Position numbers and translations under genes: made by a program
Source of the DNA: a virus
Lineage: Duplodnaviria; Caudoviricetes
IMG/VR virus record: IMGVR_UViG_3300044724_002038
Span: 1-57,287 of that record
DNA: 57,287 bases
Direction: 5' to 3' (one strand)
The notes under the pieces: generated by a model
The model's input: only the letters and a program-made list of their open reading frames with translations
What the model was told of the DNA's origin: nothing
The model's database searches: none
Part shown: piece by piece, positions 1 through 57,287 of the stretch
Numbering within the stretch: the stretch's first letter is position 1
Layout of the letters: each line of letters begins with the position of its first letter

Positions 1-502
1 TCTTATAGTCCTTGCCATTAATCTTGGTGTCAGAATTAAACTCATACAGACCCCAGGTATGAAAGACCTCAGAGTTGTTGTTCTTGATTGTGATTGTAAT
101 CACTTCATGTCTAGCTTCAGAAGGTTGAGGGAACCCATCATCAGAAGCGACCTCAATATCAACAGTAACGATGTTCAATAGCGACTTATCAAACTTAATG
201 TCACCTTGAAAGTTTTGTTGGATAAACTGATGTACATAATTAGTTGTACCATAGATGTCAAAGTTTGCAACATCATCATACTTCTCAATGAACTCTCGAC
301 AGTCTCTCATCGTTCCAGGTTGGATCGCTCCAACAGGACGACCACTCAGAGTAAGCCACTTATCTTTTTGCTCAGCAGCCTTCTTACCAGGAATGTAGAA
401 AGTAGGATAGAACTTTTCTTTGAAAGAGATTTGCTTACCAGTGGAGTCATAACCACGAACAAGTATATTGTTGCCATACCGATCAATATTAGAATAAAAC
501 AT
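1..502 (-). CDS. gp43: DNA polymerase gp43 (family B), N-terminal part; runs off window
   Basis: Not in ORF track; manual translation from ATG at 502: MFYSNIDRYGNNILVRGYDSTGKQISFKEKFYPTFYI...NIVTVDIEVASDDGFPQPSEA; DIEV ExoI motif; SD AAGGA; position downstream of regA/hsp20. Confidence 0.95.
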   Translation of the reverse strand, partial: MFYSNIDRYGNNILVRGYDSTGKQISFKEKFYPTFYIPGKKAAEQKDKWLTLSGRPVGAIQPGTMRDCREFIEKYDDVANFDIYGTTNYVHQFIQQNFQGDIKFDKSLLNIVTVDIEVASDDGFPQPSEARHEVITITIKNNNSEVFHTWGLYEFNSDTKINGKDYK

Positions 503-522
503 TACAATCCTTATATAAAGTA

Positions 523-548
523 AGGGGGAGTAGTTTCCCACTCCCCCT
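523..548 (-). promoter_or_regulatory. GC-rich hairpin with GAAA tetraloop in gp43 leader (operator or terminator)
   Basis: Minus strand AGGGGGAGTGG-GAAA-CTACTCCCCCT followed by TACTTTATAT, between promoter and SD. Confidence 0.7.
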
Positions 549-549
549 C

Positions 550-578
550 ATAATAGTACATCTTAGATTAGATGTCAA
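550..578 (-). promoter_or_regulatory. sigma70-type promoter for gp43
   Basis: TTGACA-17 nt-TATTAT on minus strand. Confidence 0.8.
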
Positions 579-682
579 TGGAAAAGTTTGTGTGCAATTA
601 CAGAAATTGTAGTTACAGCAAAAAACATTCCAAACACACCTAAAAAGAAAATGCTGTCTGGTGATTGTGTTAGGTAATCCAT
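575..682 (-). CDS. 35-aa single-TM membrane peptide
   Basis: Manual: MDYLTQSPDSIFFLGVFGMFFAVTTISVIAHKLFH; TAATG coupling to upstream ORF. Confidence 0.55.
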   Translation of the reverse strand: MDYLTQSPDSIFFLGVFGMFFAVTTISVIAHKLFH

Positions 683-861
683 TATAGATAACCTCTCTTT
701 AGAGCAACATTAACTCTATAGTGTTGAATACGCTCGATCTCTTTAATTTTAGATTCTAGATCGGCAACATCAACAGCTTGAGAAAGGTATTCGAATTCGT
801 TGTCGAATTCATGACTGATAGGTTTATTAAACCAATCAACGATTGCTTTCAGTAGTTTCAT
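682..861 (-). CDS. 59-aa small protein, DUF3563-like
   Basis: Manual: MKLLKAIVDWFNKP...EYLSQAVDVADLESKIKEIER; GAGGAG SD; overlaps hsp20 3' end. Confidence 0.7.
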   Translation of the reverse strand: MKLLKAIVDWFNKPISHEFDNEFEYLSQAVDVADLESKIKEIERIQHYRVNVALKRGYL

Positions 862-1306
862 TTGAAGTGGTCTCCTCTTTAATATCCATTTTGTGTGGCT
901 TTTTGTTGTCGGGAATGATGTTTTCTAGGAAGACTTTTAACATTCCGTTGACGAGAGAGGCATCCTTAACTTCAATTGTATCTGCTAGGTTAAATGTGCG
1001 AGAGAATGCCCGATTGGCAATCCCTTTATACAAGAAACTATCTTCTTCATTGACAGAAGCAGAGTTACCAGTAATCTTTAGGGTGTCTCCATCGATTTCA
1101 ATTTCGATGTCAGACTTTGAAAATCCAGCGACAGCGATTTCCACGGTGTATTTGTTTTCGTCTACCTTACGAATATTGTATGGTGGGAAATTAGGAATAG
1201 CTTTTGCAAAGCTCGTATCTTCGGCATGCTTGAGCATCTGGTCATAGACCCGATCCAAACCGACGAACATTGGAAAATCTGTTAAATTGAACATATGTTT
1301 AGTCAT
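836..1306 (-). CDS. hsp20: Small heat-shock protein Hsp20 (IbpA-like)
   Basis: FPPYNI, IAVAGF, YKGIANRAFSRTFNLA, ASLVNGML motifs; start moved to ATG 1306 behind AGGAGG. Confidence 0.95.
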   Translation of the reverse strand: MTKHMFNLTDFPMFVGLDRVYDQMLKHAEDTSFAKAIPNFPPYNIRKVDENKYTVEIAVAGFSKSDIEIEIDGDTLKITGNSASVNEEDSFLYKGIANRAFSRTFNLADTIEVKDASLVNGMLKVFLENIIPDNKKPHKMDIKEETTSNETTESNR

Positions 1307-1396
1307 TGCTTTTACCTCCTGTGTAAGCAAGGTTAGTAGTATTTGACACCCATAAGGCGTGCCATAAAAGTGAACAAAGAATCTCTCTTTGCTCAC
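1307..1396 (-). ncRNA. ROSE-like RNA thermometer (3-hairpin 5' UTR of hsp20)
   Basis: Last hairpin CCTTGCT-TACAC-AGGAGG pairs UUGCU with the SD with a bulged G; two upstream hairpins. Confidence 0.75.
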
Positions 1397-1399
1397 TAT

Positions 1400-1407
1400 T
1401 ATTTAGA
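1400..1407 (-). promoter_or_regulatory. Probable late promoter variant for hsp20
   Basis: TCTAAATA just upstream of first UTR hairpin. Confidence 0.5.
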
Positions 1408-1468
1408 CTAATTTAGAGTAATTTTATTACCCTAATTTTGAACATCAGCTATCTACTAATTCGATAGC

Positions 1469-1933
1469 TCAGTTTGAGTTGCAGACAACATAGTTGTTTT
1501 GCACACGACAGCCATAGTTAGATCCGTATCCACCACGACTACCTTGGTTCAGGAACACATTACTGCCAGAACCTGATCGACCACTACTGTGCATATCATC
1601 GATCCGCTGACCATTCATATCGATACGATAACCGTTTTGATCAATCCGTTGACCGTTACGGTGAATGTTCATTGTGTTACCGTTGATAGCAGTACGGTTC
1701 TGATAAGGTAAGGCAACAAATTGACCAGCCTTATAACCACCAACACCTCCTAACAGAGAGCCAGCAATCGTAGCAATGGTTTTGCCTTGACCTTTACCGA
1801 ACTGATTACCGAGAAGACCACCACCAGCACCACCAAGAACAGTACCAGCCATTGGAGCGATAGTGGCAATATTACAAGCACCGAGAGACAAAGCGATTGC
1901 ACTCACGGCAAGGATTTTCACATGATTACGCAT
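1469..1933 (-). CDS. Glycine-zipper lipoprotein (17-kDa surface antigen-like)
   Basis: Signal peptide with lipobox LSLGA-C; GxxxG zipper GTVLGGAGGGLLGNQFGKGQGKTIATIAGSLLGG; NGxRIDx repeats. Confidence 0.85.
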   Translation of the reverse strand: MRNHVKILAVSAIALSLGACNIATIAPMAGTVLGGAGGGLLGNQFGKGQGKTIATIAGSLLGGVGGYKAGQFVALPYQNRTAINGNTMNIHRNGQRIDQNGYRIDMNGQRIDDMHSSGRSGSGSNVFLNQGSRGGYGSNYGCRVQNNYVVCNSN

Positions 1934-1967
1934 TACAAGTTCCTTTCATTTCTCATCATCTGTATAT

Positions 1968-1996
1968 AATATAGTGTATCATGCACCATATGTCAA
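1968..1996 (-). promoter_or_regulatory. sigma70-type promoter for lipoprotein
   Basis: TTGACA-17-TATATT. Confidence 0.75.
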
Positions 1997-2008
1997 CAGC
2001 TTTTTTAA

Positions 2009-2251
2009 TTAAAAATACTTTTTTAGCATCTCTAATTTATCGTCATACTCAGCCATGATCTCCAGCTCCTTCTCAATCGTATCCATGATATCAGGATGCT
2101 CTGCCAGACCGACAGTATGACGCAGAAGTACTTCGATGTTTGCGCGATGCTTCTGAATATGTGCATTAAAGTGTGCTTCACTTGCTTCTAAGAGCATAGA
2201 ACGTGTGCGATATTCAGTTGCTTTATCTTCACCAGTTACATCACCATACAT
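2009..2251 (-). CDS. Conserved T4-like phage hypothetical protein
   Basis: KHRANIEVLL..VGLAEHPDIMDTIEKEL...Y pattern; coupled to regA stop. Confidence 0.75.
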   Translation of the reverse strand: MYGDVTGEDKATEYRTRSMLLEASEAHFNAHIQKHRANIEVLLRHTVGLAEHPDIMDTIEKELEIMAEYDDKLEMLKKYF

Positions 2252-2652
2252 TACTTTTTCCTTCCAATACTATATTTTGCTACAAGTTCCCAATCGTTCT
2301 TTTCTTTATAAGGTAGAATTTTGATTTGATTCAACGGTGCTACAGGCTCTGCTGTCTTTGTTGAATCGACCAGAGTAACCAGATCCCACTGCTCTAATAG
2401 ATTAGCAATAGTGTTACGTCTAGCAATGTCTGCTTCATTCTCGTTGAAGTCAGAGGGTTTGCCATCAAGCGCAAAGAGTTCTTTGAAGTGAACAATGAAG
2501 TACCGACCCTGCTTGTGTAGAATGTGACAGGATTGATATAACTTGTGATCTTTGCGAGAGGCAACGCCAATACGGGTCAGCGTTTCTTTTACTTTGAGGA
2601 AGTCATCTTCGTTTTTCAGATGCACTTCAATCATTGTTGTTAAATCAGTCAT
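2251..2652 (-). CDS. regA: Translational repressor RegA
   Basis: DFLKVKETLTRIGVASRK, LYQSCHILHKQGRYFIVHFKELFALDG. Confidence 0.97.
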   Translation of the reverse strand: MTDLTTMIEVHLKNEDDFLKVKETLTRIGVASRKDHKLYQSCHILHKQGRYFIVHFKELFALDGKPSDFNENEADIARRNTIANLLEQWDLVTLVDSTKTAEPVAPLNQIKILPYKEKNDWELVAKYSIGRKK

Positions 2653-3044
2653 TTCATACCACCTTTACTCATTTTTTCTTTTATTGATACCAATTGCTCA
2701 TCACCAAGAATTTTGAGTGCTTCCTTTGCTTTTTTGACTGAATAACCATAATAGTCAATGACTGCTTGTAAGTCCTCATCATCAGTGGCTTTATGCCATT
2801 TAGAGAAACGCTTCCGCTTCCGGACAATATTTAGTAGAAACGAATATTGCATAATATTGTCTAGATCACTGTGCATATTCATTAGATTGGCATACTGAAC
2901 TGTATCGGGAAAGTATGAAAGTGACTTGTTAGTTAGATAGGGGTTATACGTCCTCTCTGCTAGTTCTGGATTGTCAGAGTTGGTGATGATATCCTTCTTA
3001 CCAAGATTGATATCGGTTACGAAGTCAAACGGATTCATGACCAC
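2649..3044 (-). CDS. gp62: Clamp loader small subunit gp62
   Basis: YNPYLTNKSLS, RKRKRFSKW, YYGYS..KAKEAL; between gp44 and regA. Confidence 0.93.
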   Translation of the reverse strand: MVMNPFDFVTDINLGKKDIITNSDNPELAERTYNPYLTNKSLSYFPDTVQYANLMNMHSDLDNIMQYSFLLNIVRKRKRFSKWHKATDDEDLQAVIDYYGYSVKKAKEALKILGDEQLVSIKEKMSKGGMK

Positions 3045-3970
3045 TCACAGTCTGTCATCAGTTCGACTAGGCATGCCACATTGTTAATCTCATGGTCAAC
3101 CACAAACGCTGCCTGATATTGATACTTAGCAAGGATGAGAACCATCTGAGCAATGCTCGCTGGCTTCATATTCTTACTAGCATGGTTGTAGAGGTTGCGA
3201 TACAGAGTAGCAGTTTCAATATCACTGTTGTCTACAACCCACTTACGAATGCCAGTGAAGTCTTGACTGCCGATCATCTTTACCAAAGAGTCAAATGACT
3301 CATCACTCATGTTAGTAAGGATACCAACATCAATACTACCAGTGACAGAGTACCGCTGCAACTCATTTAGAATGCGCCGCCAGTCTGGCATGTGCTTCAT
3401 CATCAACTCAGCAATAACTTTCTGGTCGTACTTGATACCCTTCATCTTTAGGATATTTTCAATACGCTTCATAAACTGAGGTGCAAGACCAGCTAGTTCT
3501 TTCTTACTGATGTTGAACTCAACAACCGAACACCGACTATGTAGTGGTTCAATGATACGGTTCTTGAAGTTGCAAGTCAAGATAAAACCACAGTTGTTAG
3601 AAAACTCTTCCATAAAGTTACGAAGAGCAGGTTGTGTAGACTGTGGATTTAGATAGTCTGCCTCATCAAGAATCACATATTTACGCTTACCGTTGAATGA
3701 TACTGTAGAGGCAAACTGTTGGATCTCAGTTCGAAGAGTATCAATATTACCCTTCATAGAACCGTTAATAACTAGATAATCAAGATCCAATTGAGTCAGA
3801 AGTGCCCTGGCAACGGTTGTCTTACCGATACCAGGACCACCACTGAGAAGGAGATTAGGAATCTCTCCTTGATCCACAAACGCTTGAAATACATCTTTCA
3901 GGTGTTGTGGTAGGACACATTCCTTAATTGAAGGGGGACGATATTTCTCGACCCATAGATATTCTGACAT
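3035..3970 (-). CDS. gp44: Clamp loader AAA+ subunit gp44
   Basis: LWVEKYRP, GPGIGKTT, DEAD, SRC motifs. Confidence 0.97.
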   Translation of the reverse strand: MSEYLWVEKYRPPSIKECVLPQHLKDVFQAFVDQGEIPNLLLSGGPGIGKTTVARALLTQLDLDYLVINGSMKGNIDTLRTEIQQFASTVSFNGKRKYVILDEADYLNPQSTQPALRNFMEEFSNNCGFILTCNFKNRIIEPLHSRCSVVEFNISKKELAGLAPQFMKRIENILKMKGIKYDQKVIAELMMKHMPDWRRILNELQRYSVTGSIDVGILTNMSDESFDSLVKMIGSQDFTGIRKWVVDNSDIETATLYRNLYNHASKNMKPASIAQMVLILAKYQYQAAFVVDHEINNVACLVELMTDCEWS

Positions 3971-3987
3971 AACAAACCTTTCAACAT

Positions 3988-4203
3988 TTAATCACGACCA
4001 CGATGTTTAGTAGAAACTATATCACCGGTATGGTCAATTTCAATCACTTTACTGTTTATCTGATAACCATGGTGATTAAGTAAAGCGACAAAATCTTTCA
4101 TTAATTTTGTCCACTCAATCTCCCCTGGATAAGAACGATGTACGTCTGTTGCATCTCCATATTGAGAGATAGAAGCAGTTAGGATTATCCTATCATCATC
4201 CAT
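3988..4203 (-). CDS. Hypothetical protein
   Basis: 71-aa ORF tightly packed between gp45 and gp44. Confidence 0.65.
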   Translation of the reverse strand: MDDDRIILTASISQYGDATDVHRSYPGEIEWTKLMKDFVALLNHHGYQINSKVIEIDHTGDIVSTKHRGRD

Positions 4204-4205
4204 TA

Positions 4206-4874
4206 TCAGCTCCGAGATTCTGTTGCCACATAGTAAGTTACACGACCATCAGCAGTCGAGAACTTCGAGATACCTTTACTAGAAATCTCAACATTATATT
4301 CTAACACCATCATCTTCATGTTGTCAACCTTAAAAACATGAGTGAAGTTATCTTGCGTAGTACCAACCTTCTTGCTGAAAGAGTTCATCGAACTGTTCTT
4401 AGAGTCTCCAGCGCTGATAGTAATAACATTATCTTCACCCTTAACAATGATCTCAGGAACACCTAGGACACGAGCAGCCTGTAGAACATCCTTGAGAACA
4501 GCATCAGATAAAGTAAATGATGCATTCACATCTGGAAGTGTCAATGCCTTATCAGGAGGCGTGACGATCATTGATGCGTCTGCATAACGGTAATCTAAAG
4601 ACGTTCCGTTACCATCACTAATCGTCATACCATTCTCACCAAGATCAAGATCTGGATCTTCAATCAAAGACAGAGCAGACAAAAACTGACTCAAATCATA
4701 GATACCAAAATCCTGTGAGAACAAATCACCAACCCGTACCTCTGCTAGAACAGTCTTTTGTGGAGATACTGTACGAAGAGTAGTCCCCTCCTTGAATAGA
4801 AGGGACTGGTTAATAGAAGAGAAGTTCTGTAGAACCTCTACGGTTTGTTCTGATAGTTTCATCATATTCTCCAT
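4206..4874 (-). CDS. gp45: Sliding clamp gp45
   Basis: MKLSEQTVEVLQNFSSINQS, FGIYDLSQFL, YYVATE. Confidence 0.95.
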   Translation of the reverse strand: MENMMKLSEQTVEVLQNFSSINQSLLFKEGTTLRTVSPQKTVLAEVRVGDLFSQDFGIYDLSQFLSALSLIEDPDLDLGENGMTISDGNGTSLDYRYADASMIVTPPDKALTLPDVNASFTLSDAVLKDVLQAARVLGVPEIIVKGEDNVITISAGDSKNSSMNSFSKKVGTTQDNFTHVFKVDNMKMMVLEYNVEISSKGISKFSTADGRVTYYVATESRS

Positions 4875-5719
4875 TACTTCTTACTACCAAGCTCTACAGC
4901 ATCAGCTGTTGCTGAAACGCCAACAGAAGCAAGTGCAGCCAAGTCACCACCAAATACATACATGCCCATATGATGTAGACGCATCCAAGGACACATCCAA
5001 ACCTTAATACCAAGATCACGAGCCCATTGACAGAACATATAATCTTCTGATAGATAGCGATTAGACTTAGGATCAATCACAGTATCAAAGTATGCGTGAA
5101 TCTGACGTGAGCCGTCAAAGTTAGCTGTACGCACATGGTCTGGTGTATAAAGCAATTCAGGATGGGCATTACCAAACTTCTCAAACACTGGTTTCTGAAT
5201 CATCATGAAGCCAGTACCACCTTCTAGCACTTCGACGGGTTCGTTGATACGAATCTCAGTTGTGCCAGGTACAGGATTAAACACAAAGTCTCCTACATAG
5301 TTCTCGAGAACACTGGGATTCTGATCAGCAACACCCTTATCAACTGCTCGCTTGATCTTCTCCCAAGCAATAGTCTTCTTAGGATAAGCACCACAAACAA
5401 TATCTTTGTCGCTGTTTGGATCAGCAATCGCAGCAAGTGTAAGGACATCTTGAGCATCGAATCCAATATCAGAGTCAATGAACATTAGATGAGTATAGTG
5501 GCTCCTCATAAACTCATCAACCAAATAGTTACGAGCTCGTGTGATTAGTGACTCATTGAATAGATAAGCAAAGCCAATATCAACTCCATACTTCGCTGCT
5601 GCCTGTCCAAGATCAATGGAAGACTTAGTGTATTGTCCTCCACACTGTCCACCATACATCGGTGTTGCAACCATAATCTTACGTGATTGCAGTTCTTCCA
5701 TTGTAATTTCAACTTCCAT
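4874..5719 (-). CDS. GT-A fold glycosyltransferase-like protein
   Basis: VATPMYGG, ESLITRARN, FIDSDI (DxD), GTGFMMI, YLSEDYMFC. Confidence 0.8.
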   Translation of the reverse strand: MEVEITMEELQSRKIMVATPMYGGQCGGQYTKSSIDLGQAAAKYGVDIGFAYLFNESLITRARNYLVDEFMRSHYTHLMFIDSDIGFDAQDVLTLAAIADPNSDKDIVCGAYPKKTIAWEKIKRAVDKGVADQNPSVLENYVGDFVFNPVPGTTEIRINEPVEVLEGGTGFMMIQKPVFEKFGNAHPELLYTPDHVRTANFDGSRQIHAYFDTVIDPKSNRYLSEDYMFCQWARDLGIKVWMCPWMRLHHMGMYVFGGDLAALASVGVSATADAVELGSKK

Positions 5720-6228
5720 TATTCTACTCCATATTTTTTATCATGATCTTTACCAAGCCCATATGAGCCATCATACATCTTCAATGTTTCTGCTTTGAAA
5801 CATAAGAACTGTCCAACACGTGTACCTTTCTTGATTCTAAGTGGACCACAACGCACATGCAATGCACCAGCCATAACGCCATGATAACCAGAATCATATA
5901 GTCCTGAAGTAAGAAATATACCATTGCGATTGAGTGTTGATCGAGTGATTACCCAACCAGCCTCCTCTTCACCAACTTCAATAATATTCTGCATAGTTAC
6001 CTCATAGGTTCCTGGATGTAGTATCCAATAACCATCTTCAGAAGGACGTAGTTCATTTGTCCCTCTGTGCTTCTTTTGTTCCTCATCAATAATAAACAAA
6101 TCATCTTTGATCGCAAAGACTTTATCCAAACGCAGATCAATAGCGTTTGGTTGAATATCTGCTTCCTGTACTTTTGATAGTGAGGTTTTAGTTGAGGGAC
6201 TGTTGACGTGAATCATCATTAATACCAT
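5719..6228 (-). CDS. dUTPase/dCTP deaminase-fold protein
   Basis: QPNAIDLRL, RSTLNRNG, YDSGYHG, RVGQF; Ala where Dcd has its catalytic Glu. Confidence 0.85.
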   Translation of the reverse strand: MVLMMIHVNSPSTKTSLSKVQEADIQPNAIDLRLDKVFAIKDDLFIIDEEQKKHRGTNELRPSEDGYWILHPGTYEVTMQNIIEVGEEEAGWVITRSTLNRNGIFLTSGLYDSGYHGVMAGALHVRCGPLRIKKGTRVGQFLCFKAETLKMYDGSYGLGKDHDKKYGVE

Positions 6229-6493
6229 TCTCCTTATCCAAGGAGTACATCATAAGAATAATATAATGTACTGCTTTCAACAAATCTTTCTTATTCTTGC
6301 CACCCTTCTTACCGAAGCGAGCAAGATACTTAATAGCAGTATCCCGAGATGTAGTTTCCAAACTACCCAGTGACTCCCAGAAGTCTACAGTCTGGATTTC
6401 TTTGTTACCAACATAATGTTGGCCATACGTACTATCAATATACTCCTCAATCAGAGCCATATTGATGTCTTCTCTGTAATTATATTTACTCAC
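6188..6493 (-). CDS. DUF3310-like protein (T7 gp1.7 nucleotide-kinase family)
   Basis: TYGQHY, IQTVDF, AIKYLARFGKKGG, DLLKAVHY. Confidence 0.7.
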   Translation of the reverse strand: MSKYNYREDINMALIEEYIDSTYGQHYVGNKEIQTVDFWESLGSLETTSRDTAIKYLARFGKKGGKNKKDLLKAVHYIILMMYSLDKENGINDDSRQQSLN

Positions 6494-7308
6494 TTACACA
6501 TTCCTTCAATCACAGCAATGTTACAATTAACAAGGTCATGCTTATCAATATCTGATGTATGGTAGGAAAAGTCAACTTCTTTTTCAAACTTACCGTTGAT
6601 CAAACCTGTAGGTGAGGAATCAAACGAGATGTTATTGAGACCAGCCCACACAGCAGCGCTACTGTCCCATGTATCAATCTTGAAATCTTTGCATAGCTCA
6701 ATCTCATTGGGTCCATCTACCATTCCCAAGAAATGAATATGCTGATCGCCAGTGATCTTGAAGTTGATACCTCTATCCTCAAGCTCCTGCATGAATCGCC
6801 AACGAGATAAGAATCGTTGAAGCTTGTTATCCTTCTCAACACCATAAGCATTAGGCACTGCAAGAATGGAAACACCAATATAATCAACCAAGTCAGGATT
6901 ATTGAATGCCCACTCAAATGAAGCAATCAACCCTTCTAGGTCACCGATCTCACTCTGTGGAACAAAGAATGTACCAAAGCCAGCATCCTTAAATGTAGGT
7001 GCTAACTCCTTAGCTGCATCGATTGTCTTGGAATAATGTTCGGAAGGATAATCGGACATAACAACATACTTAGCACCAACTCTCCATCCCATATCGATTA
7101 ACTTGTCAGATGGATACATCTCTCTACCCTGCTTATACATTTCGAAAGCAGAGTTATCTAAGATCTTCATAGAATCCTTATTTGCATAGAATTCTGTGTA
7201 TTCTTCACTTTCCTCAACCAAATGCGCAAGTAGCAGATCGTGTGACTGATCTGCTACAAAGTCGCTCATATGAGGTATAGGTGTAATGTGACAAAAGTCA
7301 ATTGCCAT
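6490..7308 (-). CDS. TGT-fold 7-deazaguanine insertion enzyme (DpdA-like, probably DpdA3-type)
   Basis: TGT-like motifs ILDNSAFE, VMSDYP, HIHFLG, DTWDSS; no Zn-binding Cys cluster; context with folE/queD/queE; start at MAIDF behind GGAG. Confidence 0.7.
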   Translation of the reverse strand: MAIDFCHITPIPHMSDFVADQSHDLLLAHLVEESEEYTEFYANKDSMKILDNSAFEMYKQGREMYPSDKLIDMGWRVGAKYVVMSDYPSEHYSKTIDAAKELAPTFKDAGFGTFFVPQSEIGDLEGLIASFEWAFNNPDLVDYIGVSILAVPNAYGVEKDNKLQRFLSRWRFMQELEDRGINFKITGDQHIHFLGMVDGPNEIELCKDFKIDTWDSSAAVWAGLNNISFDSSPTGLINGKFEKEVDFSYHTSDIDKHDLVNCNIAVIEGMCK

Positions 7309-7344
7309 AACAAACTCCAATCAAAATAATATAGTAAGTAGGAT

Positions 7345-7590
7345 TTAACCTACTGATTTAACGTCGGGTAGTGGAACCATAATCATCTCTGTACCCATCT
7401 CTGCTTTAACAAAAGAACGACCACCTCTGTTAGCCATTCCTTTATACTGACCAGTAACACTTTTACCAGTCTTAGCATGAGTGAATGTAACTTTAACATC
7501 ACCACCCTTACGCTTGGCTTTAGCTACAGCACTTTTAATCTTCTTAGCATCCATTGCTTCGTTGATTTGAAAGTTCTTGAAAGATTCCAT
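7345..7590 (-). CDS. Putative internal head protein with capsid-targeting propeptide
   Basis: MESFKNFQINEA resembles T4 IP targeting sequence MKTYQEFIAE; Lys-rich mature part; GATAAATA at 7668-7675. Confidence 0.6.
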   Translation of the reverse strand: MESFKNFQINEAMDAKKIKSAVAKAKRKGGDVKVTFTHAKTGKSVTGQYKGMANRGGRSFVKAEMGTEMIMVPLPDVKSVG

Positions 7591-7594
7591 TGTT

Positions 7595-7957
7595 CTACTT
7601 CCTGTATCTACTAGTTGCTCCGTTCTCACCGTCTTCACTGACTGTAATGGTGAGATCTCTTCCAGGGTATTTATCAATTATATATCCTGCCAAGTCATCA
7701 CAAATCATCTCACAGGACTTATAATCTAACTGCATTGTACCTTGTTGAAACAAACTTTCCAACTCTCTTTTGAACAAAATAAATTCAATATCACGATCAT
7801 CGTGAACGACTTCAATTTCAACAGTAAAGTGAAAGATGTGTCTATGAGGATACCCAAGAAATGATACATCAGCTAACTCAGGTTTTTCAAGAGCAGCAGG
7901 ATACTTATGCATACCCTCACGCTGAAATGTCACCCAGATTGTTTTTGTTACATCCAT
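7595..7957 (-). CDS. dpdL: QueD paralog, DpdL-like (candidate CDG decarboxylase)
   Basis: T-fold with LGYPHRHIF (LxxxHRHxF), SCEMI, VSEDGENG; second QueD-like gene in cluster. Confidence 0.75.
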   Translation of the reverse strand: MDVTKTIWVTFQREGMHKYPAALEKPELADVSFLGYPHRHIFHFTVEIEVVHDDRDIEFILFKRELESLFQQGTMQLDYKSCEMICDDLAGYIIDKYPGRDLTITVSEDGENGATSRYRK

Positions 7958-8400
7958 TATCGCTTTCTACTCCTCTTAATAAAACTTGGAACATCAACTG
8001 CACTCATCTTCAGATATTCCCGATCGTCGGTCAACATCTTTTTATTATAATACTCCCTCATATCACTAACCGAATACCATAGAAGATAACCAGTGTTTGG
8101 ATTGACGTGAAAAACTCTATCACTTTCAATCTTGAACAACCAATCTTTATGAATAAAGAATGTTCCATTATCTTGAAGATTATTCTTTACATCACAAGAA
8201 TAGTAGTTGGCCCATTTAGGATTACGAAACTCAATATCTATACCAGCAATTTGCTTTTTGTAATCATCTTCAAAATGACGAGTATACCAACCCCATGACT
8301 CAAAAACAGAGAGGAGGAAATCTTCCCCCTCCTTGCCTTTCTTCCCCTTTTCACCAAACGCCTCTTCGAGCGTTGTGGTCCATTTGTTTGTTAACCTCAT
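7957..8400 (-). CDS. PD-(D/E)XK nuclease-like protein
   Basis: G..GE helix, QIAGID...SCDVKNN. Confidence 0.7.
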   Translation of the reverse strand: MRLTNKWTTTLEEAFGEKGKKGKEGEDFLLSVFESWGWYTRHFEDDYKKQIAGIDIEFRNPKWANYYSCDVKNNLQDNGTFFIHKDWLFKIESDRVFHVNPNTGYLLWYSVSDMREYYNKKMLTDDREYLKMSAVDVPSFIKRSRKR

Positions 8401-8627
8401 TAGATCACCTTATCTGAAACATTCAAGGCAAGGTTAGAAGCAATCGCATCAAGACGACGACCATTCATCGTCGATGAAACTTCACGACGGAAACGACCAA
8501 CATTCTCTTTGAACTTACCCTTCGAACGAAAGTTATCGATCATCTCAAAGAGAATCTCTTGCTTGTCCATAGCATCAGACGCTGCCCAGACACGTTGTGC
8601 TGCTTCACTAAAATCATACATCTTCAT
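8400..8627 (-). CDS. Hypothetical early protein
   Basis: ORF with GGAG SD before MKMYDF and its own promoter. Confidence 0.7.
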   Translation of the reverse strand: MKMYDFSEAAQRVWAASDAMDKQEILFEMIDNFRSKGKFKENVGRFRREVSSTMNGRRLDAIASNLALNVSDKVI

Positions 8628-8656
8628 AACAATCTCCATTCACATTTGATATCATT

Positions 8657-8685
8657 ATAATACTACAAGATTGCGACATATGCAA
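8657..8685 (-). promoter_or_regulatory. sigma70-type internal promoter
   Basis: TTGCAT-17-TATTAT. Confidence 0.65.
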
Positions 8686-8693
8686 CAGTTATT

Positions 8694-9395
8694 TTACTGT
8701 AAAATTGATAATCCTCTCGCAATGTTTAGAAACTCTCTACGAGCTTCTGAACCCTGCTCGGCAAAGATACCATCAACAGCTAACGTACATGTACTGCTAC
8801 CTGTATCCTGAATTCCACGACTCTTTACACAATAGTGGATGGCTTCAAGATAGACAGCAACATCAGGTGTACCAGTAACAAAGCTAATAGCTGCAGCAAT
8901 CTGTTCAGTCAATCGCTCTTGAACCTGAGGACGCTTAGCAAAGAATTCCACAATACGATTCAGCTTAGATAGACCAAGAACTTTATCTCGTGGAACATAA
9001 GCAACACAAGCCTTACCATCAATCACAACAAAGTGATGTTCACAGTTAGATTGGACGTTAATGTTTCGCTCTACAACAAAAGAACCTGCAGAGTTCTTAC
9101 CCATCTTGTTTTCAATCGTAGTACACTTAGGGAACTTAGTATAATCCAATCCCCAGAAAATCTCCTTCACCCACATCTTTGCTACACGATTAGGTGTATC
9201 ACATAACGAATCATCGTTGAGATCTAATCCCAATGTAGTCAATGCATCAGTCATATGCTCTTTAATCTTTGCAATCTTTTCTTCTTCACTCACATTAACA
9301 AGATCAGTCATAGGTGTTTCAAGACCAATACTTACTAAGTGATCTCGTACCTGAAGACCTAAGTCCTTATCTGATTTGTAATCAGGATGAGACAT
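8694..9395 (-). CDS. folE: GTP cyclohydrolase I
   Basis: DTPNRVAKM, SNCEHH, GLSKLNRIVEFFAKRPQVQERLT, HYCVKSRG. Confidence 0.97.
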   Translation of the reverse strand: MSHPDYKSDKDLGLQVRDHLVSIGLETPMTDLVNVSEEEKIAKIKEHMTDALTTLGLDLNDDSLCDTPNRVAKMWVKEIFWGLDYTKFPKCTTIENKMGKNSAGSFVVERNINVQSNCEHHFVVIDGKACVAYVPRDKVLGLSKLNRIVEFFAKRPQVQERLTEQIAAAISFVTGTPDVAVYLEAIHYCVKSRGIQDTGSSTCTLAVDGIFAEQGSEARREFLNIARGLSILQ

Positions 9396-9851
9396 TTATT
9401 TTTCCTTCCTATAAATTGCACTATTTGCTCCATGCTCAGAACATTCTACCTGATCAACCCAGCAACGTCCACTAGTTTTTTCACGGATCAATTCGTCAGC
9501 AAAGTTAAATGCATGTTCAGCAAACTTCTCAGCGCCGACACCATCAAAGATGCGAACCTCACATAGATCTAACTCTTGCAGCTCCATAAACTTATCAAGA
9601 TGTGGATCGTTTTTATCAATGGCTGTTTTATGATCAAACATATCCTCTAGCCAAGCTTTTAGAGGCTTGAGACCACCAAAGTCTACTGCCCAGTTTTTAT
9701 TGTCCAACTGATCACAACCAAATGTAAACTTGAATGCAAGACTGTATCCATGCAATAGATGACAGTGTGAATGATCAGCATTAGGTTGACGAAACACAGC
9801 CGACAATCCAATATTATGACCATATGTTTTAGTACTGTAATATTTTCCCAT
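9396..9851 (-). CDS. queD: 6-carboxy-5,6,7,8-tetrahydropterin synthase
   Basis: CHLLHGYS, VDFGGLK, FDH; start adjusted to MGKYYS. Confidence 0.92.
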   Translation of the reverse strand: MGKYYSTKTYGHNIGLSAVFRQPNADHSHCHLLHGYSLAFKFTFGCDQLDNKNWAVDFGGLKPLKAWLEDMFDHKTAIDKNDPHLDKFMELQELDLCEVRIFDGVGAEKFAEHAFNFADELIREKTSGRCWVDQVECSEHGANSAIYRKEK

Positions 9852-9852
9852 A

Positions 9853-10773
9853 TTATGTTCCAATCGTATTTCCCCAGATGTGCACATGCACTCTGGAGCT
9901 GTAATTATAGCCACGCTTCAATGCTTCATTAGCTGTTGCAGCTTCTGTACTATGTCCTTCCAACTCTCCTTTTTGTCCTTCCAATGTGCCACCAGCATTC
10001 ATAATCCAGACAGGATATGGTACACCAACAGCACGGAAGTTAGCAACAACATCTTCTACTTCATCCCAACTCTCTTTGGTGTTATTGACAACGAACTTCA
10101 ATTGACCCTTCTTACTAACATCAGCATACTGTGCTGCAACTTCAGGTTTGATCGCTTTCTCTGGCTTTTCACCTGATACACTATATAGTTTCGGTGACAT
10201 AGAGAAAAATACTTCACCAGCAAAAATACCTTTGTTAGTAATCACATCAAGAAAACCATCTTTCAATCCCTGTGTACCGTTTGTTTCAAACGTAATATTA
10301 GAGAGAACATTGTGATGATTCGTTCTTAGTGATCTGATAATCTCTGCTGTACATTCCTGAGCGTGAGGCATTAGAGGCTCACCACCGGTAAAGCACATAT
10401 GTACTGGCTGATGGTAAGGTCGTGTAAACTCACCATTAGGATTGTTTGGTGTACGAATAACATCTACTAGCTTGTCTGCAATCTGATCAGGTGTCTCATG
10501 ATATTGCAATGACTTAAACTTCTTAGCCCAACTATATGAACTATCACAACCATAATTGAATACAGGAAGATCTGTCATCTTCTCATACTGACTAACATCT
10601 ACGTCCTTGTATGGAAGATAGTGTGTGGAAGGATCCTTAGGATCGGTCTGACCAAATCCATTGCACTGTAGATTACACATAAAGTATCTCATCCAAGCTG
10701 TAGGAACACCAGTATAATGTCCCTCACCTTGAATGGAATAAAAGATTTCAGAGTAATAATACTTACGCTGCAC
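9853..10773 (-). CDS. queE: 7-carboxy-7-deazaguanine synthase (radical SAM)
   Basis: EIFYSIQGEG, CNLQC...CDS, FTGGEPL, ETNGT, SPKL, RVHVHIWG; GTG start behind GGAG. Confidence 0.93.
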   Translation of the reverse strand: MQRKYYYSEIFYSIQGEGHYTGVPTAWMRYFMCNLQCNGFGQTDPKDPSTHYLPYKDVDVSQYEKMTDLPVFNYGCDSSYSWAKKFKSLQYHETPDQIADKLVDVIRTPNNPNGEFTRPYHQPVHMCFTGGEPLMPHAQECTAEIIRSLRTNHHNVLSNITFETNGTQGLKDGFLDVITNKGIFAGEVFFSMSPKLYSVSGEKPEKAIKPEVAAQYADVSKKGQLKFVVNNTKESWDEVEDVVANFRAVGVPYPVWIMNAGGTLEGQKGELEGHSTEAATANEALKRGYNYSSRVHVHIWGNTIGT

Positions 10774-11272
10774 GTTTCTGTCTCCGTAAAAACTGTTTAT
10801 ATTTTTTGTATGCACGTTCCTTATGGAAGCGAGTAGCACGAGTACGGAAGTCAATACCTTCCATATGATCATACTCATGTTGGAATATTCTTGCAGTATA
10901 CCCATTAAATCGTGCTGTGTCAACAACTCCATCTACTGTAGTCATACGGACACGAATCTCAGTAGGACGCTTCAATGCTAACAGATATCCTGGAATTGAT
11001 AAGCATCCCTCCTCTGCAACCTCATTATCATCTATGTAATTGATAATATGGGGATTGAATACTGGAATAATAGACTCCTTATTCGTAGGATTACCCATCA
11101 CAAAGACACGATATGGCAAACCTACCTGATTGGCAGATAGACCAACACCTCCCAGCCTACACATAGCATCACCAAGTGCATCAATCAATTGATGAGGATC
11201 AATTTGTGGATTATTAAAGTCAAATTGCTCTGTTTGTGTATACAACAGCTTATCTGTCAATTCAAGTTTCAT
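10763..11272 (-). CDS. def: Peptide deformylase
   Basis: GVGLSANQVG, EGCLS, QHEYDH. Confidence 0.96.
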   Translation of the reverse strand: MKLELTDKLLYTQTEQFDFNNPQIDPHQLIDALGDAMCRLGGVGLSANQVGLPYRVFVMGNPTNKESIIPVFNPHIINYIDDNEVAEEGCLSIPGYLLALKRPTEIRVRMTTVDGVVDTARFNGYTARIFQHEYDHMEGIDFRTRATRFHKERAYKKYKQFLRRQKRAA

Positions 11273-11280
11273 ATCATCTC

Positions 11281-11649
11281 CTAGACTACAAATTTCTCAA
11301 CAAGGTTCATTGCTACCGCTGTACCAGTAATCGCACTACCAATCATGATAGCACGATCCCCCCACTGAATACCAACGTAGATCCAACCAATAGAACTTAT
11401 TATATATGCAACCTGACCATATGTCAAGAGGTTTGCGCTAATTAAAAACACACCACACACAGCAAGCATCATTGAAGCCCATTTCACATACCAGTCAATC
11501 GTACCAGTTGGTGTAGTAGGTTTTAGGTCTTCTACTTCTGTTTGAAGTTCCTCTAATTCTTGTTTGAGTCGCTTACGTTCTTTAGAGAGCTCCATGGCAA
11601 GTTGCCCTGCCTTAGTCATCGCACTCCCTTCTTCCTCAATATCAGTCAT
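11281..11649 (-). CDS. Small membrane protein (coiled-coil + ~3 TM)
   Basis: Charged helical N-terminus then DWYVKW and three hydrophobic segments. Confidence 0.75.
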   Translation of the reverse strand: MTDIEEEGSAMTKAGQLAMELSKERKRLKQELEELQTEVEDLKPTTPTGTIDWYVKWASMMLAVCGVFLISANLLTYGQVAYIISSIGWIYVGIQWGDRAIMIGSAITGTAVAMNLVEKFVV

Positions 11650-11812
11650 CTATTTTACTTTTCAACTCGTCCATCCTCAAGTCCATATAGTGACGAACCA
11701 CATACAACTCTCTTAAAGATGCACCATCATTACAATTTCTAATTTTAGTTTCTACGATCATTGCTTCATATTCTAATGAATATAGAGAAGACCACTCGCT
11801 TGAATTTAACAT
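11642..11812 (-). CDS. 56-aa hypothetical protein
   Basis: Manual: MLNSSEWSSLYSLEYEAMIVETKIRNCNDGASLRELYVVRHYMDLRMDELKSKIDD; fills the gap after gp46. Confidence 0.55.
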   Translation of the reverse strand: MLNSSEWSSLYSLEYEAMIVETKIRNCNDGASLRELYVVRHYMDLRMDELKSKIDD

Positions 11813-11819
11813 ACTACCC

Positions 11820-13535
11820 TCATGCTGCTATCCTACTAAAATTTCCATGCTTCTCAAATCGAATGATACTACGGAATTTGTCGATAATAACATCGCCCTT
11901 GTGACTAATAATAAACGTATTTGTGTCTGCTGTCAAGCCCTCAAGTATCTTGAAGAACTCCTCTGTGCCGTTGCCATCAAGTGAACTGTCAAACACCTCA
12001 TCCATAATAAGCAGATTGGTGCTAACACTGTTACGCAACTTGGCAACTGTTCGCCATGTGAATAGCAGTGCTAAGTCAATACGCATCTTCTCGCCCTCAG
12101 AGAATGACTCATATGAAAACTCATCACGGAAGCGTGACTTGATCTTTTCATTGAAGTTTTCGTCGAGTTCAAACTGAACAAAGAATCCTAGTTGCTGAAG
12201 ATAATGGTTAACTAACTTGTTCATCACAGGGACATACTGCTTGATAATCTGTGACTTGATACCACTATCACGAAGCATCTCTGACCCAACACGGAATAGA
12301 GTCTGCTCTTCACCTAGATCAGTTTTACGTACACGATAACTGTTCAATTCATTTTTAAGATCTTCAATGCTATTATCACTATTCTTGACCTCATCTACTT
12401 TAGATGATAGATCTGCAATCTCATTGTTAAGTGAAGATACAAACTCATTATATGTAAAGATATTACGATTATGATCAGAAACCTGAGTATTGATCTCAGA
12501 GATCTGTTGGTTAACTTGTAGAATTTCTTCTAGTCTGGATTCTAATTGATTACGTTTATTCTGAAGCATCTCCAATGTTTCATTTGCCTCAACAAGCTTA
12601 TCATTACGGTCTTCGACAATTTGTTCTTTGAAGTGAATGGAAATATCCTGCTGACAGGTTGGACAGTTCTCGTGATCATGAAAGAACTCAATCTCTTTCG
12701 TTATCTTTTTTACTCGTCGTTGGAGCTGCTGGAGTCCTGATGCAACTTTTCCTTTTTTATCTTCAGTTTGGTCCTGATCAGAGATTCGGTCTTCCAGAGT
12801 TCCAATTTCAACTTGAAGATCTGAAAGTCTTTCGGTCTCGATATTAATCTTTCCCTCAAAGTCTGCAATTTGTTTCTTTTTTGCATCTATAGTCTTTCTA
12901 TGGTTAGTTACCATAGTATTTAGATGCTTCTTTTCCATGTTGATCTTTTCATCAATCAGATCAATTTGATACTCTATCTCACGGATATCAGATTTATTCT
13001 GAGACAACCGCTCCTTCAATAGGTTATTCATAGATGAAAAGATTTGTAGATCAAGTAAGTCTTCAATCACTTCTCTGCGCTGCGCTGCTGACAATTGCAT
13101 AAAGGGAACAAAGGTAGATGATCCAAGGACGACGACCTGACTGAATGACTTGTGATTCATCTTGAGAATATTCTTCTCCAGATGCTCTTGATAATCACGA
13201 ACCGAGGCATTCTGACTAATCAGATTACCATTTTGATAGATTTCAAATACACCTGGCTTGATACCACGACGAATCAAAAATGAACCTCTACCAATGTCGA
13301 ATTCAACCTCAACCAATAGACCCTTTTCATTAACAGAGTTAACTAGTTGAGGCTTGTTGATTTTACGGAATGGCTTACCGTATAGAACAAATGACAAAGC
13401 GTCAAGAACGGTACTCTTGCCAGCACCGTTCTCACCAATAATCAATGTTGTCTTATTTCGTAGAAAGTCAATTTCGGTAAAAGCATTGCCTGTAGACAGA
13501 ATGTTTTTGTACCGAATACATTTGAATGTAATCAA
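11820..13535 (-). CDS. gp46: Recombination ATPase gp46 (Rad50/SbcC-like)
   Basis: GENGAGKST, CPTC hook, FSEGEKMRIDLALLFTWR, DEVFD. Confidence 0.97.
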   Translation of the reverse strand: MITFKCIRYKNILSTGNAFTEIDFLRNKTTLIIGENGAGKSTVLDALSFVLYGKPFRKINKPQLVNSVNEKGLLVEVEFDIGRGSFLIRRGIKPGVFEIYQNGNLISQNASVRDYQEHLEKNILKMNHKSFSQVVVLGSSTFVPFMQLSAAQRREVIEDLLDLQIFSSMNNLLKERLSQNKSDIREIEYQIDLIDEKINMEKKHLNTMVTNHRKTIDAKKKQIADFEGKINIETERLSDLQVEIGTLEDRISDQDQTEDKKGKVASGLQQLQRRVKKITKEIEFFHDHENCPTCQQDISIHFKEQIVEDRNDKLVEANETLEMLQNKRNQLESRLEEILQVNQQISEINTQVSDHNRNIFTYNEFVSSLNNEIADLSSKVDEVKNSDNSIEDLKNELNSYRVRKTDLGEEQTLFRVGSEMLRDSGIKSQIIKQYVPVMNKLVNHYLQQLGFFVQFELDENFNEKIKSRFRDEFSYESFSEGEKMRIDLALLFTWRTVAKLRNSVSTNLLIMDEVFDSSLDGNGTEEFFKILEGLTADTNTFIISHKGDVIIDKFRSIIRFEKHGNFSRIAA

Positions 13536-13538
13536 AAT

Positions 13539-14603
13539 TTACTCCAAAGTTAGAGCCTCAGTATATAGATTGTTGAATAATCCTTTGAGCTTCTTCTTAC
13601 TTACCGCCGTATCAATCTGATCAACGTATCCTTCCAACATCTCCATAGTCGATTTAGCTTCATCTATTATACCATCTTCATCGTCAATGTCAAGGTTTAA
13701 AACGTCCTCAATGATTTGTAAATTCTGGACACCTGCCTTCTCAATACGATCAACAAATAAGTCAAATAGATATGGATTGGATTTGTTCTTAACAATAAGT
13801 TTGATATGCGTCCCATCGAAGATTGAGAAGTCAATATCATCGAGGTCTTCAATCTTCATGGTAGTATCATCATAGTTAAACTTATGAAACATTTGTAGAG
13901 GATTAGGAATAAACTCTAACTCTCGTGTGTTTGTATCATAGATATGAAAGCCCTTCAAATCTTCAAAGTCACTCCAGGTCATTTCATATGGACAACCAAG
14001 ATATGATATATTACCCTCAGTAGAGCGATGATGGAAGTGTCCAGACATTACCTGGTCAAACTTACGAAACTCTTCACGATCAAACCCACTATCACAAAAT
14101 GCACCACGGTGCATCTCAAACCCATTAAGCTCTAGATGACCCATCATAACTTGACTTTTGGTATCTTTTACTGCGTTCCAACTGTCATTCCAGTTATCAG
14201 CACAAATCCAGGGTAGCATAAGAATATCAAGCCCATCAATGTTAATCTCAGTGGGTTTGTCGATTAGATTAATCTCATACTCACTTGTACCATACAACTG
14301 ATCGATGGCATTGATATCAAGTTTGTTACGAAAGTAAATGTCATGATTACCAATGATGCACCAGAACTTCATGCCACGTTCAGCAATCGGTTTGATAAGG
14401 TCTTCATGCAACTGATTAGATGACACAAAGTTAATATACTTACGACGATCAACGATATCACCTAGATGGATGATATGGTCAATCTTATTGTCATCGATAT
14501 ATGGAAAAAACACTTCATTCCAGAAGCGAGAGAAGAACTTAGCAAACACTTGATTGTCATTACGAGCGCCGAAGTGTGTATCGGTGACAAGTGCTACCTT
14601 CAT
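13539..14603 (-). CDS. gp47: Recombination nuclease gp47 (Mre11/SbcD-like)
   Basis: TDTHFG, LGD, GNHD, SGHFH. Confidence 0.97.
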   Translation of the reverse strand: MKVALVTDTHFGARNDNQVFAKFFSRFWNEVFFPYIDDNKIDHIIHLGDIVDRRKYINFVSSNQLHEDLIKPIAERGMKFWCIIGNHDIYFRNKLDINAIDQLYGTSEYEINLIDKPTEINIDGLDILMLPWICADNWNDSWNAVKDTKSQVMMGHLELNGFEMHRGAFCDSGFDREEFRKFDQVMSGHFHHRSTEGNISYLGCPYEMTWSDFEDLKGFHIYDTNTRELEFIPNPLQMFHKFNYDDTTMKIEDLDDIDFSIFDGTHIKLIVKNKSNPYLFDLFVDRIEKAGVQNLQIIEDVLNLDIDDEDGIIDEAKSTMEMLEGYVDQIDTAVSKKKLKGLFNNLYTEALTLE

Positions 14604-15094
14604 TTATTGAACCTCTTTTCTTCGAAATCTTGAATAAACATAGATGCATTCTCTGATGCACCTTCGCTTGATTTGATTAACTCTCTATCCTCACCAGACA
14701 TAACTGACTCAAGATTAAACATCTCCGTTGCTTTATACTTTGTGTACAGAGCCTTCTTCTCTTTCTCAATACGTCTTAGATAAGCATAATAGATGATTTG
14801 AGTAAAATAGGCAAATGGATTCGTAGATTTATCAGGATTAAAATTATTCACATACATAATACAATTTTCAATACCATCACCAATCATCTCTTCCTTGAAG
14901 GGATAATTAATGAAGTTTGGCTTGTTGGATAGCTTATAAGCAATACGCATGATGCAGTCACCAACATAATTTGGAACGCGAGGAGGTGAAACTCCTGCCT
15001 CTAAGGCGGCATCACGATCATCACGATATCGCAACATTTCTGCATAAAACTTTTTATTATCTACATAATGTTCTCGTTGTTGTGCTTTTCTCAT
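14600..15094 (-). CDS. gp55: Late sigma factor gp55
   Basis: HYVDNK, PNFINY, EMIGDGIENC, NPFAYFTQIIYYAYLRRI. Confidence 0.97.
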   Translation of the reverse strand: MRKAQQREHYVDNKKFYAEMLRYRDDRDAALEAGVSPPRVPNYVGDCIMRIAYKLSNKPNFINYPFKEEMIGDGIENCIMYVNNFNPDKSTNPFAYFTQIIYYAYLRRIEKEKKALYTKYKATEMFNLESVMSGEDRELIKSSEGASENASMFIQDFEEKRFNK

Positions 15095-15121
15095 AATGTC
15101 TCCTTGTTAGAAATATCATTC

Positions 15122-15150
15122 ATAATATTATAATATCATCAATACGTCAA
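15122..15150 (-). promoter_or_regulatory. sigma70-type promoter for gp55 operon
   Basis: TTGACG-17-TATTAT. Confidence 0.75.
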
Positions 15151-15173
15151 GGATAATTTTTATAATTTTATCG

Positions 15174-15202
15174 TTGACATACTGTTGACAAAGCGGTAGA
15201 TT
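15174..15202 (+). promoter_or_regulatory. Divergent sigma70-type promoter, antisense to uvsW operon
   Basis: TTGACA-17-TAGATT with upstream AT-rich tract. Confidence 0.55.
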
Positions 15203-15216
15203 AACTATGTAGCCTG

Positions 15217-15624
15217 TTAATGAATAGTACCTTTGATGTTACTTAGTAATTCAGCTATAGCATTGGAGGTTGGTTTGTATTCATATTCATCTTGTACATC
15301 ACCTTTATTGCGAAGCTCATCTGCCTCATCGAACGTGTCTGTTAAGTATCTTTCGTAGTACTCTTTGATATCTTCATCAACTAGACCAATGGTTACAATG
15401 TGTGTTACACCATAAAAGAAGTTGCGACTCTTTGACATTCCATTGAATATAATATTGAAGAATACTTCACTGTTCTCTGTACTACAAATAACTGGATTCT
15501 TCAATAGAATGCCATAAGATGTTGCATTCATAATTTTGCCAATAATTGTCTCACCGTTTGTTAATTGTACAATGCGGTATCTATCATTCTGTAGTGTTTC
15601 ATCGGAAAATTCTTGATGATTCAT
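15217..15624 (-). CDS. Conserved protein downstream of uvsW (Sm-like N-terminus)
   Basis: IVQLTNGETIIG start, ...TIH end; typical position. Confidence 0.75.
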   Translation of the reverse strand: MNHQEFSDETLQNDRYRIVQLTNGETIIGKIMNATSYGILLKNPVICSTENSEVFFNIIFNGMSKSRNFFYGVTHIVTIGLVDEDIKEYYERYLTDTFDEADELRNKGDVQDEYEYKPTSNAIAELLSNIKGTIH

Positions 15625-15625
15625 A

Positions 15626-17146
15626 TTATTTCTCCAAATCTATTTTATAAAGTTTATAGTCAAACTTCTCTTGATTGTAGATTTTAACTCGTTCGTATAA
15701 ATGTTTTAGAGTGTAGTTCACGTGTTTCTTGTATTGTAAATCGTCACCGATATCAAACAAGGTACATTGATCCTTGTTATCACTGATTCTCAACCCCCGA
15801 CCAATAGATTGAAGATTTCTAATTTTACTTTTAGAAGGACTGGCAAATATAATATTGTGCAAAGCTCTAATATTAATGCCAGTAGAAAAAGTACCATACG
15901 AGGCGATGATAATTGCATTCGTTTCTTTCTCTGTGATTTCCCTTACTGACTCTCTTGTCTCGCCATCAGTACCACCAAAGACAAAGAATACTTTACGGTC
16001 TTTGTTTACCTTATTATTTATAAGCTCATAAAGAACCTTTCCATGCTTCTCAACATACTGGAATAATAAGAGAGTGTTGCCCTCCAAAGACAGTGTAAGA
16101 TTCTGTATAAATTTATTGCGATGGGTATTACCAACAATGAAATCCATCTCTTGTTGATATTTCAACTTTGTATGATCTTTACAGGTTTGCTCTGAATACT
16201 TTAATACAAGAATTTTAATTTTAAGATCAGCAAGTTGATTGCTTTCCATCAAGTCTTTAGTCTTAATCAAAGACTTAGTGGGACCAAACAATCCTTCAAG
16301 AACAAGTTGATGTGTTTGAGATCCATCAAGCGTACCAGTAAAGCCAAACCGATACTTAATATCTGTCATTTTTTCTAAAATAGAAGTCAAAGACTTTGCT
16401 TTGAACAGATGGGCCTCATCTCCAATAACGACGCCAAACTGGTCGTAGAACTTCCTATGCTGCTTGTATACAGACTGCCATGTAGTAATGACTATATTGC
16501 TATCTATTTTATCTTTCCACGCCTTATCAGTGTCCCCAGTGATTTTTAATACCTCAAATGGTCCTTGATTGTAATCCTCAAAGTCTTTTGCTAATTGGTG
16601 AACTAGAGAGATTGTCGGTACAATAATAAGTTTTTTATGGGGATAAAAGCGTGATAACAGGTAAATCATCAATGACTTACCAGAGCCTGTAGGAGATAAC
16701 AACAAACATCTATTGTTACGTACGGCATGTACAAAGCCATTTATTTGATAATCACGAGGTGTATGTTTGGGTTTGATACTTTGTACAAACTGACCACATT
16801 CAAACACAGAAAACTCATTAGCTGTATCGATATGGTCTTGAACCTCTATACTATAATTCATTGAAGCAGCAAACTTCTTTACTTCTCCAATTAGACCTTT
16901 ATATATTCGTTGTGTATTAAGATTGTATAATCTAATTTTACCATCCCATTGCCTTGCTTTGTAGGCAGGCATATACTTATAACCTGGGACAAAAAATGAA
17001 AAGTGTTCGTAAAGTTCTTGAGCAGTACTGCGTTCACAATCTACTCTAACATATACTTCACTATGTGGTTTGATGATAATATCAGCTAGCGCCGTTTGAG
17101 AATTTTCTCCACTCAATTGCGTTTCTGATGTTCCATTGTCTTCCAT
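15626..17146 (-). CDS. uvsW: SF2 helicase UvsW
   Basis: PRDYQ, SPTGSGKS, GDEAH, TGT, QSIGRGLR; exact start uncertain. Confidence 0.96.
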   Translation of the reverse strand: MEDNGTSETQLSGENSQTALADIIIKPHSEVYVRVDCERSTAQELYEHFSFFVPGYKYMPAYKARQWDGKIRLYNLNTQRIYKGLIGEVKKFAASMNYSIEVQDHIDTANEFSVFECGQFVQSIKPKHTPRDYQINGFVHAVRNNRCLLLSPTGSGKSLMIYLLSRFYPHKKLIIVPTISLVHQLAKDFEDYNQGPFEVLKITGDTDKAWKDKIDSNIVITTWQSVYKQHRKFYDQFGVVIGDEAHLFKAKSLTSILEKMTDIKYRFGFTGTLDGSQTHQLVLEGLFGPTKSLIKTKDLMESNQLADLKIKILVLKYSEQTCKDHTKLKYQQEMDFIVGNTHRNKFIQNLTLSLEGNTLLLFQYVEKHGKVLYELINNKVNKDRKVFFVFGGTDGETRESVREITEKETNAIIIASYGTFSTGINIRALHNIIFASPSKSKIRNLQSIGRGLRISDNKDQCTLFDIGDDLQYKKHVNYTLKHLYERVKIYNQEKFDYKLYKIDLEK

Positions 17147-17522
17147 TAACAGCCTTCATTATTTCCTCAATCACATCAACAATCTCTTGCTGATATGATG
17201 TCCTAAGGTTCAACTCAATCATGTCGGAATCTGTGTCGACATAAGTATGTATGTCAGATTTCAGAACCGTTTTTAGATATGGCTCTCGTTTGATTTCAGC
17301 TAAGTCTTCAGGATTGTTAAGATCGCCTCGATAATACTCAGCAAGGGTCTTAGCAAGTTGTTGCTTTTTAATTGTAAGACGACGCAACTTCTGTCGTTCT
17401 TTTGTAAGGATACTAAGCCACTTTGCATGAAGATTTGGTATCTTTAAACTTTCAGTATCTAAATCTACATTATCTATCTTCACATCTTCAGACCATAGGT
17501 CCATAATATTTTCAATATTCAT
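17082..17522 (-). CDS. uvsY: Recombination mediator UvsY
   Basis: ESLKIPNLHAKW, IRNAIEWRKF. Confidence 0.93.
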   Translation of the reverse strand: MNIENIMDLWSEDVKIDNVDLDTESLKIPNLHAKWLSILTKERQKLRRLTIKKQQLAKTLAEYYRGDLNNPEDLAEIKREPYLKTVLKSDIHTYVDTDSDMIELNLRTSYQQEIVDVIEEIMKAVNGRQWNIRNAIEWRKFSNGAS

Positions 17523-17674
17523 CGTTTTCTAGTATTCCTTTTGTCATCATCACGCTTATCTTCATCTTCTTGTCGCCTTTGTTCATTTATTTGTTCTACC
17601 TTCATTCCAAAATACATACCTAACCCATACGAAATTATAATCAATAGTGCTGACCAAAGTATACTTATTAGCAT
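17519..17674 (-). CDS. 51-aa membrane-anchored peptide
   Basis: Manual: MLISILWSALLIIISYGLGMYFGMKVEQINEQRRQEDEDKRDDDKRNTRKR; GGAG SD; ATGA overlap with uvsY. Confidence 0.6.
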   Translation of the reverse strand: MLISILWSALLIIISYGLGMYFGMKVEQINEQRRQEDEDKRDDDKRNTRKR

Positions 17675-17683
17675 TTAATACTC

Positions 17684-18190
17684 CTATACAGACTCGATGA
17701 CATAATCCCTATATCTAAATGTTGCTGTAGCTTCTAGGTAGTCAATATCTGATGCGTTAGTACTGAACTGTAACTCAGAAATAGACTCTGGAAACATACC
17801 TCTGAACTTAACTCGAAGATTAGGATTATACTTACTACTTAAAATAATAAGAGTGCCATCGGATAAGTTATTTTGATTAATACTAGCATTCTGAAATCTT
17901 CTATACTGATCAGGAGATTCTGGTGAACCAAGACCAACAAGCCAGTTATACAACTCCAAAAAATTTTTCATATCTTCATCTACTTTAAATGTAACTGAAA
18001 ATGGAGAAAAAGTCAACTTTTCTCCTGGCAATGGATAATCGATAACGGGTGTAGGTATAGTAGGTGCTCCAGATAATGTAATCCCTGGCAATCCTACGCC
18101 TTGTGAAAAGTATGTAACAGTAGGCAAACGATCTAGAACTAATCTAAATCCAGTTTGACCTAGCATATTTTTATTAGTTGGTTCAGCCAT
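17684..18190 (-). CDS. gp3: Tail completion / tube terminator gp3-like
   Basis: FKVDEDMKNFLELYNWL, SDGTLIIL; follows gp23; TATAAATA at 18209-18216. Confidence 0.88.
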   Translation of the reverse strand: MAEPTNKNMLGQTGFRLVLDRLPTVTYFSQGVGLPGITLSGAPTIPTPVIDYPLPGEKLTFSPFSVTFKVDEDMKNFLELYNWLVGLGSPESPDQYRRFQNASINQNNLSDGTLIILSSKYNPNLRVKFRGMFPESISELQFSTNASDIDYLEATATFRYRDYVIESV

Positions 18191-18217
18191 AATTACCTCC
18201 TGACATACTATTTATAC

Positions 18218-18246
18218 AAAAAAGAGGGGAGCCGAAGCCCCCCTCT
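18218..18246 (-). terminator. Rho-independent terminator after gp23
   Basis: AGAGGGGGGC-TTCG-GCTCCCCTCT + T-run; UUCG loop. Confidence 0.9.
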
Positions 18247-18277
18247 AGTTCTTGTTGGGTTATCCCCAATCTTATGA

Positions 18278-19642
18278 TTACATAAGGTTGCTGACACCGA
18301 CCAAGCGATAGTAGATGTTCTTCTTAGCGAAGGCAATTGCACCATCAGCAGCTGTTGTTGCGAATGGATTAGCAACCATACCATAACGAGTCTTGAACCC
18401 GATTTTTGGCTGGAAGGTGTTCTCGCCAACGGCACGAACCATTTGTAGTGGAACGTATGGGCAGTAGAATAGACCGGCATCAAAAGCACTTGAGCCTTTG
18501 TAACCTAGTGTAAAGTACTGCTTGCCTGAAGCTGATGAGAAGTATGGGTCGATATAAACACGGATGCGACCGTTTAGGACACCAGCGAAGGTGTTACCTG
18601 TGTCATCAACATTTAGGTTGTTGCTAAGAGCAGGTGTGTAATCTAGAACACCGGCCATTTGTAAGGCTGAAGCAACGTCTGAAGAACAGATCATTACGTT
18701 ACCCTTACCACGACGGGTTGCTTTAGCAATGGCATTTGCTTCACGCTCGATCTGGAAGATCATGCCTTTGAAACGCTCAACACTCCAACGACCGTTGGCA
18801 TCGACATCAAGGTCGAAAGTACCAGAAGTTGTTACGTTGTCTTGTGCACCAGCAGTAGCGGTGTAGTTAACTGTACGAACAACTTCACGGTTGATTTCAG
18901 CAAGAATCTCTGCTGATAGAATGTTTGCTAGTTCTGTTTCAGCGTCAAGACCGTGGATTGCTTTAAGGTCTTGTGCTAGTTCCATTGTGTACTCAGCTTT
19001 TAGAGCACGTGAAACTGCTGTAACAGAAACTTTCTCAACACTGAATGCCATCTCTTGGAAATGGTTGTCAGCGCCATCGCCGAGTGCTTCACCAAATGCT
19101 GTAGTCATACCAGTACCAACGGTATAACCTGAACCAGATGCACGTGCAGTTGGATCATTACCAGCCTGAGCAGCAGAACCATCGATAACTGTCTGGGAAG
19201 CAGTGTTACCAGCAGCAGATGATGAGAAGGTTGTTGGTGCTTCGTTGAATAAAGCTTCGTCGCCACCCTGTGAGGTGAAGTTTGAACGCATAGCAAAGAT
19301 AAGACCTGTTGGACCAGTCATTGGCTGGACACCGGCAATATCATATGCGATCATGTTTGGCATTGACCGACGAACAAGTGAGATAAGTACTGGATCGAAG
19401 ATATCGATGTTACCATCACTAGCAACAGATGAAGATGCACCCATTGCGTTAGCAGGTGCTGCTTCACCCAATAGTGAAGGCATGTGATAACCACCAGAAC
19501 CCATGGCAGCTTCTTTAGCAGCCTTTTCCTGGTTTTCTAGTAGAGTGGCAGTTACAGAACGACGATGAACATCTTTGATCTCTGGAAGATCGGCATGTTC
19601 AAGAACTGGTTGCCACTTGTTGATTAAACTTTCGGAAAGCAT
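18278..19642 (-). CDS. gp23: Major capsid protein gp23
   Basis: KWQPVLEH, GVQPMTGPTGLIFAMR, RALKAEYTMELAQDLKAIHGLDAE, FQPKIGFKTRYG. Confidence 0.99.
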   Translation of the reverse strand: MLSESLINKWQPVLEHADLPEIKDVHRRSVTATLLENQEKAAKEAAMGSGGYHMPSLLGEAAPANAMGASSSVASDGNIDIFDPVLISLVRRSMPNMIAYDIAGVQPMTGPTGLIFAMRSNFTSQGGDEALFNEAPTTFSSSAAGNTASQTVIDGSAAQAGNDPTARASGSGYTVGTGMTTAFGEALGDGADNHFQEMAFSVEKVSVTAVSRALKAEYTMELAQDLKAIHGLDAETELANILSAEILAEINREVVRTVNYTATAGAQDNVTTSGTFDLDVDANGRWSVERFKGMIFQIEREANAIAKATRRGKGNVMICSSDVASALQMAGVLDYTPALSNNLNVDDTGNTFAGVLNGRIRVYIDPYFSSASGKQYFTLGYKGSSAFDAGLFYCPYVPLQMVRAVGENTFQPKIGFKTRYGMVANPFATTAADGAIAFAKKNIYYRLVGVSNLM

Positions 19643-19676
19643 AGATTTTACTCCTTAGTTGGTGTAGTTACTTTTT

Positions 19677-19684
19677 TATTTATA
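19677..19684 (-). promoter_or_regulatory. T4-type late promoter for gp23
   Basis: TATAAATA; identical boxes at 18209, 20788, 22605, 23322, 29983, 33910, 41085. Confidence 0.85.
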
Positions 19685-19690
19685 ATAATA

Positions 19691-20758
19691 TTATTTCTTG
19701 ACAGTTCTAGAAATTGCGCTCATATACTGTGCCATTTCACCAGTTACTTTTGCTGGGGTAGCTTCTTCTTCAAGAGGCTCGTCCTCATCAAAAATAGTTT
19801 CATTCTTTACTTCTTCTTCAATACTTGAATCAAAGTATGTGTCTTTGATCATTTCCAACTTCTCTTTGAAGTCTTCTTCTGAAACAAAGTCAACGCCTTC
19901 AGCAAGACCTTTTAGCTTCTCTTCTTGAGCAACTGTTAGACCTTCTGAAACTTCGCCAATAACTGAACCACGATGAAGTGTTTCAACTTCCTGAGAAAGT
20001 TCGATATTCTTCTGTAGTTCTTTATTGAGTTCTTCTTCCAGGGAATCAACCTTATCTGATAGATCACTAAGAACGTCAACTTTTTCTTCTGGCATTTCGA
20101 TATAGCTTTGTTCAAATAGTGACTTTAGACCACCAATGAACTCTTCAGCGATTTCGGTACGAATACCATTTTCAACTGCTAGACGGTTGTTATCCATCCA
20201 CTGTTCAACTACATAGTCGAGATAACTGTCTAATTTCTCAACCATTTCTTCTTTGAGTTCATCTTCCTCAAAGGTTTTTGCAGTATCAACAGCTTCGATC
20301 ATATCACCCATTGTTTCATTGATCTTGGAAACAACAGCAGCTTCAAAGATAGTAGTTGCTTTTTCTTTAAACTCTTCTGATAACTCTTCGTCACCAAATA
20401 GAGCAGCAACATCATCGGAAAGATCAATATCTTCCTTTGTTACCTTTTTCTTAGGCATACCCTCTTTATCTTTGTGCATGCCTTCTTCTTGATCTTCTTC
20501 CTCTTCATCACCATGCATACTATCCATCATGGATTGATAAGCAGCTTGAAGATCGGATTTCTTCATTTCGCCATAATTTTTCATCATGGCGTTAAGCATA
20601 CCCATTTTAGTATGAGGTGCTTTGTCGCCTTGTTTCTTGTCGCCAGGACGTGACTTAACAGCTCCACCAACAGCGTCTGCTTCGTTGATTTCAGCGTCGG
20701 TCACTACTTCTTCCTGGACATCAGCGTCTTCAAGGACTTCTTGATTTTCATCTGACAT
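19691..20758 (-). CDS. gp22: Prohead core scaffold gp22
   Basis: LSEEFKEKATTIFEAAV, YLDYVVEQWM, acidic coiled coil. Confidence 0.95.
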   Translation of the reverse strand: MSDENQEVLEDADVQEEVVTDAEINEADAVGGAVKSRPGDKKQGDKAPHTKMGMLNAMMKNYGEMKKSDLQAAYQSMMDSMHGDEEEEDQEEGMHKDKEGMPKKKVTKEDIDLSDDVAALFGDEELSEEFKEKATTIFEAAVVSKINETMGDMIEAVDTAKTFEEDELKEEMVEKLDSYLDYVVEQWMDNNRLAVENGIRTEIAEEFIGGLKSLFEQSYIEMPEEKVDVLSDLSDKVDSLEEELNKELQKNIELSQEVETLHRGSVIGEVSEGLTVAQEEKLKGLAEGVDFVSEEDFKEKLEMIKDTYFDSSIEEEVKNETIFDEDEPLEEEATPAKVTGEMAQYMSAISRTVKK

Positions 20759-20818
20759 AATACGCTCCTTTGCAGTGAGTTATATTTTATTTATAATTTA
20801 TATTTATTAACCAAAATA

Positions 20819-21466
20819 TTAAAGTCTTTTAATGAAGTTCTCGAACATTTTCAACTTGACACGCTCTAAATCAGCACTTGATGTTGAACGAATCTCTTGT
20901 TGTGCTTGCTCAACAAACTGCTCTACCCATTTACCACCTTCATATACCCATTCAACACCTTCCATAATACCTTCTACGAAAGCATCGGGTGCTGAGGGGT
21001 CTGCGACAATATCAGCAGCAGTGGCAAGATAGAAATCACTTTGTACTTCATTTACGCCGTTCTTAGCTTTAAGACTACCCATACCTCTTGAAGATACACC
21101 TAGAGATGCACCCTCTTTAATAAGGTTTTTAACAATTGTACCATAAGGTGAATCCATAATTTTGGCTTTACCCATAAAATTATCACCATCTCTTTTCAAT
21201 TCTTTAATCATATGTGATACACGCTCAAGATTAATTGTTGGACCTTGAGGATGTCCTAGTTCACCGAAAGCACGATTCTTCTCAACATATTCTTTATTGT
21301 AACGAGCAACTTCACGCTCTAAAACTTCTGTTGGATATACACGTCCATTACGATTCTTTTGATTTGCTTGCATGAAGACACCCTCGATGTAGAATTCTTT
21401 TTCTCCATCAGCGTTTGCTTCAGCAATATATTCGATTGTCTCGTGGACTTCGGTGATTAACTTCAT
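20819..21466 (-). CDS. gp21: Prohead protease gp21
   Basis: MKLITE, NRNGRVYP, GELGHP, GVSSRGMGS, DIVADPSAPDA. Confidence 0.97.
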   Translation of the reverse strand: MKLITEVHETIEYIAEANADGEKEFYIEGVFMQANQKNRNGRVYPTEVLEREVARYNKEYVEKNRAFGELGHPQGPTINLERVSHMIKELKRDGDNFMGKAKIMDSPYGTIVKNLIKEGASLGVSSRGMGSLKAKNGVNEVQSDFYLATAADIVADPSAPDAFVEGIMEGVEWVYEGGKWVEQFVEQAQQEIRSTSSADLERVKLKMFENFIKRL

Positions 21467-21467
21467 C

Positions 21468-21824
21468 TTACTCTCCTGAGACTTTATGTACTTTGAATGT
21501 GATAACTCCTGTACCACTTAATGTCAAATCAAGGTTAGCGGCTAATTCAAATGAATTTTGCTCTAAACGTATGCCACTTGCTTGATAGTCATGATAACCT
21601 GAACCTGAGAATACTGCGACAGTGTTGGCACCACGCTTGACTGTCCATGAGCCTGCACTAGATACTGACCACATTACTTCTGAGATTGCCATTGATTCTA
21701 CAGACTCACCGATTGTATTAGCACCAGCAAGACCATTAGAAGTATTAAGTTTTAGACCAGATGTAGAATTAGCACGGAATACAACGTATCCCGCTGGTTT
21801 CTTATGATTTACTGTAATAGGCAT
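21468..21824 (-). CDS. Small beta-rich virion protein
   Basis: In head operon just upstream of gp21; translationally coupled. Confidence 0.7.
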   Translation of the reverse strand: MPITVNHKKPAGYVVFRANSTSGLKLNTSNGLAGANTIGESVESMAISEVMWSVSSAGSWTVKRGANTVAVFSGSGYHDYQASGIRLEQNSFELAANLDLTLSGTGVITFKVHKVSGE

Positions 21825-22393
21825 TATCCAGTCCTCTTAGCGAACGTAAGCATTGATTTATAGGACTTCTGATCTTTCATCATCTCAGATTCCATACGCT
21901 TACGATTTTCTGGATTCAACTCTTTGAGAACATCATTGAACATTTTTGCTTCATCTGGACTGACTTTGACTGACTTACCGTCTTTCAACTTCATCATGCC
22001 AGCCTTGACTGACTCATCAAGTTCGACTTCTTCTTTGACAGTCTCTACTTTCATATCACCCTGTGACTTATCACCTTTGCGAGTAGGGGTCTTACCAATC
22101 TTATCACGGAACTGAGCAAATTTAGCATCACCTGTCGTGCCTTGCTTAACAGGCTTGTCTTCACCATCAGCACCTTCAGATTCTGCATCTTTATGATCTA
22201 CGTGCTTTTTGTCAGACTTAAACTGCGCATTATCAGCAACTGGATGAGCAATTTCTACTGCTTTATGAAGATCGACAAATTCGATTTCACCATCAGCTGT
22301 GGGCGCTAATTCTGTCTCTTCACCTTCTGGCTCAATGACGTATTCAGAAGCAGCCGCCTCATTAATTGATCTAATTTTTTTAAAACTGTTCAT
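21824..22393 (-). CDS. Prohead core/internal protein (gp68-position)
   Basis: MNSFKKIRSINEA, EEVELDE protease-type sites; LKDGKSVKV...LNPENRKRM. Confidence 0.7.
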   Translation of the reverse strand: MNSFKKIRSINEAAASEYVIEPEGEETELAPTADGEIEFVDLHKAVEIAHPVADNAQFKSDKKHVDHKDAESEGADGEDKPVKQGTTGDAKFAQFRDKIGKTPTRKGDKSQGDMKVETVKEEVELDESVKAGMMKLKDGKSVKVSPDEAKMFNDVLKELNPENRKRMESEMMKDQKSYKSMLTFAKRTG

Positions 22394-22583
22394 CGTTTGT
22401 CTCTTCTGGTGTTACCTCTGTCTCTTGAGGACTGAATAAAGTTGCCGCAATGGATTGCTTTTCTACATCAATTCTATCATTAGCTTTTTGCAACAAGATA
22501 TCTGCTACTGTTTCACGAAATTTTGTTGCGTCATTAGTACCAATATAATCAACAGCGTCTGATAATTTTGCTTCAATATCCAT
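22380..22583 (-). CDS. Prohead core protein (gp67-like)
   Basis: Small acidic helical protein with own TATAAATA (22605-22612). Confidence 0.65.
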   Translation of the reverse strand: MDIEAKLSDAVDYIGTNDATKFRETVADILLQKANDRIDVEKQSIAATLFSPQETEVTPEETNDEQF

Positions 22584-22619
22584 TTTATAGTTCTCCTCCG
22601 TGTTTATTTATAATAATTA

Positions 22620-23231
22620 TTATATGAAAAATGGTAGTTTGTAATCTACACCACCCACGTTTATCACCAAATGACCGTCTGGATTCGCTATCAACGAATC
22701 TCCCGTTGTCAATGAACCTAATGATTGTGAATTTAAAACTGCTGTGTTACCTGAATAAGCAGTAATATCACCCGACGAAACTTCAGCAGAAGTATTAGCT
22801 ACTGCAGACATATATGGAAGTTTATAGTCTACCCCATTAATATTCATTACAATGTGACCAATAGGATTAGCTACAACTGCATCATCTGGAGAGAGACTCC
22901 CCAAACTTTCTACAATACCGGCGCTGGCTGTATTGCCGCTGGCTACGGTAGTTGTATATGTACTGCTACTGGCAAGAGTGCTAAATGAAAGGTTACCGTT
23001 ACCATCAGTCTTTAAGACTTGGCCAGTAGAACCATCAGCATGTGGGAAAGAGTAAGCGCTATTTACAGACAGTGTAGAAGGATTAGATCCAATTTCTAGA
23101 ATTGCTGTAGCGTTAGATGTGTATAGTCTTTTATCAGGTATATTTAAGGCTAATTCACCAGTCGACAAATTTCCGGTAGTAGGTTCATTACCGGACACAC
23201 TTGTCCGTTTAATCTTAATAACAGATGCCAT
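22620..23231 (-). CDS. Fibre-like virion protein, IKLKRS family
   Basis: MASVIKIKRT...GELALN; DGSTGQVLKTDGNGNLSF knot; duplicated C-terminal NP.GH.V.N..GVDYKLP. Confidence 0.8.
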   Translation of the reverse strand: MASVIKIKRTSVSGNEPTTGNLSTGELALNIPDKRLYTSNATAILEIGSNPSTLSVNSAYSFPHADGSTGQVLKTDGNGNLSFSTLASSSTYTTTVASGNTASAGIVESLGSLSPDDAVVANPIGHIVMNINGVDYKLPYMSAVANTSAEVSSGDITAYSGNTAVLNSQSLGSLTTGDSLIANPDGHLVINVGGVDYKLPFFI

Positions 23232-23240
23232 AATAATAAC

Positions 23241-23311
23241 TCCTATGTAGGAATAGAGAAGAGTGGGGGATCAAATCCCCCACCTCCCATATTAAAGTCT
23301 ATATAGACTTT
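23241..23311 (-). promoter_or_regulatory. Three-hairpin structured leader
   Basis: AAAGTCTATATAGACTTT; GTGGGGGAT-TTG-ATCCCCCAC; TCCTACATAGGA overlapping the SD. Confidence 0.6.
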
Positions 23312-23332
23312 GCTCAATATTTATTTATAATA

Positions 23333-23692
23333 TTAGAAAGAGCCACCGTCTCGTGTACCAAATGCAGATGCAATATAAGCATTGGTATTTGCAAGTGCAG
23401 AATTAAAAGCTGCAGGCTCAAGTTTTTGATTCCATACAGTTCCGCCAACGAAAGCCGTAGCGTTAGCATAGTAATTAACAGATGTAACAACAGTTTGAGT
23501 TAATTGTCTTTCCCCAAACTCACCTGTCGTTTTTCCTAATCTATTAGAATTAGGATCACGGAAAGCAAAAGTAGTAGATGAGTTGGCATTGAATAACTGT
23601 TCATCTTTGATGTTAATTGCCAACTCACCTTCTACTAGTGAAGGAGTAGCACCTGCTGTATTGGATCTTTTTAGTTTAAGAATAGATGCCAT
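23333..23692 (-). CDS. Short fibre-like virion protein, IKLKRS/DGGxF family
   Basis: MASILKLKRS...GELAIN; LANTNAYIA; ends DGGSF. Confidence 0.8.
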   Translation of the reverse strand: MASILKLKRSNTAGATPSLVEGELAINIKDEQLFNANSSTTFAFRDPNSNRLGKTTGEFGERQLTQTVVTSVNYYANATAFVGGTVWNQKLEPAAFNSALANTNAYIASAFGTRDGGSF

Positions 23693-23706
23693 TTTTATCT
23701 CCTATA

Positions 23707-24069
23707 TTAGTATGAACCACCGTCAGCTAACGCAGCTTCAGCAGCAATGTAAGCATTGGTGTTAGCAAGAGCAGCATTATGTACACTAATATCTACTTTT
23801 TGAGATAAAAGGCTATTGTCCACAACAGAGTTAGCAAAAGCACTAATACTTGTAATAACTGTATCACTTGGAGTTAAATCTTCAACAGCTTTTTCAGTAA
23901 CAGATACAGCTTTCACACCATCAGTGTGAACTTGGAAAACAGCAGTACTATTTGCTGAATATAATTTTTGATCTTGTGTGTTAAGAGCCAATTCACCTTC
24001 TGCAATATCAGAAAGCGAAGGAATAGCACCAGCAGTACTCGATCTTTTTAGTTTAATAATAGATGCCAT
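23707..24069 (-). CDS. Short fibre-like virion protein, IKLKRS/DGGxF family
   Basis: MASIIKLKRS...GELALN; LANTNAYIA; ends DGGSY. Confidence 0.8.
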   Translation of the reverse strand: MASIIKLKRSSTAGAIPSLSDIAEGELALNTQDQKLYSANSTAVFQVHTDGVKAVSVTEKAVEDLTPSDTVITSISAFANSVVDNSLLSQKVDISVHNAALANTNAYIAAEAALADGGSY

Positions 24070-24099
24070 ATTTTAACTCCTTTCTTTTCTTTAGTAGGT

Positions 24100-24125
24100 G
24101 TTGGGAGAGCCGAAGCCCTCCCAAC
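24100..24125 (-). other. UUCG hairpin without U-tract (stabiliser/processing/partial terminator)
   Basis: GTTGGGAGGGC-TTCG-GCTCTCCCAAC followed by ACCTAC. Confidence 0.6.
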
Positions 24126-24141
24126 GTTTTATCTACCTAGA

Positions 24142-25458
24142 TTAGAAAGAACCGCCATCTACGATTGCATCTAACTGAGCAAGTGCATAACCTGTAGCAC
24201 TTACATCAACTGTTGTTGTTGGTGCTGCTTCAGAGTCTTTGAACAACTTGAAGACACCGTCTGTGGCATCACGGAACAAACCAGCATAGTTGGTTGTACC
24301 GCTATTGTCATAGAGAGCAAAGAAACCAGTGTCAACAACGTCTGAGATAGTGTTGTTAGCAGCAAGTTTCATTAATGGATCATTGACTTCGATGTTAGTT
24401 GTTGAGATGTATGTTACATCACCTTCAACTGTCAAGTTACCACTAATTGTTGTGTTACCAGCAACTTGTAAGTTTGTGCTGATAGATGCACGACCTGTGT
24501 GATTAAAGTGACCAGTTGATGCTGGATCAGCAACAGTTAGATAGCTACCTGAGAGTGATGTGCTTAGACCATCAATAGCTGAGTTGGTGTTTGCAAGAGC
24601 AGCTTTATGGTAATCGTCAACATTACTGATTACACCACGGATTGCAGTGTTAGTATTAGTCAAGTTTGTATTAACAAGAGTAATACGAGCAGCTTCGTCG
24701 CTGATATCACTTGCATTAGTAGCAATATCAGTAGCATTTGTTGAGATCAATGTGCGCAATGCTGTATTAGTTCCAGTCAAATTAGTGTTGACAAGACCAA
24801 TACGAGTAGCTTCGCTGGTGATATCACTTGCATTTGTTGAAATCAATGTGCGCAATGCAGTATTAGTATCAGTCAAGTTTGAGTTGACAAGGGTAATACG
24901 AGCAGCTTCGTCGCTGACCAAACCGCGGATTGCAGTGTTGGTTTGCTGAACGTCGTCAAGAGCTTGTGTACCAGAGCCAGTTGCAGAAGTGATCAAGGAA
25001 CGTAAAGCAGTATTAGTTTCAGTCAAATTAGTGTTGACAAGATTAATACGAGCTGTTTGTGTTGAGATATCACTAGCATTAGTAGAAATATCAGTAGCAT
25101 TTGTTGAGATCAATGCACGCAATGCTGTATTAGTTTCGGTCAAATTAGTATTGACAAGACCGATACGAGCTGTTTGCGTTGTGATATCACTAGCATTTGT
25201 TGAGATCAAGGTACGTAAAGCTGTATTAGTTCCAGTCAAATTAGTGTTGACAAGACCAATACGAGTAGCTTGTGCAGCAATAGATGCGTTTGTATTACCT
25301 AGGGCTGCTTCACCGATACGGACAACTGCACCACCAGATTGCTTAGAATAGATTACGCGGTCTGCAAGGTTAATCGCAACCTCACCTACCTCTAGGTCAC
25401 CAGCCGCTGGAACTGCACCGCCAGTACTGGACCGTTTAAGTTTAATTACTGAAGACAT
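24142..25458 (-). CDS. Coiled-coil fibre protein, IKLKRS/DGGxF family
   Basis: MSSVIKLKRS...GEVAIN; tandem heptad repeats; ends DGGSF. Confidence 0.85.
   Translation of the reverse strand: MSSVIKLKRSSTGGAVPAAGDLEVGEVAINLADRVIYSKQSGGAVVRIGEAALGNTNASIAAQATRIGLVNTNLTGTNTALRTLISTNASDITTQTARIGLVNTNLTETNTALRALISTNATDISTNASDISTQTARINLVNTNLTETNTALRSLITSATGSGTQALDDVQQTNTAIRGLVSDEAARITLVNSNLTDTNTALRTLISTNASDITSEATRIGLVNTNLTGTNTALRTLISTNATDIATNASDISDEAARITLVNTNLTNTNTAIRGVISNVDDYHKAALANTNSAIDGLSTSLSGSYLTVADPASTGHFNHTGRASISTNLQVAGNTTISGNLTVEGDVTYISTTNIEVNDPLMKLAANNTISDVVDTGFFALYDNSGTTNYAGLFRDATDGVFKLFKDSEAAPTTTVDVSATGYALAQLDAIVDGGSF
24640..25290 (-). repeat. Imperfect coding tandem repeat, six copies
   Basis: RI(G/N/T)LVN(T/S)NLTxTNTA(L/I)R six times, with one or two STNA(S/T)DI heptads between most copies. 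Confidence 0.9.
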
Positions 25459-25489
25459 CTTTAAAATTCTCCTATAGGATATTTAAAAT

Positions 25490-25894
25490 TTATTTGACTT
25501 TAGGTTTAGGTGGAAGTCCACCTCGGATAACATGTTTCCCTGATGGGTCTATTTTTGGTTTATCCTCTTTGATTGAATGAGGATAAACCTCATCATTAAT
25601 ATTTTCAACCGGACTCATATCGTATAATTCACCATCATATTCACTTTTACTGCCAAAAAAGCCGCCGATTATATCCGTAAAGCCCTTAGGCTTACTTGAC
25701 TTCTTTGCAATTCTTGATTCGAGGAATTCTGTATTATCCTCGTTCTGCTTATTTAGTTTTTCTAATTCCTTCACTCTCTCATTTAGATAGGCATTTTGCG
25801 ATTCTAATATTAAATTTTTTTTAAGTAAGTCATTGATATATTCTTGTTGCTTATCAATATACTTATTAATAACTTCTAACTTCTTGTCATCCAT
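25490..25894 (-). CDS. Coiled-coil hypothetical protein
   Basis: Heptad N-terminal half; contains ACTAAATA near 25750. Confidence 0.75.
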   Translation of the reverse strand: MDDKKLEVINKYIDKQQEYINDLLKKNLILESQNAYLNERVKELEKLNKQNEDNTEFLESRIAKKSSKPKGFTDIIGGFFGSKSEYDGELYDMSPVENINDEVYPHSIKEDKPKIDPSGKHVIRGGLPPKPKVK

Positions 25895-25898
25895 TTTA

Positions 25899-26690
25899 TC
25901 AAAACTCTCCGCCGTCTAATGAACCTACTGTGACCTCCGCAAAAACAGGTACATTATTTGCTATCTGTAGTACATGAGTATTAGCACCTGTAGCAAATCC
26001 CATTGTTGTTGTATTAGCACCATACAGTACAGCGTTTTCAGTAAGAGATGAAACTCCTGTACCACCTTGCTCTACACCAAGAACGGTTGATAGAATAAGA
26101 TTGGTGATTGAAGTGTTACCAGTAAATGTTTGGTTAAAGTTATTAGCAGCCCCGCCGCCAACACCAAAAGAGCCAGTATACCTAGCCCCACTAATATATA
26201 CTGATTTACCAGTGAAGTCAATACCATTTGGTAAATTATCACCAATAAAATGTAGGACACCACTCTGATAATCAAAGAACCATTCGTCATTGTTGCCAGA
26301 GCCAACACCAAAAACTTGATCACCACCACTTGCACCACTTGCATCACTACTGGTATGTATATAAACTTTCACACCATATGTTGCACCGATCTCTGTAGGA
26401 ATCCAGTCTGTTGAACCAGTTTTCCATGTTCTGTTCGCTGTTGCTGTACCATCAGCAGTACACTCAACTGGAGCAGATGTTGGATATACTGTGACGACAC
26501 CAGACGATGATCCTGGCATGACTGAAGGAATAGAACCAGAGTTTTTCCAAACACGGTCACCACGAAGCAGCAATGGGCTTGCGATTGATTCGTTTGGTGC
26601 TTTCTTGTTAGCATTCGTATCTGTCTTTGCTAGACCATATCCAATCTTTTTGAATAGGTAGTCTAACTTTTGTGCGTCGGAGATGGCCAT
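25899..26690 (-). CDS. Virion structural protein
   Basis: MAISDAQKLDYLFKK, WFFDYQSGVLHF, GVEQGGTG fibre motif; ends DGGEF. Confidence 0.8.
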   Translation of the reverse strand: MAISDAQKLDYLFKKIGYGLAKTDTNANKKAPNESIASPLLLRGDRVWKNSGSIPSVMPGSSSGVVTVYPTSAPVECTADGTATANRTWKTGSTDWIPTEIGATYGVKVYIHTSSDASGASGGDQVFGVGSGNNDEWFFDYQSGVLHFIGDNLPNGIDFTGKSVYISGARYTGSFGVGGGAANNFNQTFTGNTSITNLILSTVLGVEQGGTGVSSLTENAVLYGANTTTMGFATGANTHVLQIANNVPVFAEVTVGSLDGGEF

Positions 26691-29600
26691 TTAACTTGCG
26701 ACTCCTACGCTTAGTGCTGTTACTGATTCACCGCTCGCTAGAGCAATTCTAACCAAGACCACGTTACCTGTAGAATTGGACATGTTTTCGCTTCCTAGTG
26801 TTAGGGTAAACGACCCGCTTAGACTTGTACCTGTTGAGATTCTATCACCTGGAGTAAATGCACAACCATCAGAACCGTTACCGCCATTCCCTGTATCACT
26901 ACCAGGAACACCTGCACCAGCATATGTGGCGCTTGTATCCAACCAACCGTTTAGTCCACTTGAAGTATCTGTGCCAGAACCAGGAGCAGCAATCCAACAA
27001 CCTGAGATACCAGATGTACTGGTAATGCTTAGATCGAAGTTAGCAACCGCAACTCTACGGAAGGCAAACGTAAAATATTGTGTGCCAGTGTCACCACTAC
27101 GATCTGGACCAACAGGTAGATATCCAGAACTATAGTTGGTAACGTCGTGTTTTAATACACCCAAACGAATCGTTGCTTCTTTTGTACCAGATACACCTGG
27201 ATCACTCGATTCGCTGTATAGACTGTTTGTGTAGAAGTTTGTTGAACCGGTGAAAGATGGTGTGTCTGTTGTATCACCACTGAAGTTAAATACACGAACA
27301 CCATCATCGTCATGTGTTGACCCTAGCGAATCAGCAACAGGAATAGCCTGCTCAATAATACCAGATTGCCCGGCGGTATGTACCTGAATCTTGCCTGGGA
27401 TTGAAGTGTAGGAACTTGTGCCATTGACGTTCTTTACTCTTATCTTAGCGGTGTCAATGGTTCTTACACTTGAACTTGTAAGTGGAATAGTGAGCGCACC
27501 AATTGCATAAGCAGAACCAACACCTGTGTTGACGATTGGAGTTCCACTTGATAGCATTGATGATGCACCATCGATATCTGAGTAAGAATAATCTTGGCTA
27601 CTAAATGCAGAAGATGATGTGCCTTCTTCATTAGTATCAGTATCGATTTCTACAATATTTGATTGGTTAGTGTAGGCTTGACCAACAAGATCATTTACCG
27701 TTGCTCCAGACAAGGTAAGTGTTGGTGAACCCGTGTTGTAATAAGGAATACCGGAGATATATCGTTTGCTACCACCAGTACCTTCAGCAAGTGTGCCGGC
27801 AGCTGCAAATGAAGCAGTAGCAGTCAAGTTATCCTTTAGAATAGAAACATAGTTTGTATCACCAGTTGCTGTATGACGTAATCTAAAGTCACTCACACCA
27901 GTGCTTAAACCAGAGAGTGCTTTGCTGATATTTGCACTGAACACCTGATAGAAGTTTGAAGGATAACTACCATCCACTGAATGATAATCTACTTGACTTG
28001 AAACGACAAGACTCGTAAATGTACCTGTTTCACCACTTGTTGTGCTGAATGCCTTTACACCATCATCGCTTCCATTAACACTCGCTGAAACGGTGCCTGA
28101 AGCGCCGTTATAAGCGTTTGTGGCGGTGCTAGTAGAAAATGTACCACTAGTATACCGTCTTGCTGTTGTAGTATTCAAATCAGCACCAGCAGACAATGGA
28201 TTAGTCGAACTGTTGTCTGAGAAACCAGAAGCAAGTCTTGGATATGAACCGACAGAACTTGTACTCAAAGTGATAGATTTTGTGCTGAGATTAGCAGGTG
28301 CAGATGGAACTGCTTTCAAAGCAAACGTGACTGTCTCTGTATCAGTCTGATATGTAAGGTCTGGTGTGCCATTAGCAGTAAGAACGACAGCATAGTTGCC
28401 TGTGCTTTCACCAGCATAATCATGGTCGATTGTTGCACCGATTGTACCAGGAGATGAACCATCTTCACTGATAGCAGCATTTACATCACCATCACCCCAC
28501 GCATAACCATACAAGTCACCGTTCTGTGAAGTATTGGTCATTCTAACTAACGCACGATTGGCACCAGTCAAGTCAGTGAAGTCATAGATTGATAGGGTGT
28601 TGTCGCCACTGGCATCAGATGTTGTGACTGCTGTACCTGATAGATTTGCTCTTACATCTGGCTCAACGTGAACTGTGAATGACGTGCTGGTAAATGGACT
28701 TGACGCATGATCGCTTGTGACCTGTAGAGTACCAGTGTAATCTTGTGGTGTGCCTGCTGCCTGATCTGAACCAGATAACGTATAAGTGTGTGCAATCGTT
28801 CCACCAGTATCACCATCAGCACCTGAACCAACATTAACGGTCTGTGTGTTACCATCACCGAATGTGTATAGGTATTGAATACCGAACGCTGCGTGTGAAC
28901 CAATCGTATTCTCTGTGGTATTGGTAAACGTGACAGCGTGACCTGAACTGCTTTCTTCATTGATACCAGTATTACTACTGAGCGTAACGCTTGGTGTATG
29001 TGTATCATAAATCTTAAATGTGCTAGTCGTATTCGCTGGAATAACTGATGGGTCGGCAGTGTTGTGAGAGTCAAGTGTTAGTTTTACAACACGAGACATT
29101 TCAGACTCTGTGTTAGCAGCAAATATATGAGAGATACGAGAGCCAGCTGAACCACCTGCATCTGAGTTGTTGGTGACTACATCGTCTGATGAACCATCAC
29201 CCCAATCCCATGTGAACTGGATAGTTGCGCTTCCGATATTTGTTGTGGTGTTCTCAAAGTATACTGTTGCACCATCGTCCCACTGCGTGATTGATGAACC
29301 ACCAGATGCTGCAGCATAAGCAGCAAATCCGACAACAGGATTAGCAGTGGAAATTACAATATAATCAGTACGAGTAGAAGATGCTGAACTACCCTCACCA
29401 GAACCACTAGTGTTACTAGCAGTGACCTGAACTGTAAATGGTGAATCTGTATTTGTGCTGTATGTATGACTTGGAGTTGTGCTTGACGTAGTTGTGTTAC
29501 CTGTGCCATCACCCCAATTGATTACATACTGGTTAGCATTACCAACAGCAGTGATCGTAAGCTGTACGGTTAGACCAGCACCACCAGATGTTTGGTCTGC

Positions 29601-29951
29601 AACGAAAGAAACTGACTTGACGAAGGTATCATTTCGAACGTTTTCGATGACTTCGTTTAGAATATCAATGGCATCAGTAGCTTTAGTTTCTGAGGTAAAA
29701 CTTTGATATGCCCCGTCTGTGGTTAAACTCCCATCAGTTGGAGTCCCTAGAGGAAGTTCCATACCAGTATTAGCACCGCCACCAGCAGCACCTAATTCGT
29801 CATAGCGAGCAAGACGAACACCACCATTCGATGATCCGTCATGTACACGAATCGTCGTATGAGTAGTATCCATTGTGACTTCACCAAGGGCACCAGCAAA
29901 CGTCGAATGCTGATTCGCCGTGCCCCTCCGTAATTTCATTTGTGTTGCCAT
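26691..29951 (-). CDS. Large virion protein with Mtd-N-like start and PKD-like repeats
   Basis: MKLRRGT...GEVTMDT...VHDG; WGDG/FGDG...H(T/I/D)(Y/F) four times. Confidence 0.8.
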   Translation of the reverse strand: MATQMKLRRGTANQHSTFAGALGEVTMDTTHTTIRVHDGSSNGGVRLARYDELGAAGGGANTGMELPLGTPTDGSLTTDGAYQSFTSETKATDAIDILNEVIENVRNDTFVKSVSFVADQTSGGAGLTVQLTITAVGNANQYVINWGDGTGNTTTSSTTPSHTYSTNTDSPFTVQVTASNTSGSGEGSSASSTRTDYIVISTANPVVGFAAYAAASGGSSITQWDDGATVYFENTTTNIGSATIQFTWDWGDGSSDDVVTNNSDAGGSAGSRISHIFAANTESEMSRVVKLTLDSHNTADPSVIPANTTSTFKIYDTHTPSVTLSSNTGINEESSSGHAVTFTNTTENTIGSHAAFGIQYLYTFGDGNTQTVNVGSGADGDTGGTIAHTYTLSGSDQAAGTPQDYTGTLQVTSDHASSPFTSTSFTVHVEPDVRANLSGTAVTTSDASGDNTLSIYDFTDLTGANRALVRMTNTSQNGDLYGYAWGDGDVNAAISEDGSSPGTIGATIDHDYAGESTGNYAVVLTANGTPDLTYQTDTETVTFALKAVPSAPANLSTKSITLSTSSVGSYPRLASGFSDNSSTNPLSAGADLNTTTARRYTSGTFSTSTATNAYNGASGTVSASVNGSDDGVKAFSTTSGETGTFTSLVVSSQVDYHSVDGSYPSNFYQVFSANISKALSGLSTGVSDFRLRHTATGDTNYVSILKDNLTATASFAAAGTLAEGTGGSKRYISGIPYYNTGSPTLTLSGATVNDLVGQAYTNQSNIVEIDTDTNEEGTSSSAFSSQDYSYSDIDGASSMLSSGTPIVNTGVGSAYAIGALTIPLTSSSVRTIDTAKIRVKNVNGTSSYTSIPGKIQVHTAGQSGIIEQAIPVADSLGSTHDDDGVRVFNFSGDTTDTPSFTGSTNFYTNSLYSESSDPGVSGTKEATIRLGVLKHDVTNYSSGYLPVGPDRSGDTGTQYFTFAFRRVAVANFDLSITSTSGISGCWIAAPGSGTDTSSGLNGWLDTSATYAGAGVPGSDTGNGGNGSDGCAFTPGDRISTGTSLSGSFTLTLGSENMSNSTGNVVLVRIALASGESVTALSVGVAS

Positions 29952-29998
29952 AGCCTAAACTCTTTTTCTTTTTTATTTTATATATTTATAAAGATGAA

Positions 29999-31594
29999 TT
30001 ATACGTTACGCCCACTGATATCACCAAAGTCTCTTGTTTCTTCAACGCTATCGGTTAGACTTCCAAAGTCGTTTGATATGAAACCATTATCAATTTGAGG
30101 TACAGCCAATATCATTAGTTTATTATTACTGTAAGATAGTTGAATATTACTACCACCTATGATACCATTTAGAATACCTTCATTTGTAATTCTATTGTTT
30201 GTATTAGCAATAAATGACTGTAGATATGTATTAGATACACCGCCTGTACCAGCAATCGCATTATCAATACGGGTGTTAGTATTTGCTAACTGACTTGCGA
30301 TATATTGATTTGTGTTGGCTACAAATGATTGGAACTGAGCATTTGAAACTTCACCAGTACCGAGTCCTTCAAATCTTGCATTTGTATTAGCAATATACAA
30401 TTGTAGATATGTATTCGATACATCGCCACTTCCACCTCCACCACTTTCTAATGTGACGACTCGCGAGGTTAAATTTGCGAAACGAGCATTAGTGTTAGCG
30501 AGTGCTGCACGTTCCGTAGATTGAACAGAAGCAATATAAGCATTAGTATTTGCTAAGTCACTAGCCCTTTGTACATCTACCGCTGTAATGCGAGCATTAG
30601 TGTTAGCTAAGTCACTAGCCCTCTGTACATCGACAGCAGTAATGCGAGTGTTAGTATTTGCTAAGAAACTGGCATCATTTGCTAATGCTTGTGATAGTTC
30701 TTGTAGTGTATCAAGCGTTGAGTGTGCATTACCAATAAGATTATCAAATCGTTGATTTGTATTCGAAACAAAAGATTGGAATTCGGTGTTTGTTACAAGA
30801 GAATCAGCAACGAATGAAGTATTACTATCTCCTGCACTATTTGTCTGAAAACCCAAAGTAAGTTTTACAGCAGTACCATTCGCAGTTGCTGATGTGCTTA
30901 ATGAGGTGTTACCCATAAAGATAGTATTACTGGATAAGTAAACACTACCAAAACGTCTTTCATTAGAACCAATATTGAATGTGTTGTTAGCGGCAGGAAT
31001 AATGTGCTGTGTCTGTATCGTCGTGGTAAAGTTGTTACCATAGAAGTCACGAGATACGAATTTGTTCTGTGTTGAATCGTATACTAGAGTTTTGTTGTTC
31101 GCTGCTGTAAAGTCAACGTCATCCAAACCGAGAAGACGCACTTCACCACCACCGCTGCTACCACCACCGTTAAGTGCTGCCATAGCAAGTCGTGTGACTT
31201 GTGCGCTAATCTGCTGCTTGAAACCTGAGAGATCTTCCTTTAGTTTATCTTCTAAAGGTTTTAGATCAGAAGGTCTACCATCACGCCCCGCTGGACCGGT
31301 TGGTCCTTCTGGTCCTTGTGGTCCGGCTTCGCCTCGTGGACCGACGAGACCACGTTCGCCCCGTTTTCCTTGCGGTCCTTGCTCACCTTTTTCACCGGCT
31401 GGACCTTGTATGCCAGCTGGGCCCTGTTGACCATCTCTACCACGTGGACCTCTTTCACCCTGTTCTACAATAATAAGTTTGGGCTTCTCGCCGTCTTCAG
31501 TTACAAAATTTATCTTTTTTAAAGATTTTCGGATTTCACTTTTGGCGAGTTCGAGAGCAGCATTAAGTAATTTTGCCTTCTCTAATTCGTTCAT
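29999..31594 (-). CDS. Collagen-like fibre protein
   Basis: 21 consecutive Gly-X-Y triplets; [15 protein letters not shown] fibre motif; ANTN repeats. Confidence 0.88.
30540..30665 (-). repeat. 54-nt coding tandem repeat x2
   Basis: [17 protein letters not shown] twice in tandem. Confidence 0.9.
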
Positions 31595-33229
31595 TTAATC
31601 CTCGTAATCGTCTGTGCCTAGATTCTCTAGTAGATTACTCATCTTTGCTATTAGTTTCCGATCCTCTTCATTCATTTCAACTGGTTCAAAGTTATCTTCT
31701 TCTGCTTCTATTTCAGGTCCATCACTTGTGTCAATATCATCAAAGTCATGTATTGGACTATCTTCATCAGACTCTTCTTTTTTGATTTGTTTGTCCATGT
31801 CGCGAATTTCTTCTTCGGACATTTGAAGAATGTTTTTACGAACCCAATTAACAGAATAGAATTTACCAATGTATTCATCCATTTCAGTTAACAGACGAAG
31901 ACGTTCAGTAAGTACTTCTGCATTTTTTAGTTCTGTAAAGTAATTGTCATGTGGAAAGTCATAATATAAATCTTCACGTAACTCTTTCCATTGCTTACGG
32001 TTGATAACCCCCTTGAGAACTAATTGAATCTCAAGGAGGTTATCGAACAAGTGGGTAAATCTAGCACGAAGTCTTTCAATAAACCGTGTAAACTTTAGCT
32101 CGTCCCGTGTAACCTCACTTGATCGTCCGAGGTTGAATTGTCCTTCCGACTCCATTCGTGTAATGGGGACATTCAAAGACTTGTAAAGTTTGCGACGGAA
32201 ATAATCAACGTCATCCATCTCACCCAAGTTCTGACCACCTGGAAGCGTTGTGATTTCTGTTCCCCTACCACCTTCTCTGCGTGGGAGCCAAAAGTCTTCC
32301 ATCATGGTCATAAATTTACGATCATCACGGACTTCACCGCTAGACGCATCGTATACCAATTTATTCTTATGCTTTGCCATCATGTCAGCAAGATATTGCT
32401 CTGCTTTCATCTTAGGCAAGTTACCAACGTCAATATAGAAGATCCGGCGCTCTGGCGCACGAGACAATCTATAAATGACAGTGGCATCTTCCAGTGTGCG
32501 AAGTTGATTTAAAGGTTTGATTGCTTTATGTAAGTAACCCAATACCATTTTGTTGTTAGAATCTAAAAGACCGCTTGTTACATGACAAATAGAATCTTTA
32601 GAAATTTTTACAGCGGATTGATTACTCTGAGCAGTAATACCTCTGGGATGATAAATGTAGTATTCTTGATATCCCTTTTCAATCTTTGTATTAGTTCGCC
32701 TGTCTAATTCAGACATCTTCTCACGAACCTTTTTGATCTTACGAGGATCAATCTTTCTGAGCTCTTTGATTCCATCTCGTGGCTTTTTCTCATCAATCAT
32801 AATGTGATAGTATAAGCGACCATCGATATACCATTGCCGGAAAATATCATAAGCTACAGCATTAAACTCTAATAGCTTACATACATTACTAAATTCTTCT
32901 CGAATTCTGTCTTTTAGAGCTTTTGGTTGATCAATATCATCAAGAACAATATTTACGGGAGCTGAGCTTGTTACAACAATAGCTTCGTTTACAATATCTT
33001 CTACAGCTGTATCACACTCAGGTTGCATAGCCATCTCACGATAACGTGTAACTAACTCACCTTCTGATTTTGCAGAGCCTTCTAAATCTACATAGGTGCC
33101 ATATGAGCCACCAGCGGCAACCTCCATAGCACCATCTTCTTGAACAGGGGGAGCAAAGGACTTAATTGTCTCCTGTTGCTTCTCTTCGCCCTTTTTAGAA
33201 ATTTCAAATCCAAATAGTTGTACTGCCAT
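31595..33229 (-). CDS. gp20: Portal protein gp20
   Basis: WYIDGR, YRLSRAPERRIFYIDVGNLPK, EDFWLPRREGGRGTEITTLPGGQNLG. Confidence 0.98.
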   Translation of the reverse strand: MAVQLFGFEISKKGEEKQQETIKSFAPPVQEDGAMEVAAGGSYGTYVDLEGSAKSEGELVTRYREMAMQPECDTAVEDIVNEAIVVTSSAPVNIVLDDIDQPKALKDRIREEFSNVCKLLEFNAVAYDIFRQWYIDGRLYYHIMIDEKKPRDGIKELRKIDPRKIKKVREKMSELDRRTNTKIEKGYQEYYIYHPRGITAQSNQSAVKISKDSICHVTSGLLDSNNKMVLGYLHKAIKPLNQLRTLEDATVIYRLSRAPERRIFYIDVGNLPKMKAEQYLADMMAKHKNKLVYDASSGEVRDDRKFMTMMEDFWLPRREGGRGTEITTLPGGQNLGEMDDVDYFRRKLYKSLNVPITRMESEGQFNLGRSSEVTRDELKFTRFIERLRARFTHLFDNLLEIQLVLKGVINRKQWKELREDLYYDFPHDNYFTELKNAEVLTERLRLLTEMDEYIGKFYSVNWVRKNILQMSEEEIRDMDKQIKKEESDEDSPIHDFDDIDTSDGPEIEAEEDNFEPVEMNEEDRKLIAKMSNLLENLGTDDYED

Positions 33230-33275
33230 TATCTTACTTCCTAATATAAAAAGTTTACAATCTATTTATGCAAAT

Positions 33276-33303
33276 AAAAAACGGGAGCCGAAGCTCCCGT
33301 TTT
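33276..33303 (-). terminator. Terminator after gp19
   Basis: ACGGGAGC-TTCG-GCTCCCGT + T-run; CATAAATA late box follows at 33263-33270. Confidence 0.9.
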
Positions 33304-33324
33304 CTAAAATTATATGTTTATTAA

Positions 33325-33885
33325 TTAACCGAAAAGAGCATTGGTAACCTGACCAACAACACCTTCTCCAGCTTCCCAATAATCGTATGCAAATGTTACA
33401 CCAAATTCTTCAACTGCATCATTTGTACCCCAATCCAACTCGATAGCATCGATAGAGATTGGAAAAATACCAACAAATTTGTATGAACGAATAGGTAGAC
33501 CAGTTTTAGAAAACTGAGTTACTGTTGCATTCGATTTGTATTGTGCTGTTGTAGCTAATGTAGGTGAACGTAGATTGCTTTCAAGACCATTGATAGCGTT
33601 TGACCAACGCTCTAAACCATCTCGTACTAGAAAGTCTTCGTCGTTGAGAACAGTAACTGACCAATCTTCGAAAGTTCTGTTGCCAGCAAGTTTGACTTCA
33701 CGACCAAAGTAATTAACAACAGCTGTACCCAAAGTAGCAGCAGGGATCTGAGCTGTTTTAATCATGAAAGATGATTTAAGAAAAGCACCACGGTCAACTG
33801 GATTATCGATGGTTACCTGGAACAAATTATTTCGAGCGCCGCCGAAAGTTAATTGTCCTTGGAACCCTGTGATATTAAATGCCAT
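33325..33885 (-). CDS. gp19: Tail tube gp19
   Basis: GGARNNLF, FGREVKLAGNRTFEDWSVTVLNDEDF, FAYDYW. Confidence 0.96.
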   Translation of the reverse strand: MAFNITGFQGQLTFGGARNNLFQVTIDNPVDRGAFLKSSFMIKTAQIPAATLGTAVVNYFGREVKLAGNRTFEDWSVTVLNDEDFLVRDGLERWSNAINGLESNLRSPTLATTAQYKSNATVTQFSKTGLPIRSYKFVGIFPISIDAIELDWGTNDAVEEFGVTFAYDYWEAGEGVVGQVTNALFG

Positions 33886-33917
33886 TTGATTGACTCCTTA
33901 TCTTTTTATTATTTATA

Positions 33918-35918
33918 TTAAACCTGGCCGACAACTTCACTAAAATCGACACCAGTTCTAACTGCGACGAAGTTTAGCTGAATAAAGTTGACTGAACGGG
34001 CTGGTTTGATAAAGATGTCACCAATGAACTCATTACGGTCAATGATCTCTGCTGTATTGTTTGACTCATCGCAAACAACACGAAAATCAGTGATACCACG
34101 ACGACCTTGAACATCCCGTAGGAATGGCTCAACTAGGTTGACGAAGTTAGCACGAGTGAATTCATCGTTGAACTCAAACAAGGTAAACTTGGAAGCTGTA
34201 GAAATTGACTTCTCAAGAACAATGAAGAGTCTACGGACATTGATTCGATCAAAGGCGCTTGGTTTGGCAAGAAGTGTCTTATCACCAAATAGAACTGTAC
34301 CTTGACCTGGGAATGATACGACTGGGTTGACACCAGCCTTATAAAGAACATCACGCTCTGCTTTATTTGGATTGAAAGCAAGTTTGATAACATTCTTGAT
34401 ATTACCACGGTTGAAACCAGCAGGTGAATACCATGGGTCACGCTGTTGATCAGTGCGAACCATTGTACCGGCTGTGTCACCGTTTAGTGGTACATAACGG
34501 TATACATCGTTGAACTTATCATATTGATATTTCCAACCACTATCCATTACACCATATGAAGATGATGGTAGTAAGTTACGGAAAGCAACAATGTCTTCTG
34601 CTTGCTTACCAGAGTATGTGGCGTTGTCAACAACATCAGCACGCTCTGGGGATAGGATAGCAATACAATCCAACCGCTTCTCAGCAATGTTATTGATTAG
34701 ATGAACTGCACGGGTTTGGTTAGCACCAGCTCCGAGAATGAATGAAATATCTACTTCATCAGGGTTGCTGAACTTTTCATAACCGTCGATATAAGCAGCA
34801 TCACTAGGTGATTGACCGTCGCGACCATTTACCATTGATACGCTTTGTGGGATTGTCCCACCAGTAAATGCTGTTGTTGCTTTGCTACCTGCATTGGTGT
34901 TGTTTGAGTTATGACCAGCCCACCAGATGTAGTTAGAACGATTATTAACAACATTTACATAGTAGTTTGAATTACCTTCTGGTGTCTTAGCATCAGATGC
35001 CATTGAGACAGAAGCATGGCGTTCAATGACTTGATTCTTAACACCAGTCCATTCGCCATCTTCATCGATAATGGCAATATGCATTTCATCACCTGAACCA
35101 CCAGCTGTTGTAGCAAATGTTGAAGTGCCTGGAGCAGCATCAAACAAGTTAAAGTGTTCCCAACGACGATTGACAGCAGCAGATTGAACTTTGGTGCTGT
35201 CATCTGCTGTACCAAGTTGTTGACGAGTTGGTGCGGTCTCTAGTGTGATTGAACCATTAACAACAGCAGAGATTTTTAGATCACCACCAATATTGATAGT
35301 TGATGTTTGAAGTGAAATTCTATCACCAACAGTAACAGCAGTTGACAAGTCGATGTTTGGACCCGTAGTCAAATCTGATGAAGTATTGGCACCTTTGGTT
35401 AGAACTGTTGTGCTACCAGCAGTGAAGACTAGGTTGGCAGATAGAGTTGACTCGAATGCACTTGCTGAAGCACAAACAGAAACCTCTAGTGAGTTACCGA
35501 GTTCACCTGGATACTTAGCAACCCAATCACCAACACCTGAGATACCTGAAGAATAATTATTATCATAGTCATCGTCATTTTTGATGACGGTGTTGATTGT
35601 GTTACCTGCATTTGCTGTAGCGTTACGAGCAGCAGTGGCATCAGAACCACTGTCACTTGGCTCAACAACACGAACAACCTGTAGAGCATTTGAATATGCT
35701 AGGAAGTTTGATGCTGTGAAGAAGTCATCAGCAGTGTTTGCATTTGGGGCTTGGAAGTTGTTAACCAACGCATTTTCATCTGTTACTAAGACGATTTGCT
35801 CGGCTGGCCCCCAACGAAAATGACCGGCAATACCAGCACCCGTTGTTTGTACGGCAGGAACGATAGTTGTGAGATCAATCTCACTTACATTCACGCCTGG
35901 AGATACTTGGAAAGGCAT
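33918..35918 (-). CDS. gp18: Tail sheath gp18
   Basis: SPGVNVSEIDLT, PWYSPAGFNRG, FDRINVRRLF, IKPARSVNFIQLNF. Confidence 0.98.
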   Translation of the reverse strand: MPFQVSPGVNVSEIDLTTIVPAVQTTGAGIAGHFRWGPAEQIVLVTDENALVNNFQAPNANTADDFFTASNFLAYSNALQVVRVVEPSDSGSDATAARNATANAGNTINTVIKNDDDYDNNYSSGISGVGDWVAKYPGELGNSLEVSVCASASAFESTLSANLVFTAGSTTVLTKGANTSSDLTTGPNIDLSTAVTVGDRISLQTSTINIGGDLKISAVVNGSITLETAPTRQQLGTADDSTKVQSAAVNRRWEHFNLFDAAPGTSTFATTAGGSGDEMHIAIIDEDGEWTGVKNQVIERHASVSMASDAKTPEGNSNYYVNVVNNRSNYIWWAGHNSNNTNAGSKATTAFTGGTIPQSVSMVNGRDGQSPSDAAYIDGYEKFSNPDEVDISFILGAGANQTRAVHLINNIAEKRLDCIAILSPERADVVDNATYSGKQAEDIVAFRNLLPSSSYGVMDSGWKYQYDKFNDVYRYVPLNGDTAGTMVRTDQQRDPWYSPAGFNRGNIKNVIKLAFNPNKAERDVLYKAGVNPVVSFPGQGTVLFGDKTLLAKPSAFDRINVRRLFIVLEKSISTASKFTLFEFNDEFTRANFVNLVEPFLRDVQGRRGITDFRVVCDESNNTAEIIDRNEFIGDIFIKPARSVNFIQLNFVAVRTGVDFSEVVGQV

Positions 35919-35963
35919 TTCTTTACTCCTTATGTTGAAGAAACGAACGTATCAAATTCGTAT

Positions 35964-36008
35964 TATTTAGTAAACTAAGTGTTTTAACTAGGTTAATTAG
36001 ACTAAATA
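35964..36008. promoter_or_regulatory. Back-to-back late promoters
   Basis: ACTAAATA on minus (35964-35971) toward gp18 and on plus (36001-36008) toward NUMOD3 ORF. Confidence 0.65.
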
Positions 36009-36013
36009 GTGAC

Positions 36014-36205
36014 ATGGAACATACAAAAGAAGCAAAGAGTAAAATTCGTCAAGCGAGACTGGGTCGCAAGTTTTCTGATGAAACAAAGCAGAAGATGAGT
36101 GATTCTCATCGTGGCAAAAAGCACAGTGAGGAAACAAGGAAAAAGATTAGTGAATCTATGAAGAAGAAAAGAGACTCAGTGACTATTATCGATCCATGGT
36201 CTTAA
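36014..36205 (+). CDS. Stand-alone NUMOD3 DNA-binding repeat protein
   Basis: HTKEAKSKIR / FSDETKQKMS / HSEETRKKIS repeats; no nuclease domain. Confidence 0.8.
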   Translation: MEHTKEAKSKIRQARLGRKFSDETKQKMSDSHRGKKHSEETRKKISESMKKKRDSVTIIDPWS

Positions 36206-37804
36206 ATCATCTAATGAATAATTAGTAACACTGTGCATAGGATCTTCTTCTATACCATCCTGATAGAAGCCAAATGGTAACATTTCTTCATCCATCATCT
36301 CTTCTTTATCAGCCAAATACTTCTGACGAATATCAGAGTTAGTTAAATCTTTGAAATATTCTTGACGAATCAGCCAACCAAATAATACAAGACACATTAC
36401 CAAGTCATCATGATGCCCCTCATCCGCTTCATAAGAATCTTTCTTAGAGATGAAGTTCGATAACTCTTCAATAATATCAAAATCTTCAATAATAATCTTT
36501 TGGTCCTCTACTAAATCTTTAAGTGTTGAGCAACCAATTCTTTTTACTTGTTTTGTTGTTCTAACACCAAGCTGTGTATTCTTACCAAATCCCGCGCCAA
36601 TTCTTTGACCCGCTCTACCTTTCAACGCTGTGATGAATATATTTTCATACTCGAGATCTCGATAAAGAATATTTGCAATCTGTTCACCAATATCGTTGAT
36701 CTCCACCAATACAAATGCCTGATTGAAATTGTTGGCAACATTATAGATTAACTCGGGATATATTAATGGTGAAATATCTTTGTCTCTGTACTTAGCAACA
36801 ACCCGATAAGGTATATCACTAACATCAATAACAGTGAATGCGGAAAAGTCACCACCTACACCTCTTGAGGTATCTACTGTGATTATATACTCATGACCAG
36901 GTTTGATTTCTTCGTATTGATCAAAGCCTTGCTTCTGAAACATTGGTCGTACGAATGCTAGGTTACGAAGTGTATTGGCATTGATAAGTGTATTAGATGT
37001 ACCTAAGAAGTTACAAGCAAACTCTTGATCAAAAGACTCTTCACTTGTATTAGCAATCTGTTGTAGTTTCCAGTCCTCATCTCGACCAGGTGTTTCCCAC
37101 CAGTTCACAGCAAGAGGAATGAAGTTACTTCGTTGTTCTTCTGCTTCTACCCACATCTTATAGAAGTGATTCATACCCTTTGGTGTAGAGACAATAATCA
37201 TCTTAGTTTCTTTACCAGATGAAATTGTAGGATAGACTGACTTAAAGAACTCATCAGCAATCCCGTGTTGAACGAATGCAAACTCGTCTAAGAAGACAAG
37301 TGAAAAGGATTGACCACGAGCAGCAGAACCTGTAGTTGATGTAGCGAGAATCTTTGATCCATTCTCTACTTCAATAGAACCCTTGTTCCATGTAACAATA
37401 CCTTGCTGCAACCACAAAGGCAAGTGTTCATATGCTTTCTTTACACGATCAAGAAGCTCTCTGGCTAGCTCTGCTTTGTTAGCAAGAACAGCAATATTTT
37501 TATCTGAATTGAATAGAAGATAGTGAAGAATGAAACCGACAACAGCAGTTGACTTACCAGACTGTCGTGGCATTTTTGTTATAACAAATCGATTGTCATT
37601 AAACGTATTGATCATACGCTCTTGATACTGGTATAAGTCAAGAGGAATCAAACCATGATCAACATGAACGATCTTAACAAACTTCTTAATGAAGTAAATA
37701 GGATCTTTAGCACATTTCACATAATCTTGAATCTGGTCTTCAGTAAATTCAATATTCACCCCAATCTTTTTTAGATTAGGATTAGACAAATAAGCATCAG
37801 ACAT
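36176..37804 (-). CDS. gp17: Terminase large subunit gp17
   Basis: YLSNPNLK, PRQSGKST, LDEFAF, STPKG, HDDLVM. Confidence 0.98.
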   Translation of the reverse strand: MSDAYLSNPNLKKIGVNIEFTEDQIQDYVKCAKDPIYFIKKFVKIVHVDHGLIPLDLYQYQERMINTFNDNRFVITKMPRQSGKSTAVVGFILHYLLFNSDKNIAVLANKAELARELLDRVKKAYEHLPLWLQQGIVTWNKGSIEVENGSKILATSTTGSAARGQSFSLVFLDEFAFVQHGIADEFFKSVYPTISSGKETKMIIVSTPKGMNHFYKMWVEAEEQRSNFIPLAVNWWETPGRDEDWKLQQIANTSEESFDQEFACNFLGTSNTLINANTLRNLAFVRPMFQKQGFDQYEEIKPGHEYIITVDTSRGVGGDFSAFTVIDVSDIPYRVVAKYRDKDISPLIYPELIYNVANNFNQAFVLVEINDIGEQIANILYRDLEYENIFITALKGRAGQRIGAGFGKNTQLGVRTTKQVKRIGCSTLKDLVEDQKIIIEDFDIIEELSNFISKKDSYEADEGHHDDLVMCLVLFGWLIRQEYFKDLTNSDIRQKYLADKEEMMDEEMLPFGFYQDGIEEDPMHSVTNYSLDDLRPWIDNSH

Positions 37805-38262
37805 TAGTTACCTTTGAGCTTTTCAATCTCTTCTCTGTTTTTCTTAATGAACTCTTCATTCTTCGCAATATGAGCGTCCTGAGCAGCGTCAATCAATCTT
37901 TGAATACGAATGCCCTTCTCTTCTTCTGTATCTTTATGTAGTTCAGAGTCAATAACCTTTTCAAGCTTTAGATACAAAATACGCTCGTTTGGTACATAAC
38001 GCCAGACGTAACCACGATCACTATAGACACCAAATACGGTTTGTCGCATACCAATCTTTAGAATCGTTGCCTCTGCACCATCAAGTAAAACCTTATCACC
38101 CTCATTGAATGCTTTATCAAACTGGAATGCAATACCCTTTGACAAACTTGTTGCAAAGTCCTTGAACATGATAGCGATAATAACAGATACTAGAACTGCT
38201 ATCCATGGCAACATTACTTCTGTTGCTTCCCATGAAAGGTTAGATATCGTTGTTGGTTCCAT
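37804..38262 (-). CDS. MscS-like small membrane protein
   Basis: TM helix then FNEGDKVLLDG.EATILKIGMRQT...VPNE (MscS middle beta-domain pattern). Confidence 0.65.
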   Translation of the reverse strand: MEPTTISNLSWEATEVMLPWIAVLVSVIIAIMFKDFATSLSKGIAFQFDKAFNEGDKVLLDGAEATILKIGMRQTVFGVYSDRGYVWRYVPNERILYLKLEKVIDSELHKDTEEEKGIRIQRLIDAAQDAHIAKNEEFIKKNREEIEKLKGN

Positions 38263-38656
38263 CGTCTTTTCCTTGGATTAGTTTTTGTAAGTCCGCAGTT
38301 GAACCGACAAACAAGGCGTTATTAGTGATATTCTGTGCTGAAGGTTTGTCTTTCTCTTGCGTCAAATCTTTCTTTTTCTTTGCCAACTCAAGAAGATCTT
38401 TATTAGTATCAGTAAGCGTTTTCATTAGATTGGTGGCAACTTCGAATGCTCTTGGTGATTCACTTTGTCTAGCAATCTCCATCACTCTATCTAAGTCACC
38501 CATACCAGAGTCAATAAGATCTCTTAGATTACGTCGCGCATAATCATAATCATCCTCTACATCTTTATTTACATTTTCAGGAGGTAGAACTTCCTGTGGT
38601 GTAGAATCTATCTCTAGGATTTCTCCCATCTTATCATTAAAGCTCATATCTATCAC
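38240..38656 (-). CDS. gp16: Terminase small subunit gp16
   Basis: DYDYARRNL, SPRAFEV, NNALFVGSTADLQKL. Confidence 0.95.
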   Translation of the reverse strand: MIDMSFNDKMGEILEIDSTPQEVLPPENVNKDVEDDYDYARRNLRDLIDSGMGDLDRVMEIARQSESPRAFEVATNLMKTLTDTNKDLLELAKKKKDLTQEKDKPSAQNITNNALFVGSTADLQKLIQGKDDGTNNDI

Positions 38657-39450
38657 CCATAAAAGAATGTGTTTGCAGCAAAGCCATAGTCATCATCTGA
38701 ATCAATCAAGTCACGACTAATCGATGCGGCACTATTTGATGTTGGTAGACCAGCAGCAGTAAGACCAGGAACAATAACAACTCGACTGCTCTTCTCTGTA
38801 TCTGGTGCTGTATTAGCATAAAAGTCTACTTGTGTTCTTGTAATGATACCTTGATTAGTAGTAGGACCGTACAGATAACCTTTCATTGTAAAGGTTAAGT
38901 CCCACATCAAAACACGTCGAGTCATGAAGTCACCATCATAGGCATCCTGTAGACTTACACCGTTTAGAATCGTTGGAATGTCCATTGAGATATCCATATC
39001 AGGCATAATGTTGACTGACATATTCCACTCTGGTTTGAAGTATGGTAGAATCTGCTCTAAGATCTGCGTACCATCATCAGCATTCTTAACCATAATAGAT
39101 AATGTGAAATCAATATTATATGGAACTGGTGTATACTGAGTTCTCAATAAGGTTTTATCTGAAAACACATAAGAATTCTTTTGAGTAGAATTTAACTTTC
39201 GTGTAGGATCATAGCTGATACCAGTCATCTCAAAACCTAAACGTGGGAGCGAGATAGCAATCTCTCTATCTAGGTTAGGGTCAGTATCCAATCGTACTAG
39301 AAACTTTTGTTTTGGCCCATAGGCAATAGGTACAGCAAGAGTTTGTATACGACTGCCACCATTGTTACGCTGAATCGTAAGGTCGTTAAACATACTACCA
39401 AAGACAATAACATACTTACGCATTAGACCATGTGAGAAATATCCAAACAT
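38653..39450 (-). CDS. gp15: Tail sheath stabiliser gp15
   Basis: FGSMFND, VPIAYGPKQKFL, QILEQILPYFKP, KGYLYGP. Confidence 0.95.
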   Translation of the reverse strand: MFGYFSHGLMRKYVIVFGSMFNDLTIQRNNGGSRIQTLAVPIAYGPKQKFLVRLDTDPNLDREIAISLPRLGFEMTGISYDPTRKLNSTQKNSYVFSDKTLLRTQYTPVPYNIDFTLSIMVKNADDGTQILEQILPYFKPEWNMSVNIMPDMDISMDIPTILNGVSLQDAYDGDFMTRRVLMWDLTFTMKGYLYGPTTNQGIITRTQVDFYANTAPDTEKSSRVVIVPGLTAAGLPTSNSAASISRDLIDSDDDYGFAANTFFYG

Positions 39451-40310
39451 TAGAAATTACCCTCCGACCATGGATCTTCTTCAGAGAAGTCAACAATACC
39501 ACCTGATAGAATGTCAGCAGTGAATAGGTTGTTATTGGCTTGTGCATCTGTTGCTTCGACTGTATATTCTTGCATCAAACTACCACCATCTTCTGCGAGC
39601 AATGAACCATCTTCGCCGTCTAGCAATAGTTCATTGTCAAGGATATTCAGAGTGAACTTATCTTCAATCTCATCAATCTCAGTGATACCTGTGTCGATTG
39701 CTTCAGAACTATATTCAAATAACTCACACCGCAAGTCGTATGTCTGGAGTCTACCTGTCTGATAGAACAGTGATTCGTGTTCGACGTGCTTGATTTCAAA
39801 CGTCTTATCTACCATTGGAAAGTAAATCAGATCACCTTCGTTTGGTCTATTAGATGTAATGGAGTATCCATCACCAGTACCAGATTCAAGTACAATTGAC
39901 TCTGTCTCATGGTTGCCAGTTAAAAACTGTCGTGATGGTGCTGCTGTATTGGCATTCTCCATAAGAAGGTTGTAGCCAACTTCTGTCATTAACTTCTCTG
40001 ACCTAATCTGGTCAAAGCGTTTACGAGCAAGTGTAAACGTAATCTCATCACGAATCTGTAAACCAAAGCGTGAAAGCAAATCACCTTCACCTTCAAACCC
40101 TTCAACATTCTTGATATACATCTCAACATCAGCAGCATCGTTGAATGAAGATAATGGGTCTTCACCATACAGATTGTCTCGTGCTACAATGGTACGTGGA
40201 ACATACTTAACATCATGACCATAGATTTTGATAGACTCAATCGTTAGATCTTCTACGAGGTCTTGCTCACGTCCATAATTGAAATGATTGAAATATTTAT
40301 TGACAGCCAT
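39450..40310 (-). CDS. gp14: Neck protein gp14
   Basis: ESIKIYG, RPNEGDLIYFP, FYQTG, CELFEYSSE. Confidence 0.95.
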   Translation of the reverse strand: MAVNKYFNHFNYGREQDLVEDLTIESIKIYGHDVKYVPRTIVARDNLYGEDPLSSFNDAADVEMYIKNVEGFEGEGDLLSRFGLQIRDEITFTLARKRFDQIRSEKLMTEVGYNLLMENANTAAPSRQFLTGNHETESIVLESGTGDGYSITSNRPNEGDLIYFPMVDKTFEIKHVEHESLFYQTGRLQTYDLRCELFEYSSEAIDTGITEIDEIEDKFTLNILDNELLLDGEDGSLLAEDGGSLMQEYTVEATDAQANNNLFTADILSGGIVDFSEEDPWSEGNF

Positions 40311-40314
40311 TTTA

Positions 40315-41058
40315 TTATCCTGTCATATCATGTACAGGTAGACTGTAGCTTGAGATCATTTCTTCTTCTAACTGATTAATTTCTTCTCGTGCTTCACCCA
40401 TAATTCTTGGACCATCGAGCGTGATACCACCAGGAAGCTGTACACCAGCAAACTTTGAAAGGTTCTCACCCCATTGTCTCTTGAACAATGCAGTACCATA
40501 GCGAAGCAACCATCTGTCATTCCATACGTCTGTGTATGTGTCAGGATCTGTTGTTCTATAACCTTCAATAATAATGAACTGACCAACAACAATATCATCC
40601 CAGTCCATACGAATGTATAATCTATTTACATGACGGTTAAAGTCGATTGGTTGCTTGCCAACAAAGATTTCTTCCATGGTAGCAATGTTTGTCATCGCAC
40701 TTACATAACCAGAGTAAGTAGCACTTGAAAATTGATAGAGATCATTTAGATGAATCTGATATCGCACGTTGAATAGACTTGATGCACCAACACCCGTGTC
40801 ATCAATATCGAATACACGGACGATTCCTTGAATGTTCTCAGCAATGGGAATGTATTTGTTGGCAATATCATCAGCCGTAATTTGGTGTGACATATAATCG
40901 TGAATCGTGCCATCATAGTGATAGTCACGATAGTATTGTAATGCTTCGTCAATTCTATCCTCTAACTGCTCATCGTCTACGTTAATGTCGATGACAGGAG
41001 AACCGAGATTGCGAAGACAGTATTGCTTGAATGCTTCTCTTGATGTTGGTTTTGCCAT
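40315..41058 (-). CDS. gp13: Neck protein gp13
   Basis: YCLRNLGSPVIDINVDDEQ, QWGENLSKF.GVQLPGG. Confidence 0.95.
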   Translation of the reverse strand: MAKPTSREAFKQYCLRNLGSPVIDINVDDEQLEDRIDEALQYYRDYHYDGTIHDYMSHQITADDIANKYIPIAENIQGIVRVFDIDDTGVGASSLFNVRYQIHLNDLYQFSSATYSGYVSAMTNIATMEEIFVGKQPIDFNRHVNRLYIRMDWDDIVVGQFIIIEGYRTTDPDTYTDVWNDRWLLRYGTALFKRQWGENLSKFAGVQLPGGITLDGPRIMGEAREEINQLEEEMISSYSLPVHDMTG

Positions 41059-41091
41059 AGTGACCTCTTATACTGGTTGCGTTATATTTAT

Positions 41092-41124
41092 AAAAAAAGG
41101 GGAAGACTAAATCCTCCCCTTTTT
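41092..41124 (-). terminator. Terminator (possibly bidirectional) before gp13
   Basis: AGGGGAGGA-TTTAG-TCTTCCCCT flanked by A- and T-runs. Confidence 0.8.
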
Positions 41125-41147
41125 GAAGTAATATTGAGTGTTAATGT

Positions 41148-44100
41148 TTAGATTTCGTATCTAATAATGACGATACCATTACCACCACTCTGGCCGGAAC
41201 GATTATATTGCTGCCCGCCGGGAGGACCGGGGTTATGCATACCAGCACCACCGCCGCCACCAGTACCACGGGCACCTGGTTGACCATTGTACTGAGGATT
41301 TGCACCATAACCTCCACCACCTTGACCGTGGTCTTGGGGAGCTGGATGTGTTGATTGAGGACCACCTACGCCTCCAAGATACTGACCTCTGGGCCCAGGT
41401 TGGTTAGAACCACCACCGCCGCCACTTGCCCATATACCAGTTGGTCCAACGGCTGTCACTGAATCTCCAGGCACTACACCAGAAAGCAAAGAACCAGGAA
41501 ATTGTGGTAAAGTTGTTCCTTCACCACCGTGACCAAAGCCATTCTGCCCACCGTCAAAACCAGCACTACCGGCACCGCCACCGCCGCCAGCAACGGCAAA
41601 GCCTTGCACATTTGGATCTGGGTAGCTGCCAGGGATGTCAGAGGCACCAAATCCACCAGGATTACCTTGAGATGGTGTTGTTGGTGGAGTATTTCCTGCT
41701 GCTCTAGCAGGGAAGTTTCCACCACTGCCCGTTGTTGAACCATGACCACCACCAGAACCACCTGCAGCGCCTGGTTCAGATTGGCTGTTTGGCTTTCGTC
41801 CCAGTCCACCGCCACCACCACCAGCAGAAGTGATTGTAGCAAATGTTGAAGAAGTTCCAGACCCGCCCGTTGTCATTCCAGGATTGCCGCCATTACCAGC
41901 ATTACCAACTGTAACTGGATATGTTCCAGGTGTAAGAGGGTCGAGATATCCTGTTCTCAAACCACCAGCGCCACCACCGCCACCTAATGACATCCACTGA
42001 CCACCAGCGCCACCACCGCCGCCACCACCGATAACAAGATATTCAATTTGCCCTTGTTGACCAGTCATGGTAAAGGTTCCAGGTGAACCGAAAACATGAT
42101 ATTTATGGGTAGGTGTTTCAGATTCTGTACCACCAGATGCTTCAATACCAGGACCAGTGAAATGTCTGTGTCCAAAAACTTCTAGACCAGCACCTTTAAT
42201 CGATCTACCTCTACCATTAGCACCAGTATCAGCAACATCGTTTCTAATCCACTCACCTTTACTGATTTTTTTGTTTTGGTCTTTCAAACTCCAGACAGAT
42301 GATAGGAACTTATTATCGACTGTATTAGTAGTAACACCACCACTTTCTACTGCTAAACCAACAGCAGATGTTGGTGGAGTGAAGTTACTAGTATATAATG
42401 CTACTCCATCAACGATCCTAAAATCATCAATGTAACCTGCCATGCCATGGTTTGAATAGGGAGATGGTGAATGGGTGGATCCACCTATAACAAAAACATG
42501 ATCAGTACTGGTTTGACTTATTACAAGTGACGAAGAACTTACTGTCATGGTTGCACCTTGTTGTACGCCATCTTTAAAGATATAAAGATTTGTTCCATCT
42601 CTAACGCACGCAACGTGTGTCCAAGTATTAAGTGAAAGTTTAGTGTTGGTTACATCATGACCAACCATAATATATTCTGAACCACCATCTAGACCAATTT
42701 GAAACCTTACTTTGTTGTCTGATGTTGCTAGTCCTAATACGAGACTATCTTTCCCAGATGATCCTCCAATTTCATCATAACTAAAACCAACACTATGTGT
42801 TGTATATTCGGTTAGATAGTACCAGCCTTCAATAGTAAAAGATGAACCTAAGTTAAATTTACCTCCTGGAATATGAATTTCCCTATCTGCATCTTCAAAA
42901 CGTGCGCTAGAAGTCCCAAACTTTTTAACTGAGGTATTTATTCGTGATGAAGTACTGCCATTTTTAGTTATAGCATGATTTCTTGCTTGATCTTCCATGC
43001 TGTCATCATCAAACGGTAGATACAATACTGTTAAGTCATTGACCGTTTCACTCACACTTGTACCTACAGTAGATGTTGGAACAGCGAAATCAGCAGTGTA
43101 TTTTGCGTGACCTGCGAGGATTCTGAGGTCATTAATATATCCATTCAAGCACTGTGAGTCTGAAGCAGGATCAAGACCAATATTGAAGTTTCTAGATGTT
43201 GAAGCAACTGTACCAGAAGCTGACGTTGTTGCCATTAGAAGACCATCAGAGAACATCATGAAAGTATCACCACTTCTTGTGACAGCCACATGTTGCCAAC
43301 CTGTTTTTGCTGCCATTGACATCGTTGATGAATCCACGATATACGAAGACCCGTTACTAGCATGAAATGTAATATTGCTTCCAGGCACATCAAGATGCCA
43401 ATTAGTGTCTCCTGCACCTGAGTCAGACCGCCAACTAGCGATATGATGTACCTGCGAAGTGTTATTTAAGTATACCCATGCTTCGATTGTGAAATCGCCT
43501 GAACCAAAGTTAAAAGCTGTGGAATTAGGAATAGTCAAACCATCACCATTCCCGTCAAATGCTGCACTGTTACTCCCATACTTAGATTGCGCTGATGAAA
43601 TAGCAACACTACCAACAGCAGTCAAAGTATGACTATGTGATGAGTCATCATCTAAATCAGCAGTAAAAGGTAAATAGAGTGATGTAAAATCTGTAGTCGT
43701 ATTCGTTTCGTTTGAACCTATGAGCGTTGCACTAACTGCCTGTGATGGTGGAATGAAGGATTTGGTATACCGTGCTACACCCTTAATAATTCTAAGGTCA
43801 TCAATGTATCCTTGGAAGTATGCACTGTCTTTTCCATTAAACCCGACTGTCAAATCAGAAGTTCCCACATAGAAAGAATCTGAACCAGCATCCTGCGTTG
43901 TGCCATGAGCAACGCCATCCAGGTATCCAGTAATAGTGGTGCCACTTCTAACAATAGCTATGTGGTGCCAAGTATTATTCGTAATATTAGTATTAAACTG
44001 AGCGTTGGTAGCAGTAGAACCATCTGTGGAATATCCCCACGCAAGAACCTGATTGCCGCTGTCTTCTTCAATATAAACTCGAAAACTTCTGTTTGACGAT

Positions 44101-44477
44101 GAGTCATATCTCGCAACAATAGGATGCAGACCAGACCCACTGGAACCAGCATCTGCCGTTTGATAAATCCATGCTTCAATAGTAAAATCACCACTGCCAA
44201 ATTGAAAATCTGCATCGTTGGCGTAAGATACATATTGACTTGTGCCATTCAGTGATAAGCTGTTACCACCAAACTTTGCTTGTGTTGATGAAATTGCTGC
44301 ACTTCCAGAAGCTGTTCCAGAGTGTGCGTTGGTTGAGTCATCGTTTAGATCACTATCGAATGGTAGATAAAGCGATACTGGATCAGAAAGTTCTACCCCA
44401 GCAATAGGTGTTGTTTGTGATCTCGTAACAGCACTGTTAGCAAACCCCCGTCTGTTTTTACCTAAACCTCTAGCCAT
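41148..44477 (-). CDS. Adhesin/fibre: three LamG-like domains + glycine-rich C-terminal domain
   Basis: Three LYLPF...FTIE(A/G)W...W.H.A..R.G...GYI(D/N)D(L/F)RI units; YLVIGGGGGGG...GGNGIVIIRY. Confidence 0.85.
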   Translation of the reverse strand: MARGLGKNRRGFANSAVTRSQTTPIAGVELSDPVSLYLPFDSDLNDDSTNAHSGTASGSAAISSTQAKFGGNSLSLNGTSQYVSYANDADFQFGSGDFTIEAWIYQTADAGSSGSGLHPIVARYDSSSNRSFRVYIEEDSGNQVLAWGYSTDGSTATNAQFNTNITNNTWHHIAIVRSGTTITGYLDGVAHGTTQDAGSDSFYVGTSDLTVGFNGKDSAYFQGYIDDLRIIKGVARYTKSFIPPSQAVSATLIGSNETNTTTDFTSLYLPFTADLDDDSSHSHTLTAVGSVAISSAQSKYGSNSAAFDGNGDGLTIPNSTAFNFGSGDFTIEAWVYLNNTSQVHHIASWRSDSGAGDTNWHLDVPGSNITFHASNGSSYIVDSSTMSMAAKTGWQHVAVTRSGDTFMMFSDGLLMATTSASGTVASTSRNFNIGLDPASDSQCLNGYINDLRILAGHAKYTADFAVPTSTVGTSVSETVNDLTVLYLPFDDDSMEDQARNHAITKNGSTSSRINTSVKKFGTSSARFEDADREIHIPGGKFNLGSSFTIEGWYYLTEYTTHSVGFSYDEIGGSSGKDSLVLGLATSDNKVRFQIGLDGGSEYIMVGHDVTNTKLSLNTWTHVACVRDGTNLYIFKDGVQQGATMTVSSSSLVISQTSTDHVFVIGGSTHSPSPYSNHGMAGYIDDFRIVDGVALYTSNFTPPTSAVGLAVESGGVTTNTVDNKFLSSVWSLKDQNKKISKGEWIRNDVADTGANGRGRSIKGAGLEVFGHRHFTGPGIEASGGTESETPTHKYHVFGSPGTFTMTGQQGQIEYLVIGGGGGGGAGGQWMSLGGGGGAGGLRTGYLDPLTPGTYPVTVGNAGNGGNPGMTTGGSGTSSTFATITSAGGGGGGLGRKPNSQSEPGAAGGSGGGHGSTTGSGGNFPARAAGNTPPTTPSQGNPGGFGASDIPGSYPDPNVQGFAVAGGGGGAGSAGFDGGQNGFGHGGEGTTLPQFPGSLLSGVVPGDSVTAVGPTGIWASGGGGGSNQPGPRGQYLGGVGGPQSTHPAPQDHGQGGGGYGANPQYNGQPGARGTGGGGGAGMHNPGPPGGQQYNRSGQSGGNGIVIIRYEI
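42151..42446. repeat. Homology block copy 1 (LamG end + linker)
   Basis: Shares identical runs with 46792-47075, e.g. CCAGACAGATGATAGGAA, ACATCGTTTCTAATCCA, TCAATGTAACCTGCCAT. Confidence 0.85.
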
Positions 44478-44514
44478 TAATCTGTCCCTCCGATTTTAAT
44501 TTCTTTTATTTATT

Positions 44515-45219
44515 TTATGTCCATTTTGGTCCACGGAACCAACAAACTAATGATCTACGAATGCCTCTAGTCACGGGTTTAACACGGTGGTAGGAAAAGG
44601 ATGGAAAGAACAACGCTGAACCCTTATCTCTGAAATGAGGTAATGGCACTGTCTTTGTTTCAAAGTATCCTTCTCCACCTAAATCTTTATCTTCTTTATC
44701 ATGTCTATTTATACCAGACATAAGTTCAAACTCCCCGCCATCATAGTCTTCTGGGTCACTTAACTGAATGCTGCAACTAATCTTTCGTACAGTACCAGTC
44801 AGAATATGATTGGGGTCAGCGTCTGGATGTAATGTCCTGTCGTTTGTGATTGTGTCTGTATGCCAGTGATAATGATTTTCATCACCATAATAAACAGTAT
44901 ACTGAATTGGTTCAATCGCTGTGATATTATAGTTCCAACCCGAATGTGCGTTGACTTCTGCTAATGGTCCACGCAACATACTGTACAATTCTTCATTATC
45001 GTGCCAAGAAACTTTATTCTTACGAATGGTATGATTAGCCTTTTCGGGGTCTTCAATACCAAATGTCAGTGCTTCCTCTTCTTCTTTCTCTTTGCAAATC
45101 TCACGAATACGCATGATTTGCTCTGGCCAGAATAAACTTTCAAAGTACCAATACCAGTTTTTCTCAAACGTGGTAGTAATGATGTCACCTTCATGACCAA
45201 TTGTATCAGCCATTATCAA
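44515..45219 (-). CDS. 2OG-Fe(II) oxygenase (prolyl-4-hydroxylase/PKHD-like)
   Basis: HWHTD, RKISCSIQLSDPEDYDGGEF, FPSFSYHRVKPVTRGIRRSLVCW. Confidence 0.92.
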   Translation of the reverse strand: MIMADTIGHEGDIITTTFEKNWYWYFESLFWPEQIMRIREICKEKEEEEALTFGIEDPEKANHTIRKNKVSWHDNEELYSMLRGPLAEVNAHSGWNYNITAIEPIQYTVYYGDENHYHWHTDTITNDRTLHPDADPNHILTGTVRKISCSIQLSDPEDYDGGEFELMSGINRHDKEDKDLGGEGYFETKTVPLPHFRDKGSALFFPSFSYHRVKPVTRGIRRSLVCWFRGPKWT

Positions 45220-45898
45220 TCACCTCAAAGCGTAGTTTACGATCATCGTCGCTAATATTCTGTAGGTCTTTGTATACTTCACTCGTACCAATCGGTTCGA
45301 TGAATAGTTTATCACGACGGTCATATGCAAACTGAGCGCATGGACCTTGACGATTTACATAGTGTAGAAATAACTGAACCTGCCAATCATCTGCTTTAGG
45401 TGGTTCAAACTTCTCTCGCCAGTGAGGCACTTCACAACCACGATACATCATAGCACTTAAAGGTGGTACTGATACTGGCATACGAACTGTGATATCGTCA
45501 GGGTCTGCGTACCAGATTGGCCAGTCAAAGTCACCACTCTGACCAAGATTGACTGTCACGCTGATTTCGCAAGATGGTCGGTCTGTATGATAGTGTAACT
45601 CCTCGCCAGGACCATAGACTCGCATGTATGTGTATGTGGGGAGTAGTTTTAGCCCTGTAAGTGCTTCCATCTTAGGAAGACAATCGACCATCAGATATTC
45701 ACACTTCGGTTGACCATACCACGCTTTGGAGTTTAGAGGACACTGAGAATCGTTTAATTCATCCTCAGTGTCCTGTTTTGCTTTTTCCAAATATTCTTCT
45801 GAAATAATCTTTGCTACATCAGCATCAACGAAGTTATCAACGGCAAGATACTTTTTCTTTTGAAAGTAATAAATGCCGGCATTATTTCTCAATTCCAT
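45206..45898 (-). CDS. 2OG-Fe(II) oxygenase-fold protein
   Basis: LLPTYTYMRVY, HTDRPSCEISVT, YRGCEVPHWRE, QLFLHYV. Confidence 0.85.
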   Translation of the reverse strand: MELRNNAGIYYFQKKKYLAVDNFVDADVAKIISEEYLEKAKQDTEDELNDSQCPLNSKAWYGQPKCEYLMVDCLPKMEALTGLKLLPTYTYMRVYGPGEELHYHTDRPSCEISVTVNLGQSGDFDWPIWYADPDDITVRMPVSVPPLSAMMYRGCEVPHWREKFEPPKADDWQVQLFLHYVNRQGPCAQFAYDRRDKLFIEPIGTSEVYKDLQNISDDDRKLRFEVIDNG

Positions 45899-45929
45899 AA
45901 GTCACTCCAAATGTTAAACAATAATCATT

Positions 45930-45958
45930 ATTATATAGTAAGATTATTCAGTTGTCAA
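45930..45958 (-). promoter_or_regulatory. Perfect-consensus sigma70 promoter for oxygenase pair
   Basis: TTGACA-17-TATAAT. Confidence 0.9.
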
Positions 45959-45962
45959 GTAA

Positions 45963-47756
45963 TTAGACTGAATATGTCTGTTGAGAACCAGTGTAATTAA
46001 ATGTGGTTGTTACTTCAGTATCATTATTTCTGATTGTTACCTGACCATTGACTTCAGCAGCAGAACCACCACCCTGTGTATTTGTCGTATCAATTACAGG
46101 CACACCAGTTGCACCACCTACATATCCAGAGCCACCGCCGCCGGCACCAATGTGCTGAGAGCCGTACTCCCCCGGTGCCGGTGCATATCCTCCGCCGCCA
46201 CCGCCATAATAACCACCGCCGCCACCGCCGCCGGCTTCACCAACACTTGATCTACCACCTGTTAGAAATACACCGGCAGTTGTGGGTGTAGGCGCATCAT
46301 TTTCGCCTGCAGAACCACCAGCATTCTGTGTGCCACCACCACCATTATAAGGTGCTAAAGATCCTTGACCATCTTGACCTGTCGCACCGCCCCCAGCACC
46401 ACCATTACCTTTGGCAGCGCCGCCACCACCACCGGCAATAATAATAACATCATCTGAAGGCATAGTGGGAGAAGTATCTGCTGGACTACCATTCTCACTA
46501 TATGGTGATGTAAACACACCAGAAAAACCACCACCTGGAGCTTGATGTGGATGAGTGCCACTGGTTGCACGGCTTCCGCCACCGCCGCCGTATGTTCGAC
46601 CACCCGGAGCAACACTTGGTCCAGGTCTATTACCAGCTTGTCCTACTACGACGTATAATGTATCAGTATCTGGAAAAGAAGTAGTTAATTGAGCATAACC
46701 ACCAGCACCACCATCTGTGGTAAACTCATCTGAATCGCCGCCGCCAGCACCATATGCTGTAATTGTTAAAGGCGTTCCTGGGTTCAATGCTGGACCAGTG
46801 AAGTGTCTATGACCATAAACTTCTAAACCAGCACCTTGAACGACTACGCCAGCAGGATTAGCACCAGAAGTAACATCGTTTCTAATCCATGTACCATCAG
46901 ACATTTTCTCACTTACATCGTCTGAATCCCAGACAGATGATAGGAATTTTTGGTCAACTATTGTATTAGTTACTTCTCCAGTTAAACCAACAGCAGATGT
47001 AGGTGGAGTGAAGGCCTCGGTATATAATGCCGTCCCATTAATGATTCTGAGATCGTCAATGTAACCTGCCATACCAACTGAACCACTACTATCGTGCCCA
47101 GATCCGATTCTCAAAATTGCACTACCACCAGAGGAAGCCTGTGGCGCTGAAACACCAGTTTGTGTAGCAATCAAAGAGCCATCTTTAAACGCTCTAAAGG
47201 TAGAACCTTCTCTGGTAATTGCGTAATGCGTCCAAGTATTAGTTGAAATTGCTAGGGAACTACTACTGAACATTGGCCAATAACCCAAATCGGCAGCACT
47301 GTTCCCACTTCCGTCTTCTAAACCTATAAAGAATTTACCATTACCGCCTTCGTTCAAGTAAAAGAAGAAACCAAAAGTTTCGTTCCCAGCACCAGCAGCA
47401 CCGCCACCAGAAAGTCTGTAATCAAGTGCTACGTTTCTACTACCACCAGAACCATCATCATAGAACCAACCTTCAATAGTAAAGTCGTTAGAACCAAAAT
47501 CAAATTGACCGCCAGAAATTTCAAGATAGTCTGCCGCAGCAGGAATATCTGCACTACCAGCACCATACTTTTTAACCGATGTTGATACTGCAACAGAACC
47601 TGAATTGGTTACGGTATGAGAATTAGTAGAATCATCATTTAAATCAGAATCAAATGGTAAATAAAGATCGATATCAGCACTAAGTGATGTCGTCACGGAC
47701 TTAGTAACACTACTGTTAGCAAAACCTTCTAAATCGTACCCAATTGTATTAGACAT
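45963..47756 (-). CDS. Adhesin/fibre: one LamG-like domain + glycine-rich domain
   Basis: LYLPFDSDLNDDSTN, FTIEGW, GYIDDLRI; AYGAGGG...GGGGGYYGGGGG...GGGGSGY. Confidence 0.85.
   Translation of the reverse strand: MSNTIGYDLEGFANSSVTKSVTTSLSADIDLYLPFDSDLNDDSTNSHTVTNSGSVAVSTSVKKYGAGSADIPAAADYLEISGGQFDFGSNDFTIEGWFYDDGSGGSRNVALDYRLSGGGAAGAGNETFGFFFYLNEGGNGKFFIGLEDGSGNSAADLGYWPMFSSSSLAISTNTWTHYAITREGSTFRAFKDGSLIATQTGVSAPQASSGGSAILRIGSGHDSSGSVGMAGYIDDLRIINGTALYTEAFTPPTSAVGLTGEVTNTIVDQKFLSSVWDSDDVSEKMSDGTWIRNDVTSGANPAGVVVQGAGLEVYGHRHFTGPALNPGTPLTITAYGAGGGDSDEFTTDGGAGGYAQLTTSFPDTDTLYVVVGQAGNRPGPSVAPGGRTYGGGGGSRATSGTHPHQAPGGGFSGVFTSPYSENGSPADTSPTMPSDDVIIIAGGGGGAAKGNGGAGGGATGQDGQGSLAPYNGGGGTQNAGGSAGENDAPTPTTAGVFLTGGRSSVGEAGGGGGGGYYGGGGGGYAPAPGEYGSQHIGAGGGGSGYVGGATGVPVIDTTNTQGGGSAAEVNGQVTIRNNDTEVTTTFNYTGSQQTYSV
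46792..47075. repeat. Homology block copy 2
   Basis: Encodes GMAGYIDD...FTPPTSAVGL...KFLSSVW...WIRNDV...GLEV.GHRHFTGP as in copy 1. Confidence 0.85.
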
Positions 47757-47791
47757 ATTTCGACTCCTTCAAAGAGAATTAAAAGAAAGGA

Positions 47792-48157
47792 TTAGGCGTC
47801 GTAAATTTGCTCTAATGAAATTGTGAACTGTAGATCGCTGTTAGCAGAAGCAGCACCACCGATGCTTGAATTTTCCATGAGATAGAATGAACTATTCTTA
47901 TCAAATGCTACCAGTGTAGAGTCAGCAGGTACGACAACAGTTTTAATCATGAAGGTATTTGAACCAGCATTATTCATGATTAAGTCAAAATCGGCATTAG
48001 CTGCGCCATCGATGTTAGCAATGATCACGGAATTGATCTTATGCACGGAACCGCTGGAAGCTGGGTTAGAATGAAATACGGTGTTTGATGTGGTGATTGA
48101 ACCTGAAACGGTGTTAGCAAGGATTCTTGCAACTGAAACAATATTTGGATTAGCCAT
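47792..48157 (-). CDS. Small fibre-associated virion protein (MANPNIV type)
   Basis: MANPNIV...KINSVIIANIDG...VPADSTLV. Confidence 0.75.
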   Translation of the reverse strand: MANPNIVSVARILANTVSGSITTSNTVFHSNPASSGSVHKINSVIIANIDGAANADFDLIMNNAGSNTFMIKTVVVPADSTLVAFDKNSSFYLMENSSIGGAASANSDLQFTISLEQIYDA

Positions 48158-48207
48158 TTAATTTTTCCTCTTCTTTATAGAAATATGTCTGGTATTTATT
48201 ACTATGA

Positions 48208-48675
48208 TTATTCTGCGGCGTCTGGTCGTGTTGGCCAAACAATAGCATGAGCATTAGCAGTTGTTGATGGTAAGTCACGCAATTCTTGACGATATGTAGC
48301 CCATTGAACAGAAGTATTAGCATCAATTACATTACCTGTGTAACCAAATTCTGTCTCACTAATTTTAATTTGTGTCCAGTCGGTATTTAAAAGATCTCCA
48401 TCTCTTGTTGATCTAATTGCGGCCCAATTAGCAGTATTTGCTGCTAGGAATTCGCTCTCTGGAATTGAATAAACTACCCATTCAACACCACTCCAATACA
48501 TTCTTTCGGTAGCGCCGTCATATTGTGGTGGAGCATCAACATCGATCCAACCAAGTTTAGCACGGTTGTTGAATGCGTTTTCACCTGTGTAACTTTTACC
48601 ATTTTCATCTTTCAAACGAAAAGGAAACTTCCATCTTGGGACAGGATAACTATAGTCTTTTGTATACCAAGCCAT
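48208..48675 (-). CDS. Tail fibre assembly chaperone
   Basis: WAAIRSTRDGDLLNTDWTQ...WATYRQELRDLP...WPTRP. Confidence 0.85.
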   Translation of the reverse strand: MAWYTKDYSYPVPRWKFPFRLKDENGKSYTGENAFNNRAKLGWIDVDAPPQYDGATERMYWSGVEWVVYSIPESEFLAANTANWAAIRSTRDGDLLNTDWTQIKISETEFGYTGNVIDANTSVQWATYRQELRDLPSTTANAHAIVWPTRPDAAE

Positions 48676-48687
48676 TTTTGTTTCTCC

Positions 48688-49188
48688 TTAACCGAAAACG
48701 ATTGCCATAGCAATGGCTTTACCCGTTGTGATACCAGCACTTGGTGCTGTGGTTAGCGTGCTTGCATCGCTGAATTGAATGCCAGTGCTGTGGACGACCA
48801 ACTGACCTGAAAGTGTACCACCAGCGAGAGGAAGTGCAGCAGAAGCAGTTGTTGACACACCAGCAATAGAAGAGTTAGTGTTTGCAAGATCTGCGGCTTG
48901 CTTTGCTTCTTGTGTGTCAATGATACCACGAATTGCTGTATTAGTGGCAGTCAAATTCGTATTTAGATTAGCAATTGCCAAGTTAGTATTTGCTAGGTCA
49001 CCAGTACCAGCAGCAGCAGCAACAGAAGCGATGTAGGCATTAGTGTTTGCCAAGTCTGCTTTTGAAGATGAGTCTGAGGCAAGTGCTGATAAAGTTTTGA
49101 GTGAGTTAATATCACCCATCATTTGTAGAACGGTATTTGAACTTGTCAATGCCGCTAATTGAGTTGAGACTGCTGAAGGTGTTGCCAT
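48688..49188 (-). CDS. Short fibre/adaptor protein
   Basis: LANTN repeats, LPLAGGTLSG, C-terminal TTGKAIAMAIVFG. Confidence 0.78.
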   Translation of the reverse strand: MATPSAVSTQLAALTSSNTVLQMMGDINSLKTLSALASDSSSKADLANTNAYIASVAAAAGTGDLANTNLAIANLNTNLTATNTAIRGIIDTQEAKQAADLANTNSSIAGVSTTASAALPLAGGTLSGQLVVHSTGIQFSDASTLTTAPSAGITTGKAIAMAIVFG

Positions 49189-49206
49189 GATAGTTACCTT
49201 TCTTTT

Positions 49207-49428
49207 TTAACTATTGCTATCCAATTTATTTTTGAGCGAAAGAAGTAGATTTTCAATATTTAGTAAACGATTATCCAAGTGTTCAATCTTCTCTTCCATA
49301 TTATCAATTTTTTTAAACTGACCTTTGCGACTTTTATAGGCTTGTAATGCCGTTTTATTCACGTTCAAAATAGCGTTGGTTTCGGAATCTCTTACGAGGT
49401 CGGAACTTTCTTCTACTTTCAAATACAT
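49207..49428 (-). CDS. Conserved small T4-like protein
   Basis: MYLKVE..DLVRD..TNAILN + coiled coil; AAGGA SD. Confidence 0.75.
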   Translation of the reverse strand: MYLKVEESSDLVRDSETNAILNVNKTALQAYKSRKGQFKKIDNMEEKIEHLDNRLLNIENLLLSLKNKLDSNS

Positions 49429-49438
49429 TTTCTTATCC

Positions 49439-52400
49439 TTAAATCTGAAGCGCAATGGCTCTTAAATCTTTCACTCTAGGAACCACATGGGAACCAGTAG
49501 AAGTACGAAGCACAATTTTCAAACTGAAGTACTTATATGTATCAAATTGTGCGCCAGATGAATTAAAGTATCTGACCACATTGTTGTTTCCACTAAAGTT
49601 AAACGCACCCAAAGAGGTAGCATTCGCTGAAGGGAAACCGTACTCCAACTCGACAAAGTTATCCTTGTTGACAACGCTGGATACAGTGTTCGCAGCACTC
49701 TCTTGGTCTAACTTAGTATAATGTTTGTCACGGAAGTCGTCAGGATCTTCAGCGTTCTGAATACGAGCATAAACGTCGATTTCTGTACCGACTGGTTTGT
49801 ATGCTGATAGAACTACTTTGATATCTTCTGCTTCTTGACCATCCGCTAAAACAATTTTCTTTGTGATATATCTTGATTGGGCGTTACCGAAGTTCCCAAA
49901 CTCGCCAGTATTATCATTATTTATAATATTGTGAACTGGGATAACTGACTTGGTTCTGCCCACATCAACGACTGGTGATAGACGATCTGAGCCAGAAGTC
50001 ATTGTGCCACTTAATCGAAGTGTCTTAGCACTGCCAGTGTTATTGACTTCATTTGTTCTGCTTGCGATAATTCTTTCACCACCCACAAAGTCATTATTCT
50101 CAAATGCTTCAATGGCAGTCTGTTGTTGTGAGATAACATAGTTGTTTGCTGTGGTATTTGCTGACCATGTAATATCTGTATCAACATACTTAGCAAAGGA
50201 TAGTTTAGGTACGAGTACATCGTATTTGTAATCTTTCAGACTGTAGACCTGTGCGAAAGCATTACTGACCTGACCACGATAGAAACCATCATCAATAGTC
50301 GTATTCGATGTAAAGTTACCAGATGAATTGTTGGCAACAATCTCATTACCAGATGGATTGTAATACTGAATAAATCCAGTAGCAGTGTTTGGTGTAAAGG
50401 TATTGACTACACCAGTAAATGTACCAGCACCATTAGCAAAGGTGATAGTGGAACCATCTGCGATAGAACCCTTCATGTCAACCTTGATAGTTGGTGTATC
50501 CGTCGTTGTTACCAACTTCCGAACCTTACCAGTATTAGAACCGATAGTGACCGTATCGTTGACTGCAATCGTAGCAGCATTGGAAGTCATGAGAACGACT
50601 GCCTCACCTCTGATCTTCTCACCGATATTGAAGCGAGTACCAGAGAACTGCGTAGCATTTAGATATTCGTCATTGTCATTGGTGTAAACAACACTACCAG
50701 TTAAGGTATTATCGAAGTTTGCACGCCAGATAGTAAACTGAATATCTTGGTTCTGTCTTGGTGTATATGTTCTATCGTTAGCAGACGTAAACAACATACC
50801 GACTGCTGGTTGCTGGTCGATAAGAGCATTGACTGTTACATCAGTACCGCCGAGTTCGGCAATCCACAAACGATAGTCTGGGTTTGAACCATCTGGTTTT
50901 ACGACGAATGCATATTCTGTGTCACCCCGTAGATATACAGGCTGGTCAAAGTAGAATGGTGTAGGTGCGTTTGCAGTATCAGAGATATTCACATCTTCTG
51001 GTGCGACACGCTTGTAACCGAATGGCACACGGATAGCAGTGATTTGACCGTTGATAACTTCACGGAGTTCAATAGCAATACCAGACGTTGAACTTTTCTC
51101 TTGGAAGTATAGATCGATACAGGAGATGAAGAAACCATCAGCACCTTGACCGAATAGGCTGTCAGCAAAGTCTAGATTTTCAAACTCATAGTCACCAACA
51201 CGGAATGTCTGTGCGACCGGATCTTTATGTGCCTGAAGACCGCTGAATCTTGAAGTGGTTGTCCGTCGCTCGCTGACAGTATCGTGTGACACTCTTGCTT
51301 CACGAGTGTTGAATGTGATGCCACGCTGTGAACTTGCTAGACCAACGGAGGTGTAGTTAGTGACAGCAGAAGTTGTCTCAGTACCAGTCTGTGTTGCTGT
51401 ATTAGCAATGTCAACTAGTTTGAATGGACGCTCACCTTGACGGAACTTTAATGAATCGTTGTTAGGAATAACGAAGACACCGAATACATCACCGTTTGCA
51501 TTTGTCTCTAGTGAAGCACCAAGACCTGCTGTGTTAGCAAACTCTTTGGTAGTAGGTGCGACGAAATCATTGACTAGAATATCGTCAAAGTATGGGAACA
51601 CACGAGTATTTGGTTTCATACCTGTGCCACGGAATTGAACTAGACGTGATCGCATGAATGGTACGATATCAGTGCGAGTTAAGAATGGACCAGACTTTTG
51701 AGTGCGATTGAATACATCGACGTTTAATCGAGTACCAGTGCGGACTTGCTCTTGTGTGGTAGTGATTGTGACATCATCGATAGCGCCATGAGTGCCAGGG
51801 CGACCTTCGAAGTTTTCAAGAGAACCAGTACCACCTCTTACGAAAGCAACACCATTTACTTCTCTTGTAGAAGAAGGCGGACCATCATTATTCCACTCAT
51901 TCCAGTTAGTACCCCATGCATCTTTTAGATTTTGCCAGTTAGAAGCAAGGTCAAGATCCCACTGTACGTCTGGTTGAGTTGTTGTGTCAACCCAATGATC
52001 TGCTTCTGGGAACAGGTCTAGATTACCAACCCAGTTGAATGTTAGTTCACCGACAGGGTTGATGGTCTTGGAAGCCCATGGTTGGTCGATATGAATTTGA
52101 TGAGTATAAGGTAGAGTTACTAAATCACCAGGGGTAGCATTCTGAACCGTTGATGTGGTTGCTGTATCAGCAGAACCATCTTTCTTCAGAGTAGCAGATG
52201 TGGTGAATGTACCACTTGCATTGTGTAGATACAATCTGACAATACTGCTGTTAGCAACGACAGTCCGAACTGTACCCTGTGCAGTTGCTGAACCAAGCGA
52301 AGAGCCAAGATAGACAACATCACCGTTTTGATATGAATCGGTATTTGCCGTTACATCAAGTCTGACCTGCTTGCCTTCTTTAGTGACATTGCTTGAAAGT

Positions 52401-55400
52401 GCACTATTGAAAGAGATGTCAATATTCTGCGAATCAAACTTAGGTCTTAGTTCACCCTTAACTTTATCAATGGATGAGAAGTATGATGGGTCTGTCAAGT
52501 CAGCATTATTATGACCGAAGAAGGCATCTACAAAGATACCGTTCTTGAATCGATCAAGACCATTCTCATCAGGAATTGCTAAGTCTCTTGCTGCCTTCTC
52601 TAGAACATTCAAAGCAGTATAGTATTCAAGGCGGTCAATCCGAGTTGAGATATCTGAAATGTCTTCCATGGTATAACGACGATGGAAGAATGGTTTGACT
52701 TTGACTGCCAGATCAACACGAGTACCTTCAGTCTGTGGGTCAATGAAGTTGTAAGCATTCTCCAGTGATAGTGATGGGAATGGAGGAATGTTTAGCAATG
52801 ACAGAGACATTGACTCTGCTGGTTCTAATGGTGGGAATGGTTTATCAGAAGCAATACCTTTAATTACTTTCTTCTTACCATCTTTACCAATAACCACTCG
52901 GTCAACACGAGGTAGATAGTGAATAAGGTCTGAACTGAATGTCTCATCAGGAACAGGTACATATGAACCGTCTGAGTCTACATCAACCGTAGTTGACAAT
53001 GCAGGGTTGACTGCTGAATCAGCAACTGTAGTGACGTTTGTATTCGCAGCAGATGTTACTCTTGGACGGAAGTCTAGTGAGTCACGAAGGTCATATACGT
53101 TTCGTGAGGTCTTTGAAGAGAACCGTGGAATCTGTGGTGTAGCAATCGCTGTGTTATTTGCTGTTGACTCGTTTGGATCAATAGAGTATGAATCAACAGA
53201 GAAGAACCCAATACCACCAGAACGATCATGCTCGAAATAGTCAATCTCTACAACTAAACGATCATCAGTTGAAAGTGCAAGACTGCTACCTTCTTTTAGT
53301 GTAAGTAGTGAGTGCTTATAGAGGTTATCGTCTGAGTTCCGGATGATTCTAAACTCAGATGTTACATCTCTGTTATTTACTGAATATGTTGTACCCACAT
53401 AAACCTTACGCAAATTGAATACATCAGCAACACCAAGACCATATGGACCAACAATACCAGCGCTGTGAGATGATAGATCCAATCGTACAAACCGACTCTT
53501 ACGAACTGCTTTAGCAGTGCCAACTGCTGTCTCTCTTTTGTTATTGAAGAAAACTGTAATGTTGGTTGAGTTGGCAAATGTCTCTTTCAAATCGATTGAA
53601 GCAACTGTACCAGAAGAAACTGTTACCGTTCTTTCTGTACCAGTTGTACCGTTCTCTGTCAAGTCAAAAACATAACCTGTTGGGAAGATCTTGTGGACTT
53701 CAGCAGTACCTGCACCGCCATCAGCAGCCAAACAGTGGAATGTTGAATCGTCTACAGTAGCAATAGCAGGATTGGTTGTCATAGAAGTATCACTGGCAAT
53801 GTCAACGATACGAGTTACAATGGAACCTTGACCGCCAGTATTTGACACTGAGATGTAATCACCAACCTTAAAGTTTGTCAGGAATGTAGTATTATTACCA
53901 ACCAACGTATTTGCTTGTTGAGTATTAGCAACAGCACCGAATACCTGCTTGACAAGACCAGGGACACTAGCAGTCTGTGCAGTAGCACCAGCAACAGCGA
54001 TGAAGTCACGCTTTTGTGTATCGTTTAGCGCACCAACACCATATGGAAACTCTTCTGTACCACCAGCATGAACGCCAGAGATAGCAAGCGAACCAACACC
54101 AGCAGTGTTGAACGAGATTGTTGCCTTATCACGGAACTGATAGAACGCATTGATTGTACCAGTGTTTGTCGTGAGTTGTTTGGTTGCCTGAACACCAAGC
54201 GAATAAACATTTCTGTTGAACTCTGGGTCTTTGATGACTGCCTTGGTGACAGTAGTAGCAGTTGACCCACCACCTGTTGTACCGATAACGACTGTTTCTA
54301 AAACAGCATCAGCAAAACTATCTGGACCTGAAGCGTTATTTACATAGAATGAACGGACATCGCCAAATGACTTACCAGAAGCAGTCATGTTGATATCAAA
54401 GAGATACAAACGGAACTTACCGTCTTTCTGACCCATGATACCAGACTCATACTGCATACCACGAACCTTAGCCGTACCAATCTCAGCACCAGGAGCAGCA
54501 CCTGCACCAAGCGCAACACTACCACTTGTTACAGCAGTAGCAACGGTGTCTCGTAATGAAATGGTCTGAACTGTGGTTGGATCCCATGGACCAACGACTT
54601 CGTTTACAATAGCATAGTTACCAAAGTTTGTGGTGACATTTACACCGACTTCGTGCTTGGTATCAGTTGCCTTGTCTGTCTCAATGAATTCTGTTGTGAG
54701 AGTTTCGTTACGATAACCCATAATGTAAGCAACACCTGGCTCAATACCAATAGCAAGTTTGTCCTTATCACCACCTTCACCAGCAGTATAACGACCGAAG
54801 TTGCTACCTGTATTCAAATGCTCTTTTACATGAGTATTGATTTGTTTTAATTGATAGTTACCAGACTCTTCGTAGGTTCTCTTAGCAAGTTCTCTACCAA
54901 TGCTGTTGAATACCGTATCATCTCTTACGATACGAACCTTACCGCTTTCAACCTCAAAGATTGGAAAGAATGATTCAGTATTAGCAGATGACAAGTTTGA
55001 AGAATCGAATAGTGCTTTCTTGGTAAGTGTTGGTGTTAGAACCAAACGATCAGCACCAGGAGCAGAAGCGTTGTATGAACCAGCAGCATTGTCAAGCAGT
55101 GTTGTATCTGATGAACTGGTTGCGATACTTTCTAATACCTTGAAACCAACCTTATATGAAGGTGTGGTTGAATATTTTTCTAGGACAAGCGTTTGAGAAG
55201 CAACGTTGATGAAGTGACCCTTGGAAAAGATTGTACCACCACCGACATTGAAGACTGACCCAAAGCCAAATGCACCAGCAGCAATAGTGTTGGCACGCTG
55301 ACCAGCACCACCATCAGCAGGAAGAAATACAAGCTCTTCATTCAGACCAAAAGTTTTATTTGTCTTTGATGTACCACTATCAATATACTTGACTAAGAAT

Positions 55401-55786
55401 GTGTTGTAGTCTGGGGCAGTAGTCTCAGCACCAGCAGCAGTAGAGATAATCTTAGCACGAACACCCGTGGTTGCACCTTGAATAGTTCCACCATCGAAGT
55501 CTGTAACGGTAATAGTATTACCACCAGCATCGTTATCTCTCAGCTTGATGAATGCGACATTAGCATCATACTGAAAAGCACAACCGTCGACGATTGTACC
55601 CTCTTCATAGATGTTATTTCCAAAACGCTCGACTTGGTTTTGAAGAATAGTTTGGAGTTGATTTAATTCCCGTGTTTGAACCGCAAGTGAAGGCTTGAAA
55701 AGAACTTTGTGGTAATTCTTTAACTTTGCACTCGTTTCGAAATCATCAAAGTAGGGAGATAAATTGAAATTAGTCTCTATTGCCAT
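49439..55786 (-). CDS. Large baseplate/structural protein (DUF4815/VrlC-like)
   Basis: NLSPYFDDF, VQTRELNQLQTILQNQ, APGADR, RRYTMEDI...RLEYYT, RFKNGIFVD, PRVKDLRAIAL. Confidence 0.88.
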   Translation of the reverse strand: MAIETNFNLSPYFDDFETSAKLKNYHKVLFKPSLAVQTRELNQLQTILQNQVERFGNNIYEEGTIVDGCAFQYDANVAFIKLRDNDAGGNTITVTDFDGGTIQGATTGVRAKIISTAAGAETTAPDYNTFLVKYIDSGTSKTNKTFGLNEELVFLPADGGAGQRANTIAAGAFGFGSVFNVGGGTIFSKGHFINVASQTLVLEKYSTTPSYKVGFKVLESIATSSSDTTLLDNAAGSYNASAPGADRLVLTPTLTKKALFDSSNLSSANTESFFPIFEVESGKVRIVRDDTVFNSIGRELAKRTYEESGNYQLKQINTHVKEHLNTGSNFGRYTAGEGGDKDKLAIGIEPGVAYIMGYRNETLTTEFIETDKATDTKHEVGVNVTTNFGNYAIVNEVVGPWDPTTVQTISLRDTVATAVTSGSVALGAGAAPGAEIGTAKVRGMQYESGIMGQKDGKFRLYLFDINMTASGKSFGDVRSFYVNNASGPDSFADAVLETVVIGTTGGGSTATTVTKAVIKDPEFNRNVYSLGVQATKQLTTNTGTINAFYQFRDKATISFNTAGVGSLAISGVHAGGTEEFPYGVGALNDTQKRDFIAVAGATAQTASVPGLVKQVFGAVANTQQANTLVGNNTTFLTNFKVGDYISVSNTGGQGSIVTRIVDIASDTSMTTNPAIATVDDSTFHCLAADGGAGTAEVHKIFPTGYVFDLTENGTTGTERTVTVSSGTVASIDLKETFANSTNITVFFNNKRETAVGTAKAVRKSRFVRLDLSSHSAGIVGPYGLGVADVFNLRKVYVGTTYSVNNRDVTSEFRIIRNSDDNLYKHSLLTLKEGSSLALSTDDRLVVEIDYFEHDRSGGIGFFSVDSYSIDPNESTANNTAIATPQIPRFSSKTSRNVYDLRDSLDFRPRVTSAANTNVTTVADSAVNPALSTTVDVDSDGSYVPVPDETFSSDLIHYLPRVDRVVIGKDGKKKVIKGIASDKPFPPLEPAESMSLSLLNIPPFPSLSLENAYNFIDPQTEGTRVDLAVKVKPFFHRRYTMEDISDISTRIDRLEYYTALNVLEKAARDLAIPDENGLDRFKNGIFVDAFFGHNNADLTDPSYFSSIDKVKGELRPKFDSQNIDISFNSALSSNVTKEGKQVRLDVTANTDSYQNGDVVYLGSSLGSATAQGTVRTVVANSSIVRLYLHNASGTFTTSATLKKDGSADTATTSTVQNATPGDLVTLPYTHQIHIDQPWASKTINPVGELTFNWVGNLDLFPEADHWVDTTTQPDVQWDLDLASNWQNLKDAWGTNWNEWNNDGPPSSTREVNGVAFVRGGTGSLENFEGRPGTHGAIDDVTITTTQEQVRTGTRLNVDVFNRTQKSGPFLTRTDIVPFMRSRLVQFRGTGMKPNTRVFPYFDDILVNDFVAPTTKEFANTAGLGASLETNANGDVFGVFVIPNNDSLKFRQGERPFKLVDIANTATQTGTETTSAVTNYTSVGLASSQRGITFNTREARVSHDTVSERRTTTSRFSGLQAHKDPVAQTFRVGDYEFENLDFADSLFGQGADGFFISCIDLYFQEKSSTSGIAIELREVINGQITAIRVPFGYKRVAPEDVNISDTANAPTPFYFDQPVYLRGDTEYAFVVKPDGSNPDYRLWIAELGGTDVTVNALIDQQPAVGMLFTSANDRTYTPRQNQDIQFTIWRANFDNTLTGSVVYTNDNDEYLNATQFSGTRFNIGEKIRGEAVVLMTSNAATIAVNDTVTIGSNTGKVRKLVTTTDTPTIKVDMKGSIADGSTITFANGAGTFTGVVNTFTPNTATGFIQYYNPSGNEIVANNSSGNFTSNTTIDDGFYRGQVSNAFAQVYSLKDYKYDVLVPKLSFAKYVDTDITWSANTTANNYVISQQQTAIEAFENNDFVGGERIIASRTNEVNNTGSAKTLRLSGTMTSGSDRLSPVVDVGRTKSVIPVHNIINNDNTGEFGNFGNAQSRYITKKIVLADGQEAEDIKVVLSAYKPVGTEIDVYARIQNAEDPDDFRDKHYTKLDQESAANTVSSVVNKDNFVELEYGFPSANATSLGAFNFSGNNNVVRYFNSSGAQFDTYKYFSLKIVLRTSTGSHVVPRVKDLRAIALQI

Positions 55787-55797
55787 TCTTTTAAACC

Positions 55798-57287
55798 TTA
55801 AAATCTAACGATAAGTTTGATATCTTCTGTCTGATCTGCTGCCCGACTTACTGGCAATCTATTCTCAACATAGAGAACGTCGCCAACAAAGTCTTGTAGA
55901 TCTCTATTATTTATAGACGATACAACAGCAGTTTGTGTGGAGGTGTTACCTGTAATTGTTTCACTAGCAGTAAAAGTACCATCTAATCCCGTGACACTGA
56001 TAACACCTGCCGTACCAGAAGCATTCGTATTTGCAAATGAAACGAAACGAGCAGCAGCACCACTTGAAGAACCGGCAATCATCTCATCGGCAGAGAATGT
56101 ACCAGACTTACCTGTTACTGTGAGTTTGGTTGTCATGTCGTAAACTGTTGAGTTTGCCTGTGCACCTGAGAACAGAACAGGATCACTAACCAAGCCAACA
56201 ATGCGGAAGTCATTATTGGTAATAAAGGTGCCTGACTCAGTGCCAGTCATACGGACGTTTAGCAGAACATCAGTTGCACCGAGTTCACTTACTGGGTTAG
56301 AACCATGACCACCATATGGTGCGATACTACCAGCAGCAGTTCCACCAGTACCATGTGAACTGTTAGCAGAGATTGCAACGGAATATTTACTGTAGTTAGA
56401 GCCAGTGTTAATCATAACAATTTCGTTGATAGTGTTGCCCACAGTAGCAGAAGCAAGAGCAGGAAGTGCGACGTTAGCATATGCCAGTGCACTTGAACCA
56501 TCACCCGTAATTGTGACTTTAGGACCAACGATATATGATGATCCTGTTGTTGGGATGGGTGAGAAGGCAGCATTCACAGTTGCCTTATTGATATTGCCCT
56601 GGTAGTCAACGATTTCTCTTAACTGACCTGAACCTGTACCACTACTGATATAGATTGTAGAACCAACATACGAATCATCAGTTGTACTTGCACTGGTAAG
56701 TTTTACGATAGTTGAACTGTCAACATTTGAGAAAGTACCAGCAGCATAGAGATAACCAGAACCAGCGGCTGTTACATCGACGTAATCAATCGCACCATTA
56801 GATGCTGCTGCCTGAACGTCAAACTGTAGACTGCCATCATCTGCTGTGAGTTCTTTGACAGGAATGAAGTTTGTCGTTGTGAACTTCAATACATCAGCAG
56901 GAGAGATGTTATACATAAACTTCCAGCGATACCCATCAGAAGTCGTTACGATTGAAGTGCCCGTTGATGTAGGTTTAACTGTTGACAATGCCCCATTATT
57001 ATTGTCAATACATTTGTAAACATTAAAATCGTCAGTGACCACAAAGAATGCACTTGTGTAGAGAGATGTATTTGAATCTGAATATGGAGTATATACCTGA
57101 CCAGAAGTCCAGTTGTTCCTTGCGACGACAAATGTAGCATCACTTGACGTAACACGCTTTGCTGCGATCATATTCCGCCAGATATTATAGTCAGAACCCA
57201 AAATGGTATCTGTTGGCGTGGGTGGAGAAGCATCGTCCGTCCAACCGTGTGCTTTTGCTAAAAACATATAATAGCGAGTATTAATGT
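55798..57287 (-). CDS. gp8: Baseplate wedge gp8-like, 5' truncated by window
   Basis: VYKCIDNN, DGYRWKFMY, GGHGSNPVSELG, LYVENR...QTEDIKL; frame open to window end. Confidence 0.9.
   Translation of the reverse strand, partial: INTRYYMFLAKAHGWTDDASPPTPTDTILGSDYNIWRNMIAAKRVTSSDATFVVARNNWTSGQVYTPYSDSNTSLYTSAFFVVTDDFNVYKCIDNNNGALSTVKPTSTGTSIVTTSDGYRWKFMYNISPADVLKFTTTNFIPVKELTADDGSLQFDVQAAASNGAIDYVDVTAAGSGYLYAAGTFSNVDSSTIVKLTSASTTDDSYVGSTIYISSGTGSGQLREIVDYQGNINKATVNAAFSPIPTTGSSYIVGPKVTITGDGSSALAYANVALPALASATVGNTINEIVMINTGSNYSKYSVAISANSSHGTGGTAAGSIAPYGGHGSNPVSELGATDVLLNVRMTGTESGTFITNNDFRIVGLVSDPVLFSGAQANSTVYDMTTKLTVTGKSGTFSADEMIAGSSSGAAARFVSFANTNASGTAGVISVTGLDGTFTASETITGNTSTQTAVVSSINNRDLQDFVGDVLYVENRLPVSRAADQTEDIKLIVRF

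Follow-up and report, generated by a model that had tools for sequence, protein, structure and literature searches.

An Ala-Asn-Thr motif enriched in the particle proteins of one lineage of T4-like phages is a candidate acceptor site for phage-encoded glycosylation

The particle proteins encoded by a viral genome fragment from the IMG/VR collection (record IMGVR_UViG_3300044724_002038; Duplodnaviria, Caudoviricetes) are highly enriched in the tripeptide Ala-Asn-Thr (ANT), and this excess is specific to one lineage of T4-like phages and to the proteins of the particle. We refer to the whole stretch of DNA that was analyzed (57,287 nucleotides, about 32% of a genome) as the window. Its 29 open reading frames (ORFs) starting at or beyond position 21468 (11,525 amino acids) contain 43 ANT tripeptides, compared to 6.78 expected from the composition of each individual protein, while the remaining 30 ORFs (6,741 amino acids), including those for gp21, gp22 and gp23, contain none (1.21 expected). 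The difference between structural and non-structural proteins suspected in the initial annotation of this DNA hence survives correction for composition. The explanation that we tentatively favor, and which we regard as quite possible although short of probable, is that a small residue (preferably Ala) followed by Asn and Thr constitutes a short recognition motif that lineage-specific selection would keep dense on the exposed variable loops and the fibres of particle proteins, most likely because a post-translational modification encoded by the phage uses it as acceptor site. Glycosylation is the leading candidate: a predicted GT-A-fold enzyme, together with a GT-B enzyme encoded elsewhere in the genome, would glycosylate the Asn (or Thr) residue in the cytoplasm, and the finished virion would thus bear a sugar coat. 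We infer the occurrence of the modification, the residue modified and the enzyme responsible; glycosylation of virion proteins by phage enzymes is plausible.

ANT ranks first among all tripeptides of the 29 ORFs that start at or beyond 21468 (Poisson 1e-20). Other arrangements of the same residues are less frequent in these ORFs (ATN 5, NAT 10, TAN 12, NTA 22, TNA 23), and 1000 shuffles each of whole proteins and of 10-residue blocks yielded 6.8±2.5 and 9.0±2.9 (maximum 18) ANT tripeptides, respectively; the permutation counts and the block shuffles rule out an artefact of overall or local composition. Since the corresponding DNA word, GCNAAYAC, is nearly confined to the coding frame (43 occurrences; the two remaining frames hold 0 and 1, and the antisense strand holds 2) and the codons at ANT sites match general usage, the signal resides at the protein level, and a DNA-level motif is ruled out. 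We consider an artefact most improbable, whether it be due to internal repeats, paralogous fibre modules, local composition or a signal in the DNA. Fourteen sites do stem from a single repeat family of paralogous fibre ORFs, and A, N and T are locally plentiful in the fibres, with an enrichment of AN and NT that raises the first-order expectation up to 19.5. When the fibre repeat is masked, however, 29 sites that have no common context are left, against 7.3±2.7 (maximum 17) upon local shuffling, and the excess recurs in conserved single-copy proteins, where it involves many independent alignment columns, as well as in four cultured phages that were sequenced separately. The comparisons of frame, column, shuffle and giant protein thus largely refute such an artefact.

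The distribution of the motif over the proteins of the window is compiled in Table 1. The initial annotation had reported at least 10 ANT tripeptides in the 2115-aa virion protein, with one to two predicted; we found 10, and expect 1.34. The other occurrences that it had listed were each located as well: FANTN in the gp8-like protein, NANTA in gp14, YANTA and AANTF in gp15, NANTA and GANTS in gp18, two GANT in the 118-aa ORF, those of the chaperone-like ORF, and the variant AGNTA in gp23. Its claim that ANT is absent from the replication genes and from gp20, gp21 and gp22 holds for the window, as does the exception that it had named, the terminase subunit gp17. Six non-virion late ORFs, among them those for gp17 and the chaperone-like protein, together contain four ANT (0.29 expected), and these two proteins remain counterexamples within the window.

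Table 1. ANT-carrying proteins and other features of the window.
Feature	Position	Strand	ANT	Remarks
281-aa GT-A-fold glycosyltransferase-like gene (phrog_1574)	4874..5719	-		Candidate modifying enzyme; predicted structure
118-aa ORF, gp67/68 position	21468..21824	-	2 (GANTI, GANTV)	Without family match
Four fibre-like ORFs	22620-23231, 23333-23692, 23707-24069, 24142-25458	-	1 each	Common tail-fibre N-terminal module
263-aa ORF (phrog_9417)	25899..26690	-	2	
1086-aa fibre-like protein	26691..29951	-	3	Mtd_N domain
531-aa fibre	29999..31594	-	8	21 collagen G-x-y triplets, followed by repeats of 18 residues
Tail tube gp19	33325..33885	-	0	Enclosed by sheath
Tail sheath gp18	33918..35918	-	2 (N61, N178)	
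Terminase large subunit gp17	36176..37804	-	2	Non-virion
gp15 and gp14, neck and tail-terminator proteins	38653..40310	-	2 (gp15), 1 (gp14)	
2OG-Fe(II) oxygenase	44515-45219			
121-aa ORF	in 47792..49188	-	1	
Tail-fibre assembly chaperone-like ORF	48208-48675	-	2	
166-aa ORF	48688-49188	-	3	All in DL-ANT-N repeat form
2115-aa virion protein (phrog_358, DUF4815)	49439..55786	-	10	Unrelated contexts
gp8-like baseplate wedge protein	55798..57267	-	1	

Collections of orthologues gave a similar picture. ANT exceeds expectation in gp15 (22 vs. 2.8) and gp14 (7 vs. 0.9), and to a lesser degree in gp17 (9 vs. 4.9 in 58 sequences); it is missing from gp21 (0.8 expected) and gp16 (1.3 expected), and also from 78 orthologues of the tail tube protein gp19, in which 6.8 would be expected. 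With respect to exposure, ANT is carried by loops and variable regions and is absent from the enclosed tube, yet it is present in gp17 and in the 118-aa ORF, whose position is the one occupied in T4 by internal prohead proteins.

The residue requirements of the motif were assessed in a pooled set of 773 ORFs. In the frame A-x-T, Asn alone is enriched (3.9-fold; Pro follows with 1.4-fold); in A-N-x, Thr is enriched 3.9-fold compared to 1.3-fold for Ser; and in x-N-T, Ala (3.9-fold) is followed by Ser (2.3-fold) and Gly (1.9-fold). None of the flanking positions exceeds an enrichment of about twofold among 356 collapsed contexts. The strict requirement is limited to Asn and Thr, and Ser is no substitute for Thr. 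The motif had initially been written as (A/G/S)-N-(T/S); its Thr form stands ([AGS]NT 73 vs. 21.2), but its Ser form does not ([AGS]NS 19 vs. 20.1). With the chlorovirus-type N-T-x-T site, cited as a precedent initially, the motif shares the Asn directly followed by Thr but not the fourth position, which is Ser or Thr in 70 of the 356 contexts (about 1.1-1.2-fold). Likewise, the canonical N-x-S/T sequon does not describe the sites: Ser or Thr stands two positions after Asn in just 74 of the 356 contexts (about 1.2-fold), and the conserved Thr is the residue that directly follows Asn.

The excess extends to relatives of the window phage. In 80 related environmental loci (672 ORFs), we counted 359 ANT tripeptides against 99 expected (ATN 74, NAT 125). 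Cultured phages show it in the structural arm of the genome and not in the rest: DLP6 (29 vs. 6.9; rest 3 vs. 5.7), Cr30 (21 vs. 4.75; rest 6 vs. 5.5) and phiM12 (17 vs. 5.7; rest 3 vs. 7.5). When only homologues of the virion module are considered, the values are 21 vs. 2.75, 13 vs. 2.73 and 10 vs. 2.6 for these three phages, and those of the Ochrobactrum phage OC are weakly enriched (6 vs. 2.48). The same module is devoid of an excess in the four cyanophage/pelagiphage-type relatives Mosig (2 vs. 4.07), Melnitz-3 (3 vs. 2.99), P-HM1 (6 vs. 4.51) and S-PM2 (3 vs. 2.14), and T4 likewise has none (6 vs. 5.1). A general property of T4-type folds or of fibrous proteins is ruled out by T4 and these four sister genomes. 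In our tree, the cyanophage/pelagiphage clade received a support of 100%, and the placement of the window itself 39%.

Within this lineage, the density of ANT is kept, and its positions turn over. Orthologues of the giant 2115-aa protein carry 35 ANT (5.15 expected) in five genomes and 3 (3.98 expected) in four sister genomes; the positions are nearly non-overlapping, with just 3 of the 35 columns common to two genomes. Across 11 core-protein alignments, ANT occupies 70 distinct columns, the most of any tripeptide. The gp18 alignment (60 sequences) contains ANT in 32 columns, 30 of them within the first 376 residues, the variable N-terminal part. In the predicted structure, 26 of the 32 map to loops (neither helix nor strand), where coil makes up 55% of residues 1-450 (binomial 0.002). 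In the virion-protein alignments that have ANT sites (gp23, gp20, gp18, gp15, gp14 and gp13), the columns lie in variable, gap-rich stretches, although for gp13, with two columns, the gap-rich measure holds and local entropy does not; those of gp17 do not lie in such stretches. Three of the 32 gp18 columns are located directly ahead of a helix and two directly ahead of a strand in the model; the placement immediately N-terminal to a helix would fit a capping role.

A structural role is also suggested by the fibres. Fourteen of the 43 window sites lie in the repeat L-ANT-N-A-Y/R-I with an 18-residue period, whose rows are seen in the 531-aa fibre ([18 protein letters not shown]) and whose word recurs in four other ORFs; three of the four fibre-like ORFs of 22620..25458 carry it in the form L-ANT-N-[AS]-[YA]-I. 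Hydrophobic residues recur in phase at -2, +5 and +8 from the Asn. Judged from this sequence pattern, the 14 repeat sites may be part of the architecture of a helical bundle, in addition to or instead of any other role. A comparable arrangement is found in trimeric coiled-coil fibres and adhesins, where Asn-Thr likewise stands at a fixed phase of a helical fibre repeat. The stalks of trimeric autotransporters contain Asn-Thr polar core layers with the pattern [IV]xxNT; the Leu-to-Asn spacing of the window repeat is unlike this pattern. Because about one third of the window sites reside in a possibly purely structural repeat, this finding weighs against glycosylation.

ANT could accordingly be an unmodified structural micro-motif throughout, serving as a loop, turn or helix cap and as a polar layer of the fibre repeat, and common by descent and weak selection; the substrates of the two glycosyltransferases would then be other glycans, DNA bases or a component of the host envelope, and their distribution would be due to shared ancestry of the genes. 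We regard this as a real possibility, though not the expected outcome. The phased repeat and the gp18 sites that abut helices and strands are in line with it, but the repeat type accounts for only 20 of the 356 contexts of the lineage, sister-phage orthologues of the same architecture lack the excess, and the positions are not conserved. Turn and capping motifs usually tolerate exchanges of Asp for Asn and of Ser for Thr. At the sites studied here, neither Asp can stand for Asn nor Ser for Thr.

The candidate modifying enzyme was examined by structure prediction, which assigns to its product a GT-A fold with a DxD motif, in keeping with the designation as GT-A in the initial annotation. The AlphaFold model (pLDDT 79, pTM 0.79) gave 214 Foldseek matches in the PDB at E<=1e-3, and the best 50 of these 214 are all GT-A enzymes (probability 1.00), led by STIV A197 (5.7e-9), COLGALT1, ppGalNAc-Ts, LH3 and mimivirus R699. 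No DNA glucosyltransferase is found among these best 50 of 214 matches, which speaks against the structural alternative. D82-x-D84 is invariant in 28 homologues. In Pfam, only sub-threshold hits were obtained (Anp1, 14.5 bits, cut-off 28.8; Glyco_transf_21, 14.3 bits, cut-off 21.7), and NCBIfam and PDB sequence-profile searches returned nothing above threshold. Several of the GT-A matches are protein-glycosylating enzymes; polysaccharide and teichoic-acid GT-A enzymes also occur among the matches. The viral glycosyltransferase STIV A197 as well as COLGALT1, LH3 and the polypeptide GalNAc-transferases share the GT-A fold and the DxD motif with the window protein, but identities are 8-15% and TM-scores 0.35-0.5, and the acceptor is not fixed by the fold. 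The COLGALT1 and LH3 matches raised the idea of a collagen-type hydroxylysine glycosylation as a conserved role of the enzyme; this is unlikely, since runs of at least eight G-x-y triplets are present in the window and DLP6 only and are absent from Cr30, phiM12 and OC.

In metagenomes, the GT-A-like gene has at least 8000 scored homologues. The GT-B gene, which is known here from relatives of the window phage, is present in all six enriched genomes that are complete or nearly so (PF00534 above cut-off). It follows the glutaredoxin gene among early genes. In the window, the GT-A-like gene itself belongs to the replication/nucleotide module, with the gp45 clamp gene on one side and a dCTP-deaminase-like gene on the other. 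FolE-QueD-QueE deazaguanine genes are also present in the window, and in phages from Manatee Spring its homologue stands beside RusA, methyltransferase or DNA-binding genes. Such surroundings favor the structural alternative: the position of the GT-A gene among replication and nucleotide genes makes a DNA substrate possible instead, and the early and DNA-metabolism neighborhoods of both genes make DNA or envelope substrates as plausible as protein.

A survey of the 288 DLP6 ORFs of at least 100 amino acids identified three real genes that Cr30, phiM12 and OC all possess and that none of the four genomes lacking the excess contains. The GT-A-like and GT-B genes are two of these, and they are the only ones of the three also found in both near-complete environmental relatives; the third (376 amino acids, phrog_11903) is missing from both of these and was dropped. 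Judged from the gene content of these genomes, the co-distribution of glycosyltransferases and motif is essentially one evolutionary event, as a single loss in the ancestor of the fully supported cyanophage/pelagiphage clade can explain it, and this too is what an unmodified structural motif would predict. Phages that have a GT-A homologue alone also mostly lack the excess: in three small phages from Manatee Spring, which have a 39-46% homologue and no GT-B gene, the ANT counts are 7 (5.4 expected), 5 (5.1 expected) and 10 (3.8 expected), a modest excess in one of the three, and no ANT excess is seen in ACG-2014f and AG-345-L05, whose homologues are at about 30%. In the unrelated podophage HTVC023P, the GT-A and GT-B genes overlap as a pair, and the genome contains 16 ANT (6.1 expected), three of them in paralogues. 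In 80 loci of its relatives, the 10-kb regions flanking this gene pair contain 121 ANT (87.6 expected), or 31 collapsed contexts compared to 22-33 for the permutations. These flanks, which stop short of the 20-40 kb region holding the sites of HTVC023P itself, have no real excess and supply no independent replicate; HTVC023P itself is weakly positive.

The same sequence evidence, a short, sharp and particle-specific motif, would be expected if ANT were recognized for a purpose other than glycosylation, either another modification of Asn or Thr, e.g., hydroxylation by the 2OG-Fe(II) oxygenase of the window, or the docking of decoration or assembly factors. The oxygenase gene and a conserved partner lie amid the structural genes of the window and beside tail genes in HTVC023P. 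We nevertheless judge such a use quite unlikely: homologues of both genes occur in Mosig, and of the oxygenase in Melnitz-3 and S-PM2, all of which are devoid of the excess; no candidate for a decoration protein was found; and the sole genes that track the excess are the glycosyltransferases.

Returning to glycosylation, the protein-level and particle-confined excess, the variable loops and the GT-A lineage support the phage-encoded virion glycosylation proposed initially, while the share of repeat sites, the Ser form and the fourth position do not. In a wider version, which we consider somewhat unlikely, a T4-like group comprising the aquatic lineage together with DLP6, Cr30 and phiM12 would sugar-coat nearly all outward particle proteins through cytoplasmic GT-A and GT-B enzymes at small-Asn-Thr sites; this sequon would be convergent with that of chloroviruses, and sister lineages whose transferases have diverged would rely on different motifs, such as Gly-hydrophobic-small-Thr. 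The latter is found 274 times (75 expected) in ACG-2014f, in which ANT is not enriched (10 vs. 17.2) and a 30% GT-A-like homologue lies among tail-fibre and sugar genes. As a virion motif of the window it is ruled out (16 vs. 19.5).

A three-residue word whose high density is maintained even as its positions change is a pattern that demands an explanation. Should ANT serve as an acceptor site, T4-like phages of a large group that is abundant in the environment would possess a sugar-coated particle. This would bear on the stability and adsorption of particles, on grazing and on the immunology of phage therapy, and the acceptor motif could be read straight from the sequence. Even if no modification takes place, the motif cleanly exemplifies selection that acts on density rather than on position, in one lineage only. 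Since Cr30 (Caulobacter) and phiM12 (Sinorhizobium) are in culture, with laboratory hosts that are harmless, the idea is immediately testable. Our literature search found no report of virion modification in this phage group, and glycosylation is not mentioned in the accessible parts of the papers on DLP6, OC and phiM9.

Glycosylation of particle proteins in tailed phages has, to our knowledge, been documented so far for actinobacteriophages only. Mycobacteriophage virions are reportedly glycosylated by phage-encoded glycosyltransferases. These are tailed phages, unrelated to the window phage, in which capsid and tail proteins are modified by glycosyltransferases that the phages themselves encode; the modification is O-linked and placed on C-terminal tails of capsid and tail tube subunits, and we know of no virion-wide short motif described for it. 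A closer parallel in sequence is provided by the chlorovirus PBCV-1. The initial annotation describes chlorovirus Asn-Thr sites as preceded by Ala or Gly, and we know of no enzyme or sequon logic for their N-glycosylation. As far as the consulted parts of two reports go, the N-glycosylation sites of the PBCV-1 protein Vp54 are 302-NTGT, 399-NTET, 406-NTAT, plus 280-NIPG (PMC9614988, PMC5408694). Asn is directly followed by Thr, not arranged as in the canonical N-x-S/T, and the same order is found in ANT. PBCV-1 is a eukaryotic giant virus, and Thr is common at the fourth position of its sites, unlike in the ANT contexts. Its glycans are proven and occupy four to six sites on one capsid protein, whereas the candidate sites described here are known from sequence and spread across most outer proteins. 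In PBCV-1, particle proteins are targeted by the virus's own cytoplasmic glycosyltransferases; the phages studied here combine motif-bearing particle proteins with candidate glycosyltransferase genes.

The initial annotation had described (A/G/S)-N-(T/S) as a recurrent motif of the virion proteins encoded from position 21468 onward and proposed it as a candidate glycosylation sequon. All the occurrences of the tripeptide Ala-Asn-Thr (ANT) that it listed are present in the ORFs of the window, and the enrichment is stronger and wider than was then apparent. The 29 ORFs from position 21468 onward contain 43 ANT sites versus 6.78 expected from each protein's own composition; the remaining 30 ORFs contain none (1.21 expected). 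ANT ranks first among the tripeptides of these 29 ORFs (Poisson probability 1e-20); permutations yielded 5 to 23 sites, and shuffling in 10-residue blocks yielded 9.0 ± 2.9, reaching at most 18 over 1000 shuffles. The signal sits in the protein, since the coding frame holds 43 copies of the nine-base word for ANT, compared with 0 and 1 in the shifted frames and two on the antisense strand, and since its codon usage is ordinary. The wider class held up for threonine ([AGS]NT, 73 versus 21.2 expected) but not for serine ([AGS]NS, 19 versus 20.1). In a pool of 773 ORFs from the window, 80 related loci and three cultured phages, Asn alone is enriched between Ala and Thr (3.9-fold, with Pro next at 1.4-fold); Thr leads after A-N (3.9-fold; Ala, 1.6-fold; Ser, 1.3-fold), and Ala before N-T (3.9-fold; Ser, 2.3-fold; Gly, 1.9-fold; Asn, 1.8-fold).

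The minus strand carries all genes of the window, which amounts to about one-third of a T4-like genome. Judged by the sheath protein, the named phages closest to it are Stenotrophomonas phage DLP6, pelagiphage Mosig, Ochrobactrum phage OC, Melnitz, Cr30, and phiM12, and the cyanophages are not among them. In a six-protein tree, support is weak (39%) for the window's place between the pelagiphage-cyanophage clade and the DLP6/Cr30/phiM12 group. Its Hsp20 small heat-shock gene is held in common with pelagiphage and cyanophage relatives, not with the DLP6/Cr30/phiM12 group; the peptide deformylase gene has matches only in Cr30, OC, Mosig, and Melnitz-3, and a GT-A-like glycosyltransferase gene is common only to the window and the DLP6/Cr30/phiM12/OC group. 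These distributions make the gene content a mosaic between both groups. The consecutive FolE, QueD-type, and QueE-like genes look like a 7-deazaguanine DNA-modification gene set; no QueC was seen within the window. The smaller of two tube-family genes adjoins gp23, distant from the sheath gene, and DLP6 likewise has a second "tail tube protein" after its head genes.

Positions of the features discussed, in the window and in related records
Feature	Record	Position	Strand	Content
Replication, recombination, and nucleotide genes	window	1-21517	-	DNA polymerase fragment, RegA, clamp loader, gp45, gp46/47, gp55, UvsW, UvsY, FolE-QueD-QueE
Head genes	window	inside 1-21517	-	gp23, gp22, gp21
Virion module	window	21468-57287	-	fibres, portal, tube, sheath, terminase, neck, baseplate-type proteins, 2115-aa protein
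Hsp20 and peptide deformylase genes	window	836-1396; 10763-11272	-	
GT-A-like gene	window	4874-5719	-	281 aa
Deazaguanine-type genes	window	8694-10932	-	FolE (GTP cyclohydrolase I), QueD-type 6-pyruvoyl-tetrahydropterin synthase, QueE-like radical SAM gene
Two tube-family genes (phrog_45)	window	17684-18190; 33325-33885	-	
Four consecutive fibre-like ORFs	window	22620-25458	-	common N-terminal module of ~45 residues
Fibre-like protein	window	26691-29951	-	1086 aa; N-terminal Mtd_N domain (major tropism determinant), E 5e-11
Collagen-bearing fibre	window	29999-31594	-	21 G-x-y triplets (about residues 46-108), 18-residue helical repeats
Oxygenase/"ferrochelatase" pair	window	44515-45898	-	2OG-Fe(II) oxygenase (PF13640) overlapping a 230-aa gene labeled "ferrochelatase" in PHROGs, amid structural genes
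Giant virion protein	window	49439-55786	-	2115 aa
gp77-gp78	HTVC023P (L183)	2959-4759		GT-B and GT-A-like genes, 14-base overlap
Oxygenase locus	HTVC023P (L293)	24039-25922		two oxygenases and "putative ferrochelatase" beside tail genes
GT-A-like locus	ACG-2014f (L170)	215134-221784		30% GT-A-like homologue among tail-collar-fibre, glycosyltransferase, and nucleotide-sugar epimerase genes

The ANT excess is confined to certain T4-like lineages. The 32 structural proteins of T4 contain 6 sites (5.1 expected). When homologues of the window's virion module were compared across eight whole genomes, excesses were found in DLP6 (21 versus 2.75), Cr30 (13 versus 2.73), phiM12 (10 versus 2.6), and OC (6 versus 2.48); the counts were 2 versus 4.07 in Mosig, 3 versus 2.99 in Melnitz-3, 6 versus 4.51 in P-HM1, and 3 versus 2.14 in S-PM2. 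ANT is the first-ranked tripeptide in DLP6, the second in Cr30 (behind SNT), and the third in phiM12, and the excess is limited to the structural arm of these genomes (DLP6, 29 versus 6.9, rest 3 versus 5.7; Cr30, 21 versus 4.75, rest 6 versus 5.5; phiM12, 17 versus 5.7, rest 3 versus 7.5). The orthologous giant protein is the cleanest comparison: it carries 35 sites (5.15 expected) in the window (10), DLP6 (12), Cr30 (5), phiM12 (6), and OC (2) taken together, and 3 (3.98 expected) in Mosig, P-HM1, S-PM2 (one each), and Melnitz-3 (none). Since only three of the 35 ANT columns are common to two genomes, ANT density is kept while positions turn over, which speaks against a motif that the fold dictates.

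Among 80 IMG/VR loci retrieved with the sheath protein, ANT occurs 359 times (99.0 expected), compared with 74 for ATN and 125 for NAT. The excess extends over orthologues of the sheath (124 versus 28.6), gp15 (22 versus 2.8), gp14 (7 versus 0.9), the portal (16 versus 3.5), gp23 (18 versus 5.3), gp13 (3 versus 0.78), and the terminase (9 versus 4.9). No site was found in orthologues of gp16 (1.3 expected) or gp21 (0.8 expected), nor in 78 orthologues of the sheath-enclosed tube (6.8 expected). Since such counts repeat inherited sites, we also counted alignment columns: across 11 core-protein alignments, ANT occupies 70 distinct columns, the highest value of all tripeptides (permutations, 29 to 54). 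In virion proteins these columns lie in the more variable, gap-rich stretches, which is not so in the terminase. The sheath alignment has 32 ANT columns, each in a minority of 60 sequences, and 30 of them fall into the variable N-terminal 376 residues. When mapped onto the AlphaFold model (pLDDT 71) of the sheath protein encoded in the window, 26 of the 32 columns are neither helix nor strand (binomial 0.002, with coil making up 55% of residues 1-450); seven are located in a low-confidence loop (89-108) and three immediately before a helix.

A structural role is conceivable for 14 of the window's 43 sites, which have the form ANT-N-x-x-hydrophobic and belong to an 18-residue repeat (e.g., [18 protein letters not shown]) of the collagen-bearing fibre, a word that recurs in ORFs 23333, 23707, 24142, and 48688. 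Hydrophobic residues at -2, +5, and +8 from the Asn resemble a helical bundle; read from this register, the Asn would face outward and the Thr would be closer to the core. The contexts of the remaining 29 sites have nothing in common, and their number is still far above expectation (7.3 ± 2.7). In the lineage as a whole, the repeat type makes up only 20 of 356 collapsed contexts, and enrichment at the flanking positions nowhere exceeds about twofold.

Several neighboring features concern the fibres themselves. Among nine genomes, collagen runs of comparable length were found only in the window's fibre and in a 1775-aa DLP6 protein. The N-terminal module of the four fibre-like ORFs has counterparts at the N-termini of PHROG families for long tail fibres and baseplates, also hits short segments of Mosig, Melnitz-3, and P-HM1, and looks like a common attachment adaptor whose distal parts are swapped. 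No reverse transcriptase was found within the window, which encodes an Mtd_N protein. The oxygenase/"ferrochelatase" pair, with homologues also in Mosig, may be a conserved module for the hydroxylation of virion proteins, e.g., of the collagen-like fibre.

Family matches of the GT-A-like product were all sub-threshold. Its structural model (pLDDT 79, pTM 0.79) matches GT-A glycosyltransferases, including STIV A197 (E 5.7e-9), COLGALT1, polypeptide GalNAc-transferases, LH3, mimivirus R699, and Mnn9, and the invariant D-x-D is kept. DLP6, Cr30, phiM12, and OC all have an orthologue (50-62% identity), as do four of the five environmental relatives examined; the one without a match is a 33%-complete fragment. 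None was found in Mosig, Melnitz-3, P-HM1, S-PM2, Syn33, or S-CRM01. The distribution is the same for a GT-B gene (PF00534, above cut-off), which occurs in two near-complete environmental relatives, DLP6, Cr30, phiM12, and OC, and was not found in Mosig, Melnitz-3, P-HM1, or S-PM2. When 288 DLP6 ORFs of at least 100 aa were profiled, three real genes were present in Cr30, phiM12, and OC and in none of the four no-excess genomes, namely the GT-A-like gene, the GT-B gene, and an uncharacterized 376-aa gene, which we discarded as a candidate since both near-complete environmental relatives lack it. The overlap of both genes in the unrelated pelagiphage podovirus HTVC023P, whose GT-B is 31% identical to that of DLP6 (E 4e-42), suggests that the two transferases work together.

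In T4-like phages, the ANT excess goes together with the presence of these glycosyltransferase genes, but this counts as one event, since a single loss in the pelagiphage-cyanophage clade, which is well supported, would account for it. HTVC023P itself has 16 ANT sites (6.1 expected; three in paralogues); its first 20 kb contain none (0.8 expected), and 15 (4.5 expected) lie between 20 and 50 kb, around capsid and tail genes. The regions 10 kb to each side of the gene pair in 80 of its relatives have no real excess. The ANT counts are 7 versus 5.4, 5 versus 5.1, and 10 versus 3.8 in three small phages from Manatee Spring that carry a GT-A homologue (39-46%) and no GT-B. A DNA-directed or other role of these transferases is a serious rival: the homologue in the Manatee Spring phages lies beside RusA, methyltransferase, or DNA-binding genes, the window's gene has gp45 on one side and a dCTP-deaminase-like gene on the other, with the deazaguanine genes some 3 kb away, and the GT-B gene of DLP6 and phiM12 follows glutaredoxin among early genes.

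Other lineages might use other acceptors. A Gly-hydrophobic-small-Thr/Ser motif, not enriched in the window (16 versus 19.5), is abundant in cyanophage ACG-2014f (Gly-[IVLF]-[GAST]-[TS], 274 versus 75, mostly at 180-220 kb, the stretch that also holds its GT-A-like homologue; ANT, 10 versus 17.2) and in AG-345-L05 (79 versus 42.6), which has a 28% GT-A-like homologue. Neither motif is enriched in Syn33, which lacks such a homologue. This pattern, no more than a correlation, fits lineage-specific acceptor motifs.

In the best-supported reading, exposed loops of the particle proteins carry ANT as a recognition motif specific to this lineage, which most likely serves as the acceptor for a phage-encoded modification. 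The excess seen in the initial annotation is confirmed; the glycosylation it proposed, here with the GT-A/GT-B pair as the enzymes, is the foremost candidate, if a tentative one, and a purely structural motif, with transferases that act on DNA or another substrate, comes close to it in likelihood. Virion glycosylation has been reported for mycobacteriophages; for the present phage group, we found no report of it in the main texts of the papers searched. In chloroviruses, capsid N-glycans are attached to Asn in NTGT, NTET, NTAT, and NIPG (PMC9614988). Although the fourth-position Thr of these sites is not enriched at the ANT sites, the Asn-Thr core is common to both.
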